This document shows, in pieces, positions 1-64,000 of a stretch of DNA of 64,000 nt (positions within the stretch are counted from its first letter, which is position 1; every line of letters starts with the position of its first letter). The notes under the pieces are model-generated. The model saw only the letters and a program-made list of their open reading frames with translations, searched no databases and had not been told where the DNA came from. A program made the position numbers and the translations under genes. Source of the stretch: Oceanispirochaeta sp. (GTDB lineage Bacteria > Spirochaetota > Spirochaetia > DSM-2461); assembly GCA_963666275.2 (NCBI GenBank), contig CAXXOA010000002.1, positions 1,088,001-1,152,000 on the forward strand, in the 5' to 3' direction.

Positions 1-1359
1 CCGAAAGCAGGAAATTCTGTTGAATCCTGTATTATTCTAGAGTGGTCGAAGCAGGAGGGAGATACTGTCGCTGTCGGTGACATCCTCTGTGAAGCAGAAA
101 CAGATAAAACTACTGTCTCGGTGGAATCTACAGCAGAAGGTGTTCTGCTGAAGCAGTTGTACAAGATTGACGATGACGTTCCCGTTATGCTTCCTCTGGC
201 TATTGTAGGCTCGGAAGGGGAAGATATTTCAGCTCTTCTGGCAGAGGTTCAGTCCGGTGATCAGAGCGCGGAAACGGAAGCCGCCCCGGCGGAGGAAAAT
301 GCCGCTCCGGCGGCCCCTGCCGCTGTTTCCGCAGCTGCCGCTCCAGCCGCCTCTGTTGAAGTCTCCGGTGAAACCGGAGGATTCGCTTCTCCCAGAGCCC
401 GAAATCTGGCTGCGGCCAAGGGAGTCAATCTCTCCTCCCTTCCCGGGACCGGTCCCGAAGGCAGGATCATAGAAAGGGATGTCCTTGCGGCGATGGAAGG
501 TCAGGCTCCCCTGACACCGGCAGCCCTAGAAGAGATGATCAGAACCGGTAAAACCGCTCCCGCTAAGGGAACAGGACTGGGAGGACGGGTTCTGAAATCC
601 GATCTGACCAGTGTCGCTCCCGCTCCGGCGGCTGTTTCTGCCGCAGTCTCTGCCGATTTCCCCGGACCTGTGGAAGAAATAAAAGTCAAAGGCGTGAGAA
701 AAGTCACAGCTTCGAGAATGCTCGAATCCATCACACAGACCGCGCAGCTGACAATGAATACCAGTGCCGATGCCACCCGCATCCTGGCCCTGAGAAAACG
801 GCTGAAAGAGTCTCCCGAAGAGATGGGCCTCCAGAAGGTGACCATCAACGATCTGGTCATGCTTGTGGCAGCCAGAACTCTCCGGGACTTCCCCGAAATG
901 AACGCCCACTGGCTGGGTGATACGATCCGTCAGTTTTCCCATGTGCATCTGGGATGCGCCGTCGATACGCCCCGGGGTCTGATGGTTCCCGTGATCCGCT
1001 TTGCGGATACTCTCAGCCTGAAAGCGCTGGGTCAGGAGTCCAAAAGACTTTTCAGCAAATGTCTGGAAGGACAGATCGAAGCGGAAGAGCTCTCGGGCGG
1101 AACCTTTACCATTACCAACCTGGGTGCCATGGGGATTGAAAGCTTCACCCCTGTTCTGAACAAACCGGAAGTGGGGATACTGGGAGTCTGCACTGTGCAG
1201 CCCAAGCCCGTAATGAAAGGGGAGGATGTCTCCTTTGTTCCCCATATGGGACTCTCTCTGACCTTTGACCATCAGGCAACCGACGGCGCTCCTGCCGGCA
1301 GGTTTCTGAAGGCTCTTGTAAATAATCTGGAAAATATTGATCTGGTTCTGGCACTGTAA
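1..1359 (+). CDS. 2-oxoacid dehydrogenase E2 dihydrolipoamide acyltransferase (5' end lies outside the window)
   Basis: Frame is open from base 1 (PKAGNSVESCIILEWSKQEGDTVAVGDILCEAETDKT, a lipoyl domain with ETDK). It continues through an Ala/Pro linker, an E3-binding GTGPEGRI motif, and a catalytic domain with GGTFTITNLG and DHQATDGA. Confidence 0.93.
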   Translation, partial: PKAGNSVESCIILEWSKQEGDTVAVGDILCEAETDKTTVSVESTAEGVLLKQLYKIDDDVPVMLPLAIVGSEGEDISALLAEVQSGDQSAETEAAPAEENAAPAAPAAVSAAAAPAASVEVSGETGGFASPRARNLAAAKGVNLSSLPGTGPEGRIIERDVLAAMEGQAPLTPAALEEMIRTGKTAPAKGTGLGGRVLKSDLTSVAPAPAAVSAAVSADFPGPVEEIKVKGVRKVTASRMLESITQTAQLTMNTSADATRILALRKRLKESPEEMGLQKVTINDLVMLVAARTLRDFPEMNAHWLGDTIRQFSHVHLGCAVDTPRGLMVPVIRFADTLSLKALGQESKRLFSKCLEGQIEAEELSGGTFTITNLGAMGIESFTPVLNKPEVGILGVCTVQPKPVMKGEDVSFVPHMGLSLTFDHQATDGAPAGRFLKALVNNLENIDLVLAL

Positions 1360-1376
1360 GGAGAAGGGTAGCTTAT

Positions 1377-2714
1377 ATGGATAAATACGATCTGATAGTT
1401 ATTGGAGCCGGTCCCGGCGGATATATCGCCGCTGAAAGGGCTGGTCATGAAGGGCTGAAAGTCCTTCTGATAGAAAAAGATAATCTGGGAGGGGTTTGTA
1501 CCAACTGGGGGTGTATTCCCACCAAAAGCCTTCTGAATTCCTCCAAGCTCTATAAAAAAGCCAAGTACAGCGAGTCTTTCGGTGTGACTGCGGAAAATGT
1601 CCAGTTCAGCCTGGAAAAAGCTATGGCTCACAAACAGGATACCATTGATACCCTGCGGAAAGGCATCGCCTTCCTTATGAAGAAAAACAAGGTCGATGTG
1701 GTTATGGCCGAAGCGGAGGTAACCGCAGCTGATACGGTTGTGGCCGACGGAAAGACCTACAAATGCGACAATCTGATTGTAGCCACAGGATCCACGGCCT
1801 TTGTTCCCCCCATTCCCGGATCAGATCTTCCCCATGTTCTTGATAACAAGGGAATCCTCAATGTCGAGAGGATCCCTGAGAATCTGGTCGTGATCGGCGG
1901 CGGCGTGATCGGCGTGGAGTTTGCTTCTTTTTTCAGCAATATCGGTGTGAATGTCTCAGTAGTGGAGATGATGGATGAAATCATCCCCCTGATGGATGCG
2001 GATTTTTCCGTTGCTCTGAGAAAGAGTCTGGACAAAGTGGATTTCCATCTGAAAGCCAGGGTAACCAGAATTGACGACAAGAAAGTTTACTTTGAAAAAG
2101 ATGGTAAAGAAACCGCTCTTGAGGCAGATATGGTCCTGATGGCCGTAGGCCGCCGTCCCATTACCATGGGACTGGAGAAAATCGGTCTGGATGTGGCTCC
2201 CCAGGGGATTCGGGTGGATGAACAGATGAAAACCAACCTTCCCGGTGTTTATGCCATCGGGGACGTAAACGGAAAGTCTCTCCTGGCGCATTCAGCCTCC
2301 CGTATGGCCGAAGTGGCAGTGAACTCCCTTCTGGGCAAGCAGGACCGGATGCGCTACAGCGCCGTGCCCTGGGCCCTTTATACCGAACCGGAAGCTGCGG
2401 GATGCGGTCTGACCGAGAAGGATGCAAAAGAGCAGGGATTCAGCGTGAAAACCGGGGTTATGCAGATGCGGGCCAACGGCCGCTTCCTGGCGGAGCAGGG
2501 TAAAAAGGCTCCGGGAATGTGCAAGGTTGTGGTAGATGCCGACAGCAATGAGATCCTGGGAGTTCATCTTCTGGGTTCCTACAGCTCCGAGATTATCCAC
2601 AGCGCCGCGGCTATGCTGGAGATGGAACTGCGGGTTCAGGATGTGAAAGAGATGATCTTTCCCCATCCTTCCATATCGGAAATTATTAAGGACGCCCTCT
2701 GGGAGATCGGTTGA
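1377..2714 (+). CDS. lpdA: dihydrolipoyl dehydrogenase (E3)
   Basis: GAGPGG FAD motif, redox disulfide GGVCTNWGCIPTK, NAD motif GGGVIG, C-terminal HPSISE. Confidence 0.95.
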   Translation: MDKYDLIVIGAGPGGYIAAERAGHEGLKVLLIEKDNLGGVCTNWGCIPTKSLLNSSKLYKKAKYSESFGVTAENVQFSLEKAMAHKQDTIDTLRKGIAFLMKKNKVDVVMAEAEVTAADTVVADGKTYKCDNLIVATGSTAFVPPIPGSDLPHVLDNKGILNVERIPENLVVIGGGVIGVEFASFFSNIGVNVSVVEMMDEIIPLMDADFSVALRKSLDKVDFHLKARVTRIDDKKVYFEKDGKETALEADMVLMAVGRRPITMGLEKIGLDVAPQGIRVDEQMKTNLPGVYAIGDVNGKSLLAHSASRMAEVAVNSLLGKQDRMRYSAVPWALYTEPEAAGCGLTEKDAKEQGFSVKTGVMQMRANGRFLAEQGKKAPGMCKVVVDADSNEILGVHLLGSYSSEIIHSAAAMLEMELRVQDVKEMIFPHPSISEIIKDALWEIG

Positions 2715-2854
2715 TTTTTTGCTCCATATCCTGCGTTGGAAAATACTCAGGTACATACGTACCTTCCGTTTTTCCTGCCCTGTATATGAAACAAATCCTT
2801 CAACCTTAAAGCAAAAAGAATTTAAGCGGCCCACCGGCCAAAGGAGATAAACAT

Positions 2855-5314
2855 ATGGCACAGCAAATTACGGTAGATCCCAAAAAGATCAGAGAATCTG
2901 GAGTGGTCAAACTGAAAGATATTCCCGTTAACCAGTACAAAGGGGATATCAAGGACGAGATCAAGAAATATGGTAAAGACGGCCTGAAACAGGCCTATTA
3001 CGATATGCTCGTGATCCGTGAGTTCGAATCCATGCTCAACTCTATTAAAAAAGAGGGGCATTACCAGGGAATCGAATACAATCACAGAGGTCCCGCCCAC
3101 CTGGCAATCGGTCAGGAGTCCGCCTATGTCGGTCAGGCACTGGCTCTGGATACGGATGACTTCATCTTCGGCTCTCACAGGTCTCACGGAGAGATCCTGG
3201 CCAAGTGTTTCAAAGCGGTTCACGCCATGAAAGAAGCCGACCTGACTTCCGTAATGGAATCCTTTATGGACGGTGATACTCTCAAGGTTGTTCAGGATCA
3301 CAATAACGGAAAGTCTGTACGGGACACGGCGGAAAACTTTGTCCTCTATGGTGCTCTTGCGGAAATCTTCGCCAGAAAAGCCGGTTTCAGCCGGGGGCTT
3401 GGCGGTTCCATGCACACCTTCTTCGCTCCTTTCGGAAGCATGCCCAACAATGCTATCGTCGGTGGTTCCGGAGATATTGCCCTGGGGGCGGCCCTCTTTA
3501 AGAGAGTGAACAGAAAGAACGGTATTGTCATTGCCAATATCGGTGACGGATCTCTGGCCTGCGGACCCGTATGGGAAGGTCTGATGATGGCCGCTATGGA
3601 TCAGTACAAGACCCTCTGGGACAAGGATCTGGGCGGTATGCCTCCCTATCTGCTCAATGTTTTCAATAACTTCTATGCCATGGGTGGTCAGCCTATCGGT
3701 GAAACCATGGGATTCGGAACCACCGCCCGCCTGGGTGCCGGTGTGAACGAAGACAATATGCATGCAGAACGGGTGGACGGATTCAATCCTCTGGCTGTCG
3801 CGGAAGCCACAGCAAGGAAGAAAGAGATCCTGCTGAAAGGACAGGGACCTGCCCTGCTGGATACAATCACCTATAGAATTTCCGGTCACTCTCCTTCGGA
3901 CGCCTCTTCCTACAGATCCAAAGAAGAGATCGATGCCTTTACTCAGATGGACTGCATCGTTGAGTTCGGTGACTACCTGAAAGCCGGTAAAGTGGCTACC
4001 CAGAAAGAACTGGATGCTATGAAAGAAACTGTTGTTGAGAAGATCACCACCACCATGAAGCTGGCAATTGATGATAAGATCAGTCCCCATGTGGATGGAC
4101 AGTTTATCGAGTCTGTTATGTTCTCCGGCGGAAATATTCCCAAGATGGAAGACAGGGAAGCCGAAGTCCTTCAGCCCCTGGAAGAAAACCCCCGGGTTAA
4201 ACAGCTCAAAAGAAAAGCCCGCTACGGTTACGATGAGAACGGCAAAAAACTGCCTGCCTCCAAAACCTATGCCTTCAGAGACGGTATCTTTGAAGCTATG
4301 GCTCACCGTTTTACAGAAGATCCCACTATGATTGCCTACGGAGAGGATGTGAGGGACTGGGGTGGTGCTTTTGCCTGCTACAGAGGTCTCACCGAGCTCC
4401 TTCCCTACCATAGATTTTTCAATTCACCCATTTCCGAAGCGTCCATTGTAGGGGCCGCTGTAGGATACGCCATGGCCGGAGGCCGGGCTGTTGTGGAGCT
4501 CATGTACTGCGACTTCCTGGGAAGAGCGGGAGACGAAGTCTTCAACCAGATGCCCAAATGGCAGTCCATGTCCGCAGGTGTTCTCAAAATGCCCCTGGTT
4601 CTAAGAGTTTCTGTCGGTGCCAAGTACGGCGCCCAGCACTCCCAGGACTGGTCGGCTCTTGTGGCCCATATCCCCGGACTGAAAGTCATGTTCCCCGCTA
4701 CTCCCTACGATGCGAAAGGAATGCTGAACCTGGCCCTGAGAGGAACCGATCCTGTGATCTTCCTGGAAAGCCAGAAGATTTACGGTGAAGCTGAACTCTT
4801 TGTGAAAGAGGGGGTTCCCGAAGGATACTATGAAGTGCCCGAAGGAGAACCTGCAGTACGGAAAGAGGGAAATGATCTGACTATCATGTCCATCGGTGCA
4901 ACCCTGTATCCTGCTATGGATGCAGCGAAAGAGCTGGAAGAGAAGTACGGCCTTTCTGTGGAAGTGATCGACCTGCGGTTCCTGAATCCCCTGAACTATG
5001 AACCTCTTGTGGAATCTCTGAAAAAAACAGGCCGCTGTCTTCTGGTTTCGGACGCAACAGAACGAGGTGCTTTCACTCATAACATCGCATCCAATCTGAG
5101 CCGTCTGGCCTTTGACTATCTGGATGCTCCCATTACAGTACTGGGATCCAGAAACTGGATTTCCCCCCCTGCAGAAATGGAAGAGATATTCTTTCCCCAG
5201 GTTTCCTGGATCGTCGATGCCGTTCATGAACAGATTATGCCGCTGGCAGGGCATAAGGTTGAAACAGTTCAGACCAATGGCGACTGGATCAGACGCCTGA
5301 GAGCAGGAGTATAA
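2855..5314 (+). CDS. fused E1 alpha/beta subunit of a ThDP-dependent 2-oxoacid (or acetoin-type) dehydrogenase
   Basis: E1alpha motifs (HLAIGQE, HRSHG, GLGGSMH, GDG...NN ThDP motif, TYRISGHS) followed by E1beta/transketolase motifs ([29 protein letters not shown]). Confidence 0.92.
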
Positions 5315-5350
5315 CCTTTTAAACTTTTTAGAATAGATTTGTGATTTTTT

Positions 5351-5390
5351 GCGGCCCCGGTTCTCCTCCTTTTCCGGGGCCGCTCCTTTT
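5351..5390. terminator. probable intrinsic terminator between convergent genes
   Basis: Perfect 10-bp stem GCGGCCCCGG (5351-5360) / CCGGGGCCGC (5374-5383) followed by TCCTTTT. Confidence 0.75.
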
Positions 5391-5421
5391 ATATCAAATC
5401 TGTTGTTTAAAGACTTATGAG

Positions 5422-6738
5422 CTACCTGTAACTCATCATGATTTTTTCTATATCTTCCCTCAACTCTTTTATGCCCGTCTCGGTATCCCTGTCCTCTACT
5501 ACTATCTGAAAAAGGCTTTGTCCGATAAAGTCGTCCATAGATCTATACCATTTGAAATCCGGATCAAGATAGCTGTTCTGTATCAGCGAGGTGAGCAGAG
5601 GATAGTTCAGAAGGTTCATCTCCTCCAGGTCCGAATCGCTGCTGTTGTAGATGGTATTCACCACATTCCTGTTGGCAGGGAGCGTATTGGTTTTGTTCCA
5701 TATCTCAGTCTGGAACTCTTCGTCACTTGTCAGGAATTTTAGAAAGGCGAAAGCCTCCTCTTTATGCCGGGACCGGGAACTCATCCCCACCTGGAGGGTA
5801 TAGAGCTTGGAAGAGCTTTTTCCGGAAGGGCCAGCCGGGAGGGGGATGGCGTCCCATTCAAAGTTTTCATATTTCAGAATCCTGTAGGGGTAGGTGCCGT
5901 ACACCTTGTATTCTGAAAAATTGAAACTCTTGAATCCTACATTTCCTGCTTCAAAATCCTCCTCCCTGACTATCTGTCCCTGATTCAGTTTGTGCATTTT
6001 TTTGAGATACTCCAGAGTCTGGGTCATCCTGCCGTTTTCAAAACCGATTTTCGGTTTGTCAGGATAAAACAGGTAGTCTTCGTTGGTATAGAAAGCATGG
6101 TGCCAGTCATATCCGAAAATTCCGAAAGTATCCGGTTCGCCGTCTCTGTCGCTGTCCTGTGTCAGAGCTCTGCAGATTCTGTATAACTGATCCCAGTTCC
6201 AGTTGTTCCTGTCTATCTCAATACCGGCATCGGAGAGAAGCGTTTTATTCACTGCCAGGAATGAGGGGACAACCGACAGGGGGAGCGAGTACTGTCCTCC
6301 GTTGAATACTCCTGCCTCCAGGGCCCGGGAGTAGTAGGAGTCCCAGGGGAAATCTCTGTCCTCCGAGATAAAGTCATCCAGGTTCTGAAGGAGTCCGATG
6401 GAGGCGTAGGTGTTGAAGTCTTCCTCCACAAGAAGAAACAGGTCCGGTTCCTGACCTTTCAATACCCTCTGGGCCAGCCATTCGGAGTAGTAATTGTACA
6501 TGGTTCCCGTTTTCAGTCGTATCTGTATATTCCGGTTTTCCGGACGGCTGAGAAAAATCTCAATGGCTCTGTCATAAACCGAATAGACAAAGGCCTGGGG
6601 AATACCCCAGCTGTTTCCCGAGTAGACAGACATTTCCAGAACTACTGTCCGGGAAGGGATATACAGGGCCCAGAAGGACGCTGTCCCTAGTACCCCCAGC
6701 AACAGGATCAGGCTGAGTCTCTTATACCTGTTCTTCAT
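5422..6738 (-). CDS. extracellular solute-binding protein (carbohydrate ABC family 1), encoded directly after the two-component system
   Basis: N-terminal hydrophobic anchor (MKNRYKRLSLILLLGVLGTASFWALY), then PDLF, GLLQNLD, YSLP, NKTLL, WNWDQL motifs. Start moved to ATG 6738, which overlaps the regulator end. Confidence 0.8.
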   Translation of the reverse strand: MKNRYKRLSLILLLGVLGTASFWALYIPSRTVVLEMSVYSGNSWGIPQAFVYSVYDRAIEIFLSRPENRNIQIRLKTGTMYNYYSEWLAQRVLKGQEPDLFLLVEEDFNTYASIGLLQNLDDFISEDRDFPWDSYYSRALEAGVFNGGQYSLPLSVVPSFLAVNKTLLSDAGIEIDRNNWNWDQLYRICRALTQDSDRDGEPDTFGIFGYDWHHAFYTNEDYLFYPDKPKIGFENGRMTQTLEYLKKMHKLNQGQIVREEDFEAGNVGFKSFNFSEYKVYGTYPYRILKYENFEWDAIPLPAGPSGKSSSKLYTLQVGMSSRSRHKEEAFAFLKFLTSDEEFQTEIWNKTNTLPANRNVVNTIYNSSDSDLEEMNLLNYPLLTSLIQNSYLDPDFKWYRSMDDFIGQSLFQIVVEDRDTETGIKELREDIEKIMMSYR

Positions 6739-7399
6739 GAAAACTCTTGAGCATGATACCGGACTGAATGGCAAAAATAGCAATCTGGGTCCGGTCCCGG
6801 AGATCCAGTTTTTTCAGAATCATGCTGATGTAGTTCCGAACGGTCCCTTCGGAAAAGTTGATCTCGCTGACAATCTCCTTATTGGAGTATCCTCTCCCTA
6901 TGAGTTGAATAATCTTCAGTTCAATTTCATTGAGCTCTTCAATCTCCTCCTGCTTCTGATTAATGAAGAAGGATTTTGCCATTTTACCGAAAATACTGAA
7001 AACTTTGCTGGCCGTATCAGGTTCGATAGATGCTCCTCCCTGATAGACCGTTTCTATGCTGTTGATAAGGTCGGATTTGGATATTCCCTTAAGCAGAAAT
7101 CCGTCGGCACCGTTCTTCAGAGCATTATAGATGTACTCTTCACTGTCGAATGTGGTCAGCATAATGATTTTAATTCTGCTGTCCTTCTCTTTTATCAGAT
7201 TTACACACTCTATGCCGTTCAGTTCGGGCATACGGATGTCCATCATGATAATATCCGGCTTCATTTCCAGAGCTTTCTGAACCGTCTCTCTGCCGTTGCC
7301 TGCGGTTCCGATGACCTCAAAACGGCTGTCTGAACTTATTAGAAGTTCCAGGCTGTCCCGGATAATTTCCTGATCATCTGCAATCAAAACCTTAATCAT
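6722..7399 (-). CDS. NarL/LuxR-family response regulator
   Basis: Receiver domain (IADD, MDIRMP, LTT, FLLK) plus LuxR HTH (GYSNKEI...SEGTVRNYIS...DRTQ). Confidence 0.95.
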   Translation of the reverse strand: MIKVLIADDQEIIRDSLELLISSDSRFEVIGTAGNGRETVQKALEMKPDIIMMDIRMPELNGIECVNLIKEKDSRIKIIMLTTFDSEEYIYNALKNGADGFLLKGISKSDLINSIETVYQGGASIEPDTASKVFSIFGKMAKSFFINQKQEEIEELNEIELKIIQLIGRGYSNKEIVSEINFSEGTVRNYISMILKKLDLRDRTQIAIFAIQSGIMLKSFHEEQV

Positions 7400-8697
7400 A
7401 TCAGGGACTCTCTCCTCAATGGGATCCGGGCGATTGTCCGGAATCCTTTTTCCTTTTCTGTGATAAACCGGAGGTTTCCTCCCAGCATATTCACCTGCTC
7501 CTCCATATGGGAGAGGCCGAAATTCTTCAGAATTTTAGGGCAGCCGACTCCGTCGTCAGATATTTCTACAAACAGCGATGATTCCTGAAATTTCATGACG
7601 ATTTCAATATGCCGGGCCTTTCCATGTCTGATGGAGTTGGTGGTGCTCTCCTGGATCAGCCTGTATACGGTCAGTTCCTCGTCATGCTGCATGGCCGGGT
7701 ACTCCCCGACTATTGTCAGTTGAGCGTCCTGCTTTCCCAGGGAGTTGATATTCTCCACCATATCCCGGACCGCCTTCAGCAGGGAGGCTTCGTCAATCAC
7801 ATCCGACTTCAGCTCTTTTACGGATCGTCTGATATCCAGCAGTCCCTTGTCCGATACATCCTTGATTTTTTTCAGCTGCTTACCCAGGGGGGATGCGGTC
7901 TGACCGGCAATTTCCATGCAAGCCTCCAGACCTGTGGAAATGCAGGTGAGCGAGTGTCCCAGAATATCATGGATTTCATGGGCCAGTCGGTTCCTTTCCT
8001 TCATCCGGCCTGCTTCCTCCAGTTTCTCATTGGCCAGTTTCAGTTCTGCCAGGTTGTTTTTCAATCTGCTGTTCAGCTGGATGAACTCCTTGTTTTCCCG
8101 GATTTTACTCTGAATGAACAGGTAGAAGAAGGCCATGACCAGAATCAGATTAATTGATTCCAGGAAGCTTTTGATTCCGAAAAGGTAGAATTGGGTCGTC
8201 GGGTGATAGTAGTCCATATACTCCTGGAACGGTACCATATTGACCTGGACAGTGAGCAGATCATAATCAAAAAGGATATAACAGCTCAATGTCACAATCA
8301 GGATCACCAGACGGAGCGTCATTCCCTGGATATGCAGGAAAAGGCCGGCGCAGACAAAGAGAAAAAATCCTTTATAACTGAAGTTCAGAGTATAGGTGAT
8401 CAGTCCGAAGAGAATCAGATCCGTCAGGTAGAGAATTATGATTTTTGTTGTCTGCCCGTAAAAAACCTTATGTTTCAGTATATTGGATATTCCGATGGCC
8501 GACAGCAGAGCCAGGCTGTATGTGGGAACCTTCCAGGCCACATGGGGTAGGTACCTTGCCATCTCCAGAAAATCCCTGGCCTGATAGTCATTGCAGATCT
8601 TGTAGATCGTAAGGCAGATTGTCATGGACAGGAAGGCAGTAATAATATAATTCAAACCATAAAGGGCGTTGTAAATCTGTTTTACCCGAAGTTGCAT
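7396..8697 (-). CDS. membrane sensor histidine kinase (HisKA_3 type)
   Basis: Multiple N-terminal TM segments, ERNRLAHEIHDILGHSLT H-box, QESTTNSIRHG N-box, DDGVG, FGLSHMEE. Confidence 0.93.
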   Translation of the reverse strand: MQLRVKQIYNALYGLNYIITAFLSMTICLTIYKICNDYQARDFLEMARYLPHVAWKVPTYSLALLSAIGISNILKHKVFYGQTTKIIILYLTDLILFGLITYTLNFSYKGFFLFVCAGLFLHIQGMTLRLVILIVTLSCYILFDYDLLTVQVNMVPFQEYMDYYHPTTQFYLFGIKSFLESINLILVMAFFYLFIQSKIRENKEFIQLNSRLKNNLAELKLANEKLEEAGRMKERNRLAHEIHDILGHSLTCISTGLEACMEIAGQTASPLGKQLKKIKDVSDKGLLDIRRSVKELKSDVIDEASLLKAVRDMVENINSLGKQDAQLTIVGEYPAMQHDEELTVYRLIQESTTNSIRHGKARHIEIVMKFQESSLFVEISDDGVGCPKILKNFGLSHMEEQVNMLGGNLRFITEKEKGFRTIARIPLRRESLI

Positions 8698-8755
8698 ATC
8701 CGCTCTATTGTAACCCTGTTTAATGAAATTCCATAAAAAGATTTTTCTGGAATTT

Positions 8756-8795
8756 TGTCATTTTGAAAATGACATTTGTCATTTTAATTGTGACA
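8756..8795. promoter_or_regulatory. tandem inverted repeats TGTCA-N9-TGACA x2, candidate response-regulator sites
   Basis: TGTCATTTTGAAAATGACA (8756-8774) and TGTCATTTTAATTGTGACA (8777-8795) in the divergent intergenic region. Confidence 0.6.
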
Positions 8796-8906
8796 TTTTA
8801 TTCGTTGTGATATCAGTATATCCCCTATATCCTGATTTCAGGTTTGATGATTGGTACCACTCAAGCGAAATTGTTTAAAACTCAAAAATGTGAAAAGGGA
8901 GTAGAA

Positions 8907-9842
8907 ATGAAAAAACTGTTAACTGTCCTTCTTGTTCTGCTGATGGCGGCGTCCGCTGTAATGGCTAACGGCCAGCAGGAAGAGTCCTCCGGATATACAT
9001 TCGGATATACATGTATGACCATGAACAATCCGTTCTTCATCGCTTTGGAAGGTTCCATTCGTGATGCTGTAGAGTCCAACGGCGATAAACTGATCACAAT
9101 GGATCCCGCCATGGATGTAGCGAAACAGATCAATCAGATTGATGACCTGATTATTCAGGGAATCGACCTTATTTTCCTGAATCCTGTAGACTGGGAAGGT
9201 GTCAGACCCGCCCTTGTCGCTCTTGAACGAGCCGGAATCCCCATTGTGAATTTCGATACGGAAGTGAAAGATATGGAGTATGTGACAGCCTATGCCGGTT
9301 CGGATAACAAGAATGCCGGTTTCGTCTGTGGTCAGGACCTTGTGGAAAGGTATCCCGACGGAGGCAATATCGTTGTTCTTGATTCTCCCACTATGAACTC
9401 CATCAATGACAGAATCGCCGGTTTTATGGACGCCATTGAGGGCAAAGGTTTCACTATCGTTGCTCAGCAGGATGCCAAAGGTGACCTTCCTACTGCTATG
9501 GAGCTGATGGATGACATCCTTCAGGCACATACTGATATCATAGCCATTATGGGTGGAAACGATCCCACCGCACTGGGAGCCCTGGCTGCCTGTAAATCTG
9601 CCAATAGAACAGACATCCTGATCTACGGTGTAGACGGATCCCCCGAAGCCAAATCCGAGATTGCTTCCGGAAGTCAGTTCGTCGGATCAGGAGCTCAGTC
9701 TCCTATCTCTATCGGACTGGAATCTGTAGATCTGGGATACAAAATCCTGGCGGGAGAATCCTATCAGGAAAGAGTTCCTGTAAAAACCTTCCTTATCAAT
9801 GAAGAGAATGTGGGTGAATACGGAACAGACGGCTGGCAGTAA
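8907..9842 (+). CDS. sugar ABC transporter substrate-binding protein (RbsB-like)
   Basis: Signal peptide MKKLLTV...ANGQQE after an AAGGGAG RBS; NNPFF, DNKNAG, NDPTALGA, YGVDG motifs. Confidence 0.9.
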   Translation: MKKLLTVLLVLLMAASAVMANGQQEESSGYTFGYTCMTMNNPFFIALEGSIRDAVESNGDKLITMDPAMDVAKQINQIDDLIIQGIDLIFLNPVDWEGVRPALVALERAGIPIVNFDTEVKDMEYVTAYAGSDNKNAGFVCGQDLVERYPDGGNIVVLDSPTMNSINDRIAGFMDAIEGKGFTIVAQQDAKGDLPTAMELMDDILQAHTDIIAIMGGNDPTALGALAACKSANRTDILIYGVDGSPEAKSEIASGSQFVGSGAQSPISIGLESVDLGYKILAGESYQERVPVKTFLINEENVGEYGTDGWQ

Positions 9843-9923
9843 GCCCTGTTAATTTAAGGAAAATTTGAACTCCCGTCCTCCCTGGGCGGGGGTTGTTTTA
9901 TCAAATAATGAGAGGCGGAAATT

Positions 9924-11441
9924 TTGAGCGCTACGACTTTACTGGAGATGAAAAATATCCGGAAAGAGTTCCCCGGTGTACTGGCTCTGAAAGATGTCAG
10001 CCTGCAGGTCTGTGCAGGAGAAGTCCATGCTCTTCTGGGGGAAAATGGAGCCGGGAAATCGACATTGATCAAAGTCCTTGGGGGGATCTATATTCCCGAA
10101 GAAGGCGATATTTATATCAATGGAGAACCCGTCAGAATAGGGAATGTTCATGACTCCCAGCACTGCGGCGTCAGTGTTATCCATCAGGAGCTGGTTCTGG
10201 TTCCCAAGATGACAGTGGCAGAGAATATTTTTCTGGGCAGGGAGCCAATGCGCCACGGGGTCGTTGATCACGAGAAGATGAACCAGCAGGCTATGGAGCT
10301 TCTGGACTCGTTCGATCTTGATATCTCCCCTGAAGTGAATATCGAGGAGCTGACCATCGCCCAGCAGCAGATGGTGGAGATCACAAAGGCTCTTTCGTTC
10401 AATTCCCAGATTCTGGTGATGGATGAGCCGACCTCATCTCTGTCCGAGAAGGAAGTCACTTTCCTTTTTCAGACTATCAGGAAGCTGAAAGAACAGGGCG
10501 TGGGAATTATCTATATATCCCATAGGATGTCCGAACTCTTTGCAATAAGCGATAAAGTAACGGTTCTGCGGGACGGGGAGTACATCGGAACTGTTGAGAC
10601 TCCTGAAACCACCCACGATGAACTTATCTCCATGATGGTGGGAAGGCAGCTGACAAACTACTACACCAGAACTTTTTCCGATTCAAAAGAAAAAGTTCTG
10701 GAAGTGAAGAATCTGAGCGACGGGAAACTCCTTAAGAATGTGAGTTTTGACCTTCATAAAGGGGAAATCCTGGGATTCGCCGGCCTGGTCGGAGCCGGAA
10801 GAAGCGAGGTCATGAAATGCCTCTTCGGACTGGATCCCATTACCGAAGGGGAGTTTTTTCTGGATGGAAAAAAAGTGGATATCCAGCACCCCAGTGATGC
10901 TATGGATCTCGGGATAGCCCTGGTTCCGGAGAGCAGGAAAGAGGAAGCCCTCTTTATGGCTCAGAGTGTGAAATTCAATACTTCCATCAAGGTTCTGAGC
11001 AAGTTTATCCGGGGCATATTTGTCAACCAGAAAAAAGAAGAGGAGATTGCGTCCTCTTATATCAATAAAATGTCCATCAAGACTCCTTCTTCCCTGCAGA
11101 TTGTCGAAAACCTGTCAGGGGGGAATCAGCAGAAAGTTGTTATAGGACGATGGCTGGCTACGGAGCCTAAAATCCTCATCCTTGACGAACCCACCCGAGG
11201 TGTCGACGTGGGAGCCAAAGCGGAGATCTATGCCATTATGAATCAGCTGGCATTGCAGGGGATGGCGATCATTATGATCTCTTCAGAACTGCCTGAAGTT
11301 ATAAATATGAGTGACCGGGTTATCGTCATGTGCAATGGCGCGGTTACAGGCAGTCTGACCCACCAGGAGATGGATCAGGAAAAAATAATGCACATGGCAA
11401 CATTACACGATATTGAGTCCGATGGGGGAGGAACGTCATGA
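9924..11441 (+). CDS. sugar ABC transporter ATP-binding protein (RbsA-like, two ABC domains)
   Basis: GENGAGKS Walker A, MDEPT, LSGGNQQK, DEPTRGVDVGAK. Confidence 0.95.
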   Translation: MSATTLLEMKNIRKEFPGVLALKDVSLQVCAGEVHALLGENGAGKSTLIKVLGGIYIPEEGDIYINGEPVRIGNVHDSQHCGVSVIHQELVLVPKMTVAENIFLGREPMRHGVVDHEKMNQQAMELLDSFDLDISPEVNIEELTIAQQQMVEITKALSFNSQILVMDEPTSSLSEKEVTFLFQTIRKLKEQGVGIIYISHRMSELFAISDKVTVLRDGEYIGTVETPETTHDELISMMVGRQLTNYYTRTFSDSKEKVLEVKNLSDGKLLKNVSFDLHKGEILGFAGLVGAGRSEVMKCLFGLDPITEGEFFLDGKKVDIQHPSDAMDLGIALVPESRKEEALFMAQSVKFNTSIKVLSKFIRGIFVNQKKEEEIASSYINKMSIKTPSSLQIVENLSGGNQQKVVIGRWLATEPKILILDEPTRGVDVGAKAEIYAIMNQLALQGMAIIMISSELPEVINMSDRVIVMCNGAVTGSLTHQEMDQEKIMHMATLHDIESDGGGTS

Positions 11442-12436
11442 GTGAAGGCTCTACTAAAGCGATAAAATCCAAATCGCAGCATAACAGGCTTCTGCATAAC
11501 GGAGCTGTGCAGTTCTTAAGGGAAAATATGGGAATACTCATAGGGTTGATGATTCTCTGTGTCATTATCTCTCTGCAATCCCATGTGTTCCTGTCCAAGG
11601 CTAATATTCTGAATGTCCTTCGTCAGGTGGCGACCAATCTTTATATGGCCTGCGCCATGACTATGATCATTATCCTGGGGGGAATCGACCTTTCCGTCGG
11701 TTCTATTGTGGCTCTTTCAGGGGTTGTTACAGGCGGCATGATCGCTTTTGACGGCGCATCCCTGGTGGTTGCAGTAATCTGCGGGCTTCTGGCAGGAATA
11801 GCCATTGGGGCTTTTAACGGGTTTGTGGTTTCTACAACCACAATCCCCCCGTTTATTGTCACTCTGGCAACCATGAACATCGCCAGAGGAGCCGCCTATG
11901 TCTATACAGGCGGTCAGCCTATCCGGGTTATGTCCGACAGCTTCAACTTTATCGGTGCGGGATACCTGGGAGATATTCCCATGCCGATCATATATCTTGT
12001 CATAATCGTTGCTGTCTCTGTATTTATTATGGGCAAGTCCAAGCTGGGAAGGCACATCTATGCAGTGGGGGGAAATCATAAAGCCGCCCTGTTTTCCGGT
12101 ATCAAGACAAAAAGGGTGACATTCTTTGCCTATTTCTTTTCCGGTCTTCTTTCTGCCATAGCCGGTATTGTTCTGGCTTCCCGGATGTTTTCAGGGCAGC
12201 CGACAGCCGGTCAGGGGGCTGAGCTTGATGCCATTGCCGCGGTCGTTCTGGGGGGAACCAGTATGAGCGGCGGGGCCGGTAAAATCGGAGGAACCGTAAT
12301 CGGAGCTCTTGTTATCGGTGTTCTGAGTAACGGTCTCAACCTTATGGGGATCAACTCGTTCTGGCAGTACATTGTCAAAGGCGTGGTGATTCTTATTGCC
12401 GTCTATGTGGACTATTTCAAGAAAACCTCGAAATAG
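11438..12436 (+). CDS. sugar ABC transporter permease (RbsC-like)
   Basis: GGIDLSVG, PPFIVTL, YAVGGN, ELDAIAAVVLGGTS motifs; hydrophobic. Confidence 0.95.
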   Translation: MSEGSTKAIKSKSQHNRLLHNGAVQFLRENMGILIGLMILCVIISLQSHVFLSKANILNVLRQVATNLYMACAMTMIIILGGIDLSVGSIVALSGVVTGGMIAFDGASLVVAVICGLLAGIAIGAFNGFVVSTTTIPPFIVTLATMNIARGAAYVYTGGQPIRVMSDSFNFIGAGYLGDIPMPIIYLVIIVAVSVFIMGKSKLGRHIYAVGGNHKAALFSGIKTKRVTFFAYFFSGLLSAIAGIVLASRMFSGQPTAGQGAELDAIAAVVLGGTSMSGGAGKIGGTVIGALVIGVLSNGLNLMGINSFWQYIVKGVVILIAVYVDYFKKTSK

Positions 12437-12458
12437 TTTCTGTCCGGCATGAAAAACA

Positions 12459-12492
12459 AGGGGATCCTCTTCCGGGGATCCTCTTTATTTTT
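12459..12492. terminator. probable intrinsic terminator
   Basis: AGGGGATCCTC-TTCC-GGGGATCCTCT hairpin followed by a T-rich tract, between convergent genes. Confidence 0.6.
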
Positions 12493-12496
12493 ATCC

Positions 12497-13717
12497 TCAA
12501 TACCGGATCAGCCGGGTCTCCCTCTCCATGATGAGTTTCCCTTTAAGAAAAATATGTGTCTTTTCTCCCTGATTGATCAGAGCTTCTTCAGGACTCTCTC
12601 CCTCTATGAGAACCAGATTCGCCTCTGAACCGGCAGTTAAACCGTAGTTTTCAAGGCGGAGAGCCATGGCGGGATTATCTGTAATCATCTCCGACAGGGG
12701 CCGGAGTTGTGAAGGGGTTCCTCTTTGGGTCAGCTGGGCTGTCAGAAGGGCCTCCTCCATAAGGTCGCCCCGTCCGAAGGGGCGGAAAGGATCCCTTATG
12801 TTGTCGGAGGACAGGGAAATATTCACACCCGCCTGCAGGAATTCATTGATCCTTGTGGTGCCGCGGCGCTGTTTCAGAGCATCATTGCGTCCCATGAGAA
12901 AGAGATTGCACGAGGGGAGTGTGACAATGTGTATCCCTGCCTGACGGACTTTTTCTATAACCCTTGCCGCTTCCTCCGGAGGAAGGGCATTTAAAGAGGT
13001 GCAGTGACCTGCTGTTACTTTTCCCTGCATCCCGGTTTCTATTGTTTTTTCGGCAATATATTCCAGGGCCCGGGCGCTGGGTTCGTCACTCTCATCCACA
13101 TGCAGGTCCAGAAGAAGATCATATTTCAGAGCCGTCTCAAAAAGGATATCCGTATAGTTTCTGTAATCGGCGCTTAGGGTCGGGCACCCTCCCAGGATTC
13201 GGCCCCCCTTCTGAATAGCCTGATGGACAAGCGAGTAGACAGGGTCGGACAGGTCGGCCCTCTGCATGTCTCCCGGAAACATGACAAGCTGAATCTCAAG
13301 GGGATGGGTCAGTTCCTTTTTGAATCTTAGCGCCGTATCCCAGGCTTTCAGCTGGAGCTCCGGAGAGAGGGTTATGTGGGTTCTTATGAAACCGGTTCCA
13401 TTGGCAAGGCACAGGTCCGCCATCTTCTGAGCCCTGAGAACAAAATCCTCTTCGGGGGCTTCACTCATATATTTGGTGGATTTTACAATCGCATCGATAA
13501 GACTCTCCGCGGGAGAGGAAATGCAGTCTTTGGTGAAGGTTTTATCCAGATGGGTATGAAGATCAATAAAAGAAGGATAGGCAATTTTTCCCTTTCCTTC
13601 AATAACTGTAAATGACCGGCTGCTGTCGGGAGTCTCTGTGATGAAGCCATCGCATATATAAAGATCTCTCTGCTGTCCCTTATAGTCTGTAATATCTTTT
13701 ATACAATAATTATTCAT
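12497..13717 (-). CDS. metal-dependent amidohydrolase, cytosine deaminase (CodA)/pterin deaminase-like family
   Basis: DLHTHLDK, IRTH, DLHVDES, TAGHC, SSDNIRDPFRPFG motifs typical of bacterial cytosine deaminase-like enzymes. Confidence 0.85.
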   Translation of the reverse strand: MNNYCIKDITDYKGQQRDLYICDGFITETPDSSRSFTVIEGKGKIAYPSFIDLHTHLDKTFTKDCISSPAESLIDAIVKSTKYMSEAPEEDFVLRAQKMADLCLANGTGFIRTHITLSPELQLKAWDTALRFKKELTHPLEIQLVMFPGDMQRADLSDPVYSLVHQAIQKGGRILGGCPTLSADYRNYTDILFETALKYDLLLDLHVDESDEPSARALEYIAEKTIETGMQGKVTAGHCTSLNALPPEEAARVIEKVRQAGIHIVTLPSCNLFLMGRNDALKQRRGTTRINEFLQAGVNISLSSDNIRDPFRPFGRGDLMEEALLTAQLTQRGTPSQLRPLSEMITDNPAMALRLENYGLTAGSEANLVLIEGESPEEALINQGEKTHIFLKGKLIMERETRLIRY

Positions 13718-14022
13718 AGTTTATTCCTGAATTTGTGTTAAGGGAATCTTAGATTGTTCGGAAAATTAAAACAATAAGGGAGAAACGGAATGGGGAAAAA
13801 CAGGAACCTTTACAGTATGAAACGGAAAAACAGACCAAAAAACATACAAAAATGTAGTTATAAGAAAAAATAAGTTAGGATATTATAGAATTTGTACGTA
13901 TAAATCCGCATTTGAAGGGTTCTCTGCGAAAAACAGGAAAATACGGATTGTGATTTTTATCAGAAAATGAATAAATATACTTACACAAAACAGGAAAGTT
14001 CTATTTTAAGGAGAGAACACAA

Positions 14023-15024
14023 ATGAAAAAAATTTTAACGGTATTGTCCTTTCTGGTCATTTCAGCAGCCCTTTCTGCTTCTGGAGCCCAGGATGCAGCC
14101 GGGGATTCTTCCAGTTCCCTGAAGGTGGCAGCTCTGCTGCCGGGACCAATTAACGACGGAGGATGGAATACTTCCATGTATGAATCTCTGAAACATCAGG
14201 AAGAAGTTTTAGGTGCGGAAATCGCCTATACAGAGAATACTCCTGAATCTGACTATGAAGAGATTTTCAGAACCTATGCTGAAAGCGGTTTCACTGTGAT
14301 TTTCGGACACGGATTCCAGTTCGGAGAGGCTGCCAAAAAAGTAGCTCCCAACTATCCCGATACTGTATTTATTGTAAACAGTTCCACCTTCACTCAGGAG
14401 CCCAATCTGGGATCTTTCCTGGTCAATGACTTCGAGTGCGGATTTGCCCAGGGAGCTATTGCAGCTCTGACATCCGAGTCTGACCTTGTCGCATTTATCG
14501 GTGGTGTGGAAATTCCCCCTATTGCAGCTCAGGGCGCCGGATTTGTTGCGGGTGCCAAATACATCAATCCCGACATTGATGCCCGTTTGATCATGACAGG
14601 CAGTTTTACCGATATTGCCCGGGCCAAAGAGGTTGCCTCTTCTCTGATCGAAGAAGGTGCGGATGTTCTGATCGGTGATGCCAATGAAGCGGGTCTCGGT
14701 GTTGTGGAAGCTGCTGAAGAAGCCGGTGTATATACCATGGGTTGTTCCAGTGACCTCTATGAAGCGGCACCTGATATGAAAGATGCCATCCTTGCCAGTG
14801 TTGTAGAAGACACTGCCAGAGGACATGAACTGATTATCCGGGATGTGATGAGCGGGAATTTTGTTCCCAAGAACTACCTGATCGGATTCAAGGACGAAGG
14901 CGCCGTGACTCTGACCTCTTTCAGGGATAAGGAATCTCTCTACACCGCTGAAGAGATGGAGACCATTATGGGAATCATCGAAGGCCTGTCTGACGGTTCT
15001 ATCGATGTGGAACAGTACAAATAA
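14023..15024 (+). CDS. BMP-family (nucleoside/purine-type) ABC substrate-binding protein 1
   Basis: Signal peptide; PGPINDGGWN, GHGFQF, FIGGVEIP, GSFTD motifs. Confidence 0.88.
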   Translation: MKKILTVLSFLVISAALSASGAQDAAGDSSSSLKVAALLPGPINDGGWNTSMYESLKHQEEVLGAEIAYTENTPESDYEEIFRTYAESGFTVIFGHGFQFGEAAKKVAPNYPDTVFIVNSSTFTQEPNLGSFLVNDFECGFAQGAIAALTSESDLVAFIGGVEIPPIAAQGAGFVAGAKYINPDIDARLIMTGSFTDIARAKEVASSLIEEGADVLIGDANEAGLGVVEAAEEAGVYTMGCSSDLYEAAPDMKDAILASVVEDTARGHELIIRDVMSGNFVPKNYLIGFKDEGAVTLTSFRDKESLYTAEEMETIMGIIEGLSDGSIDVEQYK

Positions 15025-15052
15025 ATATTGAACTAACAGGAACAAGGAACAT

Positions 15053-16039
15053 ATGAAAAAACTGACATTGACTTTAATGGTTTTACTTCTGTCTGCCGCT
15101 GTTTTTGCTGGCGGACAGTCTGAAGGTTCAGCAGATGATACGCTGAAAATCGCCTGTCTTCTGCCCGGTCCCGCCAACGACGGAGGCTGGAATACTCTGA
15201 TGTACAATTCTCTGAAACATCAGGAAGAAGTGTATGGTGCAGAGATCGCCTTTACAGAAAGGACCCCCGCCTCGGATTATGAAGAGATTTTCAGAGGATA
15301 CGCTGAAGCGGGATTTGATGTTATTTTCGGTCACGGCTTTGAATTCGGTGAACCCGCCACAAAAATAGCCGAGATGTATCCGGATGTAACTTTCATAATC
15401 AACAGTACCAATATCTCACAGGGACCCAACCTGGGATCTTTCCTTGTATACGATTTTGAGAGCGGATTCGCCCAGGGGGCTATTGCCGCTACTGTTTCCA
15501 AAAGCGGTATTGTCGGTTTTGTCGGCGGTATTGAGATTCCCCCCATTGTAAACCAGGCTGCCGGATTTGTCGCGGGTGCCAAATACGTGAATCCCGATAT
15601 TGAAGTCAAATCCATCCTGACAGGAAGTTTTGACGATATTGCCAAGGCTAAAGAAGTAGCTCTTTCCATGATTTCCGAGGGCGCGGACGTCCTTGTAGGT
15701 GATGCGGATGAAGCCAGCCATGGTGTGTTTGAAGCCGCAGAGGAAAACAGTGTCTATGTGATCGGATGTTCCACCGATCTGTACGAAACAGCACCCGATT
15801 ACAGGGATATCATCCTGACCAGTGTGACCGAAGACATGGCGAAAGGCCATGAACTTATAGTCAAAGGGATTCTGGACGGAACTTTCACAGCCAAAAACTA
15901 CCTTGTAGGATTTGAAAGCGGAGCTGTTGCTCTGGCACCCTACCGTGAAATGGAGTCTGTCTTTTCTGCCGAGCAGCTGGCTGCCATTGATGAAGTTATT
16001 GAAGGATTGAAAAGCGGTTCTATTGAACTGGCGCAGTAA
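15053..16039 (+). CDS. BMP-family ABC substrate-binding protein 2 (tandem paralog)
   Basis: Same motifs as the preceding gene (PGPANDGGWN, GHGFEF, GSFDD). Confidence 0.88.
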   Translation: MKKLTLTLMVLLLSAAVFAGGQSEGSADDTLKIACLLPGPANDGGWNTLMYNSLKHQEEVYGAEIAFTERTPASDYEEIFRGYAEAGFDVIFGHGFEFGEPATKIAEMYPDVTFIINSTNISQGPNLGSFLVYDFESGFAQGAIAATVSKSGIVGFVGGIEIPPIVNQAAGFVAGAKYVNPDIEVKSILTGSFDDIAKAKEVALSMISEGADVLVGDADEASHGVFEAAEENSVYVIGCSTDLYETAPDYRDIILTSVTEDMAKGHELIVKGILDGTFTAKNYLVGFESGAVALAPYREMESVFSAEQLAAIDEVIEGLKSGSIELAQ

Positions 16040-16049
16040 TTAGAAAATT

Positions 16050-17135
16050 ATGAAAAAATATCTTATTGGTCTTAAAAAAAACAAATCGTTCCTGCTGCAG
16101 TTCAGCGCTGTACTCTGCGCTTTTCTGCTGGGAGCAGTTATTCTGAAAATGATAGGCATCTCTCCCCTGAGAGCCTACGCCGCCCTGTTTCAGGGGGCCT
16201 TCGGAAGTAAAAACGGTCTGGCTGAAGTCTTCGTCAAGGCAACGCCTCTGATCCTGACAGGTCTCTCCTATGCCTATGCATCAAAAGCGGGACTGGTCAA
16301 TATCGGAGCGGAGGGACAGTTATATATGGGCGGTATGGCGGCCACTCTGGTTGGATCCCATTTTGCCGGGATGCCTATGATCATCCATATTCCCTTTGCT
16401 CTTTGTGCCGGTTTTCTGGCCGGCGCCCTCTGGGGGCTTCTGGCAGGATGGCTGAAAGTGACTTTTAAGGCCAATGAGATTATTACAACAGTCATGCTGA
16501 ACTATGTGGCCATGCTGTTTATCAGCTATCTGGTGACGGGCCCCATGAAGAACCCCGCCGGGAATATGCCCGAGAGTTCTCCCGTCCTGGAAAGTGCCAC
16601 CCTGTTCCGGATCTTGCCTGGGACCAGGCTTCATCTGGGCTTTGCTGTCGCCCTGGCGGCTCTTCTGTTCTATTACTTCTTTATATGGAAGATGAAACAG
16701 GGCTTTGAAATCCGGGTTGTGGGATTCAACAGAGAAGCGGCCCGGGCTGCGGGTATGTGGCCCGAAAAGACCCTTCTGCTGACCATGTTTCTGGCCGGCG
16801 GTATGGGGGGGCTGGCCGGGACTGTGGAAATCCTGGGGATCCAGGGGCGTCTGCTGCAGGCATTCAGCCCCGGGTACGGATTTGACGGCGTCGCCGTGGC
16901 ACTGGTGGGGATGAATCATCCTGCCGGGATCGGCCTGGGAGCCTTCCTTTTCGGAGTTCTCCGGGCTGGAGGAAACAGGATGCAGCTGATAGCGAAAGTG
17001 CCTGTTTCTGTTATCTATATTCTTCAGGGACTTGTTATTGTCTCTGTCATTGTGGGAATTCATCTGAAAAATCTGAATATTCCCTTGCTGAAAAAATTTG
17101 TCCGGAAAAATGAGGAAAAGGAGGCTGCCCTATGA
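16050..17135 (+). CDS. nucleoside-type ABC transporter permease 1
   Basis: ATPLILTGL, NIGAEGQ, NEIITTVMLNY, GYGFDGVAVAL. Confidence 0.92.
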   Translation: MKKYLIGLKKNKSFLLQFSAVLCAFLLGAVILKMIGISPLRAYAALFQGAFGSKNGLAEVFVKATPLILTGLSYAYASKAGLVNIGAEGQLYMGGMAATLVGSHFAGMPMIIHIPFALCAGFLAGALWGLLAGWLKVTFKANEIITTVMLNYVAMLFISYLVTGPMKNPAGNMPESSPVLESATLFRILPGTRLHLGFAVALAALLFYYFFIWKMKQGFEIRVVGFNREAARAAGMWPEKTLLLTMFLAGGMGGLAGTVEILGIQGRLLQAFSPGYGFDGVAVALVGMNHPAGIGLGAFLFGVLRAGGNRMQLIAKVPVSVIYILQGLVIVSVIVGIHLKNLNIPLLKKFVRKNEEKEAAL

Positions 17136-18061
17136 ATTTAGGATTTATGGATCTGTTGAACTACCTTTTAAATGCGGATCTGAGAATGGCGGCGCCTATC
17201 CTTATTGCCGCTCTGGGACTGCTGATTATGGAAAAGAGCGGTATTGTGAATATCGGATGTGAAGGCATGATGCTTCTCGGATCCTTTGTGGGTGTCTTTT
17301 TCGCCCGTGCCTTCGGTTCCCCCTGGATGGGGATCCTTTTTGCCGGTATGAGCGGTATGGTTCTGGGTCTGATCTATGCCGGGATCGTTGTTTCTCTGGG
17401 AGCCAATCAGATCGTGACGGGTATTTCCTTCAATCTGATCATTCTGGGCCTCACTTCTACACTGAACCGGGTCGTTTTCGGAGTATCGGGGCAGACAGCC
17501 AGAGCTCCGGGTTTTGAGAAAATTACAATTCCTTTTCTCAGTGATATCCCCATCCTGGGATCTCTTTTCAATCTGCCCGGACCGGTCTATCTGATACTGC
17601 TGTTTGTACCGGTTCTGAGCTATTTCTTTAAAAAAACGACCATCGGACTGAAGATCCGTTCGGTGGGAGAGTATCCCAATGCGGCAGATGCCGCCGGGAT
17701 CAATGTGTATAGAGTCAGGTATCTGTCCATTCTGGCGGGAGGATTTCTGATCTCCGCCGCGGGAGGTTTTCTGTCTCTGGGAGTTCTCAGCCTTTTTACT
17801 GAAAACATGGTCAGCGGCCGGGGCTATATTGCCATGGCTGCGGTGATCTTCGGAAACTGGAATCCCTGGGGCGTTCTGGCTGCCACTCTGGTTTTCGGTA
17901 TGGGAGAGGCTGTGCAGATCAAAATGCAGACAGCCAGCAGCGCTATTCCCTATCAGCTGCTGATGATGATTCCCTATATCCTGACCATTCTGGCCCTTTC
18001 CGGATTCGTGGGAAGATCCAATGCCCCCGCTTCATCGGGAAAACCTTTTAAGAGCCAATAG
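17132..18061 (+). CDS. nucleoside-type ABC transporter permease 2
   Basis: EKSGIVNIGCEG, RSVGEYP, GRGYIAMAAVIFG, MIPYILT. Confidence 0.92.
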   Translation: MNLGFMDLLNYLLNADLRMAAPILIAALGLLIMEKSGIVNIGCEGMMLLGSFVGVFFARAFGSPWMGILFAGMSGMVLGLIYAGIVVSLGANQIVTGISFNLIILGLTSTLNRVVFGVSGQTARAPGFEKITIPFLSDIPILGSLFNLPGPVYLILLFVPVLSYFFKKTTIGLKIRSVGEYPNAADAAGINVYRVRYLSILAGGFLISAAGGFLSLGVLSLFTENMVSGRGYIAMAAVIFGNWNPWGVLAATLVFGMGEAVQIKMQTASSAIPYQLLMMIPYILTILALSGFVGRSNAPASSGKPFKSQ

Positions 18062-18074
18062 GGAGAGAGTGAAT

Positions 18075-19580
18075 ATGTTGAAAATGCGCGGAATCACCAA
18101 GGTCTATCCGGCGGTGGTTGCCAATAAAAATATCAATCTGGATCTGGCTCCCGGGGAAGTCCACTCCCTGCTGGGAGAGAACGGCGCCGGAAAGAGCACC
18201 CTTATGAATATCCTGGCGGGAGTTATAAAACCGACCGAAGGGGAGATAGAGCTGGAGGGAAAGCCTGTTCAGTTCAGTTCCGCCAAGGATGCGATCCTTC
18301 AGGGGATCGGCATGGTGTATCAGCACTTTATGCTGATCCCGAAACTGAGTGTAGCTGAAAATATTGTTCTCGGTATGAAACGGGAGAAGGAACCCTTTCT
18401 TCAGATCCATAAAGTGGCAAAGGAGATTGAAAAGTTCGCCAGACAGTACAATATGAATCTGGATCCCTTTGCCCGGGTGGACAGTCTGTCCGTAGGAGAG
18501 CAGCAGAGGGTGGAGATTGTGAAAGCCCTCTACAGAGGAGCGAAAATCCTCGTTCTGGACGAACCCACAGCCGTACTGACTCCCCAGGAGATCGACGAGC
18601 TTTTCAATATGATCCGCCTTTTCATTTCGGAAGGACGGTCTGTAATCTTCATCAGTCATAAGATGGATGAAGTCCTTGAAATCAGCGACAGAATTTCCAT
18701 TCTCCGGAAAGGTGAGATGATAGAAACTCTGGTGAATGAGGACATCTCGAAAGAAAAGCTGGCAGGCCTGATGGTGGGACGGGATGTCTCATTCAGTATC
18801 GAGAAAACAGGATGCAAACCCGGAAAGGAGATGCTCAAGCTTGAAAATGTTTCCGTTTCCAAGAGCAAGGGAGTCGATGCCCTGGCGGAGCTCTCTTTTT
18901 CTGTCTCCCAGGGAGAGATCCTGGGGGTCGCCGGGGTTGATGGAAACGGGCAGAGCGAGCTTCTTGAGGTTATTACAGGCCTGAAAAGGGTCAGAAACGG
19001 CAAAGTAATGCTGGCGGGAAAAGAGATCCATCACAGATCTCCCCGGGATATTCTGGAGATGGGACTGGCCCATATTCCCGAAGACAGACATGTCCGGGGG
19101 CTTGTCCTTGATCTGGATATTAAAGAAAACTTCATGGTGAACGACTATCATAAGAGCCCCCATACAAAGGGAAGTCTCATCGACTGGGCTTTTATTGCCG
19201 AGCATGCCAGGGAATATGCGGAACATTTCGATGTACGGACTCCCTCTCTGGAAGTCCCTGTATCCAGCCTTTCCGGAGGAAACCAGCAGAAGCTGGTCCT
19301 GGCCCGGGAACTCCACGGAGAACCCAAAGTCATTGCGGCGATGCATGCCACCAGGGGGCTTGATGTAGGGGCTATCGAGTATGTTCATACAAGGATTCTG
19401 GAGCAAAGGGAGCGGGGAGCTGCCATCCTCTATATCTCTACAGAGCTGGAGGAACTGATGAATCTTTCCGACAGACTCATGGTCATGTGCCGTGGTAGAA
19501 TTATCGGCATAGTTGATCCAAGGGAGGTGACAGTGGAGCAGGTCGGGCTGATGATGGCCGGCCATCCTCTGGAAGACTGA
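18075..19580 (+). CDS. nucleoside-type ABC transporter ATP-binding protein
   Basis: GENGAGKS, LSVGEQQRVEI, DEPTAVLTPQE, GVDGNGQ, LSGGNQQK; start placed at ATG 18075 after GGGAGAG. Confidence 0.93.
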   Translation: MLKMRGITKVYPAVVANKNINLDLAPGEVHSLLGENGAGKSTLMNILAGVIKPTEGEIELEGKPVQFSSAKDAILQGIGMVYQHFMLIPKLSVAENIVLGMKREKEPFLQIHKVAKEIEKFARQYNMNLDPFARVDSLSVGEQQRVEIVKALYRGAKILVLDEPTAVLTPQEIDELFNMIRLFISEGRSVIFISHKMDEVLEISDRISILRKGEMIETLVNEDISKEKLAGLMVGRDVSFSIEKTGCKPGKEMLKLENVSVSKSKGVDALAELSFSVSQGEILGVAGVDGNGQSELLEVITGLKRVRNGKVMLAGKEIHHRSPRDILEMGLAHIPEDRHVRGLVLDLDIKENFMVNDYHKSPHTKGSLIDWAFIAEHAREYAEHFDVRTPSLEVPVSSLSGGNQQKLVLARELHGEPKVIAAMHATRGLDVGAIEYVHTRILEQRERGAAILYISTELEELMNLSDRLMVMCRGRIIGIVDPREVTVEQVGLMMAGHPLED

Positions 19581-19581
19581 T

Positions 19582-20325
19582 ATGGGAAATATTATCGAAC
19601 CCCTGACTCTGAAAGACACCGGGGCACCCAAATATAAGATTATAGCCGATGAGATCAGGGAACAGATCCGTTCCCTCACTCCCGGTCATAATAAGCTGGA
19701 AACGGAAGAAGTCCTGGCGGAAAGGACCGGTACCAGCCGGTCCACTATCCGTCAGGCCATCACCCAGCTCATCGAAGAGGGATATATTACCCGGATTCAG
19801 GGAAAGGGAATGTTCGGTCATCCCATGGTGCATGATCTGAAAATGCGCGTGGATATGGATATGAACTTCCGGCAGATCCTCGGGGTGGGGGGGTACCGTG
19901 TCTCCGTCTCCCAGTCTGACGGATATGTAACGGGAGCTTCGCCCCGTTTGTGCAAAAGGTTCCCTGAATATGAATCCGCCAGGGTTTTCGAGTTTCACTG
20001 GACCTACTTCGCAGACAACAGGGAGGCTATTTTCTGCCGGACCCAGGTGCCTCTGGAGCTGATGAAAAAGAATCTCAGTCCCATTCCGGCAGTCTCTCTC
20101 AAGGACCTTCTGAAGGATATCTGCGGAATGGAGGTGGCTTTTACCACTGCCTGGACAAAGGCTGTTCTGGACAGGGAGGCCATGGGGATTTTCGGACTTC
20201 CAGAGAATGATCCTGTTCTGGCATGGGACGAATTCTTTTTTGATCTGAATGATTATTTTATCTGTTTTAATGAAATCTTGTTTAATCCCGAAATAGTGGA
20301 TATGGCCAGAATCACCCGATTCTGA
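19582..20325 (+). CDS. GntR-family (HutC/UTRA-type) transcriptional regulator
   Basis: N-terminal wHTH (KLETEEVLAERTGTSRSTIRQAITQL...GKG) plus a UTRA-sized C-terminal domain. Confidence 0.85.
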   Translation: MGNIIEPLTLKDTGAPKYKIIADEIREQIRSLTPGHNKLETEEVLAERTGTSRSTIRQAITQLIEEGYITRIQGKGMFGHPMVHDLKMRVDMDMNFRQILGVGGYRVSVSQSDGYVTGASPRLCKRFPEYESARVFEFHWTYFADNREAIFCRTQVPLELMKKNLSPIPAVSLKDLLKDICGMEVAFTTAWTKAVLDREAMGIFGLPENDPVLAWDEFFFDLNDYFICFNEILFNPEIVDMARITRF

Positions 20326-20337
20326 AACAGGTGGTGT

Positions 20338-22647
20338 ATGAGTTATTCTGAAATCGGGAGCAGTACGCCCGTTCACGACGGTTATTCCAAGGTTACCGGG
20401 GCTCTCCTTTATACGGGTGACCTGCAGAAGCCGGGAACCCTCCATATGAAATTTCTTCTCTCCCCCCGGGCGCACTGCCGGATCCTCTCTTTTGATCTGT
20501 CCGAGGCGGAAAAAGTTCCAGGTGTCAGGAAGATCTATACCTGTTTTTCCACTCCCTCCCGGCTCTATAACAGTGCCAAACGCTTCGACGGGCATGATAT
20601 TGTGGAGGATGAATCCCTCTTTCCCCGGACCCTCAGGTTCAAAGGGGATTTTGCCGCGGCCGTGGCGGCGGATTCGCCCGAAGCCGCTGCTAAAGCGGTC
20701 AGGCTTATCCGGATGGAAACGGAAGATCTTCCGGCAGTCTTCTCTCTGGATGACGCTCTGAAACCGGGCGCTCCCGCCGCCAATGATGCGGTGCTCGGGA
20801 GCAACCGCATTGCTGATATCACCGTGGGTTACGGAGAACCAGAAAGTGAGCTGGCCCGGGCGAGTAAGGTTTATGAGGATGTGAAGGAAACCCCGGCTAT
20901 CCACCATCTGGCACTGGAACCCCATACAGTTCTGGCCAAGTACAGGGAAAGGAGAAAGCTGGTTATTCAGAGTTCCACCCAGAACTCCTTCGGCGTCCGA
21001 CTGCTCCTTTCGGAGCTGCTGGATATGCCCCGCAGCCGTATTCAGGTGATAAAACCTGCCATGGGGGGAGCCTTCGGGGCAAAAATTCCCATGATCCTGG
21101 AACCCTATGCCGCTGTCGCCGCCCTGGAGCTGGGAGCTCCTGTCCGGATTGAACTGACCCGGAAAGAGGTTTTTCTCTGCACCAGGACCCGGCATGCCTC
21201 AAAAACGCGGATAAGAACATCCGTCTCCCGGGACGGGAAGATCCTGGCTCAGGAGATCGATTACCTCATTAATGCAGGGGCCTACTGCACCCAGAGTGTG
21301 AACGTGGCAGCCGCGGCGGCCCATAAGGCGGTCAAGCTCTATCGAATTCCCCATTTCCGCATCACCGCCACACCGGTGTATACCAATCTCCCTGTGGCGG
21401 GAGCCATGAGGGGCTACGGTTCTCCCCAACTCTATTTTGCCGTTCAGACCCATCTGAAGAGAATCGCCGATGATCTGGGGATGGATTTTGTGGCGTTTCA
21501 GAAACAGAATCTCATCCATCCCGACAGCACCGAGCCTGTGTACGGATCTCCTATCGGAAATCCCCGTCCCCTGGACTGTGTCCGGACCGGGGAGGAGCTT
21601 TTCGGATGGGAAGAGAAATCCCGGTCCGTTCCGCCGGAAGGATTCCTCCGGGGGAGCGGCATGGCTGTGGGAATGCATGGCAACGGGGTTTTCAAGGTTC
21701 ATGTGGATTTTACGGGGATCCATATCAAGCTCAACGAGGATGGAACCCTTGTATTCTTCACGGGGAGTCATGATATGGGGAACGGCTCGGTAACCCTGCA
21801 GAAGATGATCCTGGCGGAGGAACTCAAAATTCCTGCGGAGAAGATGGAGGCCATCGAGACCGATACGGACAGCTGCCCCTGGAATCTGGGGGATTTTGCC
21901 AGCCGGGGGGTCTTTGTCTCAGCCCAGGCGGCCAGGAAGTCGGCTCTTCTGATGAAGGATCTTCTGCTGAATGAAGCGGTTCTCTACTGGGAGTCCCGGG
22001 ACTGGCCCTGTCAGCCCGGGGAACTGGCTCTGGGAAAAGAGCTGATCCTGCAGACAGGGACAGACCGCTCTGTCTCTCTGCAGGAACTGCTGCTGTTTAT
22101 TTATCAGGTCAGGCAGTTCTCCCCGGAAGTGACAGGCAGTCATGCCAATGAAGCCGACAGGACCTCCTACGGAGCCCATTTTGCCGAAGTGGAGATCTGC
22201 CGGAAGACGGGAGATCTCAGAATTACCGATTATGCGGCTGTCCACGATGTGGGAAAGGTTCTGAACCGGATGGGGATCGAAGGCCAGCTGGAAGGGGCTA
22301 TTCAGATTTCCACTGGTTTCGCCTTGTGTGAAGAGATGGTTTTTGATGAGATGGGAGCCCTGAAAAACGGGAATCTGAAGAAGTACAGGACCATTGATGC
22401 GGCCACTATGCCCCGGAAGATCCGGATGGCTTTTATAGAAGAGGGAGATGAACCGGGCCCCTACGGAGCCAAAAGCATAGGGGAATGTTCGGTTGTGCCC
22501 GGCGCCCCGGCCATTGCCAATGCGGTGGCCTCCGCTCTGGGATGCTATCCCGACAGGCTCCCCGTATCGAAAGAATGGATTATTGAGAAACTGAAAGAAA
22601 AGGACCTGTTTCTGGGAGATCCGGAAGAGGACGTTACAGGAGTATAA
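20338..22647 (+). CDS. xanthine dehydrogenase/aldehyde oxidoreductase-family molybdopterin-binding subunit 1
   Basis: KVTG...YTGD, LEPH, GGAFGAK, AMRGYG, GQLEG, GPYGAKSIGE (catalytic Glu). Confidence 0.93.
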   Translation: MSYSEIGSSTPVHDGYSKVTGALLYTGDLQKPGTLHMKFLLSPRAHCRILSFDLSEAEKVPGVRKIYTCFSTPSRLYNSAKRFDGHDIVEDESLFPRTLRFKGDFAAAVAADSPEAAAKAVRLIRMETEDLPAVFSLDDALKPGAPAANDAVLGSNRIADITVGYGEPESELARASKVYEDVKETPAIHHLALEPHTVLAKYRERRKLVIQSSTQNSFGVRLLLSELLDMPRSRIQVIKPAMGGAFGAKIPMILEPYAAVAALELGAPVRIELTRKEVFLCTRTRHASKTRIRTSVSRDGKILAQEIDYLINAGAYCTQSVNVAAAAAHKAVKLYRIPHFRITATPVYTNLPVAGAMRGYGSPQLYFAVQTHLKRIADDLGMDFVAFQKQNLIHPDSTEPVYGSPIGNPRPLDCVRTGEELFGWEEKSRSVPPEGFLRGSGMAVGMHGNGVFKVHVDFTGIHIKLNEDGTLVFFTGSHDMGNGSVTLQKMILAEELKIPAEKMEAIETDTDSCPWNLGDFASRGVFVSAQAARKSALLMKDLLLNEAVLYWESRDWPCQPGELALGKELILQTGTDRSVSLQELLLFIYQVRQFSPEVTGSHANEADRTSYGAHFAEVEICRKTGDLRITDYAAVHDVGKVLNRMGIEGQLEGAIQISTGFALCEEMVFDEMGALKNGNLKKYRTIDAATMPRKIRMAFIEEGDEPGPYGAKSIGECSVVPGAPAIANAVASALGCYPDRLPVSKEWIIEKLKEKDLFLGDPEEDVTGV

Positions 22648-22651
22648 GAGT

Positions 22652-23320
22652 ATGAAAGTATTGGGTATTTGCGGCAGCCCCCGAAAAGGGGCCACCGAAT
22701 GGTCTGTGAAAAAAGCTCTGGAGGTTCTGGAAGGGTATCCCGGGATTGAAACGGTCTACTGGTCCGTCCGGGGAAAGAAAATAGGTCCCTGTATTCACTG
22801 CGACCGCTGTATCCGGGAAAATTCCATGTGTACCATTCAGGACGATTACAAAGAGGTGGAAGCCCTGATCCTGGAAGCCGATGCGATTCTGGTGGGAAGC
22901 CCTGTCTATGATATGAATGTGACCGGCCAGCTGGCCATGGTGTTCAACAGAACGCGGCCTCACTATCTTGTTCATGCGGGAGGCCTGAAGAACAAAGTCG
23001 GTGCCGCTCTCTCTGTGGGGGGAACCCGTCACGGGGGGCAGGAAATGACCAATATGGCTATTATCAACTTTTTCCTGATGCATGAAATGCTTGTCACCGG
23101 AGGACTGGGGGGCTGCTACAACGGCGGAACCGTCTGGTCCAGAGATGACAGGGTGGCAGGAGCCGAAAAGGACGGCCCCGGAGCCGATACGGTCATCCGG
23201 CTGGCCCAGGGTATGGCCGAAGCGGTGATCACAATAGAGCATGGCCGGAAAACCGCCTACGAAATCATGGAGAAGGCTGAAAAACTCCAGGGATCCAACT
23301 CTCCCATCAGAGATCATTAA
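22652..23320 (+). CDS. iron-sulfur flavoprotein (Isf)/multimeric flavodoxin-like protein 1
   Basis: GSPRKG, CIHCDRCIRENSMC (CxxCxxCx5-6C), GSPVY, GGTRHGGQE. Confidence 0.88.
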   Translation: MKVLGICGSPRKGATEWSVKKALEVLEGYPGIETVYWSVRGKKIGPCIHCDRCIRENSMCTIQDDYKEVEALILEADAILVGSPVYDMNVTGQLAMVFNRTRPHYLVHAGGLKNKVGAALSVGGTRHGGQEMTNMAIINFFLMHEMLVTGGLGGCYNGGTVWSRDDRVAGAEKDGPGADTVIRLAQGMAEAVITIEHGRKTAYEIMEKAEKLQGSNSPIRDH

Positions 23321-23339
23321 GAAAGGAACGCAATCAGTC

Positions 23340-23825
23340 ATGGAGATCCGTTTTACCCTCAACGGCCGGAGCGTCACTGCCGAGGTAGAAAAAAGACAAA
23401 CCCTTCTCTCCCTTATCAGGGATCACTTCCATCTGACCGGAACCAAATACGGCTGCGGAACAGGAGACTGCGGGGCCTGCAAGGTGCTGCTGGACGGGCA
23501 GGCTGTGACCTCCTGCAATCTGCCCTCCTACAGGGTGGACGGCCGGTCTGTGGTGACTATTGAAGGGATAAACGGGGAAGACGGCTCTCTCCATCCTGTT
23601 CCGCAGGCTTTTCTGGACGCCGGTGCGGTTCAGTGCGGCTTCTGCACACCCGGCATGGTGATTCAGTCCATCGACCTTCTGGGCAGGAATCCCGATCCCC
23701 ATGAAGAGGAGATCCGGGAGGCTCTGAAGCACAATATCTGCCGCTGTACGGGGTATGTAAAAATTGTTCAGGCCGTTCAGAATGCGGCAGAGCTTATGAA
23801 AGGAAAGGATGGGCTCCATGGCTGA
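23340..23825 (+). CDS. 2x[2Fe-2S] small subunit of a Mo-hydroxylase (CoxS/XdhC-type)
   Basis: GTKYGCGTGDCGACKV...SC, QCGFCTPG, NICRCTGY; start ATG 23340. Confidence 0.93.
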   Translation: MEIRFTLNGRSVTAEVEKRQTLLSLIRDHFHLTGTKYGCGTGDCGACKVLLDGQAVTSCNLPSYRVDGRSVVTIEGINGEDGSLHPVPQAFLDAGAVQCGFCTPGMVIQSIDLLGRNPDPHEEEIREALKHNICRCTGYVKIVQAVQNAAELMKGKDGLHG

Positions 23826-26574
23826 TAAGCAGATCTCTTTAAAAATAAATGGATCCGGGCATTCTGTCCTGGTTCGGCCCGGTCTGACTCTCATGAAATT
23901 CCTCCGGGAGGATCTGGATCTGACCGGAACCAAATGCGGCTGCGGCGCCGGAGACTGCGGAGCCTGCAAGGTCCTTGTCAACGGACAGGCTGTAACGACC
24001 TGCAATCTGCCTCTCTCCCGTCTGGACGGAGCGGATATCGTCACCGTGGAGGGCCTGGCCGAGTCCGCCCTCGATGGAGGAGCTCTGCATCCGGTACAGC
24101 AGGCATTTATCGATGCCGGTGCGGTTCAGTGCGGCTTCTGCACCCCCGGTATGGTCATCACCACTGTGGATCTTCTCTCCCGCCATTCCCGCCCCTCCGT
24201 GTGGGAAATCCGGAAGGCCTTTGAGAACAATCTCTGCCGCTGTACGGGATACGCTAAAATTATCGATGCGGTCAAAATCGCTTCGGGCCAGATGACCCCT
24301 CCTGAAAAAAGTGACGGAGTGGGAGGATTTTCTCCTGTGACCCGGGTTTCTTCCAAGGTAACTGGCCGTCTGAAGTATACAGCGGATATGAAATTCTCCG
24401 GAGCCCTGAAGGGAAAGATCCTCTATGCTCCGGCTCCTCACGGGATTGTAACGAAAATCGACACCGAAAAGGCCCGGGCTCTTCCGGGGGTTGTGGATGT
24501 GGTGACCTTTGAGGATATTCCCGACAGGACATTCAACAGCCATATTACGGTTCCCTATCAGGACGTCCGGAAGAACGACAGGATTTTCAACAGCCATTTC
24601 CGCTACAGAGGGGACAGGATCGCCGCGGTAGCCGCTGTAGATGAGGCCACCGCCCGGAAGGCCCTGAAGCTGATTGATGTGGAGTATGAGGCTCTCCCTT
24701 TTCTGAGAACGCCGGAAGAGTCCCTTCAAGAGGGGGCCCCTCCCATCCATGAAGAGGGCAATGCTCCGGCGGAAATCTCCGACTCCTCAGGAACTCTGCC
24801 CGACAGCCGGGAGGACTGGTTTGTCTATGAAGATACCTTCCGGACCGGCCGGGTTACCCATGCGGCCATGGAGCCCCATGCGGTCACAGCCCTCTACGAA
24901 GAGGAGGTACTTACAGTCTACAGCTCCTGTCAGAATGTTTTCTGTTATCAGGCTATGCTGGCCGAACTGTTTGAACTGCCCTTTAACAGGGTCCGGGTGA
25001 TCAAACCCCCTGTGGGAGGAGCTTTCGGCGGCAAGTCCGAGATGGTTCTGGAACCGGTAGCCGCTCTCCTGGCCCTGCGGACAGGCCGTCCCGTGGCCAT
25101 GGAAATGACAAGGAAAGAGGTGTTCAGTTCCACAAGGACCCGAACCCCTGTGAAGATAGAGCACAGGATCTGTGTGGGGGCTGACGGGCTTTTCCGGGAG
25201 CATGACTATCAGGCTGTTATGGACAGAGGCGCCTACTTCGGCAGCGGGTTCGATCTGGGCTATGCCTTTATGGACAAAGCCTACCGCCTGTACCGGGTTC
25301 CCCGTATCGCTACAGAAGTTAAACTGGCCTATACCAATAATCAGCCCCCCGGTGCCATGAGGGGCTATGGGAATCCCCAGCTCTCCTTTGCCAGAGAGGT
25401 TCTTATAGACAGAATCTGCCGGGACAGGGGTTGGGATCCCGTGGAATTCCGTCTGGCCAATCTGATTCAGCCGGGGGATAAAAACCCCTCGACAGGAGAC
25501 GATCTGGGGGCAGCCCATCCTGCGGAGTGTCTGAAAGCAGGGGCGGAAAAGTTCCGCTGGGACGAGAGGAAGAGGCTCTGTCATGAACACAACAGCATTC
25601 CCGGTCAGACTCTTCTCCGGGGGATCGGTGCTGTCTCGGGGGTCCACGGCGCGGGAATCTATCCGGGCTGTGTGGACTATTCTACCGCTTCGGTAAAACT
25701 GTTCCCCGACGGTTCGGCTGTGCTTACAATTTCGGCCCATGAGAACGGCCAGGGAAGCAGCATCCTTATGAAGAAAATCCTCTCCTCCTGTCTGGATATT
25801 CCGGAGGATAAAATCTCACTGGCCGAGACGGATACCCTGATGACGTTCTACGATAATGGAAGTTACGCCAGCAGGGAAACCTGGGTATGTGGACAGGCTG
25901 TTCTGAAAGCCGGAGAAACCATGAAGAGGCTCCTTCTGGAAGAGGGGGCCCGGATGTTCGGCTGTGCCGCAGCTGATGTGGAGTTCTGTGACGGCAGTGT
26001 CCGTTTTAAATACGCCGAAGGAAAATCGGCCTCTCTTACCGAGCTGGTCAGGCATGCGCAGACAAGCTATCCCTTCCGGGATATGGCTGTGATTGAGAGC
26101 GTTCCCTGTCCTTTTGATCCGGGAGCCTACTTTTCCAACTTTGCCGAAGTGGAAGTCAACAGGGAAACCGGTGAGGTCAGGGTTCTGGACTTTCTGGCTG
26201 TGCACAATTCGGGTACACCCATTAATCCTGTCATGCTGGAGGGTCAGGTGGAAGGAGGCCTTCACATGGGTCTGGGATTCGCCCTTTCCGAAGAGCTGGA
26301 TGTGGACCCCGAAACAGGGGATGTGAAGAACGGAAACTTCAGGAAATACGGATTTTTCCGGGCTTCCGAGATGCCTGAGACGGATGTGCTCTTTCTGGAT
26401 AACCCGGAAGAACCCGGTCCCTACGGGGCGAAGAGTATCGGAGAAGCCACAACCGGAGGGGTCGCTCCGGCGGTTATCAATGCCATCAGTCATGCCACGG
26501 GGGTGGATTTTTCCACCCTGCCTGTGCGGGCGGAGGATGTTCTGGCGGGGTTATCCGCTTCAAATAATAAGTAA
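23818..26574 (+). CDS. Mo-hydroxylase subunit 2 with fused N-terminal 2x[2Fe-2S] domain (aldehyde oxidoreductase-like architecture)
   Basis: GCGAGDCGAC, QCGFCTPG, NLCRCTGY, then MEPH, GGAFGGK, AMRGYG, GQVEGG, GAKSIGE; start at 23809 or 23818. Confidence 0.93.
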   Translation: MADKQISLKINGSGHSVLVRPGLTLMKFLREDLDLTGTKCGCGAGDCGACKVLVNGQAVTTCNLPLSRLDGADIVTVEGLAESALDGGALHPVQQAFIDAGAVQCGFCTPGMVITTVDLLSRHSRPSVWEIRKAFENNLCRCTGYAKIIDAVKIASGQMTPPEKSDGVGGFSPVTRVSSKVTGRLKYTADMKFSGALKGKILYAPAPHGIVTKIDTEKARALPGVVDVVTFEDIPDRTFNSHITVPYQDVRKNDRIFNSHFRYRGDRIAAVAAVDEATARKALKLIDVEYEALPFLRTPEESLQEGAPPIHEEGNAPAEISDSSGTLPDSREDWFVYEDTFRTGRVTHAAMEPHAVTALYEEEVLTVYSSCQNVFCYQAMLAELFELPFNRVRVIKPPVGGAFGGKSEMVLEPVAALLALRTGRPVAMEMTRKEVFSSTRTRTPVKIEHRICVGADGLFREHDYQAVMDRGAYFGSGFDLGYAFMDKAYRLYRVPRIATEVKLAYTNNQPPGAMRGYGNPQLSFAREVLIDRICRDRGWDPVEFRLANLIQPGDKNPSTGDDLGAAHPAECLKAGAEKFRWDERKRLCHEHNSIPGQTLLRGIGAVSGVHGAGIYPGCVDYSTASVKLFPDGSAVLTISAHENGQGSSILMKKILSSCLDIPEDKISLAETDTLMTFYDNGSYASRETWVCGQAVLKAGETMKRLLLEEGARMFGCAAADVEFCDGSVRFKYAEGKSASLTELVRHAQTSYPFRDMAVIESVPCPFDPGAYFSNFAEVEVNRETGEVRVLDFLAVHNSGTPINPVMLEGQVEGGLHMGLGFALSEELDVDPETGDVKNGNFRKYGFFRASEMPETDVLFLDNPEEPGPYGAKSIGEATTGGVAPAVINAISHATGVDFSTLPVRAEDVLAGLSASNNK

Positions 26575-26587
26575 GGTGATTAAATAA

Positions 26588-27196
26588 ATGAAAATACTCG
26601 TATTATTAGCCCATCCATCGGAAGGAAGTCTGAATTCCGCCATCGCCCGGAGGGCTGTCGCGTCTCTGGAGAGGATCGGACATGATGTTGTATTTCATGA
26701 TCTCTACAGGGAAGATTTCAGTCCCCTCATGACTGAGGAAGAGCTGGCTGAAAACTATACACCTTCCGGCCTGGTCGGCCGGCATTGTGATGAACTGAAA
26801 TCTGCTGACGGTATCGTGGTGGTGCATCCCAACTGGAGGCATCAGGCTCCGGCTGTTCTGAAGGGCTGGGTAGATCGGGTAATCCGTTCGGGAGTTGCCT
26901 TTGAATATGCCGGGGAGGACGGCGGGGAAGGCCGTCTTGTTCCTCTGTTAACGGGCAAATCGGTCACTGTATTCAATACAGCAGACTGCCCTGAAGAGGA
27001 GCTTACAGCGTTGGGTGATCCTTTGAAGCAGTTCTGGGGGCAGATTGTATTCGGGAACTGCGGGGTGGATCAGTTTGTAAAAAAAGATTTCTGCAGTGTT
27101 TTTCTCAGTACACTGGATCAGAGAGAAGCCTGGCTGGAAGAGGTGGAAACTCTATTGAAAGAGCAGTTTAAAGTAGAATCATCCATATTTATCTGA
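26588..27196 (+). CDS. flavodoxin-fold NAD(P)H oxidoreductase (MdaB/KefF/NQO-like)
   Basis: LAHP, DLY..DFSP, HPNW..PAVLKGWVDRV. Confidence 0.85.
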   Translation: MKILVLLAHPSEGSLNSAIARRAVASLERIGHDVVFHDLYREDFSPLMTEEELAENYTPSGLVGRHCDELKSADGIVVVHPNWRHQAPAVLKGWVDRVIRSGVAFEYAGEDGGEGRLVPLLTGKSVTVFNTADCPEEELTALGDPLKQFWGQIVFGNCGVDQFVKKDFCSVFLSTLDQREAWLEEVETLLKEQFKVESSIFI

Positions 27197-27201
27197 TTTT
27201 A

Positions 27202-27245
27202 TTGCATCTTTTGTACAAAAAAGACACAATAGTCATCAGATGACT
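27202..27245 (+). promoter_or_regulatory. putative internal promoter with palindromic operator upstream of ubiD-1
   Basis: TTGCAT(27202)-17 bp-CACAAT(27225), immediately followed by the palindrome AGTCATC-A-GATGACT (27231-27245). Confidence 0.5.
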
Positions 27246-27265
27246 TAATGAATAGAGGTGTGTTG

Positions 27266-28600
27266 ATGATAAATGATCTGAGATCCTATATGAACGTACT
27301 CAGGGAGCAGGGAGAGCTGAATCTTCTGGAATCACCTGTTGATTTGAATAGAGAGCTGGGAAGCATACTGGCTTCTGTAGAGAAGAAAGGCATGCCGGCT
27401 GTCCACTTTACCAACCTGAAAGAACGGGAAGGAGAAGTGGTGGGAGGGCTCCTTTCCAGCCATAGGAAAATCGCCCTGGCTCTGGGATGCAAAACAAAAG
27501 AAATTTCCAACGTGCTTATGAAAGCGTATGAGAATCCCATCAAACCGGTGAAAGTGAAAACGGCGGATTTTCATAAGAATATCAAAACAGGGAAAGAGGC
27601 TTCCCTTATGGAACTGCCCATTCCCATCCATGCTCCCGAGGACGGCGGCCCCTTTATCACCGCCGGCGCCTGTATTTCAAGGGATCCCGAAACGGGCAGA
27701 CAGAATGTTTCCTTTCAGAGAATGCATATAAAGAGCGATAACCGTTCGGGGATCATGATCAACGAGTGGCGCCACCTCCGGGAGATGATGAAAAAAGCAT
27801 GGGCCAAGGGGGAAGGACTTCCCATTGCCATTGCGGTGGGAGTTGATCCGGCGGTTCTGATCGGGGCGGGGTTCCGTTATGACGGGGATGAGATGGAAAT
27901 TGCTTCGGCGATCCGTCAGACTCCCATCGAGGTCGTAAAGTGCCAGACCAGCGATATCCTGGTTCCGGCCCATGCGGAATATGTTATTGAAGGACAGATC
28001 CTTCCGGACCTTCTGGAAAAGGAAGGCCCCCTGGCTGAGTTTACCGGTCACTATGGAAAGCTCTGGGACAGCCCTGTGTTCGAACTGGAAGCCATCTGCC
28101 ACAGGGATAAGCCGATCTGGCAGACCATGAACGGCGGGTCCTTCGAACACATCAATCTGGGGAATGTCCTGCCCCGGGAACCTCTGCTGGAAAATTACAC
28201 CCGCTATGTCTCCAAAAATGTGGTGGATGTGCATATTCCTCCCTACGGGGGCGGATTCCTGGCACTGATTCAGATGAAGAAGACCAATCCGGGAGAACCG
28301 AAAAATGTCGCCATGGCGGCCATGACAAGCCATGTGAACATAAAAAATGTTATTGTTGTAGATGAAGATACGGATATCTACAACGCCTCCGAGGTCTGGT
28401 GGGCTGTAACAAACCGGGTGAATCCCCGGGAGGATGTTTTTGTGGTTCCCAATTCCCAGGGGCATGAACTGGATCCCTGCAGTGATCCCGTGGGAGTCCA
28501 GAACAAGACAGGTATAGATGCCACTTCCAAAGCGCATATGAGTGATCTGAAGAAAGTGGTTTATCCTGATTATGATCTGACTCAGCTCGCTTTTTCGTAA
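27266..28600 (+). CDS. UbiD-family prFMN-dependent (de)carboxylase 1
   Basis: LPIP..DGGPFIT, NVSFQRM, AEYVIEG, EGPLAEFTGHYG, IVVDEDTDI, GIDAT; start ATG 27266 after GAGGTG. Confidence 0.92.
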   Translation: MINDLRSYMNVLREQGELNLLESPVDLNRELGSILASVEKKGMPAVHFTNLKEREGEVVGGLLSSHRKIALALGCKTKEISNVLMKAYENPIKPVKVKTADFHKNIKTGKEASLMELPIPIHAPEDGGPFITAGACISRDPETGRQNVSFQRMHIKSDNRSGIMINEWRHLREMMKKAWAKGEGLPIAIAVGVDPAVLIGAGFRYDGDEMEIASAIRQTPIEVVKCQTSDILVPAHAEYVIEGQILPDLLEKEGPLAEFTGHYGKLWDSPVFELEAICHRDKPIWQTMNGGSFEHINLGNVLPREPLLENYTRYVSKNVVDVHIPPYGGGFLALIQMKKTNPGEPKNVAMAAMTSHVNIKNVIVVDEDTDIYNASEVWWAVTNRVNPREDVFVVPNSQGHELDPCSDPVGVQNKTGIDATSKAHMSDLKKVVYPDYDLTQLAFS

Positions 28601-28643
28601 TGCCGGGGATGTGATTTTTTATTGATAGGAGTGAAGAGATAAA

Positions 28644-30128
28644 ATGATGGAGATATATGATTCAGTAAAAGCCTTTCTGAGTGAACCGAAAGGGAATCTG
28701 ATCGACGGCGCTTTTGTTCCTGCTGTTTCCGGAGAGCGGGCCAATGCCAGAAACGCTTCGGACGGGACAACCCTCGGACAGACTGCCGCCTCGGGAAGTG
28801 CGGATGTGGATGCGGCTGTAAAAGCCGCGGCCGGAGCGTTTCCCTCCTGGTCGGCTTCGGCTCCAGGATACCGGGAAGGGGTTCTGCGGAAGTTCGGGGA
28901 GCTGATTCAGGCTCACAAAGAGGAACTGGCTCAGCTGGAGTCCCTGGAAACCGGGAAACCTGTGGATCATACCATGAAAATTGATGCTCCTGTCTCCTCA
29001 TTCAACATGCTCAATGCCTCGGGGATTCCCAGTCGGATCACCGGGGAAACCATACCGGTTTCCGCGCCGGGAATGTTTGTCTATTCTCTCCGGCAGCCTC
29101 TGGGTACCATCGGGATCATTCTGCCCTGGAACTATCCGCTGATCCACTTTTCCCAGAAAGCCGGACCGGCTCTGGCGGCGGGAAACTGTGTGATCATCAA
29201 GCCCGCCTCGGTGGCGTCCCTTTGTATTCTCAGACTGGGAGAACTGGCCTGTGAAGCGGGGCTTCCCCCGGGAGTTCTCAATATCCTGACCGGAAGCGGC
29301 AGTGTTATCGGCAGTGCCATTTCCTCCCATCCGGGAATCCGGAAGGTTCAGATCACCGGTTCCACTGCTGTGGGAAAAGGGGTGATCAAAGCGGGGGCGG
29401 AAAATCTGAAGCGGGTGACCCTGGAACTGGGTAGCAAAGCGCCGAATATTATTTTCGATGATGCAAACCTGGAGAAAGCCATTGAGGGCGCCTTTGACGC
29501 GGCCTTCGGCAACACAGGACAGAGCTGTGTGGCGGGAAGCCGCCTTTATGTACAGGACAGGATCTACGATGCAGTTCTGGCGGGACTTCTGAAAAAAATC
29601 GAGACAGTGAAAACAGGACCCGCCATGGATGAAGAGACCCGGTTGGGGCCGATCGTGGATGAAAATCAGTTCAATACCATTATGAAATACATCGAAACCG
29701 GTAAATCCGAGGGAACTCTGCAAACCGGTGGTTTCCGTATGACAGGGGGGAATCTTCCGGAGGGAGGATTCTACATCGCCCCTACTGTTTTTACTGATGT
29801 GGCTGATGATGCGGTGATCTCCCGGGAGGAGATATTCGGTCCGGTAGTCTGTGTCTATCCCTTTAAAACAGAAGAGGAAGTGATTGCTCGTGCCAATGAT
29901 ACCCGGTATGGCCTGGCCGCCGCAGTCTGGACCGGGAATCTGGGCCGCGCAAGCAGAGTCTCGGCAGCTCTGGAGTCGGGAGTGGTCTGGGTGAATACCT
30001 ACGACAGATTCTCCTCCAATGTGCCTTTTGGCGGTTTCAAAGAGAGCGGTTACGGCAGAGACAATGGAACAGCGGCGATTGAGGCTGTGACAGAACTGAA
30101 GTCCGTCTGGATCAATACAGCAGAATAG
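28644..30128 (+). CDS. NAD(P)-dependent aldehyde dehydrogenase
   Basis: PWNYP, TGSTAVG, LELGSKAP, GQSCVAG (catalytic Cys), EEIFGPV, PFGGFKESG. Confidence 0.95.
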   Translation: MMEIYDSVKAFLSEPKGNLIDGAFVPAVSGERANARNASDGTTLGQTAASGSADVDAAVKAAAGAFPSWSASAPGYREGVLRKFGELIQAHKEELAQLESLETGKPVDHTMKIDAPVSSFNMLNASGIPSRITGETIPVSAPGMFVYSLRQPLGTIGIILPWNYPLIHFSQKAGPALAAGNCVIIKPASVASLCILRLGELACEAGLPPGVLNILTGSGSVIGSAISSHPGIRKVQITGSTAVGKGVIKAGAENLKRVTLELGSKAPNIIFDDANLEKAIEGAFDAAFGNTGQSCVAGSRLYVQDRIYDAVLAGLLKKIETVKTGPAMDEETRLGPIVDENQFNTIMKYIETGKSEGTLQTGGFRMTGGNLPEGGFYIAPTVFTDVADDAVISREEIFGPVVCVYPFKTEEEVIARANDTRYGLAAAVWTGNLGRASRVSAALESGVVWVNTYDRFSSNVPFGGFKESGYGRDNGTAAIEAVTELKSVWINTAE

Positions 30129-30137
30129 GGAGTACTT

Positions 30138-31268
30138 ATGGATATTACAAGCTTTTATCTACCAGTAAAAATACTGGAAGGTCCCGGGTCTTCCCGGCAG
30201 ATCGCCGATCATCTGGGCAGGGGGAAAACCCTTCTTGTCACAGATAAGGGCCTTGTTTCGGCAGGTCTTGCGGGCACCATGGCCTCGACTATGCAGTCCT
30301 CGGGGCTGGAAACTGAGATCTATGACGATGTGCTTCCCGATCCGGACGAAGCCATGGTCATGAAACTGGTGGAAGTTCTGAGAAAAGAGTCGTTCCGGCA
30401 GGTTGTGGCTCTGGGCGGAGGCAGTGTCATCGACACGGCCAAAGCCGCCTGCTGTCTGGCTGTGAATGAAGGCCCTATGGAGGCGTATCAGTGGGATAAC
30501 AGGATCTTTGAAAATCCCCCCCTGCCTCTGGCTGCTGTTCCCACCACATCCGGGACGGGCAGTGAAGTTTCCGGTGTGGCTGTTATCGGCAGCCGGAATA
30601 CCAAAAAGGGGATCAAGCAGGACGCCATCTTTCCGAAACTGGCAGTGATAGATCCCGAGCTGATGACAGGGCTTCCTCCTTTTCTGACTGCCATAACAGG
30701 AATGGATGCGCTGACTCACGGGATAGAAGCCTATACGGGCAAGAACCGGAATCCCCTGATCCTGAGCCTGGCGGAATCTGCCATTAAACTGACTGTCAGC
30801 GCCCTGTCCGAAGCGGTTCATAACGGATCGGATATCCAGGCCCGCTGGGATATGGCCAAAGCTGCCATGATGGCGGGAATCGCCATGGATCTGGGAGGAC
30901 TCGGTATTGTTCACTCTATTTCCGCTCCCTTCTGTACGGCCCTGCATGTCTCCCATGGCCTGGGAAACACATTCCTTCTGCCCTATGCTCTGGAATTCAA
31001 TATTGCCGGAAACGAAGAACTTTATGATGATCTGGCCCGACTTCTGGGAGGAAGCTCTCACAGGGACTGTATCCCTGCCATTCTGAACTGGCAGAAAGAG
31101 CTGGGACTGGAAGAGGCTCTGGGAAAAGTCCGGGATCAGCTGGCCTCTGAGGGAGACCTTGAGATGATCGGAAAAATCGGTTCGGGAATGTTTCTTATGA
31201 AGAATAATGTAAAACCCGCTTCTCCCGGGGAGTGTACGGCTCTTCTGAAAAAAGCCGCAGGCCTTTAA
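30138..31268 (+). CDS. iron-containing alcohol dehydrogenase
   Basis: GGGSVIDTAK, PTTSGTGSE, DALTHGIE, H...SHG metal ligands. Confidence 0.92.
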   Translation: MDITSFYLPVKILEGPGSSRQIADHLGRGKTLLVTDKGLVSAGLAGTMASTMQSSGLETEIYDDVLPDPDEAMVMKLVEVLRKESFRQVVALGGGSVIDTAKAACCLAVNEGPMEAYQWDNRIFENPPLPLAAVPTTSGTGSEVSGVAVIGSRNTKKGIKQDAIFPKLAVIDPELMTGLPPFLTAITGMDALTHGIEAYTGKNRNPLILSLAESAIKLTVSALSEAVHNGSDIQARWDMAKAAMMAGIAMDLGGLGIVHSISAPFCTALHVSHGLGNTFLLPYALEFNIAGNEELYDDLARLLGGSSHRDCIPAILNWQKELGLEEALGKVRDQLASEGDLEMIGKIGSGMFLMKNNVKPASPGECTALLKKAAGL

Positions 31269-31864
31269 GGCTCCTCAATCAGCTCTTCCCCTGCCCAGGA
31301 CTTCAGCCTGTCAGAGCTGATCCCCAGGGATTTCAGTATCCTTGCGGAGATCTGCTGGAGCAGATCGTCGATGGTTTCCGGGTTGTGATAAAACGAAGGG
31401 ATCGGCGGGAGTATAACAGCTCCCGCATCGGTCAGATTCAGCATGTTTGTCAGATGTATTCTATTGAAAGGGGCTTCCCGGGGAACAAGGACCAGAGACC
31501 TTTTCTCTTTGAGTGAAACGTCCGCAGCTCTCTCTATGAGATTCCGGGATATTCCGGCGGAAATCCCACCCAGAGTTCCCATGGAGCAGGGGGCAATGAT
31601 CATGCCGTCATAGAAGGAGGATCCGCTGGCAAGAACGGAGGCCATATTATTCCACTGTTCCCGGAGGATCTTCCCCCTCTGGCCTTTGAGCCAGTTTTCC
31701 CAGGATATTCCGGTTTCGTGTATAGCCACCTGATCAGCCCAGTTGGATATGATCAGACTGATTTCCGCCTCCCGGTCCTGCAGGTCTGTTATAAGCTGCC
31801 GGGCAATAGCCGTTCCCGAAGCGCCGGTTATGCCCAGAATAATTTTTTTCGGTTTCTGTATCAT
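31265..31864 (-). CDS. ubiX: flavin prenyltransferase
   Basis: GITGASG, ASGS, APCSMGTL, RAADVSLKEKRSLVLVPREAP, PSFYHNP. Confidence 0.93.
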   Translation of the reverse strand: MIQKPKKIILGITGASGTAIARQLITDLQDREAEISLIISNWADQVAIHETGISWENWLKGQRGKILREQWNNMASVLASGSSFYDGMIIAPCSMGTLGGISAGISRNLIERAADVSLKEKRSLVLVPREAPFNRIHLTNMLNLTDAGAVILPPIPSFYHNPETIDDLLQQISARILKSLGISSDRLKSWAGEELIEEP

Positions 31865-31960
31865 AGCTTGAATTGTAATGATAATCCGGGGAAACTGAAA
31901 GAGGGATGCCCTGTTTGTAACAGGTCCCTGTTTGTGGTAGTTTAGTTCTCAGGAGAGTAT

Positions 31961-32698
31961 ATGGCGTCCAGAATACAGGTCGGAGCATCACGTACAGAGC
32001 TCGTTAAAGCAGAGATTCTCAATATTATAAAGGAACAGAATCCCCGGTTGAAAAAGCTTCCTTCCGAAGGGGATCTGTCCCGCATTCTGGGAGTCAGCAT
32101 CTCCACCATACGGGAAGCTCTCAGACTCCTCAATAAAGAGGGGTTTATAACCAAAAAACACGGATCAGGGAACTATATCCACTGGAGCGCCCTGGATTGT
32201 CCCATGCGGATAGATCTTATCTTCGATTTCCGGCAGCTCATGGCGGACAGCGGAAACCCAGTCTCGGAAATTACAGAGCGAATGAGGGAAGTGAAGTCGG
32301 GATATCTGGAAAAAGAGACCCTCAGCCTGCCTGAGGGGAGTGACATCCTTGAATATACAAGAACCTATGTTTCCTTTGCGGGAACAGGAATCCTCTCAGT
32401 GAGCAGTGTTCCCCGGGATCTTGTAAAAAGAGACGGACTGGACAGAGATTCTTTTGCCACTCTGGGAGATTTTATCTGGCAGAGCTGCGGCAGGGAGGTG
32501 GCCCACTCTCTGTGCACATTTATTCCTGTCATCTCTGATGAAGAGCTGAACAGTGTTTTCGGCTTTCATGAAAACAAGGCACTGATCCAGTGGCAGGAGA
32601 TCTTCTATGATCAGGAGGATGATCCTGTCCTTACCACAAAAGTGTACTTCAATCCGGATCTGATCATTATGAGTCTTTTACGCAAACAGGATCACTGA
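31961..32698 (+). CDS. GntR-family (HutC/UTRA-type) transcriptional regulator 2
   Basis: LPSEGDLSRILGVSISTIREAL...HGSG wHTH; C-terminus resembles the GntR at 19582 (FNP motif). Confidence 0.87.
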   Translation: MASRIQVGASRTELVKAEILNIIKEQNPRLKKLPSEGDLSRILGVSISTIREALRLLNKEGFITKKHGSGNYIHWSALDCPMRIDLIFDFRQLMADSGNPVSEITERMREVKSGYLEKETLSLPEGSDILEYTRTYVSFAGTGILSVSSVPRDLVKRDGLDRDSFATLGDFIWQSCGREVAHSLCTFIPVISDEELNSVFGFHENKALIQWQEIFYDQEDDPVLTTKVYFNPDLIIMSLLRKQDH

Positions 32699-32724
32699 AG
32701 CCGGACCCCGGAGGAAGAGATCCC

Positions 32725-33570
32725 TTAAACATCATTCAGTCTGTTCAGCAGGGTTTCCTTTGTTTCATCAAGGCTGCTGATCGTTTCAGGAGAGCCGCAT
32801 ACGGCAAGGACTGTGAACAGGACATCCGCCAGGTACATAAGAGACAGGCGGGACTCTGTCGTCCCCGTATAGGCATAGATATCCAGATAGCTCCCGATCA
32901 GAGTGTAATCTGATAACAGGGCCAGAGGGGATTCCTCATTGTTGGTCATACAGACTATCGTCGCCTGATTCTTTTTTGCCTTTTCGGCCATCTCGATCAT
33001 ATCCCTGTCGTATCCCGAAAATGAGAGGAACCAGGCTATGTCATTCCTTTTCAGATTGTTGGCTGATATCTGCTGGAAAACAAGATCTGTCTGGAAAATC
33101 GATTCTATCCCCAGCCGGGAAAATTTATTCAGCAGGTCAAGTGCGACCACAGAGGATCCTCCGACACTGAAAAGCTGTATCTTCTTTTTGCTGAGGATTA
33201 AATTCACAAGCTTGTCCAGCTGAAGGGGATCCAGCTGGTTCAGGGTTTTTTCAAGGGCACTGCACTCTTTTGAAAAAATTTTGGCAGCAATCCCCATGGT
33301 TGAGTCATCAGCGCTGACTCCCTCCTGCAGCAGGGAGTAGCTGGCGGCGACCTGATGGGCCACCGCAAAGGAGAAAGCTCTGAAATTCTCATATCCCAGT
33401 TTTCTGCAGAACCGGGAGATGGTGGATTTACTGGCGCCGGTTATTTTCGACATGTTTACGATGGAAATATTTTCAATGTCCTCCAGGTTGGCGAGAACAT
33501 AATCTTTCAGACTTTTTTCAGTTTTTGAAAAAGTATTCTTTTTATCCTCCAGTTTCGCTAGTAAATCCAT
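32725..33570 (-). CDS. RpiR/MurR-family transcriptional regulator
   Basis: SKSTISRFCRKLGY HTH plus SIS domain (GGSSVVA, SFSG, SPLA). Confidence 0.92.
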   Translation of the reverse strand: MDLLAKLEDKKNTFSKTEKSLKDYVLANLEDIENISIVNMSKITGASKSTISRFCRKLGYENFRAFSFAVAHQVAASYSLLQEGVSADDSTMGIAAKIFSKECSALEKTLNQLDPLQLDKLVNLILSKKKIQLFSVGGSSVVALDLLNKFSRLGIESIFQTDLVFQQISANNLKRNDIAWFLSFSGYDRDMIEMAEKAKKNQATIVCMTNNEESPLALLSDYTLIGSYLDIYAYTGTTESRLSLMYLADVLFTVLAVCGSPETISSLDETKETLLNRLNDV

Positions 33571-33591
33571 AGTGTTCTCAGAGCCCTCTCT

Positions 33592-34212
33592 TTATTGTTT
33601 TGATTCGAAAATCCTCTTCCCTTCATTGTAGATCAGCGTGGTTTCGGCAAGTTTTTTCACCAGGGAGCTCACGGTTTCAAATCCGATTGTATCATCTTCC
33701 TGCTGCAGATCCTTGATATCTCTGGACCATACTTTTCCGCCGATATACCCTCTTTCCTCATTGCTCACAACGTTGAATCCTCTTGTCATAAGCAGATGAA
33801 GAATGGTGTTCAGAGCTGATTCCTGGCCACCGTTTCTTGTGCCGCCCACAGTAAAGCCCGCTCCCAGTTTATTCCGCAGGACTCCCGGTTTCATTACACC
33901 AACAGGCCTGAGCCGGGAAAAAAACGCCATAAGCTGAGGCGTGATGGTGTGCACATAAACAGGGCTTCCTATCAGAACCGCATCAGCGGTAATAAAAGAA
34001 TCGATAAGGCTCTGCATATCGTCCTTGAAAATACACCATGATTTGTTTTTTCTACAAGATCCGCATCCGTTGCAGGGGGCTATTTTTTTACCGCGCAATG
34101 AAATTATCTCAGTTTCAATGTCTTCGCCTGCTACTTCAGAAAGGGCGTTTTCAAGTATGTTAAGTGTGGCTCCCTTTCTGGGACTTCCTGATAATCCTAA
34201 AATTCTGATCAT
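33592..34212 (-). CDS. iron-sulfur flavoprotein (Isf)-like protein 2
   Basis: GSPRKG, CNGCGSCRKNKSWC, GSPVY, GGTRNGGQE. Confidence 0.88.
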   Translation of the reverse strand: MIRILGLSGSPRKGATLNILENALSEVAGEDIETEIISLRGKKIAPCNGCGSCRKNKSWCIFKDDMQSLIDSFITADAVLIGSPVYVHTITPQLMAFFSRLRPVGVMKPGVLRNKLGAGFTVGGTRNGGQESALNTILHLLMTRGFNVVSNEERGYIGGKVWSRDIKDLQQEDDTIGFETVSSLVKKLAETTLIYNEGKRIFESKQ

Positions 34213-34264
34213 ATCTTAATCCTTTGTTCTCTTACTCTGAAATGGAAACAGGTCTCCCTGAATC

Positions 34265-35602
34265 TCACTGTTTAAGGAAAGCATCCAGATCCACAGCGGG
34301 ATAGGTGACTCTTCTGTAATCATCTTTTATCTTAAGGTCAATGGTCGCATCGATGGCGAATTTTGTCTGCATTCCCTCTTCGTCGGTGGTGGGGTCATTT
34401 TCCATTCCCTGGGCATAGGGAACCGTCACAATGTCCTTATTCGCATCCACCCGGGTGGACATGGCCCATAGGATGTCAGCGGGAAGATAGATGTTCACAT
34501 CAGGGTCCACAACCACAGCAATTTTGATATTCACATGGGTCATCAGAGCCGCCATGGCCACATTCTTGGGTTCTCCCGAATTGGTTTTGCTCAGAGCCAC
34601 AATCGCCATAAATCCCCCTGTGTAGGGTGTGAGGTGAACATCGGTCACATTGGGAGACACATGGGAAACCATCCTTTTCAGCATGGGTTCACGGGACAGC
34701 ACGTTTCCTACATTTATATGCTCATTGGAGGCGGGAATAATCGTCTGATAGATTGGATTATTCCGATAACAGATGGAAGTCACCTCTATCACAGGCATAT
34801 ACTGATGCTCTCCATAGTGTCCTGTAAACTCGGCAAGAGGGCCTTCGTCTTCCCACTCTTTTATCTTGACAAATCCTTCCACCAGAATCTCCGTATCGGC
34901 GGGAACATTGATATCCACAGCGTTGCCTCGGGCCACTTTCAGGGGTTCCCCGTTCAGGGCTCCCGCCAGGTAGGCTTCATCCTCTTCAATGCGGAATCCA
35001 GTAGAGATTTCCACTGCCGGATCCACGCCGATGGCAATGGCTATGGGCATATCTTCCCCTTTTGCCTCATACTTTTTAAAATTCTGATAGATATGCCTCC
35101 ACTCGTTCATCATCAGTCCCAGTTTCCGGGGGCCCTTGACCTGCAGTCGGTTGAAGGAAAAGTTCTGCCTTCCCGTTTCGGGATCTTTGGAGACTATAAT
35201 CCCTCCGGTTATATAGGGGCCTGCATCGCCGGAATTGTGATGGGGAATGGGAAGCTGTTCCAGGAGATTGATATCCTCTCCGCTTATGATGTTCTCCAGG
35301 AACGGGGGATTTTCCACAACTTCCGGAGCCATCAGTCTGCCCAGTGCCTCATCTACTTTCTGATTTATCTCCTGTTCTGTACAGTCCAGAGCCAGGGCAA
35401 TGCGCTTCATATGACCCAGTACTCCGCCGACGATGGGAATCCCCGAAGGATTGTCCGTATTGGTAAACAGTCCGGCTGGTCTTCCTTCTTTTTCCATGGC
35501 ATTTTCAATTGCCGCGAATTCAAAATCCAGTTTCACTTTTTTATCAATTTCAATCAATTGACCGTTCTGTTTCAGTTTTTCTAAAAATTGTCTCAGTTCC
35601 AT
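34265..35602 (-). CDS. UbiD-family prFMN-dependent (de)carboxylase 2
   Basis: LPIP..DAGPYIT, NFSFNRL, EGPLAEFTGHYG, VVVDPDVNI, AIDAT. Confidence 0.92.
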   Translation of the reverse strand: MELRQFLEKLKQNGQLIEIDKKVKLDFEFAAIENAMEKEGRPAGLFTNTDNPSGIPIVGGVLGHMKRIALALDCTEQEINQKVDEALGRLMAPEVVENPPFLENIISGEDINLLEQLPIPHHNSGDAGPYITGGIIVSKDPETGRQNFSFNRLQVKGPRKLGLMMNEWRHIYQNFKKYEAKGEDMPIAIAIGVDPAVEISTGFRIEEDEAYLAGALNGEPLKVARGNAVDINVPADTEILVEGFVKIKEWEDEGPLAEFTGHYGEHQYMPVIEVTSICYRNNPIYQTIIPASNEHINVGNVLSREPMLKRMVSHVSPNVTDVHLTPYTGGFMAIVALSKTNSGEPKNVAMAALMTHVNIKIAVVVDPDVNIYLPADILWAMSTRVDANKDIVTVPYAQGMENDPTTDEEGMQTKFAIDATIDLKIKDDYRRVTYPAVDLDAFLKQ

Positions 35603-35715
35603 ATATTCTCCGGAAATTTTATGATCCTCGGAGATCTTAAGAAAAGATCTCTGGGGGTTGAGCGGACCCGGCAGCCCCGGGAAGGGGGCCGGGATTTTTT
35701 TTGTGAGCAGGTCTC

Positions 35716-36522
35716 CTATTTAAGGATTCCCTCTTTGACAAAGGTATGCCTGATATCGGTGGCATGCTTCTGGAACAGGGGTGTATCCTGGATGCTTAGA
35801 TCTCTCGGCCGTTTCAGGTCGTCCAGTTCTTTGGTATAGAGCACTCTTCCCGGCCGTTTTGACATTACCAGGACTCTGTCCGCAAGGAACACGGCCTCGT
35901 AGATGTTATGGGTTATGAAAAGCACCGTATTGCAGTTCTTCTGCCATATCTTTACAAGGTCGGCAGTCATCTGTTCCCGGGTCAGCGAGTCAAGAGCACC
36001 GAAGGGCTCGTCCATCAGGAGCAGGGGCGGGCGGGTAATCAGGGCCCGGCAGATGGATACACGCTGCCGCATTCCTCCTGAAAGTTCATAGGGGTATCTG
36101 TTTTCAAACCCCGCCAGCCCGGCCATTTCAAGGAGTTCCATGGCCCTGTCCCTGTATTTTTCAACGGGTCCCAGCTTTTTGATCTCTATAGGGAGCAGGA
36201 CATTCTCTATCACAGAGCGCCAGTCCATCAGGAAGTCCTGCTGAAAAACAAATCCAATATCTGTGTAGGGTTTCTCCACCAGCTGATCGGCTATTCTGAT
36301 CTCTCCGGTGGAACTCTTTAAAAGTCCGCTGATAAGCATCAGCAGCGTACTCTTTCCACAGCCGCTGGGACCAACTATGGACAGGAACTCTCCGGCCTTT
36401 ATATCCAGGGAAAATTCCTCCAGCGCCTGAAGGGGGCCATCGGACGTTTCATACACTTTGGTAACACCTGATATTTTTATGGGAAGGCCCTTTGCTGAGC
36501 CGTTGTTTTCAAATTCACTCAC
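35716..36522 (-). CDS. NitT/TauT-family ABC transporter ATP-binding protein
   Basis: [33 protein letters not shown] start at 36522 inferred from an AGAGGAGA RBS. Confidence 0.92.
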
Positions 36523-36565
36523 AGTTCTCTCCTCTCTGCTTTTATATTCTTTGCCATTGCCTCTG

Positions 36566-37402
36566 TTACTCTTTGCGGTTGGGGTCACCTTTGATACACA
36601 CTTTTTCAATCAGGTTCACCACATTAAAAAGGACAATTCCCATGAGGGAAAGGATTATAAGGATCGCAAATACCATCGGGGTATCAAGATTGCCTCCGGC
36701 TACAACCTGGTAGTATCCCAGACCTTTGTTGGCGGCAACGTATTCTCCCACAACAGCTCCGACCACCGAAAGGGTTATACCGACTTTCAGTCCCGCAAAG
36801 ATATTGGGAAGAGCCTGGGGAACCCTGAATTTCCAGAACTGCTGCATTCCAGAAGCACCCAGGGAACGGGCCAGGTAGAGCATCTCCCTGCTTATGGATT
36901 TCAGACCGATGACGGAGTTGACAATAATAGGGAAAAAACACACAAGAAAGGCAACCATCAGGGTCGGGATAATACTGAATCCGAACCAGGCTACAAGGAT
37001 AGGAGCCAGGGCCACTTTGGGAATCGCCTGAGCGGAAACCAGCAGAGCGTAGGCAGTCTTTTCAAACAGGGGAACATAGACAATCAATATGGCCAGAGGA
37101 AAACCGACGCCCATGGCAATCAGGAATCCGAGAAGCACTTCGTAAAGGGTCACCCAGCTGTGTCCGGCCAGAACCCGCCAGTTTTCGGCAACAGTTTTCA
37201 ATATTACCGAAGGGGCGGGAATCAGATAGATCGGTGCATCCAGAATCCTGACAAGAAACTCCCACAGAACTATCAGGAAAACAACTGAGAAGATAGTATA
37301 CATATTATTCGTGAAAAAAGAGAGACACACTCTCTCCTTCTTTTTTGTGCCCGCTTTACTTCTCTTTTCCGCGGGACCACTATTTCCCAATATTTCTGCC
37401 AT
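36566..37402 (-). CDS. NitT/TauT-family ABC transporter permease
   Basis: IPAPS, QAIPKVALAPIL, FFPI, ARSLGAS, ALPNIFAGLK, GLG. Confidence 0.9.
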   Translation of the reverse strand: MAEILGNSGPAEKRSKAGTKKKERVCLSFFTNNMYTIFSVVFLIVLWEFLVRILDAPIYLIPAPSVILKTVAENWRVLAGHSWVTLYEVLLGFLIAMGVGFPLAILIVYVPLFEKTAYALLVSAQAIPKVALAPILVAWFGFSIIPTLMVAFLVCFFPIIVNSVIGLKSISREMLYLARSLGASGMQQFWKFRVPQALPNIFAGLKVGITLSVVGAVVGEYVAANKGLGYYQVVAGGNLDTPMVFAILIILSLMGIVLFNVVNLIEKVCIKGDPNRKE

Positions 37403-37495
37403 AAAGAACATCACCTCTAATATTTAATTAAGTTATGGAGACCCGGCGGTTTTCCACCGGGACTCCTGTATAGTTTTCAGAAAACTCAGATTGTA

Positions 37496-38542
37496 TTACT
37501 CATCAATAAATGCATTTGTATAGTATTCGCCAACGGGTTCACGGGAATCCAGAGCTCCGTTGTCATACATGATAGCGATAGTACGTTCGAGACTGTCTTC
37601 TGATATCCATCCGTAGGGTTTCCCTTCTGTCTCTTCGGTGCTGAACAGCTCGATGGTTCTGGCTACCTGATTCCTTGTAATTTCCTTATTGAGTTTATCA
37701 GGGAAGAGTGAGTACATAAGGTCAGCCGCTTCCTCGGGATGAGCCACGGTATATTCTGCTCCTCTCCGTACAGCTCTGTTGACAGCGGCGACAATTTCGG
37801 GATTCTCTTCAATGTATTTATCCGAAGCAACCAGTCCGTGAGCCATCATGTTGAAACCGAAGTCTCCAATGAAGAAATAATTGAAATCTTTTCCGGTTTT
37901 GGCTTCCAGAGTCGCCAGGTCATTGGTTGAGTAACCGGCCATCATCTCAACATTACCGTTCAGGAAGGCGGCCGTTTTGGCGCCCCAGTCGGCTATGATC
38001 AGATTGACACTGTCGGTATCCACTCCGTTATAGCTCAGAAAGGCATCCAGAATCATCTGCATGGATCCACCAGCTGTATCCACAATGGTTTTACCAGCCA
38101 TATCTGCAGGGGTCTCCAGTTTTACTTCCGGCAGGGCCATAACAACCTGGGGCAGCTTCTGCAAATAGCATGATGTCATTTTGATCTTCATCCCTTTGGA
38201 ACGGGCAACAATAGCGTCATCGGCGGCAAGATAGGAAAACTGGTCGTCTCCTGATACAAGCAGCTGAGCCGGAGTGGCTTTTTCCGAACCTTCAAGGATG
38301 GTTATGTCGATACCTTCTTCGGCAAAATATCCCAGCTCCTGGGCTACAAAAAGATGGGCGTATTCCCCTTTGATGAGCCAGCTGAGCCTTAGATTAACGG
38401 GGGTGAGTCCGTTTTCTCCTGCTGTACTGTCATCCGATGATCCATTGGCAAAACAGAATGTTGAAGCACCCGTCGCCATCAGTAAAACCATTCCAATCTT
38501 CCAGAATCCCTTAAGAACTCTGTTCCCGTTTAAAATACTCAT
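37496..38542 (-). CDS. NMT1/THI5-like (NitT/TauT) ABC substrate-binding protein
   Basis: Signal peptide; LRLSW, FVAQELGYFAEEGID, HGLVAS..I.ENPE, HPEEAA, YYTNAFI. Confidence 0.85.
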   Translation of the reverse strand: MSILNGNRVLKGFWKIGMVLLMATGASTFCFANGSSDDSTAGENGLTPVNLRLSWLIKGEYAHLFVAQELGYFAEEGIDITILEGSEKATPAQLLVSGDDQFSYLAADDAIVARSKGMKIKMTSCYLQKLPQVVMALPEVKLETPADMAGKTIVDTAGGSMQMILDAFLSYNGVDTDSVNLIIADWGAKTAAFLNGNVEMMAGYSTNDLATLEAKTGKDFNYFFIGDFGFNMMAHGLVASDKYIEENPEIVAAVNRAVRRGAEYTVAHPEEAADLMYSLFPDKLNKEITRNQVARTIELFSTEETEGKPYGWISEDSLERTIAIMYDNGALDSREPVGEYYTNAFIDE

Positions 38543-39029
38543 GTAAGCCTCCTAAGCCTTTTTGGAATAAGTGGGTTGTTTTAGTCACCCACTCATCCGA
38601 TCAATTTGAAATTTTGAATTTTCTTCCCCAAAGAATTTACTTTCTTCGCTAGCTAACAATTTTTTTATATCATGAGGCCAACTATTGATCTATAAAATAA
38701 AAACTAATTTCATAAAATAAATTAAAATGAAAATATGTTCCAATTTCTGATTGACCCTGCATCATGATTCCGATAATAATTATTTTTATAGAAAATATTT
38801 CGTCGCTAGCTAATTTTCTATATTTAATAAATACTTATTATGTATGTATATAATGATTTATTTATCCAGAGGGTCTTGACGCAGATCGGACTCTGAAGAT
38901 TCTTTTTTTCAATGGATTCCCTCCTTCGCTAAAGGCGGATCCTTCGGAAATCCCACGGGGAAAAAGAGCGGAGATATTATTTGAAACTACAAATATGTAT
39001 GAAACTGAGCTGGTTGTAAGGAGAAGAGT

Positions 39030-39236
39030 ATGCCGGTTGTTAATGTTATGTTATGGGAAGGCAGAACTGTCGAACAGAAGAGAGAATTGGCTGCTTCAAT
39101 CACAGAGAGTGTGGTTGAAATCGGCAAATGTCCCAGAGAGAGTGTGGTTGTAACCTTCAGTGATTTTCAGAAATCAGACTGGGCTGAAGGAGGTTACCTG
39201 GCAATAGATAAGGTCAGATATCCGAAAGAAGATTAA
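39030..39236 (+). CDS. 4-oxalocrotonate tautomerase-family protein
   Basis: Met-Pro start (catalytic Pro1), EGRTVEQKREL, W..GG; 68 aa; AAGGAG RBS. Confidence 0.9.
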   Translation: MPVVNVMLWEGRTVEQKRELAASITESVVEIGKCPRESVVVTFSDFQKSDWAEGGYLAIDKVRYPKED

Positions 39237-39296
39237 TCTTTTTATTCAGAAAAAAAATTACATAGAATGAATCCTATTCAGGATCAGGAGGAAATT

Positions 39297-39704
39297 ATGA
39301 GTACACAGCATACAATTCTTGTTCAGGGGGCCGTCTTTTATGCCTACCACGGGGCAACCCCGGAACAGATTAAACAGGGACAGCGCTTTATTATCGATGC
39401 CGAAGTCAGTTCGGACATGAGCAAGGCCTGTCAGGATGATTCGGTGGAAGGGATTGTGAATTACCCTGAAATTTTCAAAATCATTGAAGATATCACGACC
39501 AATGAAAGATTCAATCTCATGCAGAAACTGGCATTGAGGATTATTGAAAAAATTAAAAGTGATTTCCCCGATGTCAGCAGAATCAGTCTTTCCGCCAGAA
39601 AAGCCATGTGTCCTTTCTACCGTGACTGCAAAACAGTACCGGGCGGAGGCGGTTTTATTACAGATAACGGCGGATGCGGCGTGACTCTGGTTCGGAATTT
39701 CTAA
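39297..39704 (+). CDS. folB: dihydroneopterin aldolase (FolB)-like T-fold protein 1, divergent active site
   Basis: FYAYHG...GQRFIID, VNY, FNLMQKLA, ARK; start ATG 39297 after AGGAGG. Confidence 0.82.
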   Translation: MSTQHTILVQGAVFYAYHGATPEQIKQGQRFIIDAEVSSDMSKACQDDSVEGIVNYPEIFKIIEDITTNERFNLMQKLALRIIEKIKSDFPDVSRISLSARKAMCPFYRDCKTVPGGGGFITDNGGCGVTLVRNF

Positions 39705-39728
39705 TCAAATATAGAGGGGAAATAGAAT

Positions 39729-40097
39729 ATGAAAAATTATGATATACTGAAATCAAACGGGATGATGTTCTGGGGAAACCATGGTCTGACCGAAGAGCAG
39801 AATGTAATGGGAACCAAATTTGTCGTAGACATTGAAGTGACCCTGGATATGTCAAATCAGTTTGCGGAAGATCAGCTGAGCAGCGGCCTTACCTATACGG
39901 ATCTTTATCTGATTACACAGCAGGTTGTGACTCAGGAGCATTATAAAACCATACAGAGAGTGGCTCAGAGAATTACCGATGAGATTAAAAACACCTCAAA
40001 AACACCCATCGAAGGTGTATCTGTCACTGTAAAAGAGCAGTTTCCCGCTATTCCGGGGTCCAATGTTGAATACATAGGTTTTACTCTGAACAGTTAA
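39729..40097 (+). CDS. folB: FolB-like T-fold protein 2, divergent active site
   Basis: FWGNHG...GTKFVVD, LTY, KTIQRVAQRI, PAIPG...GF. Confidence 0.78.
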   Translation: MKNYDILKSNGMMFWGNHGLTEEQNVMGTKFVVDIEVTLDMSNQFAEDQLSSGLTYTDLYLITQQVVTQEHYKTIQRVAQRITDEIKNTSKTPIEGVSVTVKEQFPAIPGSNVEYIGFTLNS

Positions 40098-40108
40098 TGG
40101 CTGAAAAT

Positions 40109-40150
40109 GGGGACTGCCCGGAACCTCGGGGGAGGTCCCCTCTTTTCCCT
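40109..40150 (+). terminator. probable terminator after the folB-like pair
   Basis: GGGGAC...GTCCCC imperfect hairpin followed by TCTTTT. Confidence 0.55.
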
Positions 40151-40246
40151 TTCGGAAATATAAACAATTGTAGAAATGTGGCATACTGAAGCGTCACACA
40201 GATTCACATCATCTGAACTGACCATCTGAACCGACACGGAGAAAGA

Positions 40247-41473
40247 ATGATTATTAATTGGCAGAAGAATCTCTGGATTGTCTGGACCGCACAGATCTGC
40301 AGTCTGGCGGGATTTCACTTTGCCCTTCCTTTTCTTCCCTATTTTATACAGGAACTGGGAGTGACAGATTCTGCAAAGGTAAAACTCTGGACCGGTATTA
40401 TGTCCAGTGCTCCCGCTGTGACCATGGCCATCATGGCACCGGTCTGGGGAATCCTGGCAGACAGAATCGGAAAGAAGATGATGCTTCTGAGAGCCATGTT
40501 CTGCGGAACATTTATTCTTGCTGGTTTAAGCCTGGCCGGGTCTGTCACCGTTGTGGTCACCCTGCGGCTGCTGCAGGGACTCCTGTCGGGAACCATGACC
40601 GCCTCGGCAGCGCTGATTTCTTCGGGAACCCCCCGGAAAAAATTGAGTTATGCCCTGGGAATGCTCTCATCTTCCAACTTTATCGGGATGTCTCTGGGGC
40701 CTCTTGTCGGGGGCGTCACGGCGGAATATTTCGGATACCGTATCAGTTTTCTCATCGGAGCGTTTATTCATCTGACAGGGTTTCTTCTCGTACTTTTTGC
40801 GGTCAGGGAAAACCGGGAGAATCCGGAGGGAGTCGAAGAAGAGAAAACAGAAACTCCCAATGATTCCGGGAGAGTTCCCCTTTTCAATTTCACAATCATC
40901 GGGGGACTCTGCATCCTTCTGGTTCTCCGCCTGTCCAGAAACCTTCCCATACCTTTTATCCCTCTCTATGTACAGGAGTTTCTGGGGACCATGGAGGGGG
41001 CTTCCACCATGACGGGGGTCATTTCCTTCGGAAGGGGAGCTATGACGGCGCTGGCGTCTGTGACAATTGTCAGAATGGGTGACCGCATAAACAGAATGAA
41101 GCTGATAACCCTTCTTCTGGGAATTACCGCTGTCCTGAGTATCCCCGTCCCTTTTGCTGCCGATCTGGCGGGGTTTTCCTTCTTTCTGATCCTTTCCACA
41201 TTTTTCCTGGGAGGGATAGAACCCCTTGTTCAGTCGGAAATCATAAGTACAGTACCGCCCCGGAAACGGGGACTTATATTCGGGATTCAGACCACTGTGA
41301 GCAATATAGGCTGGTCAGCTGCTCCCATGATAGGCTCTCTTATCAGTATCAAACTGGGTATTTCCATGGTATTCCTGGCAATGGTTGCCTTTATGACTCT
41401 CTCGACTCTGATCTCTTTTTTCTTTGCGGTCTTGCAGAAAAGACTTGTACTGCCCGCAGAAACCGGGTTCTGA
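40247..41473 (+). CDS. MFS transporter (DHA1/MdtG-like)
   Basis: PFLPYF, WGILADRIGKK motif A, RLLQG, GPLVGG; about 12 hydrophobic segments. Confidence 0.9.
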   Translation: MIINWQKNLWIVWTAQICSLAGFHFALPFLPYFIQELGVTDSAKVKLWTGIMSSAPAVTMAIMAPVWGILADRIGKKMMLLRAMFCGTFILAGLSLAGSVTVVVTLRLLQGLLSGTMTASAALISSGTPRKKLSYALGMLSSSNFIGMSLGPLVGGVTAEYFGYRISFLIGAFIHLTGFLLVLFAVRENRENPEGVEEEKTETPNDSGRVPLFNFTIIGGLCILLVLRLSRNLPIPFIPLYVQEFLGTMEGASTMTGVISFGRGAMTALASVTIVRMGDRINRMKLITLLLGITAVLSIPVPFAADLAGFSFFLILSTFFLGGIEPLVQSEIISTVPPRKRGLIFGIQTTVSNIGWSAAPMIGSLISIKLGISMVFLAMVAFMTLSTLISFFFAVLQKRLVLPAETGF

Positions 41474-41541
41474 AAAGGAGCAGGCTGTGACGGATATTCT
41501 CTTATTCAGATCTTTTGGAAGATTGTGGTATTATACGGTTT

Positions 41542-41745
41542 ATGAAAGAACGGATAGGCGAGTATTTTGTGCGGCTGGACCTCCTCTCACTGGAGCAGGC
41601 CGAAGAGATTTTACGGGTTCAGGAAACCAAAGAACCTCGAAAGAAATTCGGTGAGATAGCTCTGGAGCTGGGATATATTACCGACGACGATCTGGAGGAG
41701 GCTCTGCCCGGGGAGTCATTTTCTCCTCCGGCGGCTACTGAATAA
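41542..41745 (+). CDS. small stand-alone MshEN-like (putative c-di-GMP-binding) protein
   Basis: RIGEYFVRLDLLSLEQAEEILRVQ followed by KFGEIALELGYITDDDLEEAL resembles the tandem RLGxxLxxxGxIxxxxLxxxLxxQ motif. Confidence 0.65.
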   Translation: MKERIGEYFVRLDLLSLEQAEEILRVQETKEPRKKFGEIALELGYITDDDLEEALPGESFSPPAATE

Positions 41746-42223
41746 TCCTGAGGCTCTCAAATCCCAGATGGTTGAGTATCTCCCTGATCACAAGGAGGGC
41801 CAGATATTCGGTATGATTCATTGACTTGTCACTGTAAACAGGGGAACGTCCCATGCTGAGCAGGGCAAACTGGGTGAATTTCTCTTCAATATGCTCTTTC
41901 GTATACTCGGTGAGCTCCGCTTCTTCCAGATGGAATATCCGGATAAGTTCTTTATCGTCCGTATAGAGATTCAGTCCTTTGTGATTGACCAGCGCCGGAT
42001 CGCTCATCAGCTCATCTTCTATGTAGTTGATGGCCCATTCAATCTCAGCTTCCGTGGGAATCTCACTGCGGATAAACTTTTCCGCCACATGGTTCCAGTC
42101 TATACGGGCTCTGCCTGTTTCCCTGAGGGAGTCTCCCTCCTGTTCGGAAAAGATTATATAGGAATCTTCCTTTTTCATAAGAAGATAATTCTTTTCCTGT
42201 ATAGCTTTACTGCTGTTTTCCAT
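41735..42223 (-). CDS. hypothetical protein
   Basis: 162 aa ORF with AAGGAG RBS, directly downstream of the diguanylate cyclase on the same strand; no motif I can name with confidence. Confidence 0.6.
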   Translation of the reverse strand: MENSSKAIQEKNYLLMKKEDSYIIFSEQEGDSLRETGRARIDWNHVAEKFIRSEIPTEAEIEWAINYIEDELMSDPALVNHKGLNLYTDDKELIRIFHLEEAELTEYTKEHIEEKFTQFALLSMGRSPVYSDKSMNHTEYLALLVIREILNHLGFESLRIIQ

Positions 42224-42269
42224 AGTCTCTCCTTTTTCACAGCCTGTCTGTATCTTTTTTTGGAAAAGA

Positions 42270-43286
42270 TCAGAGCCGTCTGTTTTTTTTCATCTTTTTG
42301 TTTCTGTACATCCTCTTATCCGCCAGGTGCAGCATCTCCTCTATACTCCGGAATCCCTCTTTGAGCAGGGCGTAGCCGATGCTGATACTCAGTGGAATCT
42401 CTCTCTCTTCGAAGAGAAACCGGGCCGTCACGGAGTCCTGTATCCTTCCTGTCAGCCGTTCCACACCTTCCCTGTTGTCTATGGAACGGAATATCACTCC
42501 GAATTCATCGCCTCCAAGACGGGAAAAAATGTCGTTTTCCCGGAGGACTTTCTTTATTCTGGAGGCTGTTTCGATAATGGAGGCGTCTCCGTAGCTGTGG
42601 CCCAGGGTATCATTGATTTTCTTCAGATTATCCATGTCCAGAACAAGCAGAGAGAAGGAGGCGCCGCTTGTCTGGGAGCTTATAAAATCCGATCGGAGAA
42701 CATCGTAGAAAAAACTTCTGTTTTTCACACCAGTCATCCTGTCTGTGGTAGACGCGATATAAAGGGCGTTCTTTCCCAGCTTTTCGGCAGTAACAATCGC
42801 AGCGCTGATGATATCGGAAAGCATGTTGAGGATTTTGGCATCCAGCATGGTAAAGCAGTTATTCCTGCTGGAAAGGACTTTCAGGACTCCCACGGGGCTG
42901 TTGTGATACAGCAGGGGAACAACTATCATGGATCTCAAACCCACGCGCCGGCAGGCTTCCCTGTCGACCCTTTCATCGCTTTCCGAATCCCGGCAGAGTA
43001 TGGGTCTGTTTTCGGTGACGCACAAACCGGAGAGGCTGCTCTCCAGGGGGATCCTCAGGCCCAGCATTTTTTCGGCCACCCCCGATGTCGCTCTGTAGAC
43101 AAGGACATTATCCTCTTTTAATTCAACCACAGCCCCCTCGGCTTTTATCAGCGCCTGGGAGCTCTGTGCAACCAGGAAAATGATCCTATCCAGATCAAGT
43201 CCGGCCTGGACCACCTCGTTCTGGATGCTGATAATGTCCAGGAGTATGGATTTATCAATCTCCTGAAAATCTTCTTTCCGGTTCAT
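42270..43286 (-). CDS. GAF-domain diguanylate cyclase
   Basis: GAF domain (SLSGLC, RSMIVVPL, VGVL) plus DMDNLKKINDTLGHSYGD, REND I-site and RLGGDEF. Confidence 0.93.
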   Translation of the reverse strand: MNRKEDFQEIDKSILLDIISIQNEVVQAGLDLDRIIFLVAQSSQALIKAEGAVVELKEDNVLVYRATSGVAEKMLGLRIPLESSLSGLCVTENRPILCRDSESDERVDREACRRVGLRSMIVVPLLYHNSPVGVLKVLSSRNNCFTMLDAKILNMLSDIISAAIVTAEKLGKNALYIASTTDRMTGVKNRSFFYDVLRSDFISSQTSGASFSLLVLDMDNLKKINDTLGHSYGDASIIETASRIKKVLRENDIFSRLGGDEFGVIFRSIDNREGVERLTGRIQDSVTARFLFEEREIPLSISIGYALLKEGFRSIEEMLHLADKRMYRNKKMKKNRRL

Positions 43287-43399
43287 TCTCTACCACTTGT
43301 CTTTCTTTGCCCAAAGATCCTCATCGCTGCAGATTTCCTCTCTTGAATTATAGTCGTTTCCGGGGAATTCTGCGAATCCCTTTCCTTCCCGGAGGAGAG

Positions 43400-44032
43400 T
43401 CAGTCTGCCGGAAAGACAAGCCTGAGGACAAACTGGATAAACTTTTCAATGGGAATGATATCCAGCCCTGTATTCCTTTCCAGAAGGATGATGGCCAGCA
43501 GGGCAAGGGATCCGTATCTGTAGAGTTTTTCCTCCAGAGCCTTATTTATCCTGATGCTCGTAAAGAGGATATGACTGCCGTCCAGGGGAGGGATGGGGAT
43601 CATATTGAAGATGAACAGGCTCAGATTGATAATCCCCGTATAGAGAAGGAAGTTGAATACCCTGTAGAAGAGCCGCCCTTCCGGAATGACCCCGGTCGCA
43701 AGAAGGAGTTTAATTATCAGAAGGAAGAGTATTCCAGTCACAAGGTTGGAAAGAGGGCCGGCAGCGGCGATGATCATCCTGTCCCGGTCGGGGTTTTTCA
43801 GGTTCTCCGGATGGAACTGCACCGGTTTGGCCCAGCCGAATCCGGCAACCAGCAGGACCAGCATTCCCAGAGGATCAATATGCTTCAAGGGATTCAGTGT
43901 GATCCTGCCTCCCTCTTTTGCTGTGGGATCTCCCAGAAGAAAGGCTGCATAGGCATGACAGAACTCATGGATGGTCAGGGCAATAATGACCCCGGGCAGC
44001 AAGGTAAAAATGGTATTTAGATTCAGGCCCAT
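43400..44032 (-). CDS. site-2 protease family (M50) membrane metalloprotease
   Basis: HEFCH, GDPTA, GWAKPV, AGPLSN, NMIPIPPLDG. Confidence 0.93.
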   Translation of the reverse strand: MGLNLNTIFTLLPGVIIALTIHEFCHAYAAFLLGDPTAKEGGRITLNPLKHIDPLGMLVLLVAGFGWAKPVQFHPENLKNPDRDRMIIAAAGPLSNLVTGILFLLIIKLLLATGVIPEGRLFYRVFNFLLYTGIINLSLFIFNMIPIPPLDGSHILFTSIRINKALEEKLYRYGSLALLAIILLERNTGLDIIPIEKFIQFVLRLVFPAD

Positions 44033-44059
44033 AGGACTCCTTGTTAAGTGAAAACCGGA

Positions 44060-44578
44060 TCAGGCAAAAACAATTTTGCCTTTGTTCTCTCTTTCCGTTT
44101 TGCCTTTGACTGCGGCATACCCCAGAGCGGCGCAGCCGTATACCCTGTGGTTTTCGGGAACACCCAGGTCGCTGAGAACAGTCCGTACCTCCGGATTGTC
44201 TGAAATATCCTGAAGCTGGTTGATCCATACCGAACCTACTTCCAGTGAATGCGCCGCCAGGAAGATATTCTGCAGAACCACAGAGCTGTCAAAGGGGCCG
44301 TGGACATAGTCGGAAGGAGTGGACACCAGTACAAGGGTGGGAGCATTGTAGAATTTATGATAATCCGGGTTTCCTATGGCCCGGGCTACAGTTTTGTGAA
44401 GGTCTGTGAGTTTTTCCTCTCCCTGAACTACTGTGAGCTGCCAGTTCTGGGTGTTTCTGGCACTGGGGGCATCCAGGCCGGCTTCCAGTATCTTCTCCAG
44501 ATCCTGTCTTTCCACCTGACTGTCTTTGAATTTTCTTATACTGCGCCGTGTTTTTATATTTGTCAGAACGTCGTTCAT
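44060..44578 (-). CDS. nitroreductase family protein
   Basis: RRSIRKF, APSARNTQNW, NIFLAAHSLEVGSVW, LGY. Confidence 0.92.
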   Translation of the reverse strand: MNDVLTNIKTRRSIRKFKDSQVERQDLEKILEAGLDAPSARNTQNWQLTVVQGEEKLTDLHKTVARAIGNPDYHKFYNAPTLVLVSTPSDYVHGPFDSSVVLQNIFLAAHSLEVGSVWINQLQDISDNPEVRTVLSDLGVPENHRVYGCAALGYAAVKGKTERENKGKIVFA

Positions 44579-44699
44579 GTCCGCCTCCGGAATTGTTTTC
44601 TCCGATTATATTGTTCTGAAGGGAATGGTGAAACCCCTGGCGGAAAAGAGGTTCCCGGAAATATTTTTTTGTCTGGTTTTTTATAACTCAGTATGGGTC

Positions 44700-45692
44700 T
44701 CAGGACAGAAGAATCTTTATAAATTCCTCTGTTGAAAGATTCTTGAAATAGTAATCCATATCCAGACCCTTCAGGGCTTCCGCAAGAGCATCTTCTCTGA
44801 GGGCGGTTCCTTCCAGGGCGTCTTCCAGCGGGGAGATATCATCAGCCCCGAAGTAGTCTCCCCGGACGGCGAAGTCGGTCAGAACTCCCTTTTTTATCTC
44901 CAGGAATACCTGGATTTTTCCGCAGCCCTCAACCCGCCGTTCTTTGCGGATGCTGTGGGCGGGGGAGCGTCCGAAGTTCCATTCCCAGCTTTCATACCGG
45001 GCCTGGAGCTCTCTGATACCCTCTCTGTCGTCTTCTGTCAGGGTATAGGATTTGAGACTATGCTCTCTGGTCATAAACTCACGGAGAACCTCCAGAAACC
45101 GGGATGTTTCCATATCTTCCGTCAGGTAGGGTCTGATATTGGTAACCCGGCTTCTGACCGATTTTACCCCTTTGGACTCAATTTTATCTTTAGATACTTT
45201 CAGGGCTTTTGAAACAATAGACAGATCCGAATCAAAGAGGAGGGTTCCGTGGTGCATCACCCGGTTGGCCCGGACGTACTGGGCATTGCCTGAAAATTTC
45301 CTGCCGTCGATTAAAATATCGTTCCGGCCGCTGATTTCTGCATCCACATTCAGGTGTTTCAGGGATTTCACAACGGGAACGCAGAAAGCCGCCAGATCCA
45401 CTTTGGCGTTTTTAGGAGCATTCCGGATAAATGTGTAGTTCAGGTTCCCCAGGTCGTGATAGACCGCCCCTCCGCCGGAGAGGCGGCGGACCACTTTGAC
45501 TCCCTGCTCTTCCGTGTAGGGAACATTGACCTCTTCTATGGTGTTCTGGTTCTTTCCGACGATCACGGCGTTGTCATTCTGCCAGAGCATAAAGTATTCA
45601 TTCTCCCGGGGGAGCTTTGTAAATACATACTCCTCCAGAGCCAGATTGTAATGGGGGTTCGTGCTGTCGCTTTCTATATAGAGCATGGGCAT
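44700..45692 (-). CDS. lplA: lipoate-protein ligase A
   Basis: NLALEEY, VGKNQN, RRLSGGGAVYHDLGN, GRNDI, KFSGNAQ, HHGTLLF, KSVRSRV, WEWNFG. Confidence 0.93.
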   Translation of the reverse strand: MPMLYIESDSTNPHYNLALEEYVFTKLPRENEYFMLWQNDNAVIVGKNQNTIEEVNVPYTEEQGVKVVRRLSGGGAVYHDLGNLNYTFIRNAPKNAKVDLAAFCVPVVKSLKHLNVDAEISGRNDILIDGRKFSGNAQYVRANRVMHHGTLLFDSDLSIVSKALKVSKDKIESKGVKSVRSRVTNIRPYLTEDMETSRFLEVLREFMTREHSLKSYTLTEDDREGIRELQARYESWEWNFGRSPAHSIRKERRVEGCGKIQVFLEIKKGVLTDFAVRGDYFGADDISPLEDALEGTALREDALAEALKGLDMDYYFKNLSTEEFIKILLS

Positions 45693-45778
45693 GGTTTTTA
45701 CCTCTTTCAAATCTACAGTTGGTCTATATCATAGTTCAAAACTCAGGTTTCGGCAAAGAGCCGGGACCCGAGTCTTTT

Positions 45779-46708
45779 TTATCCCGCACACTTCTCGTAG
45801 AAATCCCGGTAGCAGATCCTCTCCTCTGAACTGACCGCAGCCATGGCTTCCCGGGGGTGCTGGTTGAGCAGGCCCGAAACGCCGTAGGGAATCCGGTAGC
45901 CCCACTTGTAGCGTCCCATCAGGGGTTCAATGTAGCCCTGAATGGCATTGACCACAGAGGCTATATTGCTCTTTGCCGGGTCTATCAGGGGGAGCAGCAG
46001 CTCCAGAGGCGTATTGCCGGCCCCCCGGCCCATTCCGTAGTAGGAGGCGTCAATATACTCAGCTCCCGCATCCATAGCCGCCAGGCTGTTGGCCAGGGCC
46101 ATCTGAATATTGTTATGGCCGTGGAATCCCAGCTTCATATCCGGGCAGTTTTCCCTGTATGTTTCCAGGCGGCTTCGGATGTCATGAGGAAGAAAAGAGC
46201 CGAAGGAATCGGCCAGGTAAACACCCTCGGCTGTGGTACCGTTGACCCTGTTCAGGCACTGGCGCACCACTTCGGGATCGCTGGCAGACACAGCCATGAT
46301 GTTGAAGAAGGTTGTGTATCCCAGCTGATGCAGATAGTCCGAGAGTTCTATGGCTTCATCAATCTGATGAACATAGCAGGCCAGTCGGACCATGTCGATC
46401 ACAGAGTCTTCGGCAGGGATAAAATCCTCTTTGAAGCAGCGTCCGATATCTGCCATGACAGCAATTTTCATGAATCCCGGCTTTGCTGTGATCACCTTTC
46501 TCAGATCTTCCTCCCGGCAGAAACGCCAGGGGCCGTGGTCTGCAGGGGAAAAGACTTTCGGGCTGACCCTGTAGCCCATCTCCATCACATCCACACCCGC
46601 TTCCAGATTGGCCTGATACACGGCTCTGACGGCCTCCAGGGAAAACTCCCAGTTGTTCATGAGCCCCCCGTCCCGGATTGTACAGTCAATTACCTGAACC
46701 TTCTTCAT
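45779..46708 (-). CDS. DRE-TIM metallolyase, 4-hydroxy-2-oxovalerate-aldolase-like (HMGL-like) protein
   Basis: DCTIRDGG, ADSFGS, GFHGHNN, GMGRGAGN motifs; GGGGAGG RBS. Confidence 0.87.
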   Translation of the reverse strand: MKKVQVIDCTIRDGGLMNNWEFSLEAVRAVYQANLEAGVDVMEMGYRVSPKVFSPADHGPWRFCREEDLRKVITAKPGFMKIAVMADIGRCFKEDFIPAEDSVIDMVRLACYVHQIDEAIELSDYLHQLGYTTFFNIMAVSASDPEVVRQCLNRVNGTTAEGVYLADSFGSFLPHDIRSRLETYRENCPDMKLGFHGHNNIQMALANSLAAMDAGAEYIDASYYGMGRGAGNTPLELLLPLIDPAKSNIASVVNAIQGYIEPLMGRYKWGYRIPYGVSGLLNQHPREAMAAVSSEERICYRDFYEKCAG

Positions 46709-46807
46709 CTCTTTTCCTCCCCAGGTCAGTTTCGGATTTTCCTTTTTCCTCCCTTCTCCAGGGAGGATTCACCCTCTCCTGCAGGAGGCCGTAAAAGAAA
46801 AAGAGCC

Positions 46808-46850
46808 AAAAAAAAGACCCGGGATTCAGCAGAACTGCTTCCCGGGTCTT
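46808..46850 (-). terminator. attenuator intrinsic terminator upstream of the aldolase gene
   Basis: On the minus strand: AAGACCCGGGA-AGCAGTTCTGCTGAA-TCCCGGGTCTT followed by a U-tract. Confidence 0.85.
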
Positions 46851-46870
46851 CATAACCTTTCTTACTCTGG

Positions 46871-46972
46871 TTATCGCTTCTTTTTAAGCGTTACAAGACC
46901 CGGGCGTCTAAAATAAAAATAGAAACCGAAAAAAGAGAAAAAGAAATTTTCTGCCCAAGTCTTGTTATTCAT
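46871..46972 (-). CDS. Phe-rich attenuator leader peptide (33 aa), not in the ORF track
   Basis: Hand translation MNNKTWAENFFFSFFGFYFYFRRPGLVTLKKKR*: 8 Phe and 2 Tyr within 12 codons, plus 1 Trp. It contains CCCGGGTCTT (46895-46904), complementary to the terminator 5' arm. Confidence 0.8.
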   Translation of the reverse strand: MNNKTWAENFFFSFFGFYFYFRRPGLVTLKKKR

Positions 46973-46982
46973 TTGTTTTACT

Positions 46983-47012
46983 ACTCTATAGCAGGGAACG
47001 GATCTGTGTCAA
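46983..47012 (-). promoter_or_regulatory. putative sigma70 promoter for the leader/aldolase transcript
   Basis: Minus strand TTGACA (47012-47007) then TATAGA (16 bp spacer) or TAGAGT (18 bp spacer), just upstream of the leader ATG. Confidence 0.55.
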
Positions 47013-47099
47013 TCAATGATTCCGGTATTTCTTCCAGCGTCCCTTTTACAATTCTGAATCCAGGGGTTCCTGATTCCTGAAAATTCCCAAAGGGGGGCG

Positions 47100-49127
47100 C
47101 TAGATGCTTTTTCTTACCATTTTCTCAAGATCCCCGGGAATCGGTTCATGCATGATCTCTTTCCAGGCTTTAAGAAGCTGTTTGGGTTTGATCGTGTAGG
47201 GCTGAACTGCAATGTATTTGTATGTATCATTGCTTACAAGGGATTTTGCCACAGCCAGAGCGGTGGCCTGTCCCTGTTCGTAGGGCTTCTGGGTACTGAG
47301 GCCCATAATCATCTGTTTTCTTGCCATATAGGAAGCAACGGCATAGTCCAGGTCGCAGGTGAAAATGGAAATATCCGTCCTGTTCATTTCCTCCAGAGCT
47401 TTGATAGCCGAGAGGGCAGGCTGATCCCAGGATATATAGAGGGCTTCGATTTCAGGGTGGCGGGTGATCAGCTTTTTGCAGACATCGTAGGTGTGTTCTA
47501 TTTTCCCGAAGGATTCTATGCCCATGATTTCAATATTGCCATAGCTCTCCCGGATGACTCTTTCCGCCGAAGAGTCTCTGAGATGGGTTCCGTAAAACTG
47601 GGTTCCGTGGATAAGGAATCCCACTTTGGGGCTGGCTTTGTGCTTCAGGTATTCTCCCAGGAGAATACCTGCATTGGTTCCGTTCTCCTTTTCATTGACA
47701 GAAACACAGGATACATAATCATCTTTTGCGAGTCCTTCGGGGATATTACTCATAAAAACAAGTTTTGTAGACTTTGCCAGTTCCTTGAATTTCTCCGCTG
47801 TGTATTTATCATCTGTCGGAATCGCAATCAGAGCATCCGGTTTCTGCATCTGTATCGCTTCCAGCTGGGTTAGCTGAAGGGCCGGATCAAACTGGGCATC
47901 CATGACGGAAACCACAGAGATTCCGTAATTGCCCAATGTATTTTTTATGGCATCTTCATGCAGTCTGGTCCAGGCATTTCCCCCGTAGTGAAAGGATATG
48001 GCTACCCGGAAGTTGCCCTCCCGAAGAGTCTTTTTTTCTCTTTCCGACAGGGATATGCCGTCAGGAGCAACGGCTTTTTCTCCAAAGGGGCCCCAACCTA
48101 TCATCCTGGTGGACTTTCTGATTATCAATTCCATATCAATTTCAACATCCGATTGCTGTTCTGCATTATCAGGATCAGGCTCCGGATTCACCACTCTCTC
48201 CACAGCTTTCCGGGCAATCAGCTGGGAATTGTGGCGTAAAACAGTTATGGGCGGTGTGGACATTTCGCACCAGGTACTATCGGCAATCCCTATGATTGAC
48301 AGATCCTGGGGACACTCCTTACCAATGTTCTGAAGGGTTTTCAGGGCGCTGTAAGTAAGGTTGTTTTCGCAGGCAATGATGGCAGAGGGCTGGAATTTTT
48401 CGTAAATCATCTGAATCTGATGTTCCATCTCCTCTTCTGTACTGTTTTTTTCCAGCTGCAGGATCAGAGCTGTTCTGTAGAAAATTTTGTTGTCCTTCAG
48501 TGACTTCTTGTATCCGGAGATTTTTTCGGAGACACAGAAGGGGTTATCTTTCTGGACAAACAGGGCTATTGTCCGGTGGTTGCTGTTGATAAGGTGCTGC
48601 GTCGCGTTGTATACGGCTTTGTGGTAGGAGGAGTACACATAGGGGGTGGAAAAGTTGGCAATTTTTCTCTCAATACAGACAAAGGGAATCCGTGTTTTGG
48701 CTATTTTCTTATAGTATTTGCCATTATCACTGGCAGGGGCCAGGATGATCCCGGCCGTATTTTTATCCGCTACAATACGCTGGAGGATTATTTTCTCCTG
48801 TTCGATATTGTCGTTGGTCAAGTGAACAGACAGATGATACCCGGCCTTCACAAGGAGGGTATTCAGATGAGAGGTAATCTCTATATTCAGAGAACTGGTT
48901 AAATCGGGGATGATCAGAACAATCACAGAATCTTTTCCAACCATCAGGGACTCTGCTATGTCCTTCTGTTTGATGACATAGCCGGTGGCTTCAATCGCAT
49001 CCTGTACTTTTTTAACCAGTTCCGGTCCCACGTATCTTGTTTTATTTATTACATGAGAAACAGTGGCAATAGAAACATTCGCCTGTTCTGCCACATCTTT
49101 CACAGTAGTTTTCTTATTTCTGTTCAT
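47100..49127 (-). CDS. LacI-family regulator fused to an extra C-terminal sugar-binding (PBP type 1) domain
   Basis: TVKDVAEQANVSIATVSHVIN HTH, LacI effector domain ending ELIIRKST, then a second ~300 aa RbsB-like domain; start set at ATG 49127. Confidence 0.87.
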   Translation of the reverse strand: MNRNKKTTVKDVAEQANVSIATVSHVINKTRYVGPELVKKVQDAIEATGYVIKQKDIAESLMVGKDSVIVLIIPDLTSSLNIEITSHLNTLLVKAGYHLSVHLTNDNIEQEKIILQRIVADKNTAGIILAPASDNGKYYKKIAKTRIPFVCIERKIANFSTPYVYSSYHKAVYNATQHLINSNHRTIALFVQKDNPFCVSEKISGYKKSLKDNKIFYRTALILQLEKNSTEEEMEHQIQMIYEKFQPSAIIACENNLTYSALKTLQNIGKECPQDLSIIGIADSTWCEMSTPPITVLRHNSQLIARKAVERVVNPEPDPDNAEQQSDVEIDMELIIRKSTRMIGWGPFGEKAVAPDGISLSEREKKTLREGNFRVAISFHYGGNAWTRLHEDAIKNTLGNYGISVVSVMDAQFDPALQLTQLEAIQMQKPDALIAIPTDDKYTAEKFKELAKSTKLVFMSNIPEGLAKDDYVSCVSVNEKENGTNAGILLGEYLKHKASPKVGFLIHGTQFYGTHLRDSSAERVIRESYGNIEIMGIESFGKIEHTYDVCKKLITRHPEIEALYISWDQPALSAIKALEEMNRTDISIFTCDLDYAVASYMARKQMIMGLSTQKPYEQGQATALAVAKSLVSNDTYKYIAVQPYTIKPKQLLKAWKEIMHEPIPGDLEKMVRKSI

Positions 49128-49146
49128 CTTTTCTGTCTCATTTTTA

Positions 49147-49413
49147 TTTACGTAAAAAACCTTCAGTAAGAATAGCATTTCAGTTTCTTAAGGTCAAAAT
49201 ATTACTGAAAAATCGGAAATTCGGGATTTTTACATAAAAAAATAGCTCCCACTCAGATAGCTTTTTTGAGGAATTATACAGTAGAATATAGGTGTATTCA
49301 AACATAAAACAGTGAATTTACGTAAATAATATTAAACAATCCGTTAAAATCTTAATTTTTGAATAAAAAAACTTGACAGATAGGATACTGTGGTTTAATT
49401 TTACGTAAAATTA
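49147..49413. promoter_or_regulatory. three copies of the palindrome TTTACGTAAA (candidate LacI operators) plus a promoter
   Basis: 49147-49156, 49316-49327 (ATTTACGTAAAT) and 49396-49413 (TAATTTTACGTAAAATTA, perfect 18-mer); TTGACA at 49373. Confidence 0.75.
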
Positions 49414-49500
49414 TGATTTTCTACGATGGCCTTACAACTTGATTCACTAAATTGAAAATCAAATGTTACCAACAATTCTCATCTATCAATGGAGGACAAG

Positions 49501-50460
49501 ATGAAAAGTTTTAAAATGCTCTCTCTCGCTATTCTGATGACCATGTCTATGATCTTTACTGTCTCTGCCAACGGAGCGGCCGAAGGGGAAGACGACGGAA
49601 CTCTGAAGTTCGCCTTTCTGCCCAATACACAGAACAATACTTTTCAGAGCACAATGAATGATACCTTCAGCAGCCTCAGCGAAGCTAATGGTATCTCCTA
49701 TACATGTCTGGATCCTGATTATGACCTGAACACACAGCTGAATCAGCTTTCTGATGCGGCTACACAGAAATACGACGCCGTATTTGTCATTCCCGTAGAT
49801 TCAAACGGTATTACCGCCGGTCTTTTTGAACTGAAACACGCAGGTGTTCCCGTTTTTAACGTAGACACTTCTGTTGGAAAAGATGACCTGGACCTTGTCC
49901 AGTCCGTTGTTGCAACTGACTGTTTTCAGGCAGGAACTCTTGTTGGTCAGCAGCTTGTAAATGATTTTCCTGAAGGGGGAAAAATTGCGATCCTCGATTT
50001 CCCTTCCAATGAGAGCTGTGTTGACCGTGTAAACGGTTTCCTCGAGGGAATCGGAGATAATATGAGCAGCTTTGAAATTGTTGCCCAGCAGGACGGAGCC
50101 GCCGCTCTGGATGTTTCTCTTCCCATTGCTGAAGATATAATCACAGCCTATCCCGATGTTGATGCTTTCTTCTGTATCAATGATCCTTCTGCCCTCGGTG
50201 CTGCCGCTGCTATCGAAGCTGCCAATAGAAAAGGCGATATCCGCGTTTACAGTATTGATGCTTCACCTGATGGAAAACAGGCTCTTCTGGACGGAGATTT
50301 CACAGCAGTAGCTGCTCAGGTTCCCATCGAAATTGCCAAATATGCTTTCCAGCAGGCTCTGGACTATATCGACGGAAAAGAGATTGAGTCTTCCGTGTAT
50401 CTGGATTCACACCTTGTTTCCCTGGAGGAAGCTACCAGAACCGTAAACGACTGGCAGTAA
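49501..50460 (+). CDS. sugar ABC transporter substrate-binding protein
   Basis: Signal peptide ...SANGAAE after a GGAGG RBS; NNTFQ, NDPSALGA, YSIDAS. Confidence 0.9.
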   Translation: MKSFKMLSLAILMTMSMIFTVSANGAAEGEDDGTLKFAFLPNTQNNTFQSTMNDTFSSLSEANGISYTCLDPDYDLNTQLNQLSDAATQKYDAVFVIPVDSNGITAGLFELKHAGVPVFNVDTSVGKDDLDLVQSVVATDCFQAGTLVGQQLVNDFPEGGKIAILDFPSNESCVDRVNGFLEGIGDNMSSFEIVAQQDGAAALDVSLPIAEDIITAYPDVDAFFCINDPSALGAAAAIEAANRKGDIRVYSIDASPDGKQALLDGDFTAVAAQVPIEIAKYAFQQALDYIDGKEIESSVYLDSHLVSLEEATRTVNDWQ

Positions 50461-50535
50461 TCTGACTTCGTCTTCTGACAGGAGAAGGGTATTCCTTCTC
50501 CTTTATTATTTTAAAATCTAAGGAGACCCGGATAA

Positions 50536-52047
50536 ATGAGTAAAATCATCCTGGAAATGAAAAATATCAAGAAGAGTTTCTCCGGTGTCCATGCATTAAG
50601 CGGTATTGATTTTTCATTGGAACAGGGAGAGGTCCATGCTCTCCTGGGCGAAAATGGAGCCGGTAAGTCCACATTGATAAAAGTACTTGGCGGGATATAT
50701 CAGCCGGACCATGGATCCATCCATATAGAAGGGGATCAGGTTAAGATTGACAAGGTTCAGACCGCAAGAGAACTGGGTATCGGGATTATCCATCAGGAGA
50801 TAGTTCTTGTTCCCTATCTTTCTGTTGCACAGAATATCTTTCTGGGCAGGGAGCCTGTGACCAGGCTCGGCACCGTTGACAGCAGTAAAATGATCAGCCG
50901 GGCTCATGAAATGATTACCGGTCTCGGATTGGATATCGATGTCCGGATCCCGGTAGAAGAGCTGACAATCGCCCAGCAGCAGATGGTAGAGATTGTCAAA
51001 GCCATCTCATTTGATGCCCGCATTCTTGTAATGGACGAACCTACTTCTTCTTTGAGTGACGAAGAGGTTGAAAAATTATTTGAGACCATTGAACGCCTGA
51101 AAAAACAGAAAGTCAGTATCATCTATATTTCACATAGAATGGAAGAACTGTTCAGGATCTCCCACAGGATCACTGTCATCAGAGACGGCGCCTATGTGGG
51201 AACCTGTAAAACGGCTGAAACAAATGTATCCGAACTCGTATCTATGATGGTAGGACGGACTCTGGATAATTTTTACGTAAGAGAATACAACGATCTTGAA
51301 AACGCAGAAACTGTTCTGAAAGTGGAAAACCTGACTTCTGAAAATACTTTCCGTAATATCAGTTTTAAAGTACGCCGGGGAGAAGTGCTCGGTTTTGCCG
51401 GCCTTGTGGGGGCCGGAAGAAGTGAAATCATGATGAGTATATTCGGATGCAAACCCCATTGGACATCCGGAGAGGTCCTGTTGAATGGAGAACAAGTCCG
51501 TTTCAGGAATGCCCTGGAAGCTATCAATAAGGGAATCGGATTTGTCCCGGAAGACAGGAAGAAACAGGGCCTGATTCTCAATAATACAGTCGGATATAAT
51601 ATTTCAATCGCCTCTCTTAAATATATCATGTCAGGTCTGTCTATAAGCAAAAAGAAACGGACTGAAAACATTCAGAACTATATTAAAAAACTGCAGATAA
51701 AAACCTACTCTCAGGATACTTCGGTGGTGAACCTTTCCGGTGGAAATCAGCAGAAGGTTGTTCTGGCAAAATGGCTTGCCACCAAGCCAAGCCTTCTGAT
51801 CCTGGACGAACCGACAAGGGGTGTCGATGTCGGAGCCAAATACGAAATATATAACATAATCAATCAACTTGCAGCTGAGGGCATTGCGGTCATTTTTATT
51901 TCCAGTGAACTCCCCGAGATCATCAATATGTGCGATTCCGTCTGTGTTGTGAAAGAGGGAAGGATTGTAAAACAGTTGGATAAAAGTGAGCTGTCACAGG
52001 AGAGCATTATGCATCTTGCAGCTGGAGGTAAGGAGAACAATGAATAA
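50536..52047 (+). CDS. sugar ABC transporter ATP-binding protein
   Basis: GENGAGKS, LSGGNQQK, DEPTRGVDVGAK. Confidence 0.95.
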   Translation: MSKIILEMKNIKKSFSGVHALSGIDFSLEQGEVHALLGENGAGKSTLIKVLGGIYQPDHGSIHIEGDQVKIDKVQTARELGIGIIHQEIVLVPYLSVAQNIFLGREPVTRLGTVDSSKMISRAHEMITGLGLDIDVRIPVEELTIAQQQMVEIVKAISFDARILVMDEPTSSLSDEEVEKLFETIERLKKQKVSIIYISHRMEELFRISHRITVIRDGAYVGTCKTAETNVSELVSMMVGRTLDNFYVREYNDLENAETVLKVENLTSENTFRNISFKVRRGEVLGFAGLVGAGRSEIMMSIFGCKPHWTSGEVLLNGEQVRFRNALEAINKGIGFVPEDRKKQGLILNNTVGYNISIASLKYIMSGLSISKKKRTENIQNYIKKLQIKTYSQDTSVVNLSGGNQQKVVLAKWLATKPSLLILDEPTRGVDVGAKYEIYNIINQLAAEGIAVIFISSELPEIINMCDSVCVVKEGRIVKQLDKSELSQESIMHLAAGGKENNE

Positions 52048-53074
52048 TTCACTATCAAGAAACTTAAAGTCCAATGACCTGTATCTGTTACTGAAAAAGA
52101 ACGCCGGTATTCTGGCAGTTCTTATTATTTTCGGTTTCATTCTGTCACTGGCAACAGACAATTTTTTAACAAACAGCAATCTCATTTCCGTACTCAGGCA
52201 GATTTCAATTAATATGTTCATTGCTCTGGGAATGACCTTTGTCATTATTCTGGGCGGAATTGATTTATCTGTGGGAAGTATCGTGGCCATGAGCGGAACC
52301 CTGATCGTAGGGTTTATTGTAACCCAGGGAATGCCTATCGCTCTGGCGATCCTTCTCGGTCTCCTTCTGGGAACTCTCGCCGGATTTATCAATGGGGCCC
52401 TAATTGCCAGATTCAAGGTTCCGGCTTTTATTGTCACCATGGCTATGATGAATATTGCCAGCGGAGTCGCCTATGTATACAGCGGAGGCCGCTCAACAAG
52501 GATCAAGGATGATATATTTGTCAACATAGGAACAGGATACATGTTTGATGTGATCCCTCTGCCTGTGGTTTATATGGTTCTGCTGATTCTGCTCTTCTCG
52601 TTTATTCTGAATAAAACAAAATTCGGTATGTATATTTTTGCCATCGGCGGAAACCGTGAGTCCGCAAAACTCAGCGGTGTTCCCATCATGAAAATTGAGA
52701 TCCTTGTATACACACTTACAGGCCTTCTTGCCTCCTTTGCCGGTCTGGTTCTGGCCAGCCGTATGTATTCGGGGCAGCCTTCGGTGGGAAAAGGCTATGA
52801 ACTGGATGCGATTGCAGCCTGTGTTCTGGGCGGTGTATCCATGGCCGGCGGAAAGGGGCACATCAGCGGTACTGTTATCGGTGCCATGGTAATCGGAATC
52901 ATAAGTAACGGATTGAATCTGATGGGAGTCAGCTCTTTCTGGCAGCTGATTGTGAAGGGTATCATCATACTCATCGCCATTCTGATAGATACGCAGAAAA
53001 GCAATGAAAGCATAGTAACAAAATTCATCACTTCTTTCAGAAAATCCGAAAACCGGGAAAAGGGAGATCAGTAA
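52040..53074 (+). CDS. sugar ABC transporter permease
   Basis: GGIDLSVG, IGGNRE, YELDAIAACVLGG; start ATG 52040 after AAGGAG. Confidence 0.94.
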   Translation: MNNSLSRNLKSNDLYLLLKKNAGILAVLIIFGFILSLATDNFLTNSNLISVLRQISINMFIALGMTFVIILGGIDLSVGSIVAMSGTLIVGFIVTQGMPIALAILLGLLLGTLAGFINGALIARFKVPAFIVTMAMMNIASGVAYVYSGGRSTRIKDDIFVNIGTGYMFDVIPLPVVYMVLLILLFSFILNKTKFGMYIFAIGGNRESAKLSGVPIMKIEILVYTLTGLLASFAGLVLASRMYSGQPSVGKGYELDAIAACVLGGVSMAGGKGHISGTVIGAMVIGIISNGLNLMGVSSFWQLIVKGIIILIAILIDTQKSNESIVTKFITSFRKSENREKGDQ

Positions 53075-54549
53075 TGGATATATTCAGAAGACCCTCAAAG
53101 GCGGATTCCACCGGTGACGCCATTCCGTTTTATCATGACAATGTATACCATATTTTTTCTCTGACTCCGCCTGTGGGAACCACAGTGTATCCCGATCGCT
53201 TAAGGACATCCTGGAATCACACCATCTCACGGGATCTGATCACCTGGGAGGAGCAGCCTGTTGCCATATACCCCGGCGATGGGGATGAACCGGATGCTTC
53301 CGGCGTCTGGACGGGAGCTGTCATTTACGGAGAGGGCAGGTACCATGCTTTCTATACCGGTTATAATATCAGTGCTCTGTATCAGCAGACAATCTGCCGG
53401 GCCACCAGCGATGACGGCATTGTATGGGAGAAAGATCCGAAAAATCCCATTATTCTGCCTTTAACATCCAAATATGAACCTCTGGACTGGCGGGATCCCT
53501 ACGTCTTCTATAACGAAGAGGAATCTCTCTACTGGATGCTGATTTCAGCAAGGATCAAGGATGGACCTACCACAAGGAAAGGCTGTGTTGTTCTCTACCG
53601 TTCTCCTGACCTGGAAAACTGGGAGCACTACGGCCCCATCTACGAACCCTGGCATACAAACTGCCCGGAATGCTCGGAGATGTATAAAATCGGCGATGTC
53701 TGGTACCTTTCCTATTCCCGGTTTTCAGAGTTTGTAAACACCATCTACCGGACTTCCTACTCTCCCTACGGGCCCTGGAGTACACCAAAGTATGACGGGA
53801 TCGGAGGCCGGCGCTTCTATGCTGCCAAGTCCATGGAAAATGCCGGAGGCAGACGTTTCTACTTCGGATGGGCCCATGACAGGGGAAATCAGAGTGACAC
53901 GGGAGAATGGTACTGGGGCGGTGCGTTCTGTATTCCCCATGAAGTCAGACAGAATGCTCTGAATGAACTCGATGTTTTTCTCCCCGCGGAGATAGAATCT
54001 TCGATTCAGGAGCCTGTAGAATGGAACTATTCCCACAAGCTGGGGAATGTGGAGAAGAAAGGTGATAACAGCTTCTCTGTTCACTCCATGGAAAGGTTCT
54101 CCTACGGATTCTTTGACCATAAAGAAAAGAGCTTTCTGTTCTCCTGTTCCATTGTCCCGGAAAATGTGAAAGAGAATTTCGGTATCCTTCTGAAATCCGA
54201 TGAGAATGCCTCTGTCTGTATTCAGCTGATTTTTGACGTGGGAATGCAGAGGGTATCCCTGGAAAACCTACCCATGCCGGTGGATCCTTTCTGGCAGCAG
54301 TCCTGTCAGTCTATCCCCAGCCCAAAAGATCCCGGACCTGACGGTTTCAGGGTCAGTGAGAAACCCTTCTCCATAAAAGAGGGGGAGCCTATCGATATTA
54401 AGGTTGTCATTGATAATGATATGATAGAGGCCTTTATCGGTGAAAAGGTAGCCTTTACCTACAGATCCTATGCAAAACCGGACTATGAAGTCGGGCTGTT
54501 TGTTCAGGACGGTTCCGCTGACTTTTTCAATGTTGAGATAAAAAAATAA
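53074..54549 (+). CDS. glycoside hydrolase family 32-like (five-bladed beta-propeller plus beta-sandwich), cytoplasmic
   Basis: GDAIPFY (nucleophile region), WTGA, WRDPYV, PECSE, FYAAK; no signal peptide. Confidence 0.83.
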   Translation: MDIFRRPSKADSTGDAIPFYHDNVYHIFSLTPPVGTTVYPDRLRTSWNHTISRDLITWEEQPVAIYPGDGDEPDASGVWTGAVIYGEGRYHAFYTGYNISALYQQTICRATSDDGIVWEKDPKNPIILPLTSKYEPLDWRDPYVFYNEEESLYWMLISARIKDGPTTRKGCVVLYRSPDLENWEHYGPIYEPWHTNCPECSEMYKIGDVWYLSYSRFSEFVNTIYRTSYSPYGPWSTPKYDGIGGRRFYAAKSMENAGGRRFYFGWAHDRGNQSDTGEWYWGGAFCIPHEVRQNALNELDVFLPAEIESSIQEPVEWNYSHKLGNVEKKGDNSFSVHSMERFSYGFFDHKEKSFLFSCSIVPENVKENFGILLKSDENASVCIQLIFDVGMQRVSLENLPMPVDPFWQQSCQSIPSPKDPGPDGFRVSEKPFSIKEGEPIDIKVVIDNDMIEAFIGEKVAFTYRSYAKPDYEVGLFVQDGSADFFNVEIKK

Positions 54550-54684
54550 CTTCCTTCCTATCATCCCCCGGTCAATCCGATTCGGGGGATCCATTTGAAG
54601 CTTTGCCCTTCGAGCTGCCTCGCATAGAATTGTTGATCCTGGCTGTGTAACAGTACAGGGACTCATCTATTTCAGACTGAATGT

Positions 54685-55593
54685 TTACAGTCTTCTTATA
54701 GATGGGCCCATATTCTTATACATCCGTAAGTGCCACTGATTGATTGCCTCTGCATAGTCGGGGACACAGAGGGAGTACATCTGATTGGTTACATCCTGAA
54801 GTTTTCTGTTCAGGTCATTGAATAGCTGCCGGCCCCGGGGAAGAATCCTGAGTTCACTGTTTCTTCGGTCTCTCTCATCCTGACTCTCTCCGATCAGCCC
54901 CTTTTCGACAAGTTTGTCTTTACTGGCGGAAATTGTACTCCTGTCCAAAAGGAGCATCCGTGAGAGGTCGATGGCATAGGCGCTTCCCTTCAGACTGACC
55001 ATGGTGGCCAGGATTCTGAACTCTGAAAGGGATAAGCCCGCCGAGTCTTTGACTGTTTTTATCCACATCTGAGGGACGGCTTTACAGAAAACAATAAACT
55101 CGGGTGTGATCGGGGTATGCGTTTTATCAAGGGGGGCGGCATCATCCTGCCGTTTTCCCCTCAGGCTGGAAAGGACCAGGGAGGCCACCAGGTTCCCGCT
55201 TCTCTCCTCATCCGGAGTCAGATCGTTCCAGAAGGAACTCTCCTGAGCTTCGTAGATAGCTCTGGTGGCTTTTATGGTCAGGTCTATCCCTTTTTCTGTG
55301 ACTGTAATTCTACTTTTGCGGCGGTCCGTCTTGCTGGAGCTTTTAGTTATATACCCCTTGTCCTCCAGTGATGAAAGTGCCATGGATATGGAGTTGCGCC
55401 GGAGCATAAGAAAATCGGCAAAATTGAAGCCGTCCACCGGTCCGCCCGAAAGATAGAGTTCCCTGATGATACAGAACTCCGTTACTGTCAGGTCACAATC
55501 TCTTTTGAGTACACGGGCAATCTGAGCCTCATGTTCCACAAAAACAGTAACCATCTGGGGGGTGAAGGTTACCATATTATCACTTTCCGCCAT
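54685..55593 (-). CDS. transcriptional regulator with two tandem MarR-type wHTH domains
   Basis: LTVTEF...LEDKGYI...DRR...TEKG and LSLSEF...LVEKGLI...DRR...LPRG. Confidence 0.8.
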   Translation of the reverse strand: MAESDNMVTFTPQMVTVFVEHEAQIARVLKRDCDLTVTEFCIIRELYLSGGPVDGFNFADFLMLRRNSISMALSSLEDKGYITKSSSKTDRRKSRITVTEKGIDLTIKATRAIYEAQESSFWNDLTPDEERSGNLVASLVLSSLRGKRQDDAAPLDKTHTPITPEFIVFCKAVPQMWIKTVKDSAGLSLSEFRILATMVSLKGSAYAIDLSRMLLLDRSTISASKDKLVEKGLIGESQDERDRRNSELRILPRGRQLFNDLNRKLQDVTNQMYSLCVPDYAEAINQWHLRMYKNMGPSIRRL

Positions 55594-55715
55594 AGATCCT
55601 CTCTTTATTAACAGCGTCCATCTTTTATGTCCTGTGGGATGAGAGCATTATAGACCAAACTGTCCATTCTGATCAAACAGAATAAAAAACAGGGAATCAC
55701 TGGCGGAAAGTCTTT

Positions 55716-56054
55716 TTATTTCGCAGCCTGCTCTATGGCTTTTCCAACAGCATCGATGACTGCGGCAGAGGTTTTGGACGCTCCGGATACGGCATCGATA
55801 TCTGCACTCTGTTTTTTGATGACTTCGGGCAGCAGTCTGTCTACAACGTCTGTTCCGATTCCGGGAGTTTCATTGTTGACAGTTGCGATTATATCGGTAA
55901 TCTTACCACCTTCTACAGTCATTTCAACGGCAAACTCACCGTGCATTCCCGCATTGCTCGAACCTGTATAGGTTCCGTCAACATACTTTGTTCCGCAGCC
56001 TGTTAATACAAGAACGGACAGGCCGGCCAGGATAAATCCCAGTTTTTTAATCAT
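55716..56054 (-). CDS. FMN-binding (flavinylated) lipoprotein
   Basis: Lipobox LTGC; DGTYTG, ET.GIG, flavinylation motif DAVSGASKTS. Confidence 0.88.
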   Translation of the reverse strand: MIKKLGFILAGLSVLVLTGCGTKYVDGTYTGSSNAGMHGEFAVEMTVEGGKITDIIATVNNETPGIGTDVVDRLLPEVIKKQSADIDAVSGASKTSAAVIDAVGKAIEQAAK

Positions 56055-56136
56055 AATTTTGTCCTTATTGATAGGTTTTTAAAGGGAACAGCCCTGCCGG
56101 GCTGTATCCCCGTTTTTTATCAGAAAACTCCTGATA

Positions 56137-57726
56137 TTATACGCTTTTGATATAGGCTCCCGCATTCATGGCGCTGTGACGTCCTGTATTTACATTATTG
56201 GCACAGCAGGATCCGCCCAGATTGATCGTATAGACATTTCTGTAGAGCATGGCTCCGTCGAGACCCGCCGCATAGAGCCCGGGAATGGGATCTTTTCCGG
56301 GAGTCAGTACTTCCTGTCTTGCATTACAGAGGATCCCTCCGATACTGCCGAAGTAGGTCTGTTCAATCCGTGCGATGTAGTAGGGGCCTCCGCTGAGAGC
56401 TTCCAGTGTCTCGGCTTCCCGGGAGAAGTCCGTATCAGAACCTTTGGCGCACATGGCGTTGTATCTATCTACAGACGCTTTGAGGGCCTCTGCATCCATA
56501 CCCACGGCCTGGGCCAGTCCGGCAAGACTGTCGGCTCTGTAGAGAGAGTCTCCGTCATTGGTTGCCAGAGATTCTTCCAGGATCCGGGCAGCGCCGTCTT
56601 CCAGAGGGCCGAAGGTCTTATCAAAGAGGGCCTGGTTGAAAATGACATAGGAGTACTTGTTGGCTTTGGTAGGCATGGTCTGATACATCATGTTTCTGGC
56701 GCCAATATTTTCGTTTACAAAGCGCTGACCATCCTGGTTGACCCAGAGTCCGAATCCATGAGCCGAAGCCACTCCGGTTACCATTCCGTTCAGAGGGTCT
56801 GCATACTGGGGAATGTTCATAGAGGGAAGGGCGGGGATGTAGTTCATAACAAATGCACATGTTTCGGGAAGGATGTCCTTTCCACCCGCAGAGAGGGCCA
56901 TTCTCAGACCGTCACCGTTGGATCCTGCATTTCCTCCCAGCAGGACATGTTCGCTGGTCCATCCCTGTTCGGCAACCAGATCTCTGTCTCCACCGACTCC
57001 TCCGGACGCCAGTATCACAGCTTTCGCATCAATACCGTAGACAGTCCCGTCAGCATTTTCAGCATAAACACCCTGCACTTTTCCATCCTGAAGAATCAGG
57101 GCGGTTGCGGCTGTTTTCAGCATGATCTCTACACCAAGCTCCCGGGCTCTTTTACCCATGGGTTCGATGTATCCGGCAGAGGCTTTATGATTTTTGAACC
57201 AGTGAAACGTGGGAAGGGTACAGGTTCCGAAGTAGTCGTCGACATACTCAAATTCAACACCCTGCTCGATCTCCCAGTCTATGTTTTCAGAGGACTGTGT
57301 ACACAGGTCGATCCACTGGGCACCGGGATTCCGGAACTGGGCAATTTCCATCTCATGGGCAACAACGTCGGCAATGGTGAAATCAATCCCCGCTGCTTTC
57401 TGCATTTTTGTCTCCACACCGAACTGACCTTCAACAGATCCTCCCATAGGTCCCAGGACGCTTGTTTTCTCCAGGGTAACTACCTTCAGACCGTCCAGAG
57501 CGGCCTGAACAGAGGCGGCCAGACCGGAAATTCCACCACCCACAACAACGATATCGCAGGAGAGTTTCTCATCTACTTTGGAGGGGATCTTCAGACCCGG
57601 TTTTTCGGAGATTTCTCCCTGGCTGTTCTTTCCCAGAAGGCTGCATCCGGGAAGTCCTACGGCAACGGCACCGGCTCCGGCGGCAGCTGTAGCAAGACCA
57701 ATAAATTTTCTTCTTGTCAATTCCAT
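56137..57726 (-). CDS. Tat-exported FAD-dependent oxidoreductase (flavocytochrome c/fumarate reductase superfamily) lipoprotein
   Basis: MELTRRKF twin-Arg, LPGC lipobox, VVVGGGISG, ASGG, GDG, VNQDGQRFVNE, IPGLYAAG. Confidence 0.88.
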   Translation of the reverse strand: MELTRRKFIGLATAAAGAGAVAVGLPGCSLLGKNSQGEISEKPGLKIPSKVDEKLSCDIVVVGGGISGLAASVQAALDGLKVVTLEKTSVLGPMGGSVEGQFGVETKMQKAAGIDFTIADVVAHEMEIAQFRNPGAQWIDLCTQSSENIDWEIEQGVEFEYVDDYFGTCTLPTFHWFKNHKASAGYIEPMGKRARELGVEIMLKTAATALILQDGKVQGVYAENADGTVYGIDAKAVILASGGVGGDRDLVAEQGWTSEHVLLGGNAGSNGDGLRMALSAGGKDILPETCAFVMNYIPALPSMNIPQYADPLNGMVTGVASAHGFGLWVNQDGQRFVNENIGARNMMYQTMPTKANKYSYVIFNQALFDKTFGPLEDGAARILEESLATNDGDSLYRADSLAGLAQAVGMDAEALKASVDRYNAMCAKGSDTDFSREAETLEALSGGPYYIARIEQTYFGSIGGILCNARQEVLTPGKDPIPGLYAAGLDGAMLYRNVYTINLGGSCCANNVNTGRHSAMNAGAYIKSV

Positions 57727-57863
57727 GGTTTCTGATTCCTTTTCGCTCTATAAACTCATAGCATTTTTAGTGTTTTTCCCAATTTAGGGGCACTTTTAAA
57801 ATATGTCAATACACAAATAGATCAATGATCAAACATAGTAAAATCAGCATATAGTTATATTTT

Positions 57864-57889
57864 TATAGATAAACCTCTATCTGTATAAT
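57864..57889 (+). promoter_or_regulatory. candidate TetR operator overlapping a TATAAT box
   Basis: TATAGATA-AACCTC-TATCTGTA (57864-57885) with TATAAT at 57884; a similar site lies at 58611-58632. Confidence 0.5.
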
Positions 57890-57993
57890 AGGTGAAAACA
57901 GCCTGAAAACCCGGAAAAACAGCGTTTCAGCTAACAAAACTCTCTAAAATAAGGCTTTTTCCTCATAACTCTTTCTGCTAGATTGTAAAAGCT

Positions 57994-58566
57994 ATGAGTA
58001 CCCGCAATGCAAAACAGAAATTCTATTGTGCCATTGATACAATTCTTATGGACAGGACTATTGATAAGATTTGCGTCAATGACATCATCAGAGAAGCGGG
58101 GACAAGCCGTTCCACTTTTTACCGTCACTATTATGACAAATACGCCCTTGTCAGGGATTATTATAATTTTGTGGTCAGAGGGGTTCTTGAAAAGAACAGC
58201 AATGAAGATCTGGTATGGATTGACGGACTGATTCTGATTCTCAAGGAACTGGAAAGTCATTCACGATACTATAGAAATGCCATACAGCCTGAAGGGGGAC
58301 TGCATGAGCATATAGAGGAAATCACCAGGCATTTCTATTATGCCCTGGCAAAATATCACAAAGTTGATCTTGCAAAATGGAAGCACAGGGCGGCACTGGA
58401 AGCCTATACGAGCGGAACCATGGACATCCTGGTTCGATGGATTATGGAAGGTATGCCTGTTCCCGCGGAAGAATTCTCCGAACTGCTGGAAACTCTCTTT
58501 CCGTTCTCTTTCAGTATCCGCTGCTACGGCTGGAAGGTGAATCTTCTTTCTGGTTTGCACTACTAA
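57994..58566 (+). CDS. TetR/AcrR-family transcriptional regulator
   Basis: ICVNDIIREAGTSRSTFYRHYYDKYAL HTH. Confidence 0.88.
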   Translation: MSTRNAKQKFYCAIDTILMDRTIDKICVNDIIREAGTSRSTFYRHYYDKYALVRDYYNFVVRGVLEKNSNEDLVWIDGLILILKELESHSRYYRNAIQPEGGLHEHIEEITRHFYYALAKYHKVDLAKWKHRAALEAYTSGTMDILVRWIMEGMPVPAEEFSELLETLFPFSFSIRCYGWKVNLLSGLHY

Positions 58567-58680
58567 CGGGACAGAAAAGGGATAATGTCCCGCTTTAATA
58601 AGTATAGATATATCGATATGCCTTTATCTATAAAAGTTTTCCTATTATCCTTGGGTATAGTTCATCTGAGGAGAGAAAAT

Positions 58681-59424
58681 ATGTCAAAAACAGCAATTGT
58701 AACCGGCGGATCCCGCGGTCTGGGTGAGGGGATGATCCTGAAACTGGCAGAGATGGGATACAACGTTGTGGCCAACTATGTCAGCGACAGAAGCAAGGTC
58801 CTGGCGGAAAGTCTTATAAAGAAAATCGAAACAAAATACGGCGTGCAGGGGATGGCCTTTCAGGCGGATGTGTCCGACTATGACAGCTGCAAGGCCCTTT
58901 TCGAGGCTACTGTTGCCCGGTTCGGCGAAAAAATCGATGTTCTTGTGAACAACGCCGGAATTGATAACAATCTGAGTTTTCTTGAGATCAAACCCGAGCA
59001 GTATAAAAGACTTATGGATGTGAACCTGATGAGTTATATGCACTGTGCCCATCTTGTGATTCCCTACATGATCAAACAGAAAGAGGGGTATATTATCAAT
59101 GTCTCCTCAATTGGCGGTATGATGGGGGTTGCGGATCAGGCCGACTACTGCGCTGCCAAAAGCGGTGTTATCGGGTTTACCAGAGGGCTGGCTGTGGAGT
59201 TCGGCCGCTATAACATCAAAGTCAATAATATCGCCCCCGGTATGATCTGGACCGATATGCTCAGGGAAGCGGATCAGACTGCTGTTCAGGCACTGGAACA
59301 GATGATTCCCCTGGGAAAAATCGGAGAAGTGGATGATATTTCAGGCTGCATGGAATATCTTGTGAAAGCCAAATATCTGACAGGACAGACCATTTCCCCC
59401 AACGGCGGACTGGTAATGCCCTGA
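58681..59424 (+). CDS. short-chain dehydrogenase/reductase (FabG-like)
   Basis: TGGSRGLG, VNNAG, SS, YCAAK, IAPG; start ATG 58681 after GAGGAG. Confidence 0.92.
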   Translation: MSKTAIVTGGSRGLGEGMILKLAEMGYNVVANYVSDRSKVLAESLIKKIETKYGVQGMAFQADVSDYDSCKALFEATVARFGEKIDVLVNNAGIDNNLSFLEIKPEQYKRLMDVNLMSYMHCAHLVIPYMIKQKEGYIINVSSIGGMMGVADQADYCAAKSGVIGFTRGLAVEFGRYNIKVNNIAPGMIWTDMLREADQTAVQALEQMIPLGKIGEVDDISGCMEYLVKAKYLTGQTISPNGGLVMP

Positions 59425-59488
59425 TTCTAATATATTTTGCTCCGGGAGAAGCGATTGCTTCTTCTGGAGACAGTCCTCTTAAGCTTTT

Positions 59489-60547
59489 TTATTCTGTTAC
59501 AACACTTCCGTCAATGCTTAGATTGTAATTGGAGCCTGTAATATGACGTTCGGCATGGAAGATTATCAGATCATAAACGTTATCCGGAGAGAGAGCCAGT
59601 TCACTCTCTTTAGACGCATCCAGTGTTATTGACCGGGATTTTTCCGGATGAACACCGCCCAGATCCAGAATCAGCTTTCCGTTCAGAAAAATCCATACAT
59701 CATCATCCCCTGTAAAGGAAATGGTTTCCCCTCCCCTGTAGTACAGCTTTAACCTGGTCTCAGTGGTAAAACCGAAATTATGATCATATAGGGAGCCGGG
59801 TGTTGTTGAGTTATAGTTGCCATATCCCCGGTTGTCTAAAGGAAAAAAATTCGGATGGGAGAATTCCTTGAGAGAACCTGTTTCACTAAAGGAGAAAGAG
59901 GATTGAAACTCAAGATTTATACCGGGAATTGTTTCATACCATTGCCCAAAGGATTCACTTGAGGTAATCAGGCCGGAGTTGAGTTTTATCAAAGTTAGTT
60001 TGCCGCTGTTGTCCAATGTGTCAGATACCAGACCGGGGTAAATATCCGCATTCCCGTAATTTTCAAAATCCGGATGCCCCCTGTTTCCAATATAACCGTC
60101 ACCGGTTCCGTGTTCATTGTATCCGCGGAAATCTCTTATGGTCATCTCAAATTCGCTGTTTTCGATATAGTACTGTTCCGATGTGACTGCGCTGCTCAGG
60201 GAGCCCCGTGAGGCTACTGCTTTAATCAGTGCCGTCCGGGAAACAGAAAGAGGCCCTGAATAGAGAGTCGCTGTTCCGGATGCAGGTTCCGTACCATCCA
60301 GTGTGTACCATATTTCCGCATCGCTGTCGGAGGACAGAATCAGTTCCTGAGAATCCTCATAATAGCCTCCCTTAAGAGAGAGGGCGGGAGCCGGAGGAGC
60401 TGTCTGAACATCCGATGAGCTGTCGCTTTCCTGATTTTCAGGATCTTCGGGAGAGTCTTTTTTATCTCCCTCAAAGAAGAGATCACAGTTCAGCAAAGAT
60501 ATGAAGCAGGCTGCCAGTATAAAGATTCTGAGGGTTGTTTTTTTCAT
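59489..60547 (-). CDS. lipoprotein with a chitobiase/Fn3-associated domain and a fibro-slime (PA14-related) domain
   Basis: Lipobox-like LLNC; IWYTLDGTEP...IKAVA; TIRDF, HPDFE, FFPLD, HNFGFT, FTGDDDVWIFLNG..LDLGGVH, FHAER. Confidence 0.8.
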   Translation of the reverse strand: MKKTTLRIFILAACFISLLNCDLFFEGDKKDSPEDPENQESDSSSDVQTAPPAPALSLKGGYYEDSQELILSSDSDAEIWYTLDGTEPASGTATLYSGPLSVSRTALIKAVASRGSLSSAVTSEQYYIENSEFEMTIRDFRGYNEHGTGDGYIGNRGHPDFENYGNADIYPGLVSDTLDNSGKLTLIKLNSGLITSSESFGQWYETIPGINLEFQSSFSFSETGSLKEFSHPNFFPLDNRGYGNYNSTTPGSLYDHNFGFTTETRLKLYYRGGETISFTGDDDVWIFLNGKLILDLGGVHPEKSRSITLDASKESELALSPDNVYDLIIFHAERHITGSNYNLSIDGSVVTE

Positions 60548-60721
60548 GGAAACTTTCCTGTCATATAAAAAATATTCCTGAAGACTCTGCGATCAGGATT
60601 TTTATATATTACAGTTGTTTATTTATATTGAATAGAGGAAAAAGTTTGTTTGTTTATTTTTACAAGCCCGACCCCGGGTGGAAGTTTCCGATCCGGGGTT
60701 AGGCAAAGTGTTATGGGAGAA

Positions 60722-62929
60722 TTACTGCTGCCCAGCAGCAAAGGTTACAGCATTTTCTCCGGCAATCCGGCCGGAATTGTAGGCGTAGGCCATGGTACAT
60801 CCGGGAATATCGTAATAGGGATATCCGTAGAATCCTCCGGTATCCTGACCAGCGGCGTAGAGGCCGTTTATCGGTTTCAGCTCCGTATTGATAACCTGAA
60901 GCCTTTCATTTACCTTGATTCCGCCCAGGGTTCCGAAAATGGCCGGTTCCATCCGGATGGCATAATAGGGACCTTCTTCAATGGTTTTTGTCAGCCAGAC
61001 CGGATCTTTCAGGAAATCATCGTCACGCTGTCTGGCAATCATATCCCTGTAGCGGTCGATGGTCGCCACAAGAACACCCTGATCAATGCCCATCTGCGAC
61101 TCCAGGGTTTCAATACTGTCACCTTCAAAGGCTATTCCCGCATCCATCGCATTTTTCAGCTCATCCATAATGGAGGTAAAGGGGACCAGAGCCCGGCCTC
61201 TCCAGAGAATCTCCTTTTTAAGGCGTGCCGTTGTTTCCGCCGGAAAAAGACCGGGAAATCCCTCAGTGTGCAGAGTCTCCAGGGTAGGGCGGTCAATAAT
61301 GACGTAGAAGGAACCGGCAGTTCTGATGGCGGAAGCTCCCTTGGCAAGAGGCTGTTCGGCACACAGGCCTTCGTCCATAAAGCGTTTCCCTTCCAGGTTC
61401 ACCTGGAGCAGACCGCCGTAGTTCAGGTACTTGAGGAAGTAGCTGTTATAGTCTTGGGATGTGCTGGCCGCAAACTCTGTCAGATGGGGAGAAATCTCTT
61501 CGCTGGGAGAGGCGCCTGCAGCCAGGGCCATATTCAGACCATCTCCTGTATTGGAGGACATACCGGACAGGAAGTAGTTGGAGCTTCCTGTGTACCGCTC
61601 CAGCATTTCCGGGCTGCCGCCGAAACCGCCGGTGGCGATAACAACAGCATCGGCATGGACAGTGACCCGGGTACCGTCATCTCTGACAGCTTTTACTCCT
61701 ACCACATCTTTTCCATCCATTATCAGCTCTGTGGCGGATGTTTCCAGAAGTAGTTCCGCTCCTGAAGGCAGAATGTGGTCAGCATAGAGATTATCCATCT
61801 TTTCAAAACCCTTGCCTGTATCATGGGTATAGCCGTAACCGCCCAGACGGGAATAGTTATAACCGTTCTCTGCCAGCCAGTCTGCGGTATCACCGGATTT
61901 TTCCAGGATGGTCCGGACCAGAAGGGGATTAGCTGTCCAGTCCGAATATTCCATCATCTCCCGGAATACATCATCCACAGTGACATCCGAGCCGGCGGCT
62001 CTTGTAAACGAGCTGTCTATACCAATAAAACCGGTAGAGCAACCGCCCATTCCGCCGACTTTCCCCGTGCGCTCAATGATCAGTATATCCCCGCTGGTTT
62101 CACAGGCTGCCAGAGCCGCAGCGGTACCGGAGGTTCCGGCACCGATGACAGCGACTTTAACAGTATATTCTTCTTCTGCATTGATTTTTTTGGTGGGAAT
62201 ATTAAAGGCCGTAAGATCGGCCCCGGCCTGTTCCAGAGCGGTACTGACAGCAGACAGGATTCCCCTGCAGGTCATGGTACATCCCGATACCACATCTACT
62301 CCGATACTCTGCTGCGCTACAATCTCTTTTTCCATCCTTTCAATAGAAGGTTCCACGAATCCTGCGGTATCATCACAGTTGGTCACTTTTATACTCACAA
62401 TAGATGTTTCGTCCACTGTCACATCAACAGAGATGGGCTCAATGACTTTGGGAGATCCGAACCGGGCCCCTTCGTTGCTGCCTTCGGCCCATTTGCCGTA
62501 GGCTGTTCCCGTATAGACCCCCGGAGTCATGGCTATTTCCGGTAGGTTGACTTCCGGGCCTTCACTGTTGAGAAGGGCCATATCCACCCCTGAACCGCTC
62601 AGGGCCTCTGCCACGGCAGCTTTAATGGCATCGCTTGCCATGGTAGCCCCGGACACAGAATCAACGGCAAGGCTCTGACTCTTGATGATCGCCTGGGGTA
62701 CCAGCTTCAGGGCATTGTCGGCCAGTCCTTTTGTTTCATTATGGGCGGTGATTTCGATACTCCTGATAGAGTTGCTGTCCACTGTCACAGCGACAGCCAC
62801 AGGGCCGTTATGGCCTTCGCCTGCTCCCTGATAGGTTCCGGGAGTGAAGCTCAGCCCCGTTTTTCCGCAACTGGCAAGCAGTGTGAGAACCACAAGCAGT
62901 AACAGTAGTAAATGTTTTGTTTTTTGCAT
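60722..62929 (-). CDS. lipoprotein reductase: two FMN-binding domains fused to an FAD-dependent flavocytochrome c-type domain
   Basis: LASC lipobox; DSVSGATMAS and DVVSGCTMTC motifs; VIGAGTSG, ATGGFGG, NTGDG, VNLEGKRF, GTLGG, GLYAAG. Confidence 0.88.
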   Translation of the reverse strand: MQKTKHLLLLLLVVLTLLASCGKTGLSFTPGTYQGAGEGHNGPVAVAVTVDSNSIRSIEITAHNETKGLADNALKLVPQAIIKSQSLAVDSVSGATMASDAIKAAVAEALSGSGVDMALLNSEGPEVNLPEIAMTPGVYTGTAYGKWAEGSNEGARFGSPKVIEPISVDVTVDETSIVSIKVTNCDDTAGFVEPSIERMEKEIVAQQSIGVDVVSGCTMTCRGILSAVSTALEQAGADLTAFNIPTKKINAEEEYTVKVAVIGAGTSGTAAALAACETSGDILIIERTGKVGGMGGCSTGFIGIDSSFTRAAGSDVTVDDVFREMMEYSDWTANPLLVRTILEKSGDTADWLAENGYNYSRLGGYGYTHDTGKGFEKMDNLYADHILPSGAELLLETSATELIMDGKDVVGVKAVRDDGTRVTVHADAVVIATGGFGGSPEMLERYTGSSNYFLSGMSSNTGDGLNMALAAGASPSEEISPHLTEFAASTSQDYNSYFLKYLNYGGLLQVNLEGKRFMDEGLCAEQPLAKGASAIRTAGSFYVIIDRPTLETLHTEGFPGLFPAETTARLKKEILWRGRALVPFTSIMDELKNAMDAGIAFEGDSIETLESQMGIDQGVLVATIDRYRDMIARQRDDDFLKDPVWLTKTIEEGPYYAIRMEPAIFGTLGGIKVNERLQVINTELKPINGLYAAGQDTGGFYGYPYYDIPGCTMAYAYNSGRIAGENAVTFAAGQQ

Positions 62930-63086
62930 AAAACAGTTTCCTTTTATTGATGATTTTTTTTAGTAGAAGCGGTAAAATTCTATCATTATAAAACCGGTAA
63001 AAATGTATCGATAAGGAAACTTATGTATCAATTCGGTCAGTTTTCAGGCTTCAGAAGGTTTATTTCCAGAGGGATACACCCTGTTT

Positions 63087-64000
63087 TCAGAGAGGTTTGC
63101 CCGTGCTGCTCCGGAAGGAGCCGGGGCTGATCCCTTCGTGTTTTTTGAAGAGTCTGTAAAAGGTTACCCTGTTATTAATGCCAACCTGCCTGCCGATTTC
63201 ATCAATACACAGATTGGTGTTCAGAAGCAGGTATTTAGCTTTTTCAATCTGCAGTCTGCTGATGTAGTCAATGAGAGAAATTCCCATACGTTCTTTGAAA
63301 ATCCGGGAAATATATTTGGTAGACAGGGCCATATAGGAGGCAATTTTATCCAGGTAGATCCCGCTGTAGTAGTTGTTCTGAACATAGCGGATAATGTGCT
63401 CCACCATGGCCTGAGCATGATCCTGCATTTCATTCTGTGTCTTCTGCATAACCCTTCCGAAGAATGTCATCAGAGTAATAAACTGCAGATCATAGCCGCA
63501 GACTTCAGTATTATCAGTTCCGAAAAATTCCTGTTCCTTTTCAGAAGCAACTTTTTTTATATCCAGATCCATTTCCGCAGCATAGCGGATCCCCGTATTG
63601 AACAGTTGGGAGAACAGAATATTCATATGCTTATGGGAAAGATTATGTTCCGCATTCCGGCAGATTATTCTCTTGAGAATCTGAGTCAGAGTCTGGATAT
63701 CTTTAGCCTTAAGGCAGTTGATAATCTTTTTCTCATCCTCAAAACTGTATGAAATTTTATAGGATATAACAATTCCAGCAGAGTTGAGGATCTGACAGAC
63801 TCCTCTCTCTGATTTCAGATTGAGAGCAGTCATGGCATCACTGTAGGACTTCCAGAGGTTCTGCAGACCTTCGCGGATCCGTCCCAGACTGATGGTTATG
63901 AAAGGGGCTTGCTCTCCGAAGGAAATGTTCCTGAACAGATTTTCCAGAATTTCCTGATCTTTCTGCCGGGACAGATTTATAACAAGAACCTGAAGAGTGC
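63087..64000 (-). CDS. AraC-family transcriptional regulator (5' end lies outside the window)
   Basis: C-terminal AraC double HTH (LDKIA...YISRIFKE...AKYLL...VG...FYRLFKKHEGISPGSFR); the frame stays open to the window end. Confidence 0.88.
   Translation of the reverse strand, partial: TLQVLVINLSRQKDQEILENLFRNISFGEQAPFITISLGRIREGLQNLWKSYSDAMTALNLKSERGVCQILNSAGIVISYKISYSFEDEKKIINCLKAKDIQTLTQILKRIICRNAEHNLSHKHMNILFSQLFNTGIRYAAEMDLDIKKVASEKEQEFFGTDNTEVCGYDLQFITLMTFFGRVMQKTQNEMQDHAQAMVEHIIRYVQNNYYSGIYLDKIASYMALSTKYISRIFKERMGISLIDYISRLQIEKAKYLLLNTNLCIDEIGRQVGINNRVTFYRLFKKHEGISPGSFRSSTGKPL

Follow-up and report, generated by a model that had tools for sequence, protein, structure and literature searches.

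An island of genes in Oceanispirochaeta sp. is, on balance, likely to encode the upper steps of pteridine catabolism, acting on 6-substituted pterins. It lies within a stretch of 64,000 nucleotides, all of which was analysed (the window; CAXXOA010000002.1:1088001-1152000). If this reading is true, the route is unlike that of aerobic soil bacteria. Pterin is the ring of folate and biopterin, and the candidate substrates would carry neopterin/biopterin-type chains or be the 6-hydroxymethyl, formyl or carboxy pterins from folate decay. The host presumably grows anaerobically.

Gene content of the island

The deaminase, importers, Mo enzymes, UbiD and UbiX, ALDH, Fe-ADH, Isf, 4-OT and FolB-like proteins listed in an initial annotation of this DNA were all located within 12,497-40,097 by Pfam and NCBIfam profile searches (Table 1). 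Its statement that folK, folP and folE are lacking also held, with no Pfam match among the 54 window ORFs scanned. Outside that list, we found two GntR regulators, one RpiR regulator and a Flavodoxin_2 protein. The genes from 14,023 to 31,268 form a single co-directional run with intergenic gaps of -8 to 72 bases, figures that rest on four manually chosen start codons. The Pfam scan found no FAD subunit for either Mo enzyme in the island.

Table 1. Features of the island (positions counted from the first letter of the window)
Feature	Position	Strand	Basis
CodA-like deaminase, candidate pterin deaminase	12497..13717	-	metal ligands kept, CodA FPQ Gln replaced by Gly
BMP/PnrA-like binding protein 1	14023..15024	+	profile match
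BMP/PnrA-like binding protein 2	15053..16039	+	profile match
Two ABC permeases and ATPase	16050..19580	+	profile match
GntR/UTRA regulator 1	19582..20325	+	profile match
Mo hydroxylase large subunit (MoA)	20338..22647	+	catalytic Glu motif KSIGE intact
Iron-sulfur flavoprotein Isf1	22652..23320	+	profile match, CX2CX2CX5C motif
2x[2Fe-2S] small subunit	23241..23825	+	profile match; true start probably ~23340
Fused Fe-S/Mo protein (MoB)	23809..26574	+	Desulfovibrio-type aldehyde oxidoreductase architecture
Flavodoxin_2 NAD(P)H oxidoreductase	26588..27196	+	profile match; orthologue in G401 at 60%
UbiD1, candidate lumazine-6-carboxylate decarboxylase	27248..28600	+	uncharacterised clade with NEWRH signature, Arg + E-x4-E motif intact
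Aldehyde dehydrogenase (ALDH)	28644..30128	+	profile match
Fe-containing alcohol dehydrogenase (Fe-ADH)	30138..31268	+	profile match
UbiX flavin prenyltransferase	31265..31864	-	sole UbiX found in genome
GntR/UTRA regulator 2	31961..32698	+	profile match
RpiR regulator	32725..33570	-	profile match
Iron-sulfur flavoprotein Isf2	33592..34212	-	profile match, CX2CX2CX5C motif
UbiD2	34265..35602	-	47% to UbiD1, same clade
THI5/NMT1-type ABC importer (binding protein 37496-38542, permease, ATPase)	35716..38542	-	profile match
4-OT-family tautomerase	39030..39236	+	Pro1, Arg11 kept; Arg39 replaced by Val
FolB-like 1	39267..39704	+	Gln22, Tyr54, Gln74, Lys100 (S. aureus numbering)
FolB-like 2	39729..40097	+	Gln22, Tyr54, Gln74, Lys100 replaced by Glu (S. 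aureus numbering)

A Gln74 branch of FolB-like proteins

Glu74 of dihydroneopterin aldolase contacts the pterin. Glu22 and Glu74 are named as conserved FolB residues (PMC11328599), and both are Gln in the aligned FolB1 and FolB2. Gln is invariant at both sites in all 10 aligned FolB1 homologues; as a control, 80 of 80 FolBs fetched from metagenomes keep Glu22 (and Glu74). A quick tree parts 21 Gln74 domains from 24 Glu74 domains by a branch with 97% SH-aLRT support. By sequence, the island FolBs belong to an undescribed Gln74 branch. Residue 54 is Tyr in FolB1 but Cys or His in 8 of 10 aligned family rows (Bacillota homologues), and FolB2 combines Tyr54 with Glu at 100.

FolB1 scores above the TIGR00525 cut-off, and its structure model (pLDDT 78.5) is a T-fold of the FolB type (Z 14.5 to 1SQL, rmsd 3.3, 118 aligned; Z 14.4 to 1DHN, rmsd 2.7, 114 aligned). 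The FolB1-FolB2 complex model scored 0.77, against 0.00 for the best control, with at least 63% of contacts shared between runs and a partner pLDDT of at least 81. The mark for such models is reached by 116 of 157 solved pairs and 2 of 215 mismatched pairs, and a pass was expected here because of the likeness to solved FolB rings.

An ordinary folB-folK-folE operon lies separately on contig C1, which also holds folP, in the same genome, and folK was undetected in two other carriers of Gln74 FolBs, G536 (five copies) and G486 (one); the Gln74 branch is therefore not biosynthetic. The island copies are not beside folK or folP. They have the T-fold in common with dihydroneopterin aldolase FolB (EC 4.1.2.25), and Tyr54 and Lys100 both occur in the pair, the latter in FolB1 alone, but they differ from the aldolase in Gln for Glu22/Glu74, in catalytic residues divided over two genes, in a branch that occurs in genomes without detected folK, and in not feeding FolK/FolP. 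Gln74 would suit a deaminated (lumazine) ring, and the island FolBs are probably a folate-pathway enzyme family retuned at the ring-reading residue.

We also compared 401 Spirochaetia genomes. One further genome has a rearranged version of the island (G401, orthologues at 44-88% identity), so the gene set is not due to chance; parts are found in eight more. In G401, a Gln74 FolB (FolB3, with Glu22, Tyr54 and Lys100 kept) is immediately upstream of UbiD1-ALDH-ADH-AOR. The deaminase, UbiD1 and Gln74 FolB, whose neighbourhoods the initial annotation proposed to compare, co-occur in a nested manner: UbiD1 orthologues exist in 10 genomes, including all 6 with a deaminase orthologue (spanning only four genera), and Gln74 FolBs in 4, each within those 6. 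The remaining 16 FolB matches are Glu74. No Gln74 FolB was found in six UbiD1 genomes (G434, G507, G509, G521, G550 and G580), five of which are drafts of 200-430 contigs and four of which have no deaminase orthologue.

Proposed route and known pathways

For the route, all substrates, the step order and what 4-OT, UbiD2 and the Mo enzymes do are inferred. The BMP and THI5 importers would take in pterins, the CodA-like enzyme would deaminate C2 to give a lumazine, and the two Gln74 FolBs would cleave the diol chain by a retro-aldol reaction to a 6-hydroxymethyl lumazine, probably as a ring built from both proteins, with Gln74/Lys100 from FolB1 and Tyr54 from FolB2. Fe-ADH and ALDH (AOR in relatives) would oxidise CH2OH to COOH, and UbiD1 would release CO2 with UbiX-made prFMN; UbiD2 may act on another carboxylate or on a ring with different substituents. 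The two Mo enzymes, which lack an FAD subunit, would add or remove a hydroxyl group at C6/C7, using Isf and flavodoxin-like proteins as carriers; Isf1 may carry electrons in place of the FAD subunit. Probably, a reductive-urate-like cluster on contig C3 would open the ring, without contraction to xanthine-8-carboxylate.

The initial annotation had proposed that the substrate is a pteridine and that import is followed by deamination, side-chain cleavage, oxidation and decarboxylation. This part gains from the Glu74Gln change, the extra-copy FolBs, the FolB3-UbiD1-ALDH-ADH run of G401 and the class co-occurrence. Its end, from tetrahydroxypteridine to xanthine-8-carboxylate, is unsupported because the ring-contracting isomerase has no homologue in the genome and the UbiDs are in their own clade. 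The S. meliloti DHLI-like pair gave no tblastn match in this genome at E<1e-8, and the single PF04909 gene is far from the island. Both UbiDs score above the TIGR00148 cut-off with the Arg and E-x4-E motif intact and a UbiX partner present. They form a separate starred clade of a quick tree, outside the XCDC-like branch, and are 29-30% identical to the S. meliloti cluster (xanthine-8-carboxylate-decarboxylase-type) UbiD, a long branch in that tree. The closest named relatives of UbiD2 are in Bacillota.

An aerobe pterin pathway with a Mo enzyme, UbiD, UbiX and deaminase has already been published, so the concept is not new (PMC12391406); the enzyme set of the island is. Cluster I of Cupriavidus sp. 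LA-1, which acts on rings that bear no carbon side chain, yields xanthine from pterin and lumazine (Doi, Maeda, Takaya 2025, PMC12391406). Like the island, cluster I has a xanthine-oxidoreductase-family enzyme, UbiD with UbiX, and importers; its pterin deaminase has a candidate counterpart in the island's CodA-like enzyme. In its rhizobial form, as in the island, the deaminase is CodA-like and accompanied by a BMP ABC system (34% and 39% identity, respectively). Unlike cluster I, the island lacks the amidohydrolase-2 isomerase pair, linked GTPase chaperone (best match in the genome 33%, elsewhere), FAD subunit and NCS2 permease, and adds Gln74 FolBs, ADH/ALDH, 4-OT, Isf, a second UbiD and a second Mo enzyme. 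The cluster I Mo dehydrogenase is a three-subunit NAD-linked enzyme (L, S, FAD-M), to which MoA and MoB are 33-34.5% identical, no closer than other paralogues in the genome. Identity of the island with LA-1 cluster I is ruled out by the missing isomerase and the separate UbiD clade.

The island deaminase retains the residues that CodA uses for metal binding and catalysis (HxH, H-x2-E, H and D, aligned to 3O7U and 4R7W), scores 185.8 of 483 bits for PRK09230, below the cut-off, and is 32-34% identical to the cluster-I enzymes; in the tree its clade groups with neither these nor CodA. In favour of a pterin substrate, it resembles the rhizobial cluster-I enzymes in having an SDNIxDPF motif and no FPQ Gln; against it, the highest bit scores are those of E. 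faecalis and Aminobacter proteins whose genes lie in purine-type neighbourhoods. The top plasmid matches of BMP2 that we opened (Shinella, Paracoccus and S. meliloti) sit in cluster-I-type loci, and the BMP tree does not resolve island and cluster-I proteins as sisters.

The reductive urate (2,8-dioxopurine) pathway comprises XdhD, YgfK, SsnA, HyuA, YgeW, YgeY and YgeX (PMC12990295). The similar cluster is outside the window (C3:280048-293276) and adjoins island genes in G401, G434 and G580. Like that pathway, it includes XDH subunits, several amidohydrolases with an SsnA-like one among them, a YgeY-like M20 and a PLP enzyme, but a PreA-like reductase is in YgfK's place. This cluster may act on the pteridine product, opening the ring.

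More tentatively, and with the balance somewhat against it, the Gln74 FolBs could be a new catabolic family of candidate lumazine side-chain aldolases. The family would comprise single proteins, pairs with a composite active site and tandem fusions, and would span Spirochaetia and Bacillota, with Oscillospiraceae and Clostridiales MAGs among the latter. Combined with the new UbiD clade and the reductive ring-opening cluster, it could provide a complete pathway that needs no oxygen and breaks down neopterin, biopterin and folate-derived pterins without passing through xanthine-8-carboxylate.

Alternative readings

Unlikely, yet first among the alternatives, is that the core module acts on a pyridine or amino-pyrimidine that carries a hydroxymethyl group (a B6 vitamer, 5-hydroxymethylcytosine or HMP, the pyrimidine of thiamine) and strips this group by deamination, oxidation of CH2OH to COOH and decarboxylation, followed by reductive pyrimidine breakdown by PreA-like, hydantoinase-like and M20 enzymes, with the FolBs as accessories. 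The deaminase has cytosine deaminase 4R7W as its best PDB match; that of the THI5 binding protein is 3IX1, which binds a thiamine-pyrimidine precursor; the best NCBIfam models for the BMP system are 'putative B6 ABC' (NF047927-30); a PreA-like gene is linked; and G580, G507 and G509 have AOR, in the ALDH position, with UbiD1-ADH-UbiX where no Gln74 FolB was found. However, these matches are all distant and below cut-offs (115-121 of 400 bits for the B6 models), and FPG replaces FPQ, whose Gln (Gln156) we take to be the substrate-binding residue of CodA, in all five island enzymes aligned. Nor does this reading account for the Gln74 FolB directly 5' of UbiD1 in G401, or for the presence of Gln74 FolBs in four of the six deaminase genomes.

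Slightly less probable is that the substrate is some other fused-ring compound presenting a 2,4-dioxo edge: a modified purine, a ribityl- or methyl-lumazine derived from flavin, or xanthine-8-carboxylate formed through an isomerase of another kind, perhaps the FolB pair. By analogy with urate oxidase, which is a T-fold neighbour of the FolB1 model (Z 12.4), Gln74 would match any edge that resembles uracil. The two UbiDs and two Mo enzymes, the reductive-urate-like cluster beside the island or sharing a gene with it, and a kinase/aldolase/ADH/ABC module that recurs nearby are also consistent with such a ring. On the other hand, the Mo proteins score 552 and 587 of 780 bits for the xanthine dehydrogenase equivalog, below the cut-off, and neither MoA nor MoB has the Glu and Arg that bind purine, at what we assume to be their positions in an alignment that contained no XOR row. 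The UbiDs fall outside the XCDC-like branch, single Gln74 FolBs retain the aldolase pair Tyr54/Lys100, and flavin-derived lumazines need no deaminase.

Also improbable is a mosaic, in which two or three modules (deaminase-BMP-Mo; ADH-ALDH-UbiD1; THI5-UbiD2-4-OT-FolB pair) each serve a heterocycle of their own and have UbiX and regulators in common without forming one pathway. The three regulators, the scattered modules in G486 and G504, the presence of UbiD2 in only this genome and G536 among the 10 with UbiD1, and a GC content of 52% in 12,497-31,268 against 46.5% in 31,265-40,097 would agree with a mosaic, but the single run joins the BMP proteins, Mo enzymes and UbiD1, the modules are together in other orders in G401 and G580, and the co-occurrence is nested.

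Furan (HMF/FDCA) degradation of the hmf type, in which ADH and ALDH produce FDCA for HmfF/G decarboxylation and a Mo furoyl-CoA dehydrogenase, is very improbable: the nearest characterised UbiD type is HmfF/HmfG furan-2,5-dicarboxylate decarboxylase, the nearest solved structure is 6H6V (presumably HmfF-type), hmf-like plasmid clusters share the ADH, ALDH, UbiD, UbiX and Mo enzyme logic, and JGI labels relatives 'FDCA decarboxylase', but identity is only 35-37%, the island UbiDs are in their separate clade with a different pocket motif (NEWRH), the 54 window ORFs include no CoA ligase (no AMP-binding family or motif match), and the deaminase, nucleoside-type importers and FolBs would be left without a role.

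Several findings weigh against the preferred pteridine reading: the deaminase and BMP trees do not join the island proteins to those of cluster I, six of the 10 UbiD1 genomes gave no Gln74 FolB, the modules are scattered in G486 and G504, the six deaminase genomes span only four genera, FolB2 has no Lys100 and neither FolB has Glu22. In addition, the pteridine-reductase-like SDR that adjoins UbiD1 in G434 and G507 scores 190 of 288 bits, below the family cut-off, with generic SDRs as its best PDB matches. The 4-OT and FolB pair are duplicated together in G401, and GntR/UTRA regulator 1 is kept behind the ATPase in G401, G580, G486 and G504.

Island content and recurrence in related genomes

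Pfam and NCBIfam scans of the open reading frames in the window, which belongs to contig C2 of the source genome, recovered, in place, every gene of the island listed by the initial annotation: a CodA-like deaminase, BMP and THI5 ABC importers, two Mo hydroxylases (MoA and MoB), UbiD1, UbiD2, UbiX, ALDH, Fe-ADH, two Isf proteins, 4-OT, FolB1 and FolB2. We also found two GntR regulators, one RpiR regulator and a Flavodoxin_2 protein in the island, while the family scan revealed no FAD subunit there for either Mo enzyme. The enzyme set suggests that the host lives anaerobically. An Rfam scan of the window, including the divergent stretch before 4-OT, returned nothing at gathering score, and an operator search with a guessed pattern gave no signal (7 matches against 6.1 expected). 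The island is real, conserved and catabolic, and the kind of pathway is already known; its substrate is predicted from sequence.

Coordinates of features in the window, elsewhere in the source genome (C1, C3) and in other genomes
Feature	Location	Coordinates	Strand	Remark
2-Oxoacid dehydrogenase genes	window	121-5314; 44700-46708		fused 819-residue E1; lipoate ligase and HMGL-like aldolase farther along
Deaminase	window	12497-13717	-	
Co-directional run	window	14023-31268		single run; intergenic gaps -8 to 72 bases
UbiD1	window	27248-28600	+	
UbiX	window	31265-31864		sole UbiX found by tblastn in source genome
UbiD2	window	34265-35602	-	
Divergent stretch	window	38543-39029		AT-rich (32% GC); separates THI5 operon from 4-OT-FolB genes
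4-OT	window	39030-39236	+	
FolB1	window	39267-39704	+	
FolB2	window	39729-40097	+	
162-residue ORF	window	41735-42223	-	no Pfam or NCBIfam match
LacI regulator	window	47100-49178	-	692 residues; additional sugar-binding domain
Third UbiD	C1	47340-48788		beside UbiA-looking gene; would need the island's UbiX
Two 426-residue ORFs	C3	270519; 274429		
Reductive-urate-like cluster and sugar module	C3	280048-301890 (reductive-urate-like part 280048-293276)		
4-OT/FolB1/FolB2 triplets	G401, L089	2588-4743		two in tandem
SDR	G434, L095	7754-8485		
SDR	G507, L186	697-1431		
MttB-family methyltransferase-like gene	G580, L106	4256-5746		with second BMP ABC system; adjoins island
Class II aldolase	Shinella plasmid, L123	9517-10317		cluster-I locus

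An almost complete, rearranged island exists in G401, another genome of the class Spirochaetia. Its orthologues share 45% (deaminase), 70% (BMP), 55% (MoA), 84% (UbiD1), 88% (UbiD2), 76% (THI5), 79% (ALDH) and 78% (ADH) identity with those of the source genome, and no MoB orthologue was found in the 80 kb examined. Besides its duplicated triplet, G401 has a third FolB with glutamine at position 74 (S. aureus numbering; Gln74 FolB), which retains Glu22, Tyr54 and Lys100 and lies directly upstream of UbiD1, ALDH, ADH and an aldehyde oxidoreductase (AOR). We searched one set of 401 class genomes three times. The deaminase matched seven genomes, comprising six orthologues and one protein of a different group (35% identity, G713), and UbiD1 occurs in ten, including all six deaminase-orthologue genomes. 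A Gln74-family profile, used at E ≤ 1e-12 where some ordinary FolBs are missed, gave 20 matches, 16 with Glu74 and four with Gln74, the latter all within the six deaminase genomes. Since these six genomes represent only four genera, the nesting is a pattern and not a statistic. The nesting of the three genes and the recurrence of the island in G401 favour a pteridine route, and the absence of any detected Gln74 FolB from six UbiD1 genomes counts against it. So does G580, which holds the deaminase, BMP system, AOR, UbiD1, ADH and UbiX together, with no FolB found. The spread is patchy: UbiD1 appeared in one of 401 genomes of a phylum-wide draw and in no other, UbiD2 matched 2 of 38 family genomes and none of 10 same-genus genomes, and FolB2 likewise matched none of these 10. 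Named homologues outside the class belong to Bacillota and Chloroflexi; they include the Bacillota Gln74 FolBs MEL7608392.1, MEL7610128.1, MDD6435980.1, MCI8477886.1 and MEW6308691.1 and a UbiD from Thermanaeromonas sp. C210.

A FolB branch with Gln74

On contig C1 the source genome has a standard folB together with folK and folE, and folP lies at another place. In an alignment with the enzymes of S. aureus and Bacillus, Gln replaces both Glu22 and Glu74 in FolB1. Glu74 of FolB reads the 2-amino edge of pterin, and in urate oxidase a Gln recognises an oxo edge. FolB and urate oxidase are both T-fold proteins (PMC2229834). Glu22, Tyr54, Glu74 and Lys100 are conserved binding or catalytic residues of dihydroneopterin aldolase, whose bound product contacts Glu74 from one chain and Tyr54 from another (PMC11328599). 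We found 11 FolB1 homologues, and Gln22 and Gln74 are invariant in the 10 aligned. For comparison, we scanned metagenomes with the FolB1 alignment and obtained Glu-type FolBs only, none with island genes close by; of 276 candidates, 80 were retained as a control set, and all 80 carry both Glu22 and Glu74. Two homologue sets contain 168 FolB domains, 139 of them Glu/Glu and 23 with Gln74. The latter include single proteins and three tandem fusions (P0015, P0017 and P0024), in which each half has Gln74 and only the first has Tyr54. In a quick tree, a 97% branch splits 21 Gln74 domains from 24 Glu74 domains, and the Gln74 FolBs, clearly an undescribed branch, may have a single origin. Other tandem FolBs (P0014/18/19/25/134) have Glu74 and a Cys-rich tail, and longer FolB-containing proteins (L157, L158, L162; genus g165) have Ser instead of Tyr54.

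FolB1 keeps Lys100, with Cys or His at position 54 in its Bacillota homologues, and the FolB2 type keeps Tyr54, with Glu or Gln at position 100. Because such residues are supplied by adjacent chains, a ring in which FolB1 and FolB2 alternate would form one complete site for each pair. Modelled as 2+2, the pair scored 0.77 (best control 0.00); at least 63% of the contacts recur between runs, and partner pLDDT is at least 81. The score reaches a mark that 116 of 157 solved pairs attain, compared with 2 of 215 mismatched ones, but the model adds little, since proteins resembling solved FolB rings would be expected to pass.

FolB1 scores above the folB cut-off, and public sources annotate its relatives as ‘dihydroneopterin aldolase’. 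Among the matches listed in a plasmid search with a Gln74 FolB, all show at most 40% identity and the annotated ones are folB; the ESM Atlas gave generic FolB clusters only. We rejected folate biosynthesis or salvage as the role of the Gln74 FolBs: the source genome has its separate folB-folK-folE, and in G536 and G486 they are without a folate partner, since folK was found in neither genome. Labelling them folB would mislead predictions of folate prototrophy, and Gln74 offers a one-residue rule that sets these probably catabolic paralogues apart from folate enzymes.

Comparison with the aerobic pterin cluster

It was not until 2025 that genes for pterin breakdown were named; they come from an aerobe and act on rings that lack a side chain. 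The lumazine route of Cupriavidus LA-1 (cluster I) combines a pterin deaminase with a Mo dehydrogenase of three subunits, an amidohydrolase-2 isomerase and a xanthine-8-carboxylate decarboxylase (XCDC) of the UbiD/UbiX type; rhizobial clusters use a CDA-like deaminase (PMC12391406). We compared the island with cluster I through a stand-in, the S. meliloti pSymB locus with the same gene set. The S. meliloti isomerase pair has no match in the source genome, UbiD1 and UbiD2 are only 29-30% identical to the cluster UbiD, and the cluster Mo subunit is no nearer to MoA or MoB than to other paralogues of the genome. UbiD1, UbiD2 and their relatives form a clade of their own in a quick tree, apart from the XCDC-like and HmfF-like rows. 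For these reasons we rejected membership of the LA-1 cluster, and the xanthine-8-carboxylate end proposed in the initial annotation is left unsupported. Both UbiDs have the NEWRH motif and intact catalytic residues, and the enzymes of this clade are candidate heteroaromatic (de)carboxylases.

What the island and cluster I have in common is a deaminase-plus-BMP unit. Both deaminases lack the FPQ Gln and carry an SDNIxDPF motif, and the best BMP2 matches examined among 72,556 plasmids lie in cluster-I-type loci; the neighbourhood of the best THI5 plasmid match was uninformative. Neither the deaminase tree nor the BMP tree settles the relation to cluster I, and the best deaminase scores belong to proteins in purine-type neighbourhoods. 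This likeness weakly supports a pteridine substrate. In a Shinella plasmid, a class II aldolase directly precedes the deaminase and three BMPs, possibly the aerobes' side-chain-cleaving analogue of the Gln74 FolBs.

Proposed route and ring opening

The most likely mechanism, and probably the correct one, is a whole pteridine route from import to ring opening. Pterins would enter through the island transporters and be deaminated to lumazine; the Gln74 FolBs would remove the side chain by a retro-aldol reaction, and Fe-ADH with ALDH or AOR would oxidise the 6-CH2OH to 6-COOH. UbiD1 would then decarboxylate the 6-carboxylate, MoA and MoB with Isf carriers would conduct ring redox, and the C3 cluster would open the ring. 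Lumazine-6-carboxylate is named as a candidate intermediate of folate breakdown (PMC9513972), and pterin deaminase activity is cited for Clostridium acidi-urici (PMC13197243). In both G434 and G507 an amidohydrolase near UbiD1 has beside it an SDR whose GxxRxG is pteridine-reductase-like and in which His replaces the catalytic Tyr; the two SDRs are 51% identical to each other and give a weak hint of pteridines. In a literature search mostly outside subscription journals, we found neither a paper describing a pteridine gene cluster from an anaerobe, a Gln74 FolB or a pterin-6-carboxylate UbiD, nor genes for oxygen-free degradation of neopterin, biopterin or folate remnants. The island provides a short enzyme list open to testing for anaerobic pterin breakdown.

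The 4-OT, UbiD2 and the THI5 system go together with the FolB pair and might act on a second substrate. As the substrate of the island, a hydroxymethyl-pyrimidine or B6 is unlikely, and another fused ring with a dioxo edge is slightly less probable again. That the island is a mosaic of modules seems more doubtful than either. A furan pathway was rejected as highly improbable, given the distance of the UbiD clade from the HmfF-like rows.

Returning to the pteridine route, the island of G401 and that of G580 each include a 467-residue amidohydrolase, which in G550 is next to UbiD1. Its 56% orthologue in the source genome heads the C3 cluster, which also encodes a PLP enzyme, a PreA-like reductase, XDH subunits, two further amidohydrolases and a YgeY-like protein; a similar cluster adjoins island genes in G401, G434 and G580. 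The C3 cluster resembles the reductive urate pathway (PMC12990295), and by analogy the ring would be opened reductively rather than by contraction, the least supported step. The cluster is followed by GntR, an FGGY kinase, a DhnA-type aldolase, Zn-ADH, a sugar ABC system and an amidohydrolase. Parts of this sugar module recur in the vicinity of UbiD1 in G434, G580 and G550, and it perhaps handles a polyol or glycoside chain. C3 also carries a pair of 426-residue ORFs that begin identically, lie 3.9 kb from each other and resemble reverse transcriptases.

Follow-up and report, generated by a model that had tools for sequence, protein, structure and literature searches.

A tandem FolB-like gene pair with glutamine at both conserved glutamate positions and a predicted hetero-oligomeric site

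The active site of dihydroneopterin aldolase (DHNA, FolB) is built from two subunits, a point on which two reports agree (PMC4176595, PMC9937910). In the E. coli enzyme, one subunit contributes Glu21, Glu73, and Lys98, and its neighbor contributes Tyr53′ together with residues 47′ and 50′–55′; N3-H and the 2-amino group of the pterin are held by Glu73 and the side-chain 1′-hydroxyl by Glu21, and the Tyr protonates the intermediate (PMC4176595, contacts in its Table 1). The backbone carbonyl of Leu51′ also contacts the 2-amino group, at 96% occupancy in the molecular dynamics table of that paper. In urate oxidase, Gln228 binds 8-azaxanthine, an oxo-purine (PMC7792999). A preliminary description of the locus studied here had cited both the anchoring of the 2-amino/N3 edge by the Glu of the LLE motif (E73/74) and the use of Gln by urate oxidase, and these sources bear it out on both.

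Pteridine catabolism has been described in Cupriavidus LA-1, where an aerobic route that starts from side-chain-free hydroxypterins uses a pterin deaminase, a Mo dehydrogenase, an amidohydrolase isomerase, and UbiD/UbiX, the isomerase being an alpha2/beta2 pair with one inactive subunit; neither aldolase nor FolB occurs in the main text of the paper (PMC12391406). Lumazine-6-carboxylate has been discussed as a candidate folate breakdown product (PMC9513972), and the terms aldolase, FolB, and anaerob- are absent from a 2026 review of pterin deaminases. The riboflavin-induced fin cluster of Lachnospiraceae includes a class I aldolase and RibF, with DHNA and UbiD unmentioned in the available text (PMC12934955).

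Here we analyze two adjacent FolB-like genes in a 64,000-nucleotide stretch of the Oceanispirochaeta sp. genome (the window, to which all plain coordinates refer). We conclude that the two genes are a conserved, apparently undescribed variant of a known fold, for which a switch of specificity and a hetero-oligomeric site are both predicted. Our search of the open literature, with subscription journals largely uncovered, returned no description of FolB proteins with Gln at position 74 (1DHN numbering) as a clade, or of the split two-gene form.

Two FolB-fold genes and their active-site residues

Subunit A is encoded on the forward strand at 39297..39704 (Met plus 134 codons, with AGGAGG just 5′), and subunit B on the same strand at 39729..40097, 24 bases after A. 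A terminator-like hairpin with a T-rich tail follows B (40128..40152, forward strand). The MFS gene beyond the hairpin is without counterpart in related loci and probably lies outside the A/B unit. No Rfam match, riboswitches included, was found within 10000-45000, and promoter-like sites occurred only at chance level.

Both proteins match the Pfam FolB family PF02152 above its cut-off (A, E 1e-23; B, E 3e-19). The FolX epimerase model PRK11245, with a cut-off of 152 bits, gave 34 bits for A and no match for B. AlphaFold models of A (pLDDT 75) and B (pLDDT 84) show the four-strand FolB topology, and the best structural matches of the A model are DHNAs (1SQL, Z 15.0, rmsd 2.9 over 120 residues; 1DHN, Z 14.9, rmsd 3.0 over 120 residues), with uricases behind them at Z 10.8-12.9. 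In the ESM Atlas, the only matches were generic FolB clusters.

Aligned without gaps to S. aureus DHNA (1DHN) by HMMER, A and B both have Gln at E22 and E74, encoded by CAG codons at 39366 and 39522 in A and at 39798 and 39954 in B. The preliminary description had read both conserved glutamates as glutamines in both copies and had named this alignment as the check on that reading, with Glu at these positions as the outcome that would speak against it; Gln was found at all four. Numbered by protein, A carries Q24 (E22), Y56 (Y54), Q76 (E74), and K102 (K100). B carries Q24, Y56 within an invariant GLTYTD stretch, and Q76, with E103 at the catalytic Lys position. The Lys of A is thus kept, as had been described, but the "shifted" Lys of B is not: in the B model the inward register of the third strand, V97-V99-V101, runs on to E103 while K102 points the opposite way, and a P-x-I-P-G anchor downstream also sets E103 at the K100 position. 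That register rules out a Lys that has merely moved. K102 of B falls at position 99, which is usually basic in canonical outgroup FolBs (R in 136, K in 3, and E in 2 of 141). The insertion noted earlier in A is real and family-wide, but it sits in the beta3-beta4 loop, before the last strand, rather than at the C-terminus. It carries an invariant Cys, C105, two residues past a Lys-Ala-Met turn, and a near-invariant Tyr, Y108; the model has low confidence in this loop.

The substitutions are neither chance nor peculiar to the window. Our first alignment comprised 166 FolB rows from fetched loci and protein matches, 143 of them non-family and 23 family (two being duplicates with a different start). 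All 143 non-family FolBs, a set skewed to Bacteroidota and Ignavibacteria, keep E22 and E74, and 141 have exactly E/Y/E/K at positions 22, 54, 74, and 100; all 23 family rows have Q22. In a second set, E/Y/E/K was found in 160 of 194 domains and Q74 in 26. Counting distinct sequences, many of which are close relatives rather than independent events, Q22 is present in 21/21 A-types and 9/9 B-types and Q74 in 29 of the 30 combined, the sole reversion to Glu74 in the family being a B-type. A sequencing error or pseudogene was ruled out, the four Gln being shared by homologs at 50-80% identity. A misalignment with the catalytic Glu one residue earlier was ruled out as well: position 21 of A-types is E, D, A, P, or Q, and position 22 is always Q.

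The databases name A- and B-type proteins dihydroneopterin aldolase, and A scores above the TIGR00525 folB cut-off (82 vs 72 bits), as would suit ordinary if divergent aldolases or epimerases that tolerate Gln. We regard this as highly improbable: B falls below the same cut-off (66 bits), every outgroup FolB in the first alignment retains both Glu, and the folate genes are distributed in a way that argues against it. The host has a FolB-family gene with E/Y/E/K of its own, in a folM-folB-folK-folE operon on another contig, with folP elsewhere; the search for a canonical folB proposed in the preliminary description therefore has a positive answer. Another HPPK (folK) gene of this genome, at G000:C1:1952018-1952401, lies apart from the fol operon. 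In the four other genomes that carry the pair, all metagenome-assembled genomes (MAGs) of unstated completeness and one a single 4.3-Mb chromosome, folE, folK, and folP were not found by a search whose controls were positive in 11-13 of 14 genomes, and none of the 16 FolB matches in these carriers is E/Y/E/K. Because the host has a separate intact folB operon and folE, folK, and folP were not found in the other carriers, A and B probably do not serve folate synthesis, in agreement with the earlier suggestion. The pair departs from DHNA on four points of sequence or context: Glu74, Glu22, Lys and Tyr in one polypeptide, and co-occurrence with folE/folK/folP. If this is right, the database label is a misnomer that can falsely imply folate synthesis.

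Complementary residue loss and a predicted hetero-oligomer

The two subunit types have lost different catalytic residues. A-types keep Q22, Q74, K100, and C105 in 21/21, with the Tyr position occupied by Y in 3, C in 16, and H in 2; the three that keep Tyr are the spirochaete ones. The statement that Tyr is retained in both copies thus holds for the window but not across the A family. B-types keep Q22 and the Tyr in 9/9 and Q74 in 8/9, with Q (6) or E (3) at the K100 position. Lys100 and Tyr54 occur in one polypeptide in 3/21 A-types, the window's own included, and in 0/9 B-types. Since the Tyr is donated by the neighboring subunit in DHNA, the split of Lys and Tyr means that, in most family members, only an A|B interface would restore a full site. 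The preliminary description had raised the idea of a hetero-oligomer in general terms, and this complementary loss adds a specific argument to it.

Conservation at contact positions follows the same division. In A the modal residue frequency is 0.94 at same-subunit contact positions and 0.59 at neighbor-subunit ones, against a background of 0.73; in B the corresponding values are 0.83 and 1.00, against 0.76. Gene order is A then B in 6/6 pairs from 5 genomes, and three fused two-domain relatives mirror the asymmetry, with Tyr kept in domain 1 and lost in domain 2. From these sequence patterns, A and B are predicted to form an obligate hetero-oligomer, probably an alternating ring with half of its sites active. 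As the first step of the mechanism we propose, and with good confidence, A would give Q24, Q76, and K102 (and C105/Y108) to the site, and B would give Y56 and a stacking loop across the interface. If true, this would be a clear case of a homo-oligomer dividing its interface active site between two genes.

Several observations count against parts of this prediction. The window's own A retains Tyr, which speaks against obligate pairing. In one other carrier, G062, a second A stands alone 5 kb from the pair; together with the excess of A-types (21) over B-types (9) found, this suggests that some A may work without B. The conservation of Q22 (9/9) and Q74 (8/9) in B-types is above expectation for a dead B site.

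Loss of E22 from both subunits also invites the reading that the pair is a non-catalytic binder or channel, holding an unstable reduced pteridine for the tautomerase, flavoprotein, or UbiD encoded nearby. Removal of E22 reportedly cuts DHNA turnover about ten-thousand-fold, and one further catalytic residue is missing per subunit in most family members. We nonetheless find such a carrier very unlikely, as the Lys, Cys105, and Tyr108 of A and the Tyr of B vary little or not at all, and between them they restore one complete Lys/Tyr site.

The surrounding island and its other carriers

Immediately upstream of the A/B pair lies a gene for a 4-oxalocrotonate-tautomerase-family protein with an N-terminal Pro (39030..39236, forward strand), the only one found in the genome. 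It adjoins the pair in 4/5 genomes, one of which duplicates tautomerase-A-B as a three-gene unit. This protein and four orthologs keep the N-terminal Pro and the first Arg and have a hydrophobic residue at the position of Arg39 of 4-oxalocrotonate tautomerase. Divergent from tautomerase-A-B is an NMT1/THI5-type ABC transporter operon (ATPase, permease, and binding protein; 35716..38542, reverse strand), and the AT-rich intergenic region between the two, 38543-39029, is without Rfam match.

The remaining genes of the island extend to 12497. On the reverse strand are an FMN-reductase-family flavoprotein with a CxxCxxC..C (Fe-S type) motif (33592..34212) and UbiD-family decarboxylase 2 (34265..35602), whose closest PDB entry is 6H6V (E 8e-83), which we take to be HmfF. 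A UbiX flavin prenyltransferase (reverse), a GntR regulator (forward), and an RpiR regulator (reverse) occupy 31265..33570, next to UbiD-family decarboxylase 1, an aldehyde dehydrogenase, and an iron alcohol dehydrogenase (27248..31268, forward). A further forward-strand set (19582..27196) encodes a GntR regulator, two xanthine-dehydrogenase-family Mo subunits, a 2Fe-2S protein, a second Fe-S flavoprotein, and an NAD(P)H oxidoreductase. Within 20338-27196, the two Mo subunits and 2Fe-2S modules come with no FAD subunit among ORFs of at least 150 aa, and the flanking Fe-S flavoprotein and NAD(P)H oxidoreductase may accept electrons from the Mo enzyme. A BMP-family (purine/nucleoside-type) ABC transporter with two binding proteins (14023..19580, forward) and a cytosine-deaminase-like amidohydrolase (12497..13717, reverse) complete the island, the latter with a 45% ortholog at the same island end in a second spirochaete genome. 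Neighbors of this kind point to the anaerobic catabolism of heterocycles.

Four other genomes were found to carry the pair. One is a Spirochaetia MAG (G061), in which the tautomerase-A-B unit occurs twice, in tandem. The other three all belong to Bacillota: one MAG each from Oscillospiraceae and Eubacteriaceae (G062 and G063 between them), and G064, listed as Bacillota. An Fe-S flavoprotein ortholog (53-70% identity) lies near the pair in 4/4 of these carriers and a tautomerase (66-71%) in 3/4, the fourth contig being 3.7 kb long. All four also have a BMP- or NMT1-type ABC transporter and an iron alcohol dehydrogenase close to the pair, the Bacillota alcohol dehydrogenase being only 26-27% identical to the window's. 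UbiD1 orthologs (56-84%) occur in 3/4 other carriers, UbiD not being found in G063, and the island deaminase was not found in G062 or G063. Nearly the whole island, deaminase through pair, is kept in G061, where an aldehyde:ferredoxin oxidoreductase and a FolB with an otherwise intact site and Gln74 directly precede UbiD1-ALDH-ADH, the place of the second Mo subunit in the window.

Other gene groupings in these genomes are recorded here as observations. Two Bacillota loci have a glycerol kinase after the A/B-flavoprotein-tautomerase genes (L012:14938-16503 and L014:11778-13541), with a GlpA-like oxidoreductase also in L012; no glycerol kinase is near the pair in the window's genome. In G062, the UbiD1 ortholog forms a cluster (L255:2-4229) with an Fe-S flavoprotein, a protein carrying a RibD_C (reductase) domain, and an amidohydrolase; the last shares 41% identity with an amidohydrolase close to the pair of G061. 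Deaminase homologs in G064 cluster with BMP transporters, an MtmB-family methyltransferase, and a probable corrinoid protein (L251:8644-17286 and L253:8282-16412), the L251 cluster also with a Mo enzyme, which suggests demethylation of N-methylated heterocycles.

The family is rare, known with context from 5 genomes, all MAGs except possibly the host, and this narrows its reach. Vertical inheritance in the host lineage was rejected, as 60 relatives, 10 congeners included, gave no match above 34% identity. The tautomerase-A-B genes have 42% GC vs 48% for the genome and, with the absence of the pair from these relatives, this fits lateral acquisition. No further pair was found in 300 genomes of the G062 family. 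Among 398 other genomes of the G064 class, a profile of the intact-site Gln74 proteins matched 3 sequences, all canonical folB in fol operons. A metagenome scan gave 80 loci, none of the Gln type, and a PF02152 scan of 401 genomes of the phylum, with inspection confined to genomes that were not multi-copy, added only canonical copies.

The combination of a deaminase, Mo dehydrogenases, and UbiD/UbiX in one island raises the question of whether A/B is a non-homologous stand-in for the 6,7-dihydroxylumazine isomerase, with Cys105 and Lys102 opening and re-closing the ring to give xanthine-8-carboxylate, then decarboxylated by UbiD. Rhizobial isomerase-like subunits are unmatched in the genome, the known isomerase is likewise an alpha2/beta2 pair with one inactive subunit, and Q22 could donate to the 6-oxo group. 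This stand-in is quite unlikely, however. The island UbiDs are only 27-28% identical to a putative xanthine-8-carboxylate decarboxylase, the three Bacillota loci have no Mo dehydrogenase beside the pair, and the Cys-carrying loop is modeled at low confidence. To our knowledge there is no ring-contraction isomerase chemistry in the FolB fold, which also counts against it.

Ligand, the wider Gln74 clade, and comparison with known systems

Our preferred reading, advanced tentatively and from sequence and gene context, at something short of even chances, is that the A/B ring acts on the C6 side chain, cutting or remodeling it, in a deaminated dihydropteridine of the 2,4-dioxo (lumazine) type during anaerobic breakdown. 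In the second proposed step, which we consider reasonably probable, Q76 would accept a hydrogen bond from N3-H and donate one to the 2-oxo group, replacing a Glu that accepts from the 2-amino group. The third step is a more cautious proposal, perhaps not quite an even bet: the substrate would be a pteridine that is imported, deaminated, and shortened by A/B with the aid of the tautomerase. Q22 would suit a 1′-carbonyl over a 1′-hydroxyl; a hydroxymethyl or formyl product would be oxidized to a ring carboxylate by the alcohol and aldehyde dehydrogenases or the Mo enzymes; and a prFMN-dependent UbiD would take off that carboxylate, as for hydroxymethylfurfural via HmfF. The loss of E22, the invariant Cys105, and the tight linkage to the tautomerase together suggest a 1′-oxo side chain in place of the canonical triol, a suggestion that is speculative.

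The preliminary description had taken the two Glu-to-Gln changes as one switch to a 2-oxo ligand, and here the two positions part ways. The change at E74 does touch the ring edge, but E22 contacts the side-chain 1′-hydroxyl rather than the ring, so its loss bears on chemistry rather than on 2-oxo recognition. The lumazine ligand it proposed is not established: the main-chain carbonyl that also binds the 2-amino group cannot be mutated away, and a Leu51′-type carbonyl that would face a 2-oxo group counts against a lumazine. Nor does the island deaminase give the fit that was claimed for it. It shares just 30% identity with its counterpart in a rhizobial cluster of lumazine type and 32% with two enzymes of unrelated context, and was not found in 2/4 other carriers; these identities mean that the deaminase is not diagnostic. 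The island UbiDs, at 34-38% identity to enzymes of HmfF clusters and 27-28% to the putative xanthine-8-carboxylate decarboxylase of Sinorhizobium, likewise do not name the substrate.

The pair might instead bind another oxo-heterocycle that the island degrades, such as a purine of the xanthine or urate type, a pyrimidine of the uracil type, or a flavin/ribityl-lumazine. The BMP binding protein most resembles purine-type binders (3S99, 6PI5) and the NMT1 protein a pyrimidine binder (3IX1), and the Mo subunits are xanthine-dehydrogenase-like. A carbonyl-NH-carbonyl edge is nearly symmetric, so the Gln site could conceivably hold a flipped ring, and the glycerol kinase that L012 and L014 have after the pair would be in keeping with a C3 unit being released. 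Such a ligand is on balance unlikely, given that A and B are FolB by sequence and fold, with DHNAs ahead of uricases among the structural matches, and that the Lys and Tyr that act on the C6 side chain are selectively retained. A flavin has further points against it: the weakest BMP match is the Treponema protein 4IIL (E 2e-10), presumably the riboflavin binder RfuA, and the Lachnospiraceae riboflavin cluster uses other genes, at least in the available text of its report (PMC12934955), a difference in gene set that disfavors riboflavin. The annotated ORFs of the island include neither RibF nor a class I aldolase.

Gln74 extends beyond the A/B family. Among further FolB matches of the other carriers were three single-domain E22/Y54/Q74/K100 proteins and one two-domain fusion, and a profile search of 1.84 billion representatives added six intact-site Gln74 proteins, two fusions whose domain 2 is without Tyr, and one Q/V/Q/K form. 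In a maximum-likelihood tree of 88 rows and 126 columns, with trait columns kept and 45 randomly drawn search matches plus 4 others as outgroup, one branch parted 39 Gln74-group rows from 49 Glu74 rows (UFBoot 98 / SH-aLRT 87, the bootstrap not having settled). A and B are each monophyletic, with B nested among intact-site forms. The split makes Gln74 the hallmark of a clade, within which Q22 and the division of Lys and Tyr are a derived state.

The single-domain intact-site proteins lie at L170:1477-1860, L171:1483-1857, and L174:1474-1851 and include P0057, P0059, P0065, P0070, P0071, and P0079. As only the ring-anchoring Glu is altered in them, they offer the cleanest test of a lumazine-specific aldolase. 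Such paralogs are present alongside the pair in the G061 and G064 genomes, which means that the pair may not perform a plain retro-aldol cut. Two-domain Gln74 fusions with no Tyr in domain 2 are L179:1474-2199, P0050, P0051, and P0054; L179 is preceded by an aldehyde:ferredoxin oxidoreductase and followed by a DUF6506 gene and a BMP binding protein. In G064, genes like Mch (methenyl-H4MPT cyclohydrolase, PF02289; L190:16025-17736 and L191:12450-13418) lie within a few kb of two intact-site Gln74 FolBs, one of which belongs to an operon of pyruvate/acetoin-dehydrogenase-like E1/E2 genes that also has a BMP transporter. Tandem FolB-FolB fusions whose C-terminal tail is Cys-rich and which mostly keep both Glu (P0053, P0055, P0056, P0058, P0062, P0068, P0136, and P0150) form a separate group, unrelated to the Gln74 clade.

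A broader proposal, possible but distinctly doubtful, is that the Gln74 FolB clade supplies the missing side-chain removal in anaerobic pterin catabolism, with intact-site members as lumazine-specific aldolases and A/B as an obligate hetero-oligomer that applies newly evolved Cys/Lys chemistry to a deaminated pteridine and supplies a prFMN-dependent anaerobic route not yet described. If true, these would be the first candidate enzymes for pterin side-chain removal and anaerobic pteridine breakdown, and the clade would hold a natural single-residue specificity switch, Glu to Gln and amino to oxo, in a well-studied fold.

Set beside the described systems, the pair is closest to DHNA FolB (PF02152, TIGR00525; 1DHN, E. 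coli 2O90), with which it shares the sequence family, the T-fold, and the interface site, with Lys in A and Tyr in B. It differs in having Gln for E22 and E74, Lys and Tyr spread over two genes, and a Cys/Gly-rich loop insertion in A, and in belonging to a catabolic island, including in genomes in which no folE/folK/folP was found. Urate oxidase shares the T-fold, the interface site, and a Gln on an oxo-purine (PMC7792999), but it is a two-domain oxidase with 5-11% structural-alignment identity, different chemistry, and an Arg176 with no identified counterpart here. Cluster I of LA-1 (PMC12391406), in the available text, resembles the island in its clustered deaminase, xanthine-oxidoreductase-family Mo enzyme, UbiD/UbiX, transporter, and regulator, and in a two-subunit enzyme with one subunit catalytically incomplete; the deaminase, Mo dehydrogenase, UbiD, and UbiX family types are all present within 12497-35602 of the window and in G061. 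A Sinorhizobium cluster of LA-1 layout, which stood in for LA-1 sequences in identity comparisons, matches the island in its deaminase, ABC transporter, Mo enzyme, and UbiD/UbiX types. In this cluster the transporter genes come after that for the deaminase, and the permeases and ATPase show 37-45% identity to those of the window. Its deaminase and UbiD find their best genome matches in the island genes, at 28-34% identity, but neither of its isomerase-like subunits matches the host genome (tblastn, E<1e-5), in which the sole Amidohydro_2 gene is about 0.5 Mb away. The HmfF pathway follows the logic proposed here, taking an alcohol through the aldehyde to the acid and then decarboxylating it, with ADH, ALDH, and UbiD/UbiX; hmf-like clusters differ in UbiD identity (34-38%), in having CoA ligase and enoyl-CoA hydratase genes, and in having no FolB-like gene, deaminase, or BMP transporter within the stretches compared.

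Follow-up and report, generated by a model that had tools for sequence, protein, structure and literature searches.

The DNA examined here, a window of 64,000 nucleotides from the genome of an Oceanispirochaeta species, encodes on its minus strand a 309-residue DRE-TIM metallo-aldolase (positions 45779..46708) that is assigned by profiles, motif and fold to a short 'RDGGL' subfamily. The gene has a Shine-Dalgarno site, GGAGG, at 46716..46720 and is preceded on the same strand by a promoter, an aromatic leader open reading frame and an intrinsic terminator. Its flanking genes encode a LacI fusion and a lipoate-protein ligase, with no acylating acetaldehyde dehydrogenase among the local genes, which bears out the statement of the first-pass annotation that no DmpF/MhpF partner is nearby. 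The lipoate ligase gene (44700-45756, minus strand) has a promoter-like site of its own (45756-45728) and is not a neighbour at loci L003-L007, so it probably lies outside the attenuated unit. On the other side (47100-49178, minus strand), the 692-residue product joins a LacI-family repressor to a second sugar-binding domain, and its gene is transcribed divergently from an operon with sugar ABC transporter and glycosidase-like genes. Elsewhere, at 39267-40097 of the plus strand, two tandem short open reading frames look, by eye, like dihydroneopterin aldolase (FolB). A Logan contig is identical to the whole stretch (0 differences) and may be its source.

Promoter, leader reading frame and probable attenuator

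The sigma-70-type promoter (46983..47012, minus strand, as are all features of this section within the window) consists of TTGACA at 47012-47007 and a -10 element that is either TAGAGT (46988-46983) or TATAGA (46990-46985), from which transcription would start near 46976. The leader reading frame (46871..46972) has 33 codons, with 8 Phe, 2 Tyr and 1 Trp in the translation already quoted by the first-pass annotation; all 8 Phe and both Tyr fall within the 12 regulatory codons 10-21 (46910..46945). No Shine-Dalgarno site is found at its ATG, and TTGACA begins just 40 nt away, an arrangement that points to leaderless translation, probably with the ATG at the 5' end of the transcript. Such a concentration of aromatic codons is not due to chance, since among the 50,619 ATG-started reading frames of 15-45 codons in this 5.27-Mb genome just two have at least nine F/Y/W within 12 codons; these are the aldolase leader and the leader of pheST, and each stands before a terminator.

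Folding predicts the three classical states of an attenuator. Segment 1, the protector arm (46953..46965), is predicted to pair with segment 2 (46893..46905) if the leader is untranslated, giving a helix of 13 bp (46965-46953 with 46905-46893). The alternative partner of segment 2 is segment 3, in a predicted antiterminator of 10 bp (46904-46895 with 46850-46841; folded segment, -28 kcal/mol). Segment 3 is shared with the predicted terminator, which it forms with segment 4 (46808..46851; stem 46851-46840/46824-46813, -27 kcal/mol) and which carries a T8 tract at 46815-46808. In the predicted folds, the 1:2, 2:3 and 3:4 helices, to which this U-tract is added, are mutually exclusive. A geometric model, in which the ribosome covers 12 nt beyond the stalled codon, leaves all 10 antiterminator pairs when stalling occurs at codons 6-19, 7 at codon 20, 4 at codon 21 and none at codon 22 or later; in the model, stalling frees segment 2 and passage of the ribosome blocks it. 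The promoter hexamer, leader, terminator and antiterminator pairing all lie where the first-pass annotation had placed them, but the GTAAC/GTTAT extension that it gave to the antiterminator is replaced in the minimum-free-energy fold by two small inner hairpins. The protector helix, and the closeness of the leader ATG to TTGACA without a Shine-Dalgarno site, are additions to that annotation.

In its leader of cognate codons, exclusive helices and intrinsic terminator, the element resembles pheL (pheA), pheM (pheST) and trpL, as well as uORFC-13-1 of Acholeplasma, reported as a Phe uORF with a terminator before aroF (PMC8632094). Unlike pheL, pheM and trpL, the spirochaete leaders mostly lack a Shine-Dalgarno site, are probably leaderless and carry a mixed Phe/Tyr(/Trp) run, the controlled gene belongs to no known pathway, and the window's own leader falls short of the threshold of the Rfam Phe_leader family (RF01859), to which it is a weak match (20.1 bits against a gathering score of 55, E 0.87). 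The element is very probably a ribosome-mediated transcription attenuator, a kind already known, in which charged Phe- and Tyr-tRNA would lead to termination and uncharged tRNA to read-through. The first-pass annotation called pheL/trpL-type logic established; the comparison of nine loci and of other cognate leaders, described below, supports that logic, but as a prediction, and the word was too strong.

The host genome contains further leaders in which the amino acid fits the gene: Phe before pheST, Leu before leuA and Ala before a PLP aminotransferase. The pheST leader (L035:2882-3040, C2:537881, plus strand), with 11 Phe and 1 Tyr, an antiterminator and a terminator, is like that of E. coli pheM, but it is near-leaderless, with 39 nt from TTGACA to the start codon. 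Near-leaderless, too, are a Leu-rich leader with a terminator (L236:213-293, C1:2533712, plus strand), which precedes a short leuA without a regulatory domain, and an Ala7 leader with a terminator (L235:235-318, C1:1244834, plus strand), which precedes a gene for a PRK06855-type PLP aminotransferase. The last of these is likely to be an alanine attenuator, in which case the aminotransferase would be an alanine-forming transaminase. A looser scan of the host genome gave 26 candidate leaders, most of them with no evident link to the gene, and none before either of the canonical DAHP synthase genes.

The nearest homologues of the aldolase belong to the Spirochaetia, and the same leader design stands before eight orthologues, as the first-pass annotation had led one to expect. 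Leader and terminator precede all five homologues of 66-80% identity, in differing gene neighbourhoods, and three more, of 49-58% identity, have divergent leaders with Trp within the aromatic run; among the 127 other loci scanned, leader and terminator occur at 8, plus one weak, chance-like match. The aldolase leaders contain 4-8 Phe, 2-4 Tyr and 0-2 Trp. The 2:3 and 3:4 folds are predicted for 9/9 leaders, two of which have different helix sequences, and TTGACA is invariant in the six that were aligned. Its distance from the start codon is 36-40 nt in seven of the nine; in the other two, where translation would begin at TTG, it is 57-58 nt. As the CCCGGG core is invariant in the leader alignment, covariation cannot be drawn from it. 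A related contig differs from the window at 4 of 175 nt in the leader and at 154 of 869 in the gene. The Oceanispirochaeta orthologue (L007:4001-4931) has an intact leader and a frame change near residue 150, which reflects either a pseudogene or an assembly error, and was omitted for this reason from a tree of 63 sequences (31 core sequences and 32 picked from the rest). The eight leader-bearing genes placed in that tree form a single clade (UFBoot 100), according to which the leader arose once. Distribution is patchy, with the aldolase gene found in none of seven genomes of the same genus.

The RDGGL subfamily and its genetic context

DRE-TIM proteins are TIM barrels with an Arg-Asp motif, a Glu and a His-x-His. 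The sole Pfam match of the aldolase is to PF00682 (HMGL-like), above cut-off; it is not a canonical class I or class II DAHP synthase, as the PF00793 and PF01474 domains are absent. The best curated profiles are those of 4-hydroxy-2-oxovalerate (HOA)-type aldolase, at 130.5 bits against a cut-off of 286 for TIGR03217 and 145.3 against 229 for NF006049, and the protein lies below every curated cut-off. The His that follows RDGS in HOA aldolase has a catalytic role; Leu16 aligns with it, and Leu, Ile or Cys occupies the position in 158 of 158 short-form sequences. HOA aldolases (DmpG/BphI/MhpE; 1NVM, 4LRS) are the best characterised fold match, alike in the DRE-TIM fold, Arg-Asp and His-x-His, but the aldolase has no match to the DmpG communication domain, and an acylating acetaldehyde dehydrogenase recurs as a neighbour at none of 127 short-form loci. 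The description 'HOA-like class II aldolase' in the first-pass annotation holds as far as the superfamily and the nearest profiles go; HOA aldolase itself, of the DmpG type, is excluded by the profile cut-offs, the replaced His and the lack of an adjacent dehydrogenase.

The short form has conserved residues of its own. R12, D13, E43, H196, H198, W61, D87, R108 and Y112 are invariant in all 158 sequences, R228, H284 and P285 are present in 157, and position 90 is always Arg or Lys; W61, D87, Y112, R228 and H284-P285 distinguish it from HOA aldolase. With metal and enolate residues thus intact, we infer that these proteins would be active metal aldolases with an anionic acceptor. In both sequence and fold, the nearest solved protein, ahead of the HOA aldolases, is BVU_2661 (PDB 3DXI; E 2e-42, TM 0.81, 30% identity), which shares R228 and a C-terminal WG motif and has no assigned function. 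A Claisen-type synthase using acetyl-CoA, which, like LeuA, would elongate an aryl 2-oxoacid towards phenylpyruvate, belongs to the same superfamily, and isopropylmalate and homocitrate synthase profiles do match weakly; their scores of at most 73 bits against 145 for the HOA profile, best folds that are aldolases and the lack of a recurring isomerase or dehydrogenase partner among the neighbours make this highly improbable.

Relatives number 6,594 among 8,000 scored at E 1e-40, related forms included, and appear in databases as 'aldolase catalytic domain-containing protein', HOA aldolase or 'nucleoid-structuring protein H-NS'. Proteins of the RDGGY type, which have R228 and the WG motif in common with the short form, are often longer and carry fused cytidylyltransferase, HAD or MptE-like domains; in the tree they stand apart from the short RDGGL type, which is the one tied to aromatic genes. 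Among more distant relatives, fusions to HAD phosphatase and cytidylyltransferase domains occur. These two activities recall the layout of ulosonate-phosphate pathways such as that of Kdo, and by analogy this suggests that the wider family may replace PEP-dependent ulosonate-phosphate synthases. The short form itself ranges over spirochaetes, gut and sediment anaerobes, Paenibacillus, Arcobacter-like bacteria and euglenids. Tandem duplicates of about 720 residues (P0121, P0122, P0124-P0126) occur in Euglena gracilis, E. mutabilis, Eutreptiella, Artemidia and an Oxyrrhis transcriptome, with a second copy in which His-x-His is often altered. One study states that the set of shikimate pathway genes is complete in euglenids and diplonemids (PMC7052976), and the euglenid literature gave no sign of a DAHP synthase gap. 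No short form was found in 201 genomes of one further phylum, in a search run without a positive control, and viral contigs gave no match with a single-protein query and 20 loci, two of them short form, with an alignment query. Comparative surveys of attenuation have reportedly been made by the Lyubetsky group; abstract-level coverage of mostly open-access literature yielded no description of the RDGGL subfamily or of spirochaete aromatic attenuators.

Gene neighbours were counted at the 127 short-form loci, many of which are kin and some incomplete. The commonest is a chorismate-mutase-like gene (small AroQ/PchB-like), directly upstream in 25 of them and 4-50 nt away in the 19 measured, with catalytic Arg/Lys invariant. 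A class II DAHP synthase is adjacent at three loci, a class I-alpha enzyme lies directly downstream at two and aroC lies upstream at one. Loci with aromatic neighbours fall on four separate branches, taken, by similarity to named proteins, for Bacteroidota, Campylobacterota and Bacillota. By a rough estimate (about a dozen aromatic genes in about 4,000), four such adjacencies are unlikely to have arisen by chance. One Logan record of 1,058 residues joins TrpE(G) (TIGR01815, 792 bits against 739) to an RDGGL domain and may represent a recent fusion or a lost stop codon. A KDPG-type aldolase is adjacent at 17-18 of the 127 loci, and neither an aromatic neighbour nor a leader is found at 88. No mutase-aldolase fusion appeared at E 1e-10 among 7,999 scored, which is weak evidence. 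A 1,300-nt scan found no aromatic leader before the mutase-linked loci, and an Rfam search for T-box or riboswitch control at 12 loci of other lineages gave just one M-box and one tRNA.

This context bears on two alternatives. A step at or after the chorismate branch, in the Phe/Tyr arm or in arylpyruvate chemistry, or a partnership with the small chorismate mutase, would fit that commonest neighbour, with its intact catalytic residues, and the Phe and Tyr of the conserved codon run. We nevertheless regard it as quite unlikely: the 25 mutase-linked loci form a single clade, the host lacks an AroQ-type mutase and has a complete Phe/Tyr branch, and the TrpE(G) fusion, together with DAHP synthase and aroC as neighbours, indicates a place further upstream. 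These branches are not known to include an aldol step. The other alternative is an unrelated function, such as that of a sugar-acid aldolase, of which an ancestral spirochaete copy captured an aromatic attenuator. A leader that arose once, the majority of loci without aromatic context, distant relatives that adjoin sugar-nucleotide-type genes and the dispensability of the gene within its genus all favour such a capture. It is made very doubtful by a leader that is kept across genes 49-80% identical and is better conserved than the gene, and by the four other branches and the fusion, which independently indicate the same pathway.

Canonical DAHP synthases and the entry to the shikimate pathway

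Two canonical DAHP synthases are encoded by the host, an AroF (I-beta)-prephenate dehydratase fusion and an AroFGH (I-alpha) enzyme, and its canonical pathway is complete, with aroB, aroE, aroC, an AroH mutase, tyrA and a motif-level aroA candidate; no AroQ-type mutase was found, and the AroH type rules out a missing chorismate mutase. The fusion has 634 residues (L036:6447-8351, C2, minus strand), and open frames of 594-736 residues round the same match in most spirochaete genomes examined suggest that it is common in this group. A survey of the class found the short form in 22 of 251 genomes and a long fused form in four. Replacement of DAHP synthase by the aldolase is excluded in the host by the two canonical enzymes, and a canonical synthase scores above cut-off in 24/24 other spirochaete carriers tested, so the aldolase gene is an accessory in spirochaetes. 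The anticorrelation with canonical DAHP synthases that the first-pass annotation envisaged accordingly fails in this group.

The situation differs in the phylum of genome G254, sampled as 201 large high-GC genomes (90% completeness requested) and tentatively taken for Myxococcota; 33 of these genomes carry the short form. Ten of these carriers have no class II synthase and, in a class I search at E 1e-20 (except for G254), either no class I match (2) or a single match with a motif that we take to mark KDO8P synthase (8). Nine of the ten have aroB (one below cut-off), eight have aroC and seven have both, so that aroB and aroC occur without a DAHP synthase in 7/33 carriers, as against 0/24 in spirochaetes and a background of 4/46. 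Four aroB loci that were read have the customary pilMNOPQ surroundings and contain no DAHP synthase, and three gap genomes have the KDPG-type neighbour. An archaeal-type ADH route does not explain the gap, as type II DHQ synthase was found in 0/17 genomes. Nine of the ten gap genomes are represented in the tree, and all nine belong to the clade that is sister to the leader-bearing genes (UFBoot 98), where they are spread over four subclades; the gap occurs in 9 of 19 sister-clade genomes tested and in none of 11 other carriers of the phylum. The remaining 23 carriers keep a canonical enzyme, one of them merely as a degenerate I-beta copy. At L208 (G542:C199), a I-beta-like DAHP synthase lacks the active-site Lys-Pro-Arg, in a genome that also has the short form.

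As controls, 46 of the 168 non-carriers were chosen in list order and judged by a match-length rule, with 12 motif checks that corrected three matches. Six lack a DAHP synthase, and aroB, sought in 16 of the 46, has a counterpart in four of those six, two of them below cut-off. The gap controls have no short form: the homologue in G463 is of the RDGGY type, which removes it as a carrier, and G460 and G486 have true HOA-type motifs. Since six of 46 controls also lack the enzyme, the gap is partly due to assemblies that are incomplete or to some other enzyme. By Fisher's test, p is 0.035 for 9/33 against 4/46 and 0.003 for 8/19 against 4/46, both overstated by kinship and assembly gaps, the latter with a grouping chosen after the tree was seen.

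Some role of the aldolase in the supply of aromatic amino acids is likely, given the conservation at nine loci, the cognate leaders, four kinds of aromatic neighbour, the fusion and the sister-clade gap; on this point the first-pass annotation has gained ground. Links to Trp, Phe/Tyr and common-step genes argue for a function upstream of chorismate, where the sole aldol step is the formation of DAHP, and it is this that leads to the DAHP-forming reading. In essence, a shortage of aromatic amino acids would induce the enzyme through attenuation by ribosome stalling, and the enzyme would join pyruvate, instead of PEP, to erythrose 4-phosphate to give DAHP, the first compound of the shikimate pathway. 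We put the probability of such a starvation-induced, DAHP-forming aldolase at about one in two. In spirochaetes, it would provide an extra, PEP-sparing entry beside two unattenuated canonical synthases, and some members of the sister clade would depend on it alone to enter the pathway.

KDPGal aldolase is a Schiff-base enzyme, unlike the metal-dependent RDGGL type. An evolved form, selected in DAHP-synthase-deficient E. coli, makes DAHP, which shows that this pyruvate route can work in vivo (PMC2431125). With the canonical synthases (I-alpha, I-beta and II), the RDGGL aldolase would have the product in common, but its substrate would be pyruvate, no phosphate would be released and the reaction would be reversible. 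The main objections to a DAHP-forming role lie here: the canonical synthases with which it coexists are irreversible, a reversible aldolase could cleave the DAHP that they make, and the KDPG-type neighbour is left without an explanation.

These same points can be turned into an auxiliary of the early shikimate pathway that is not its entry step. Such an enzyme would break down 2-keto-3-deoxy sugar acids that are incorrect or metabolic dead ends (the DAHP epimer, dephosphorylated DAH or longer analogues), returning erythrose 4-phosphate and pyruvate, or would raise precursor supply, perhaps together with the KDPG-type aldolase. Aldolases work in both directions, canonical synthases co-occur with it in all 24 spirochaete carriers and adjoin it at 5/127 loci, and the KDPG-type neighbour would find a place. 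On the other hand, this would leave unexplained the seven genomes in which aroB and aroC occur without a DAHP synthase, and repair enzymes would seldom be expected under end-product attenuation; an auxiliary of this kind seems unlikely.

What the locus presents, as far as its sequence and those of its relatives allow, is an attenuator that is real and conserved and belongs to a known kind; the gene behind it encodes a member of an orphan enzyme subfamily that independent comparisons tie to the early shikimate pathway. Returning to the DAHP-forming reading, it is a tentative proposition, at slightly less than even odds, that the short RDGGL proteins constitute a third natural class of DAHP-forming enzymes, pyruvate-using and not homologous to the other two, serving as sole shikimate entry in some lineages and as an attenuator-controlled reserve in spirochaetes. 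AroG/AroB are listed as missing in 14 of 2,856 gut genomes in one study (PMC9026213), and the main text of GapMind 2026 makes no mention of DAHP, AroG, aldolase or HMGL (PMC13759103). If the proposal is true, the DAHP synthase gap would be closed in otherwise intact shikimate pathways, and predictions of aromatic auxotrophy would change. A function would be found for the thousands of proteins that databases list under HOA aldolase or even under 'nucleoid-structuring protein H-NS'. Near-leaderless amino acid attenuators in free-living spirochaetes may also be used more generally to read off gene function. Above all, a new natural class of shikimate entry enzyme would have been found, and with it a natural, pyruvate-based source of DAHP of the kind that engineers evolved artificially to spare PEP.
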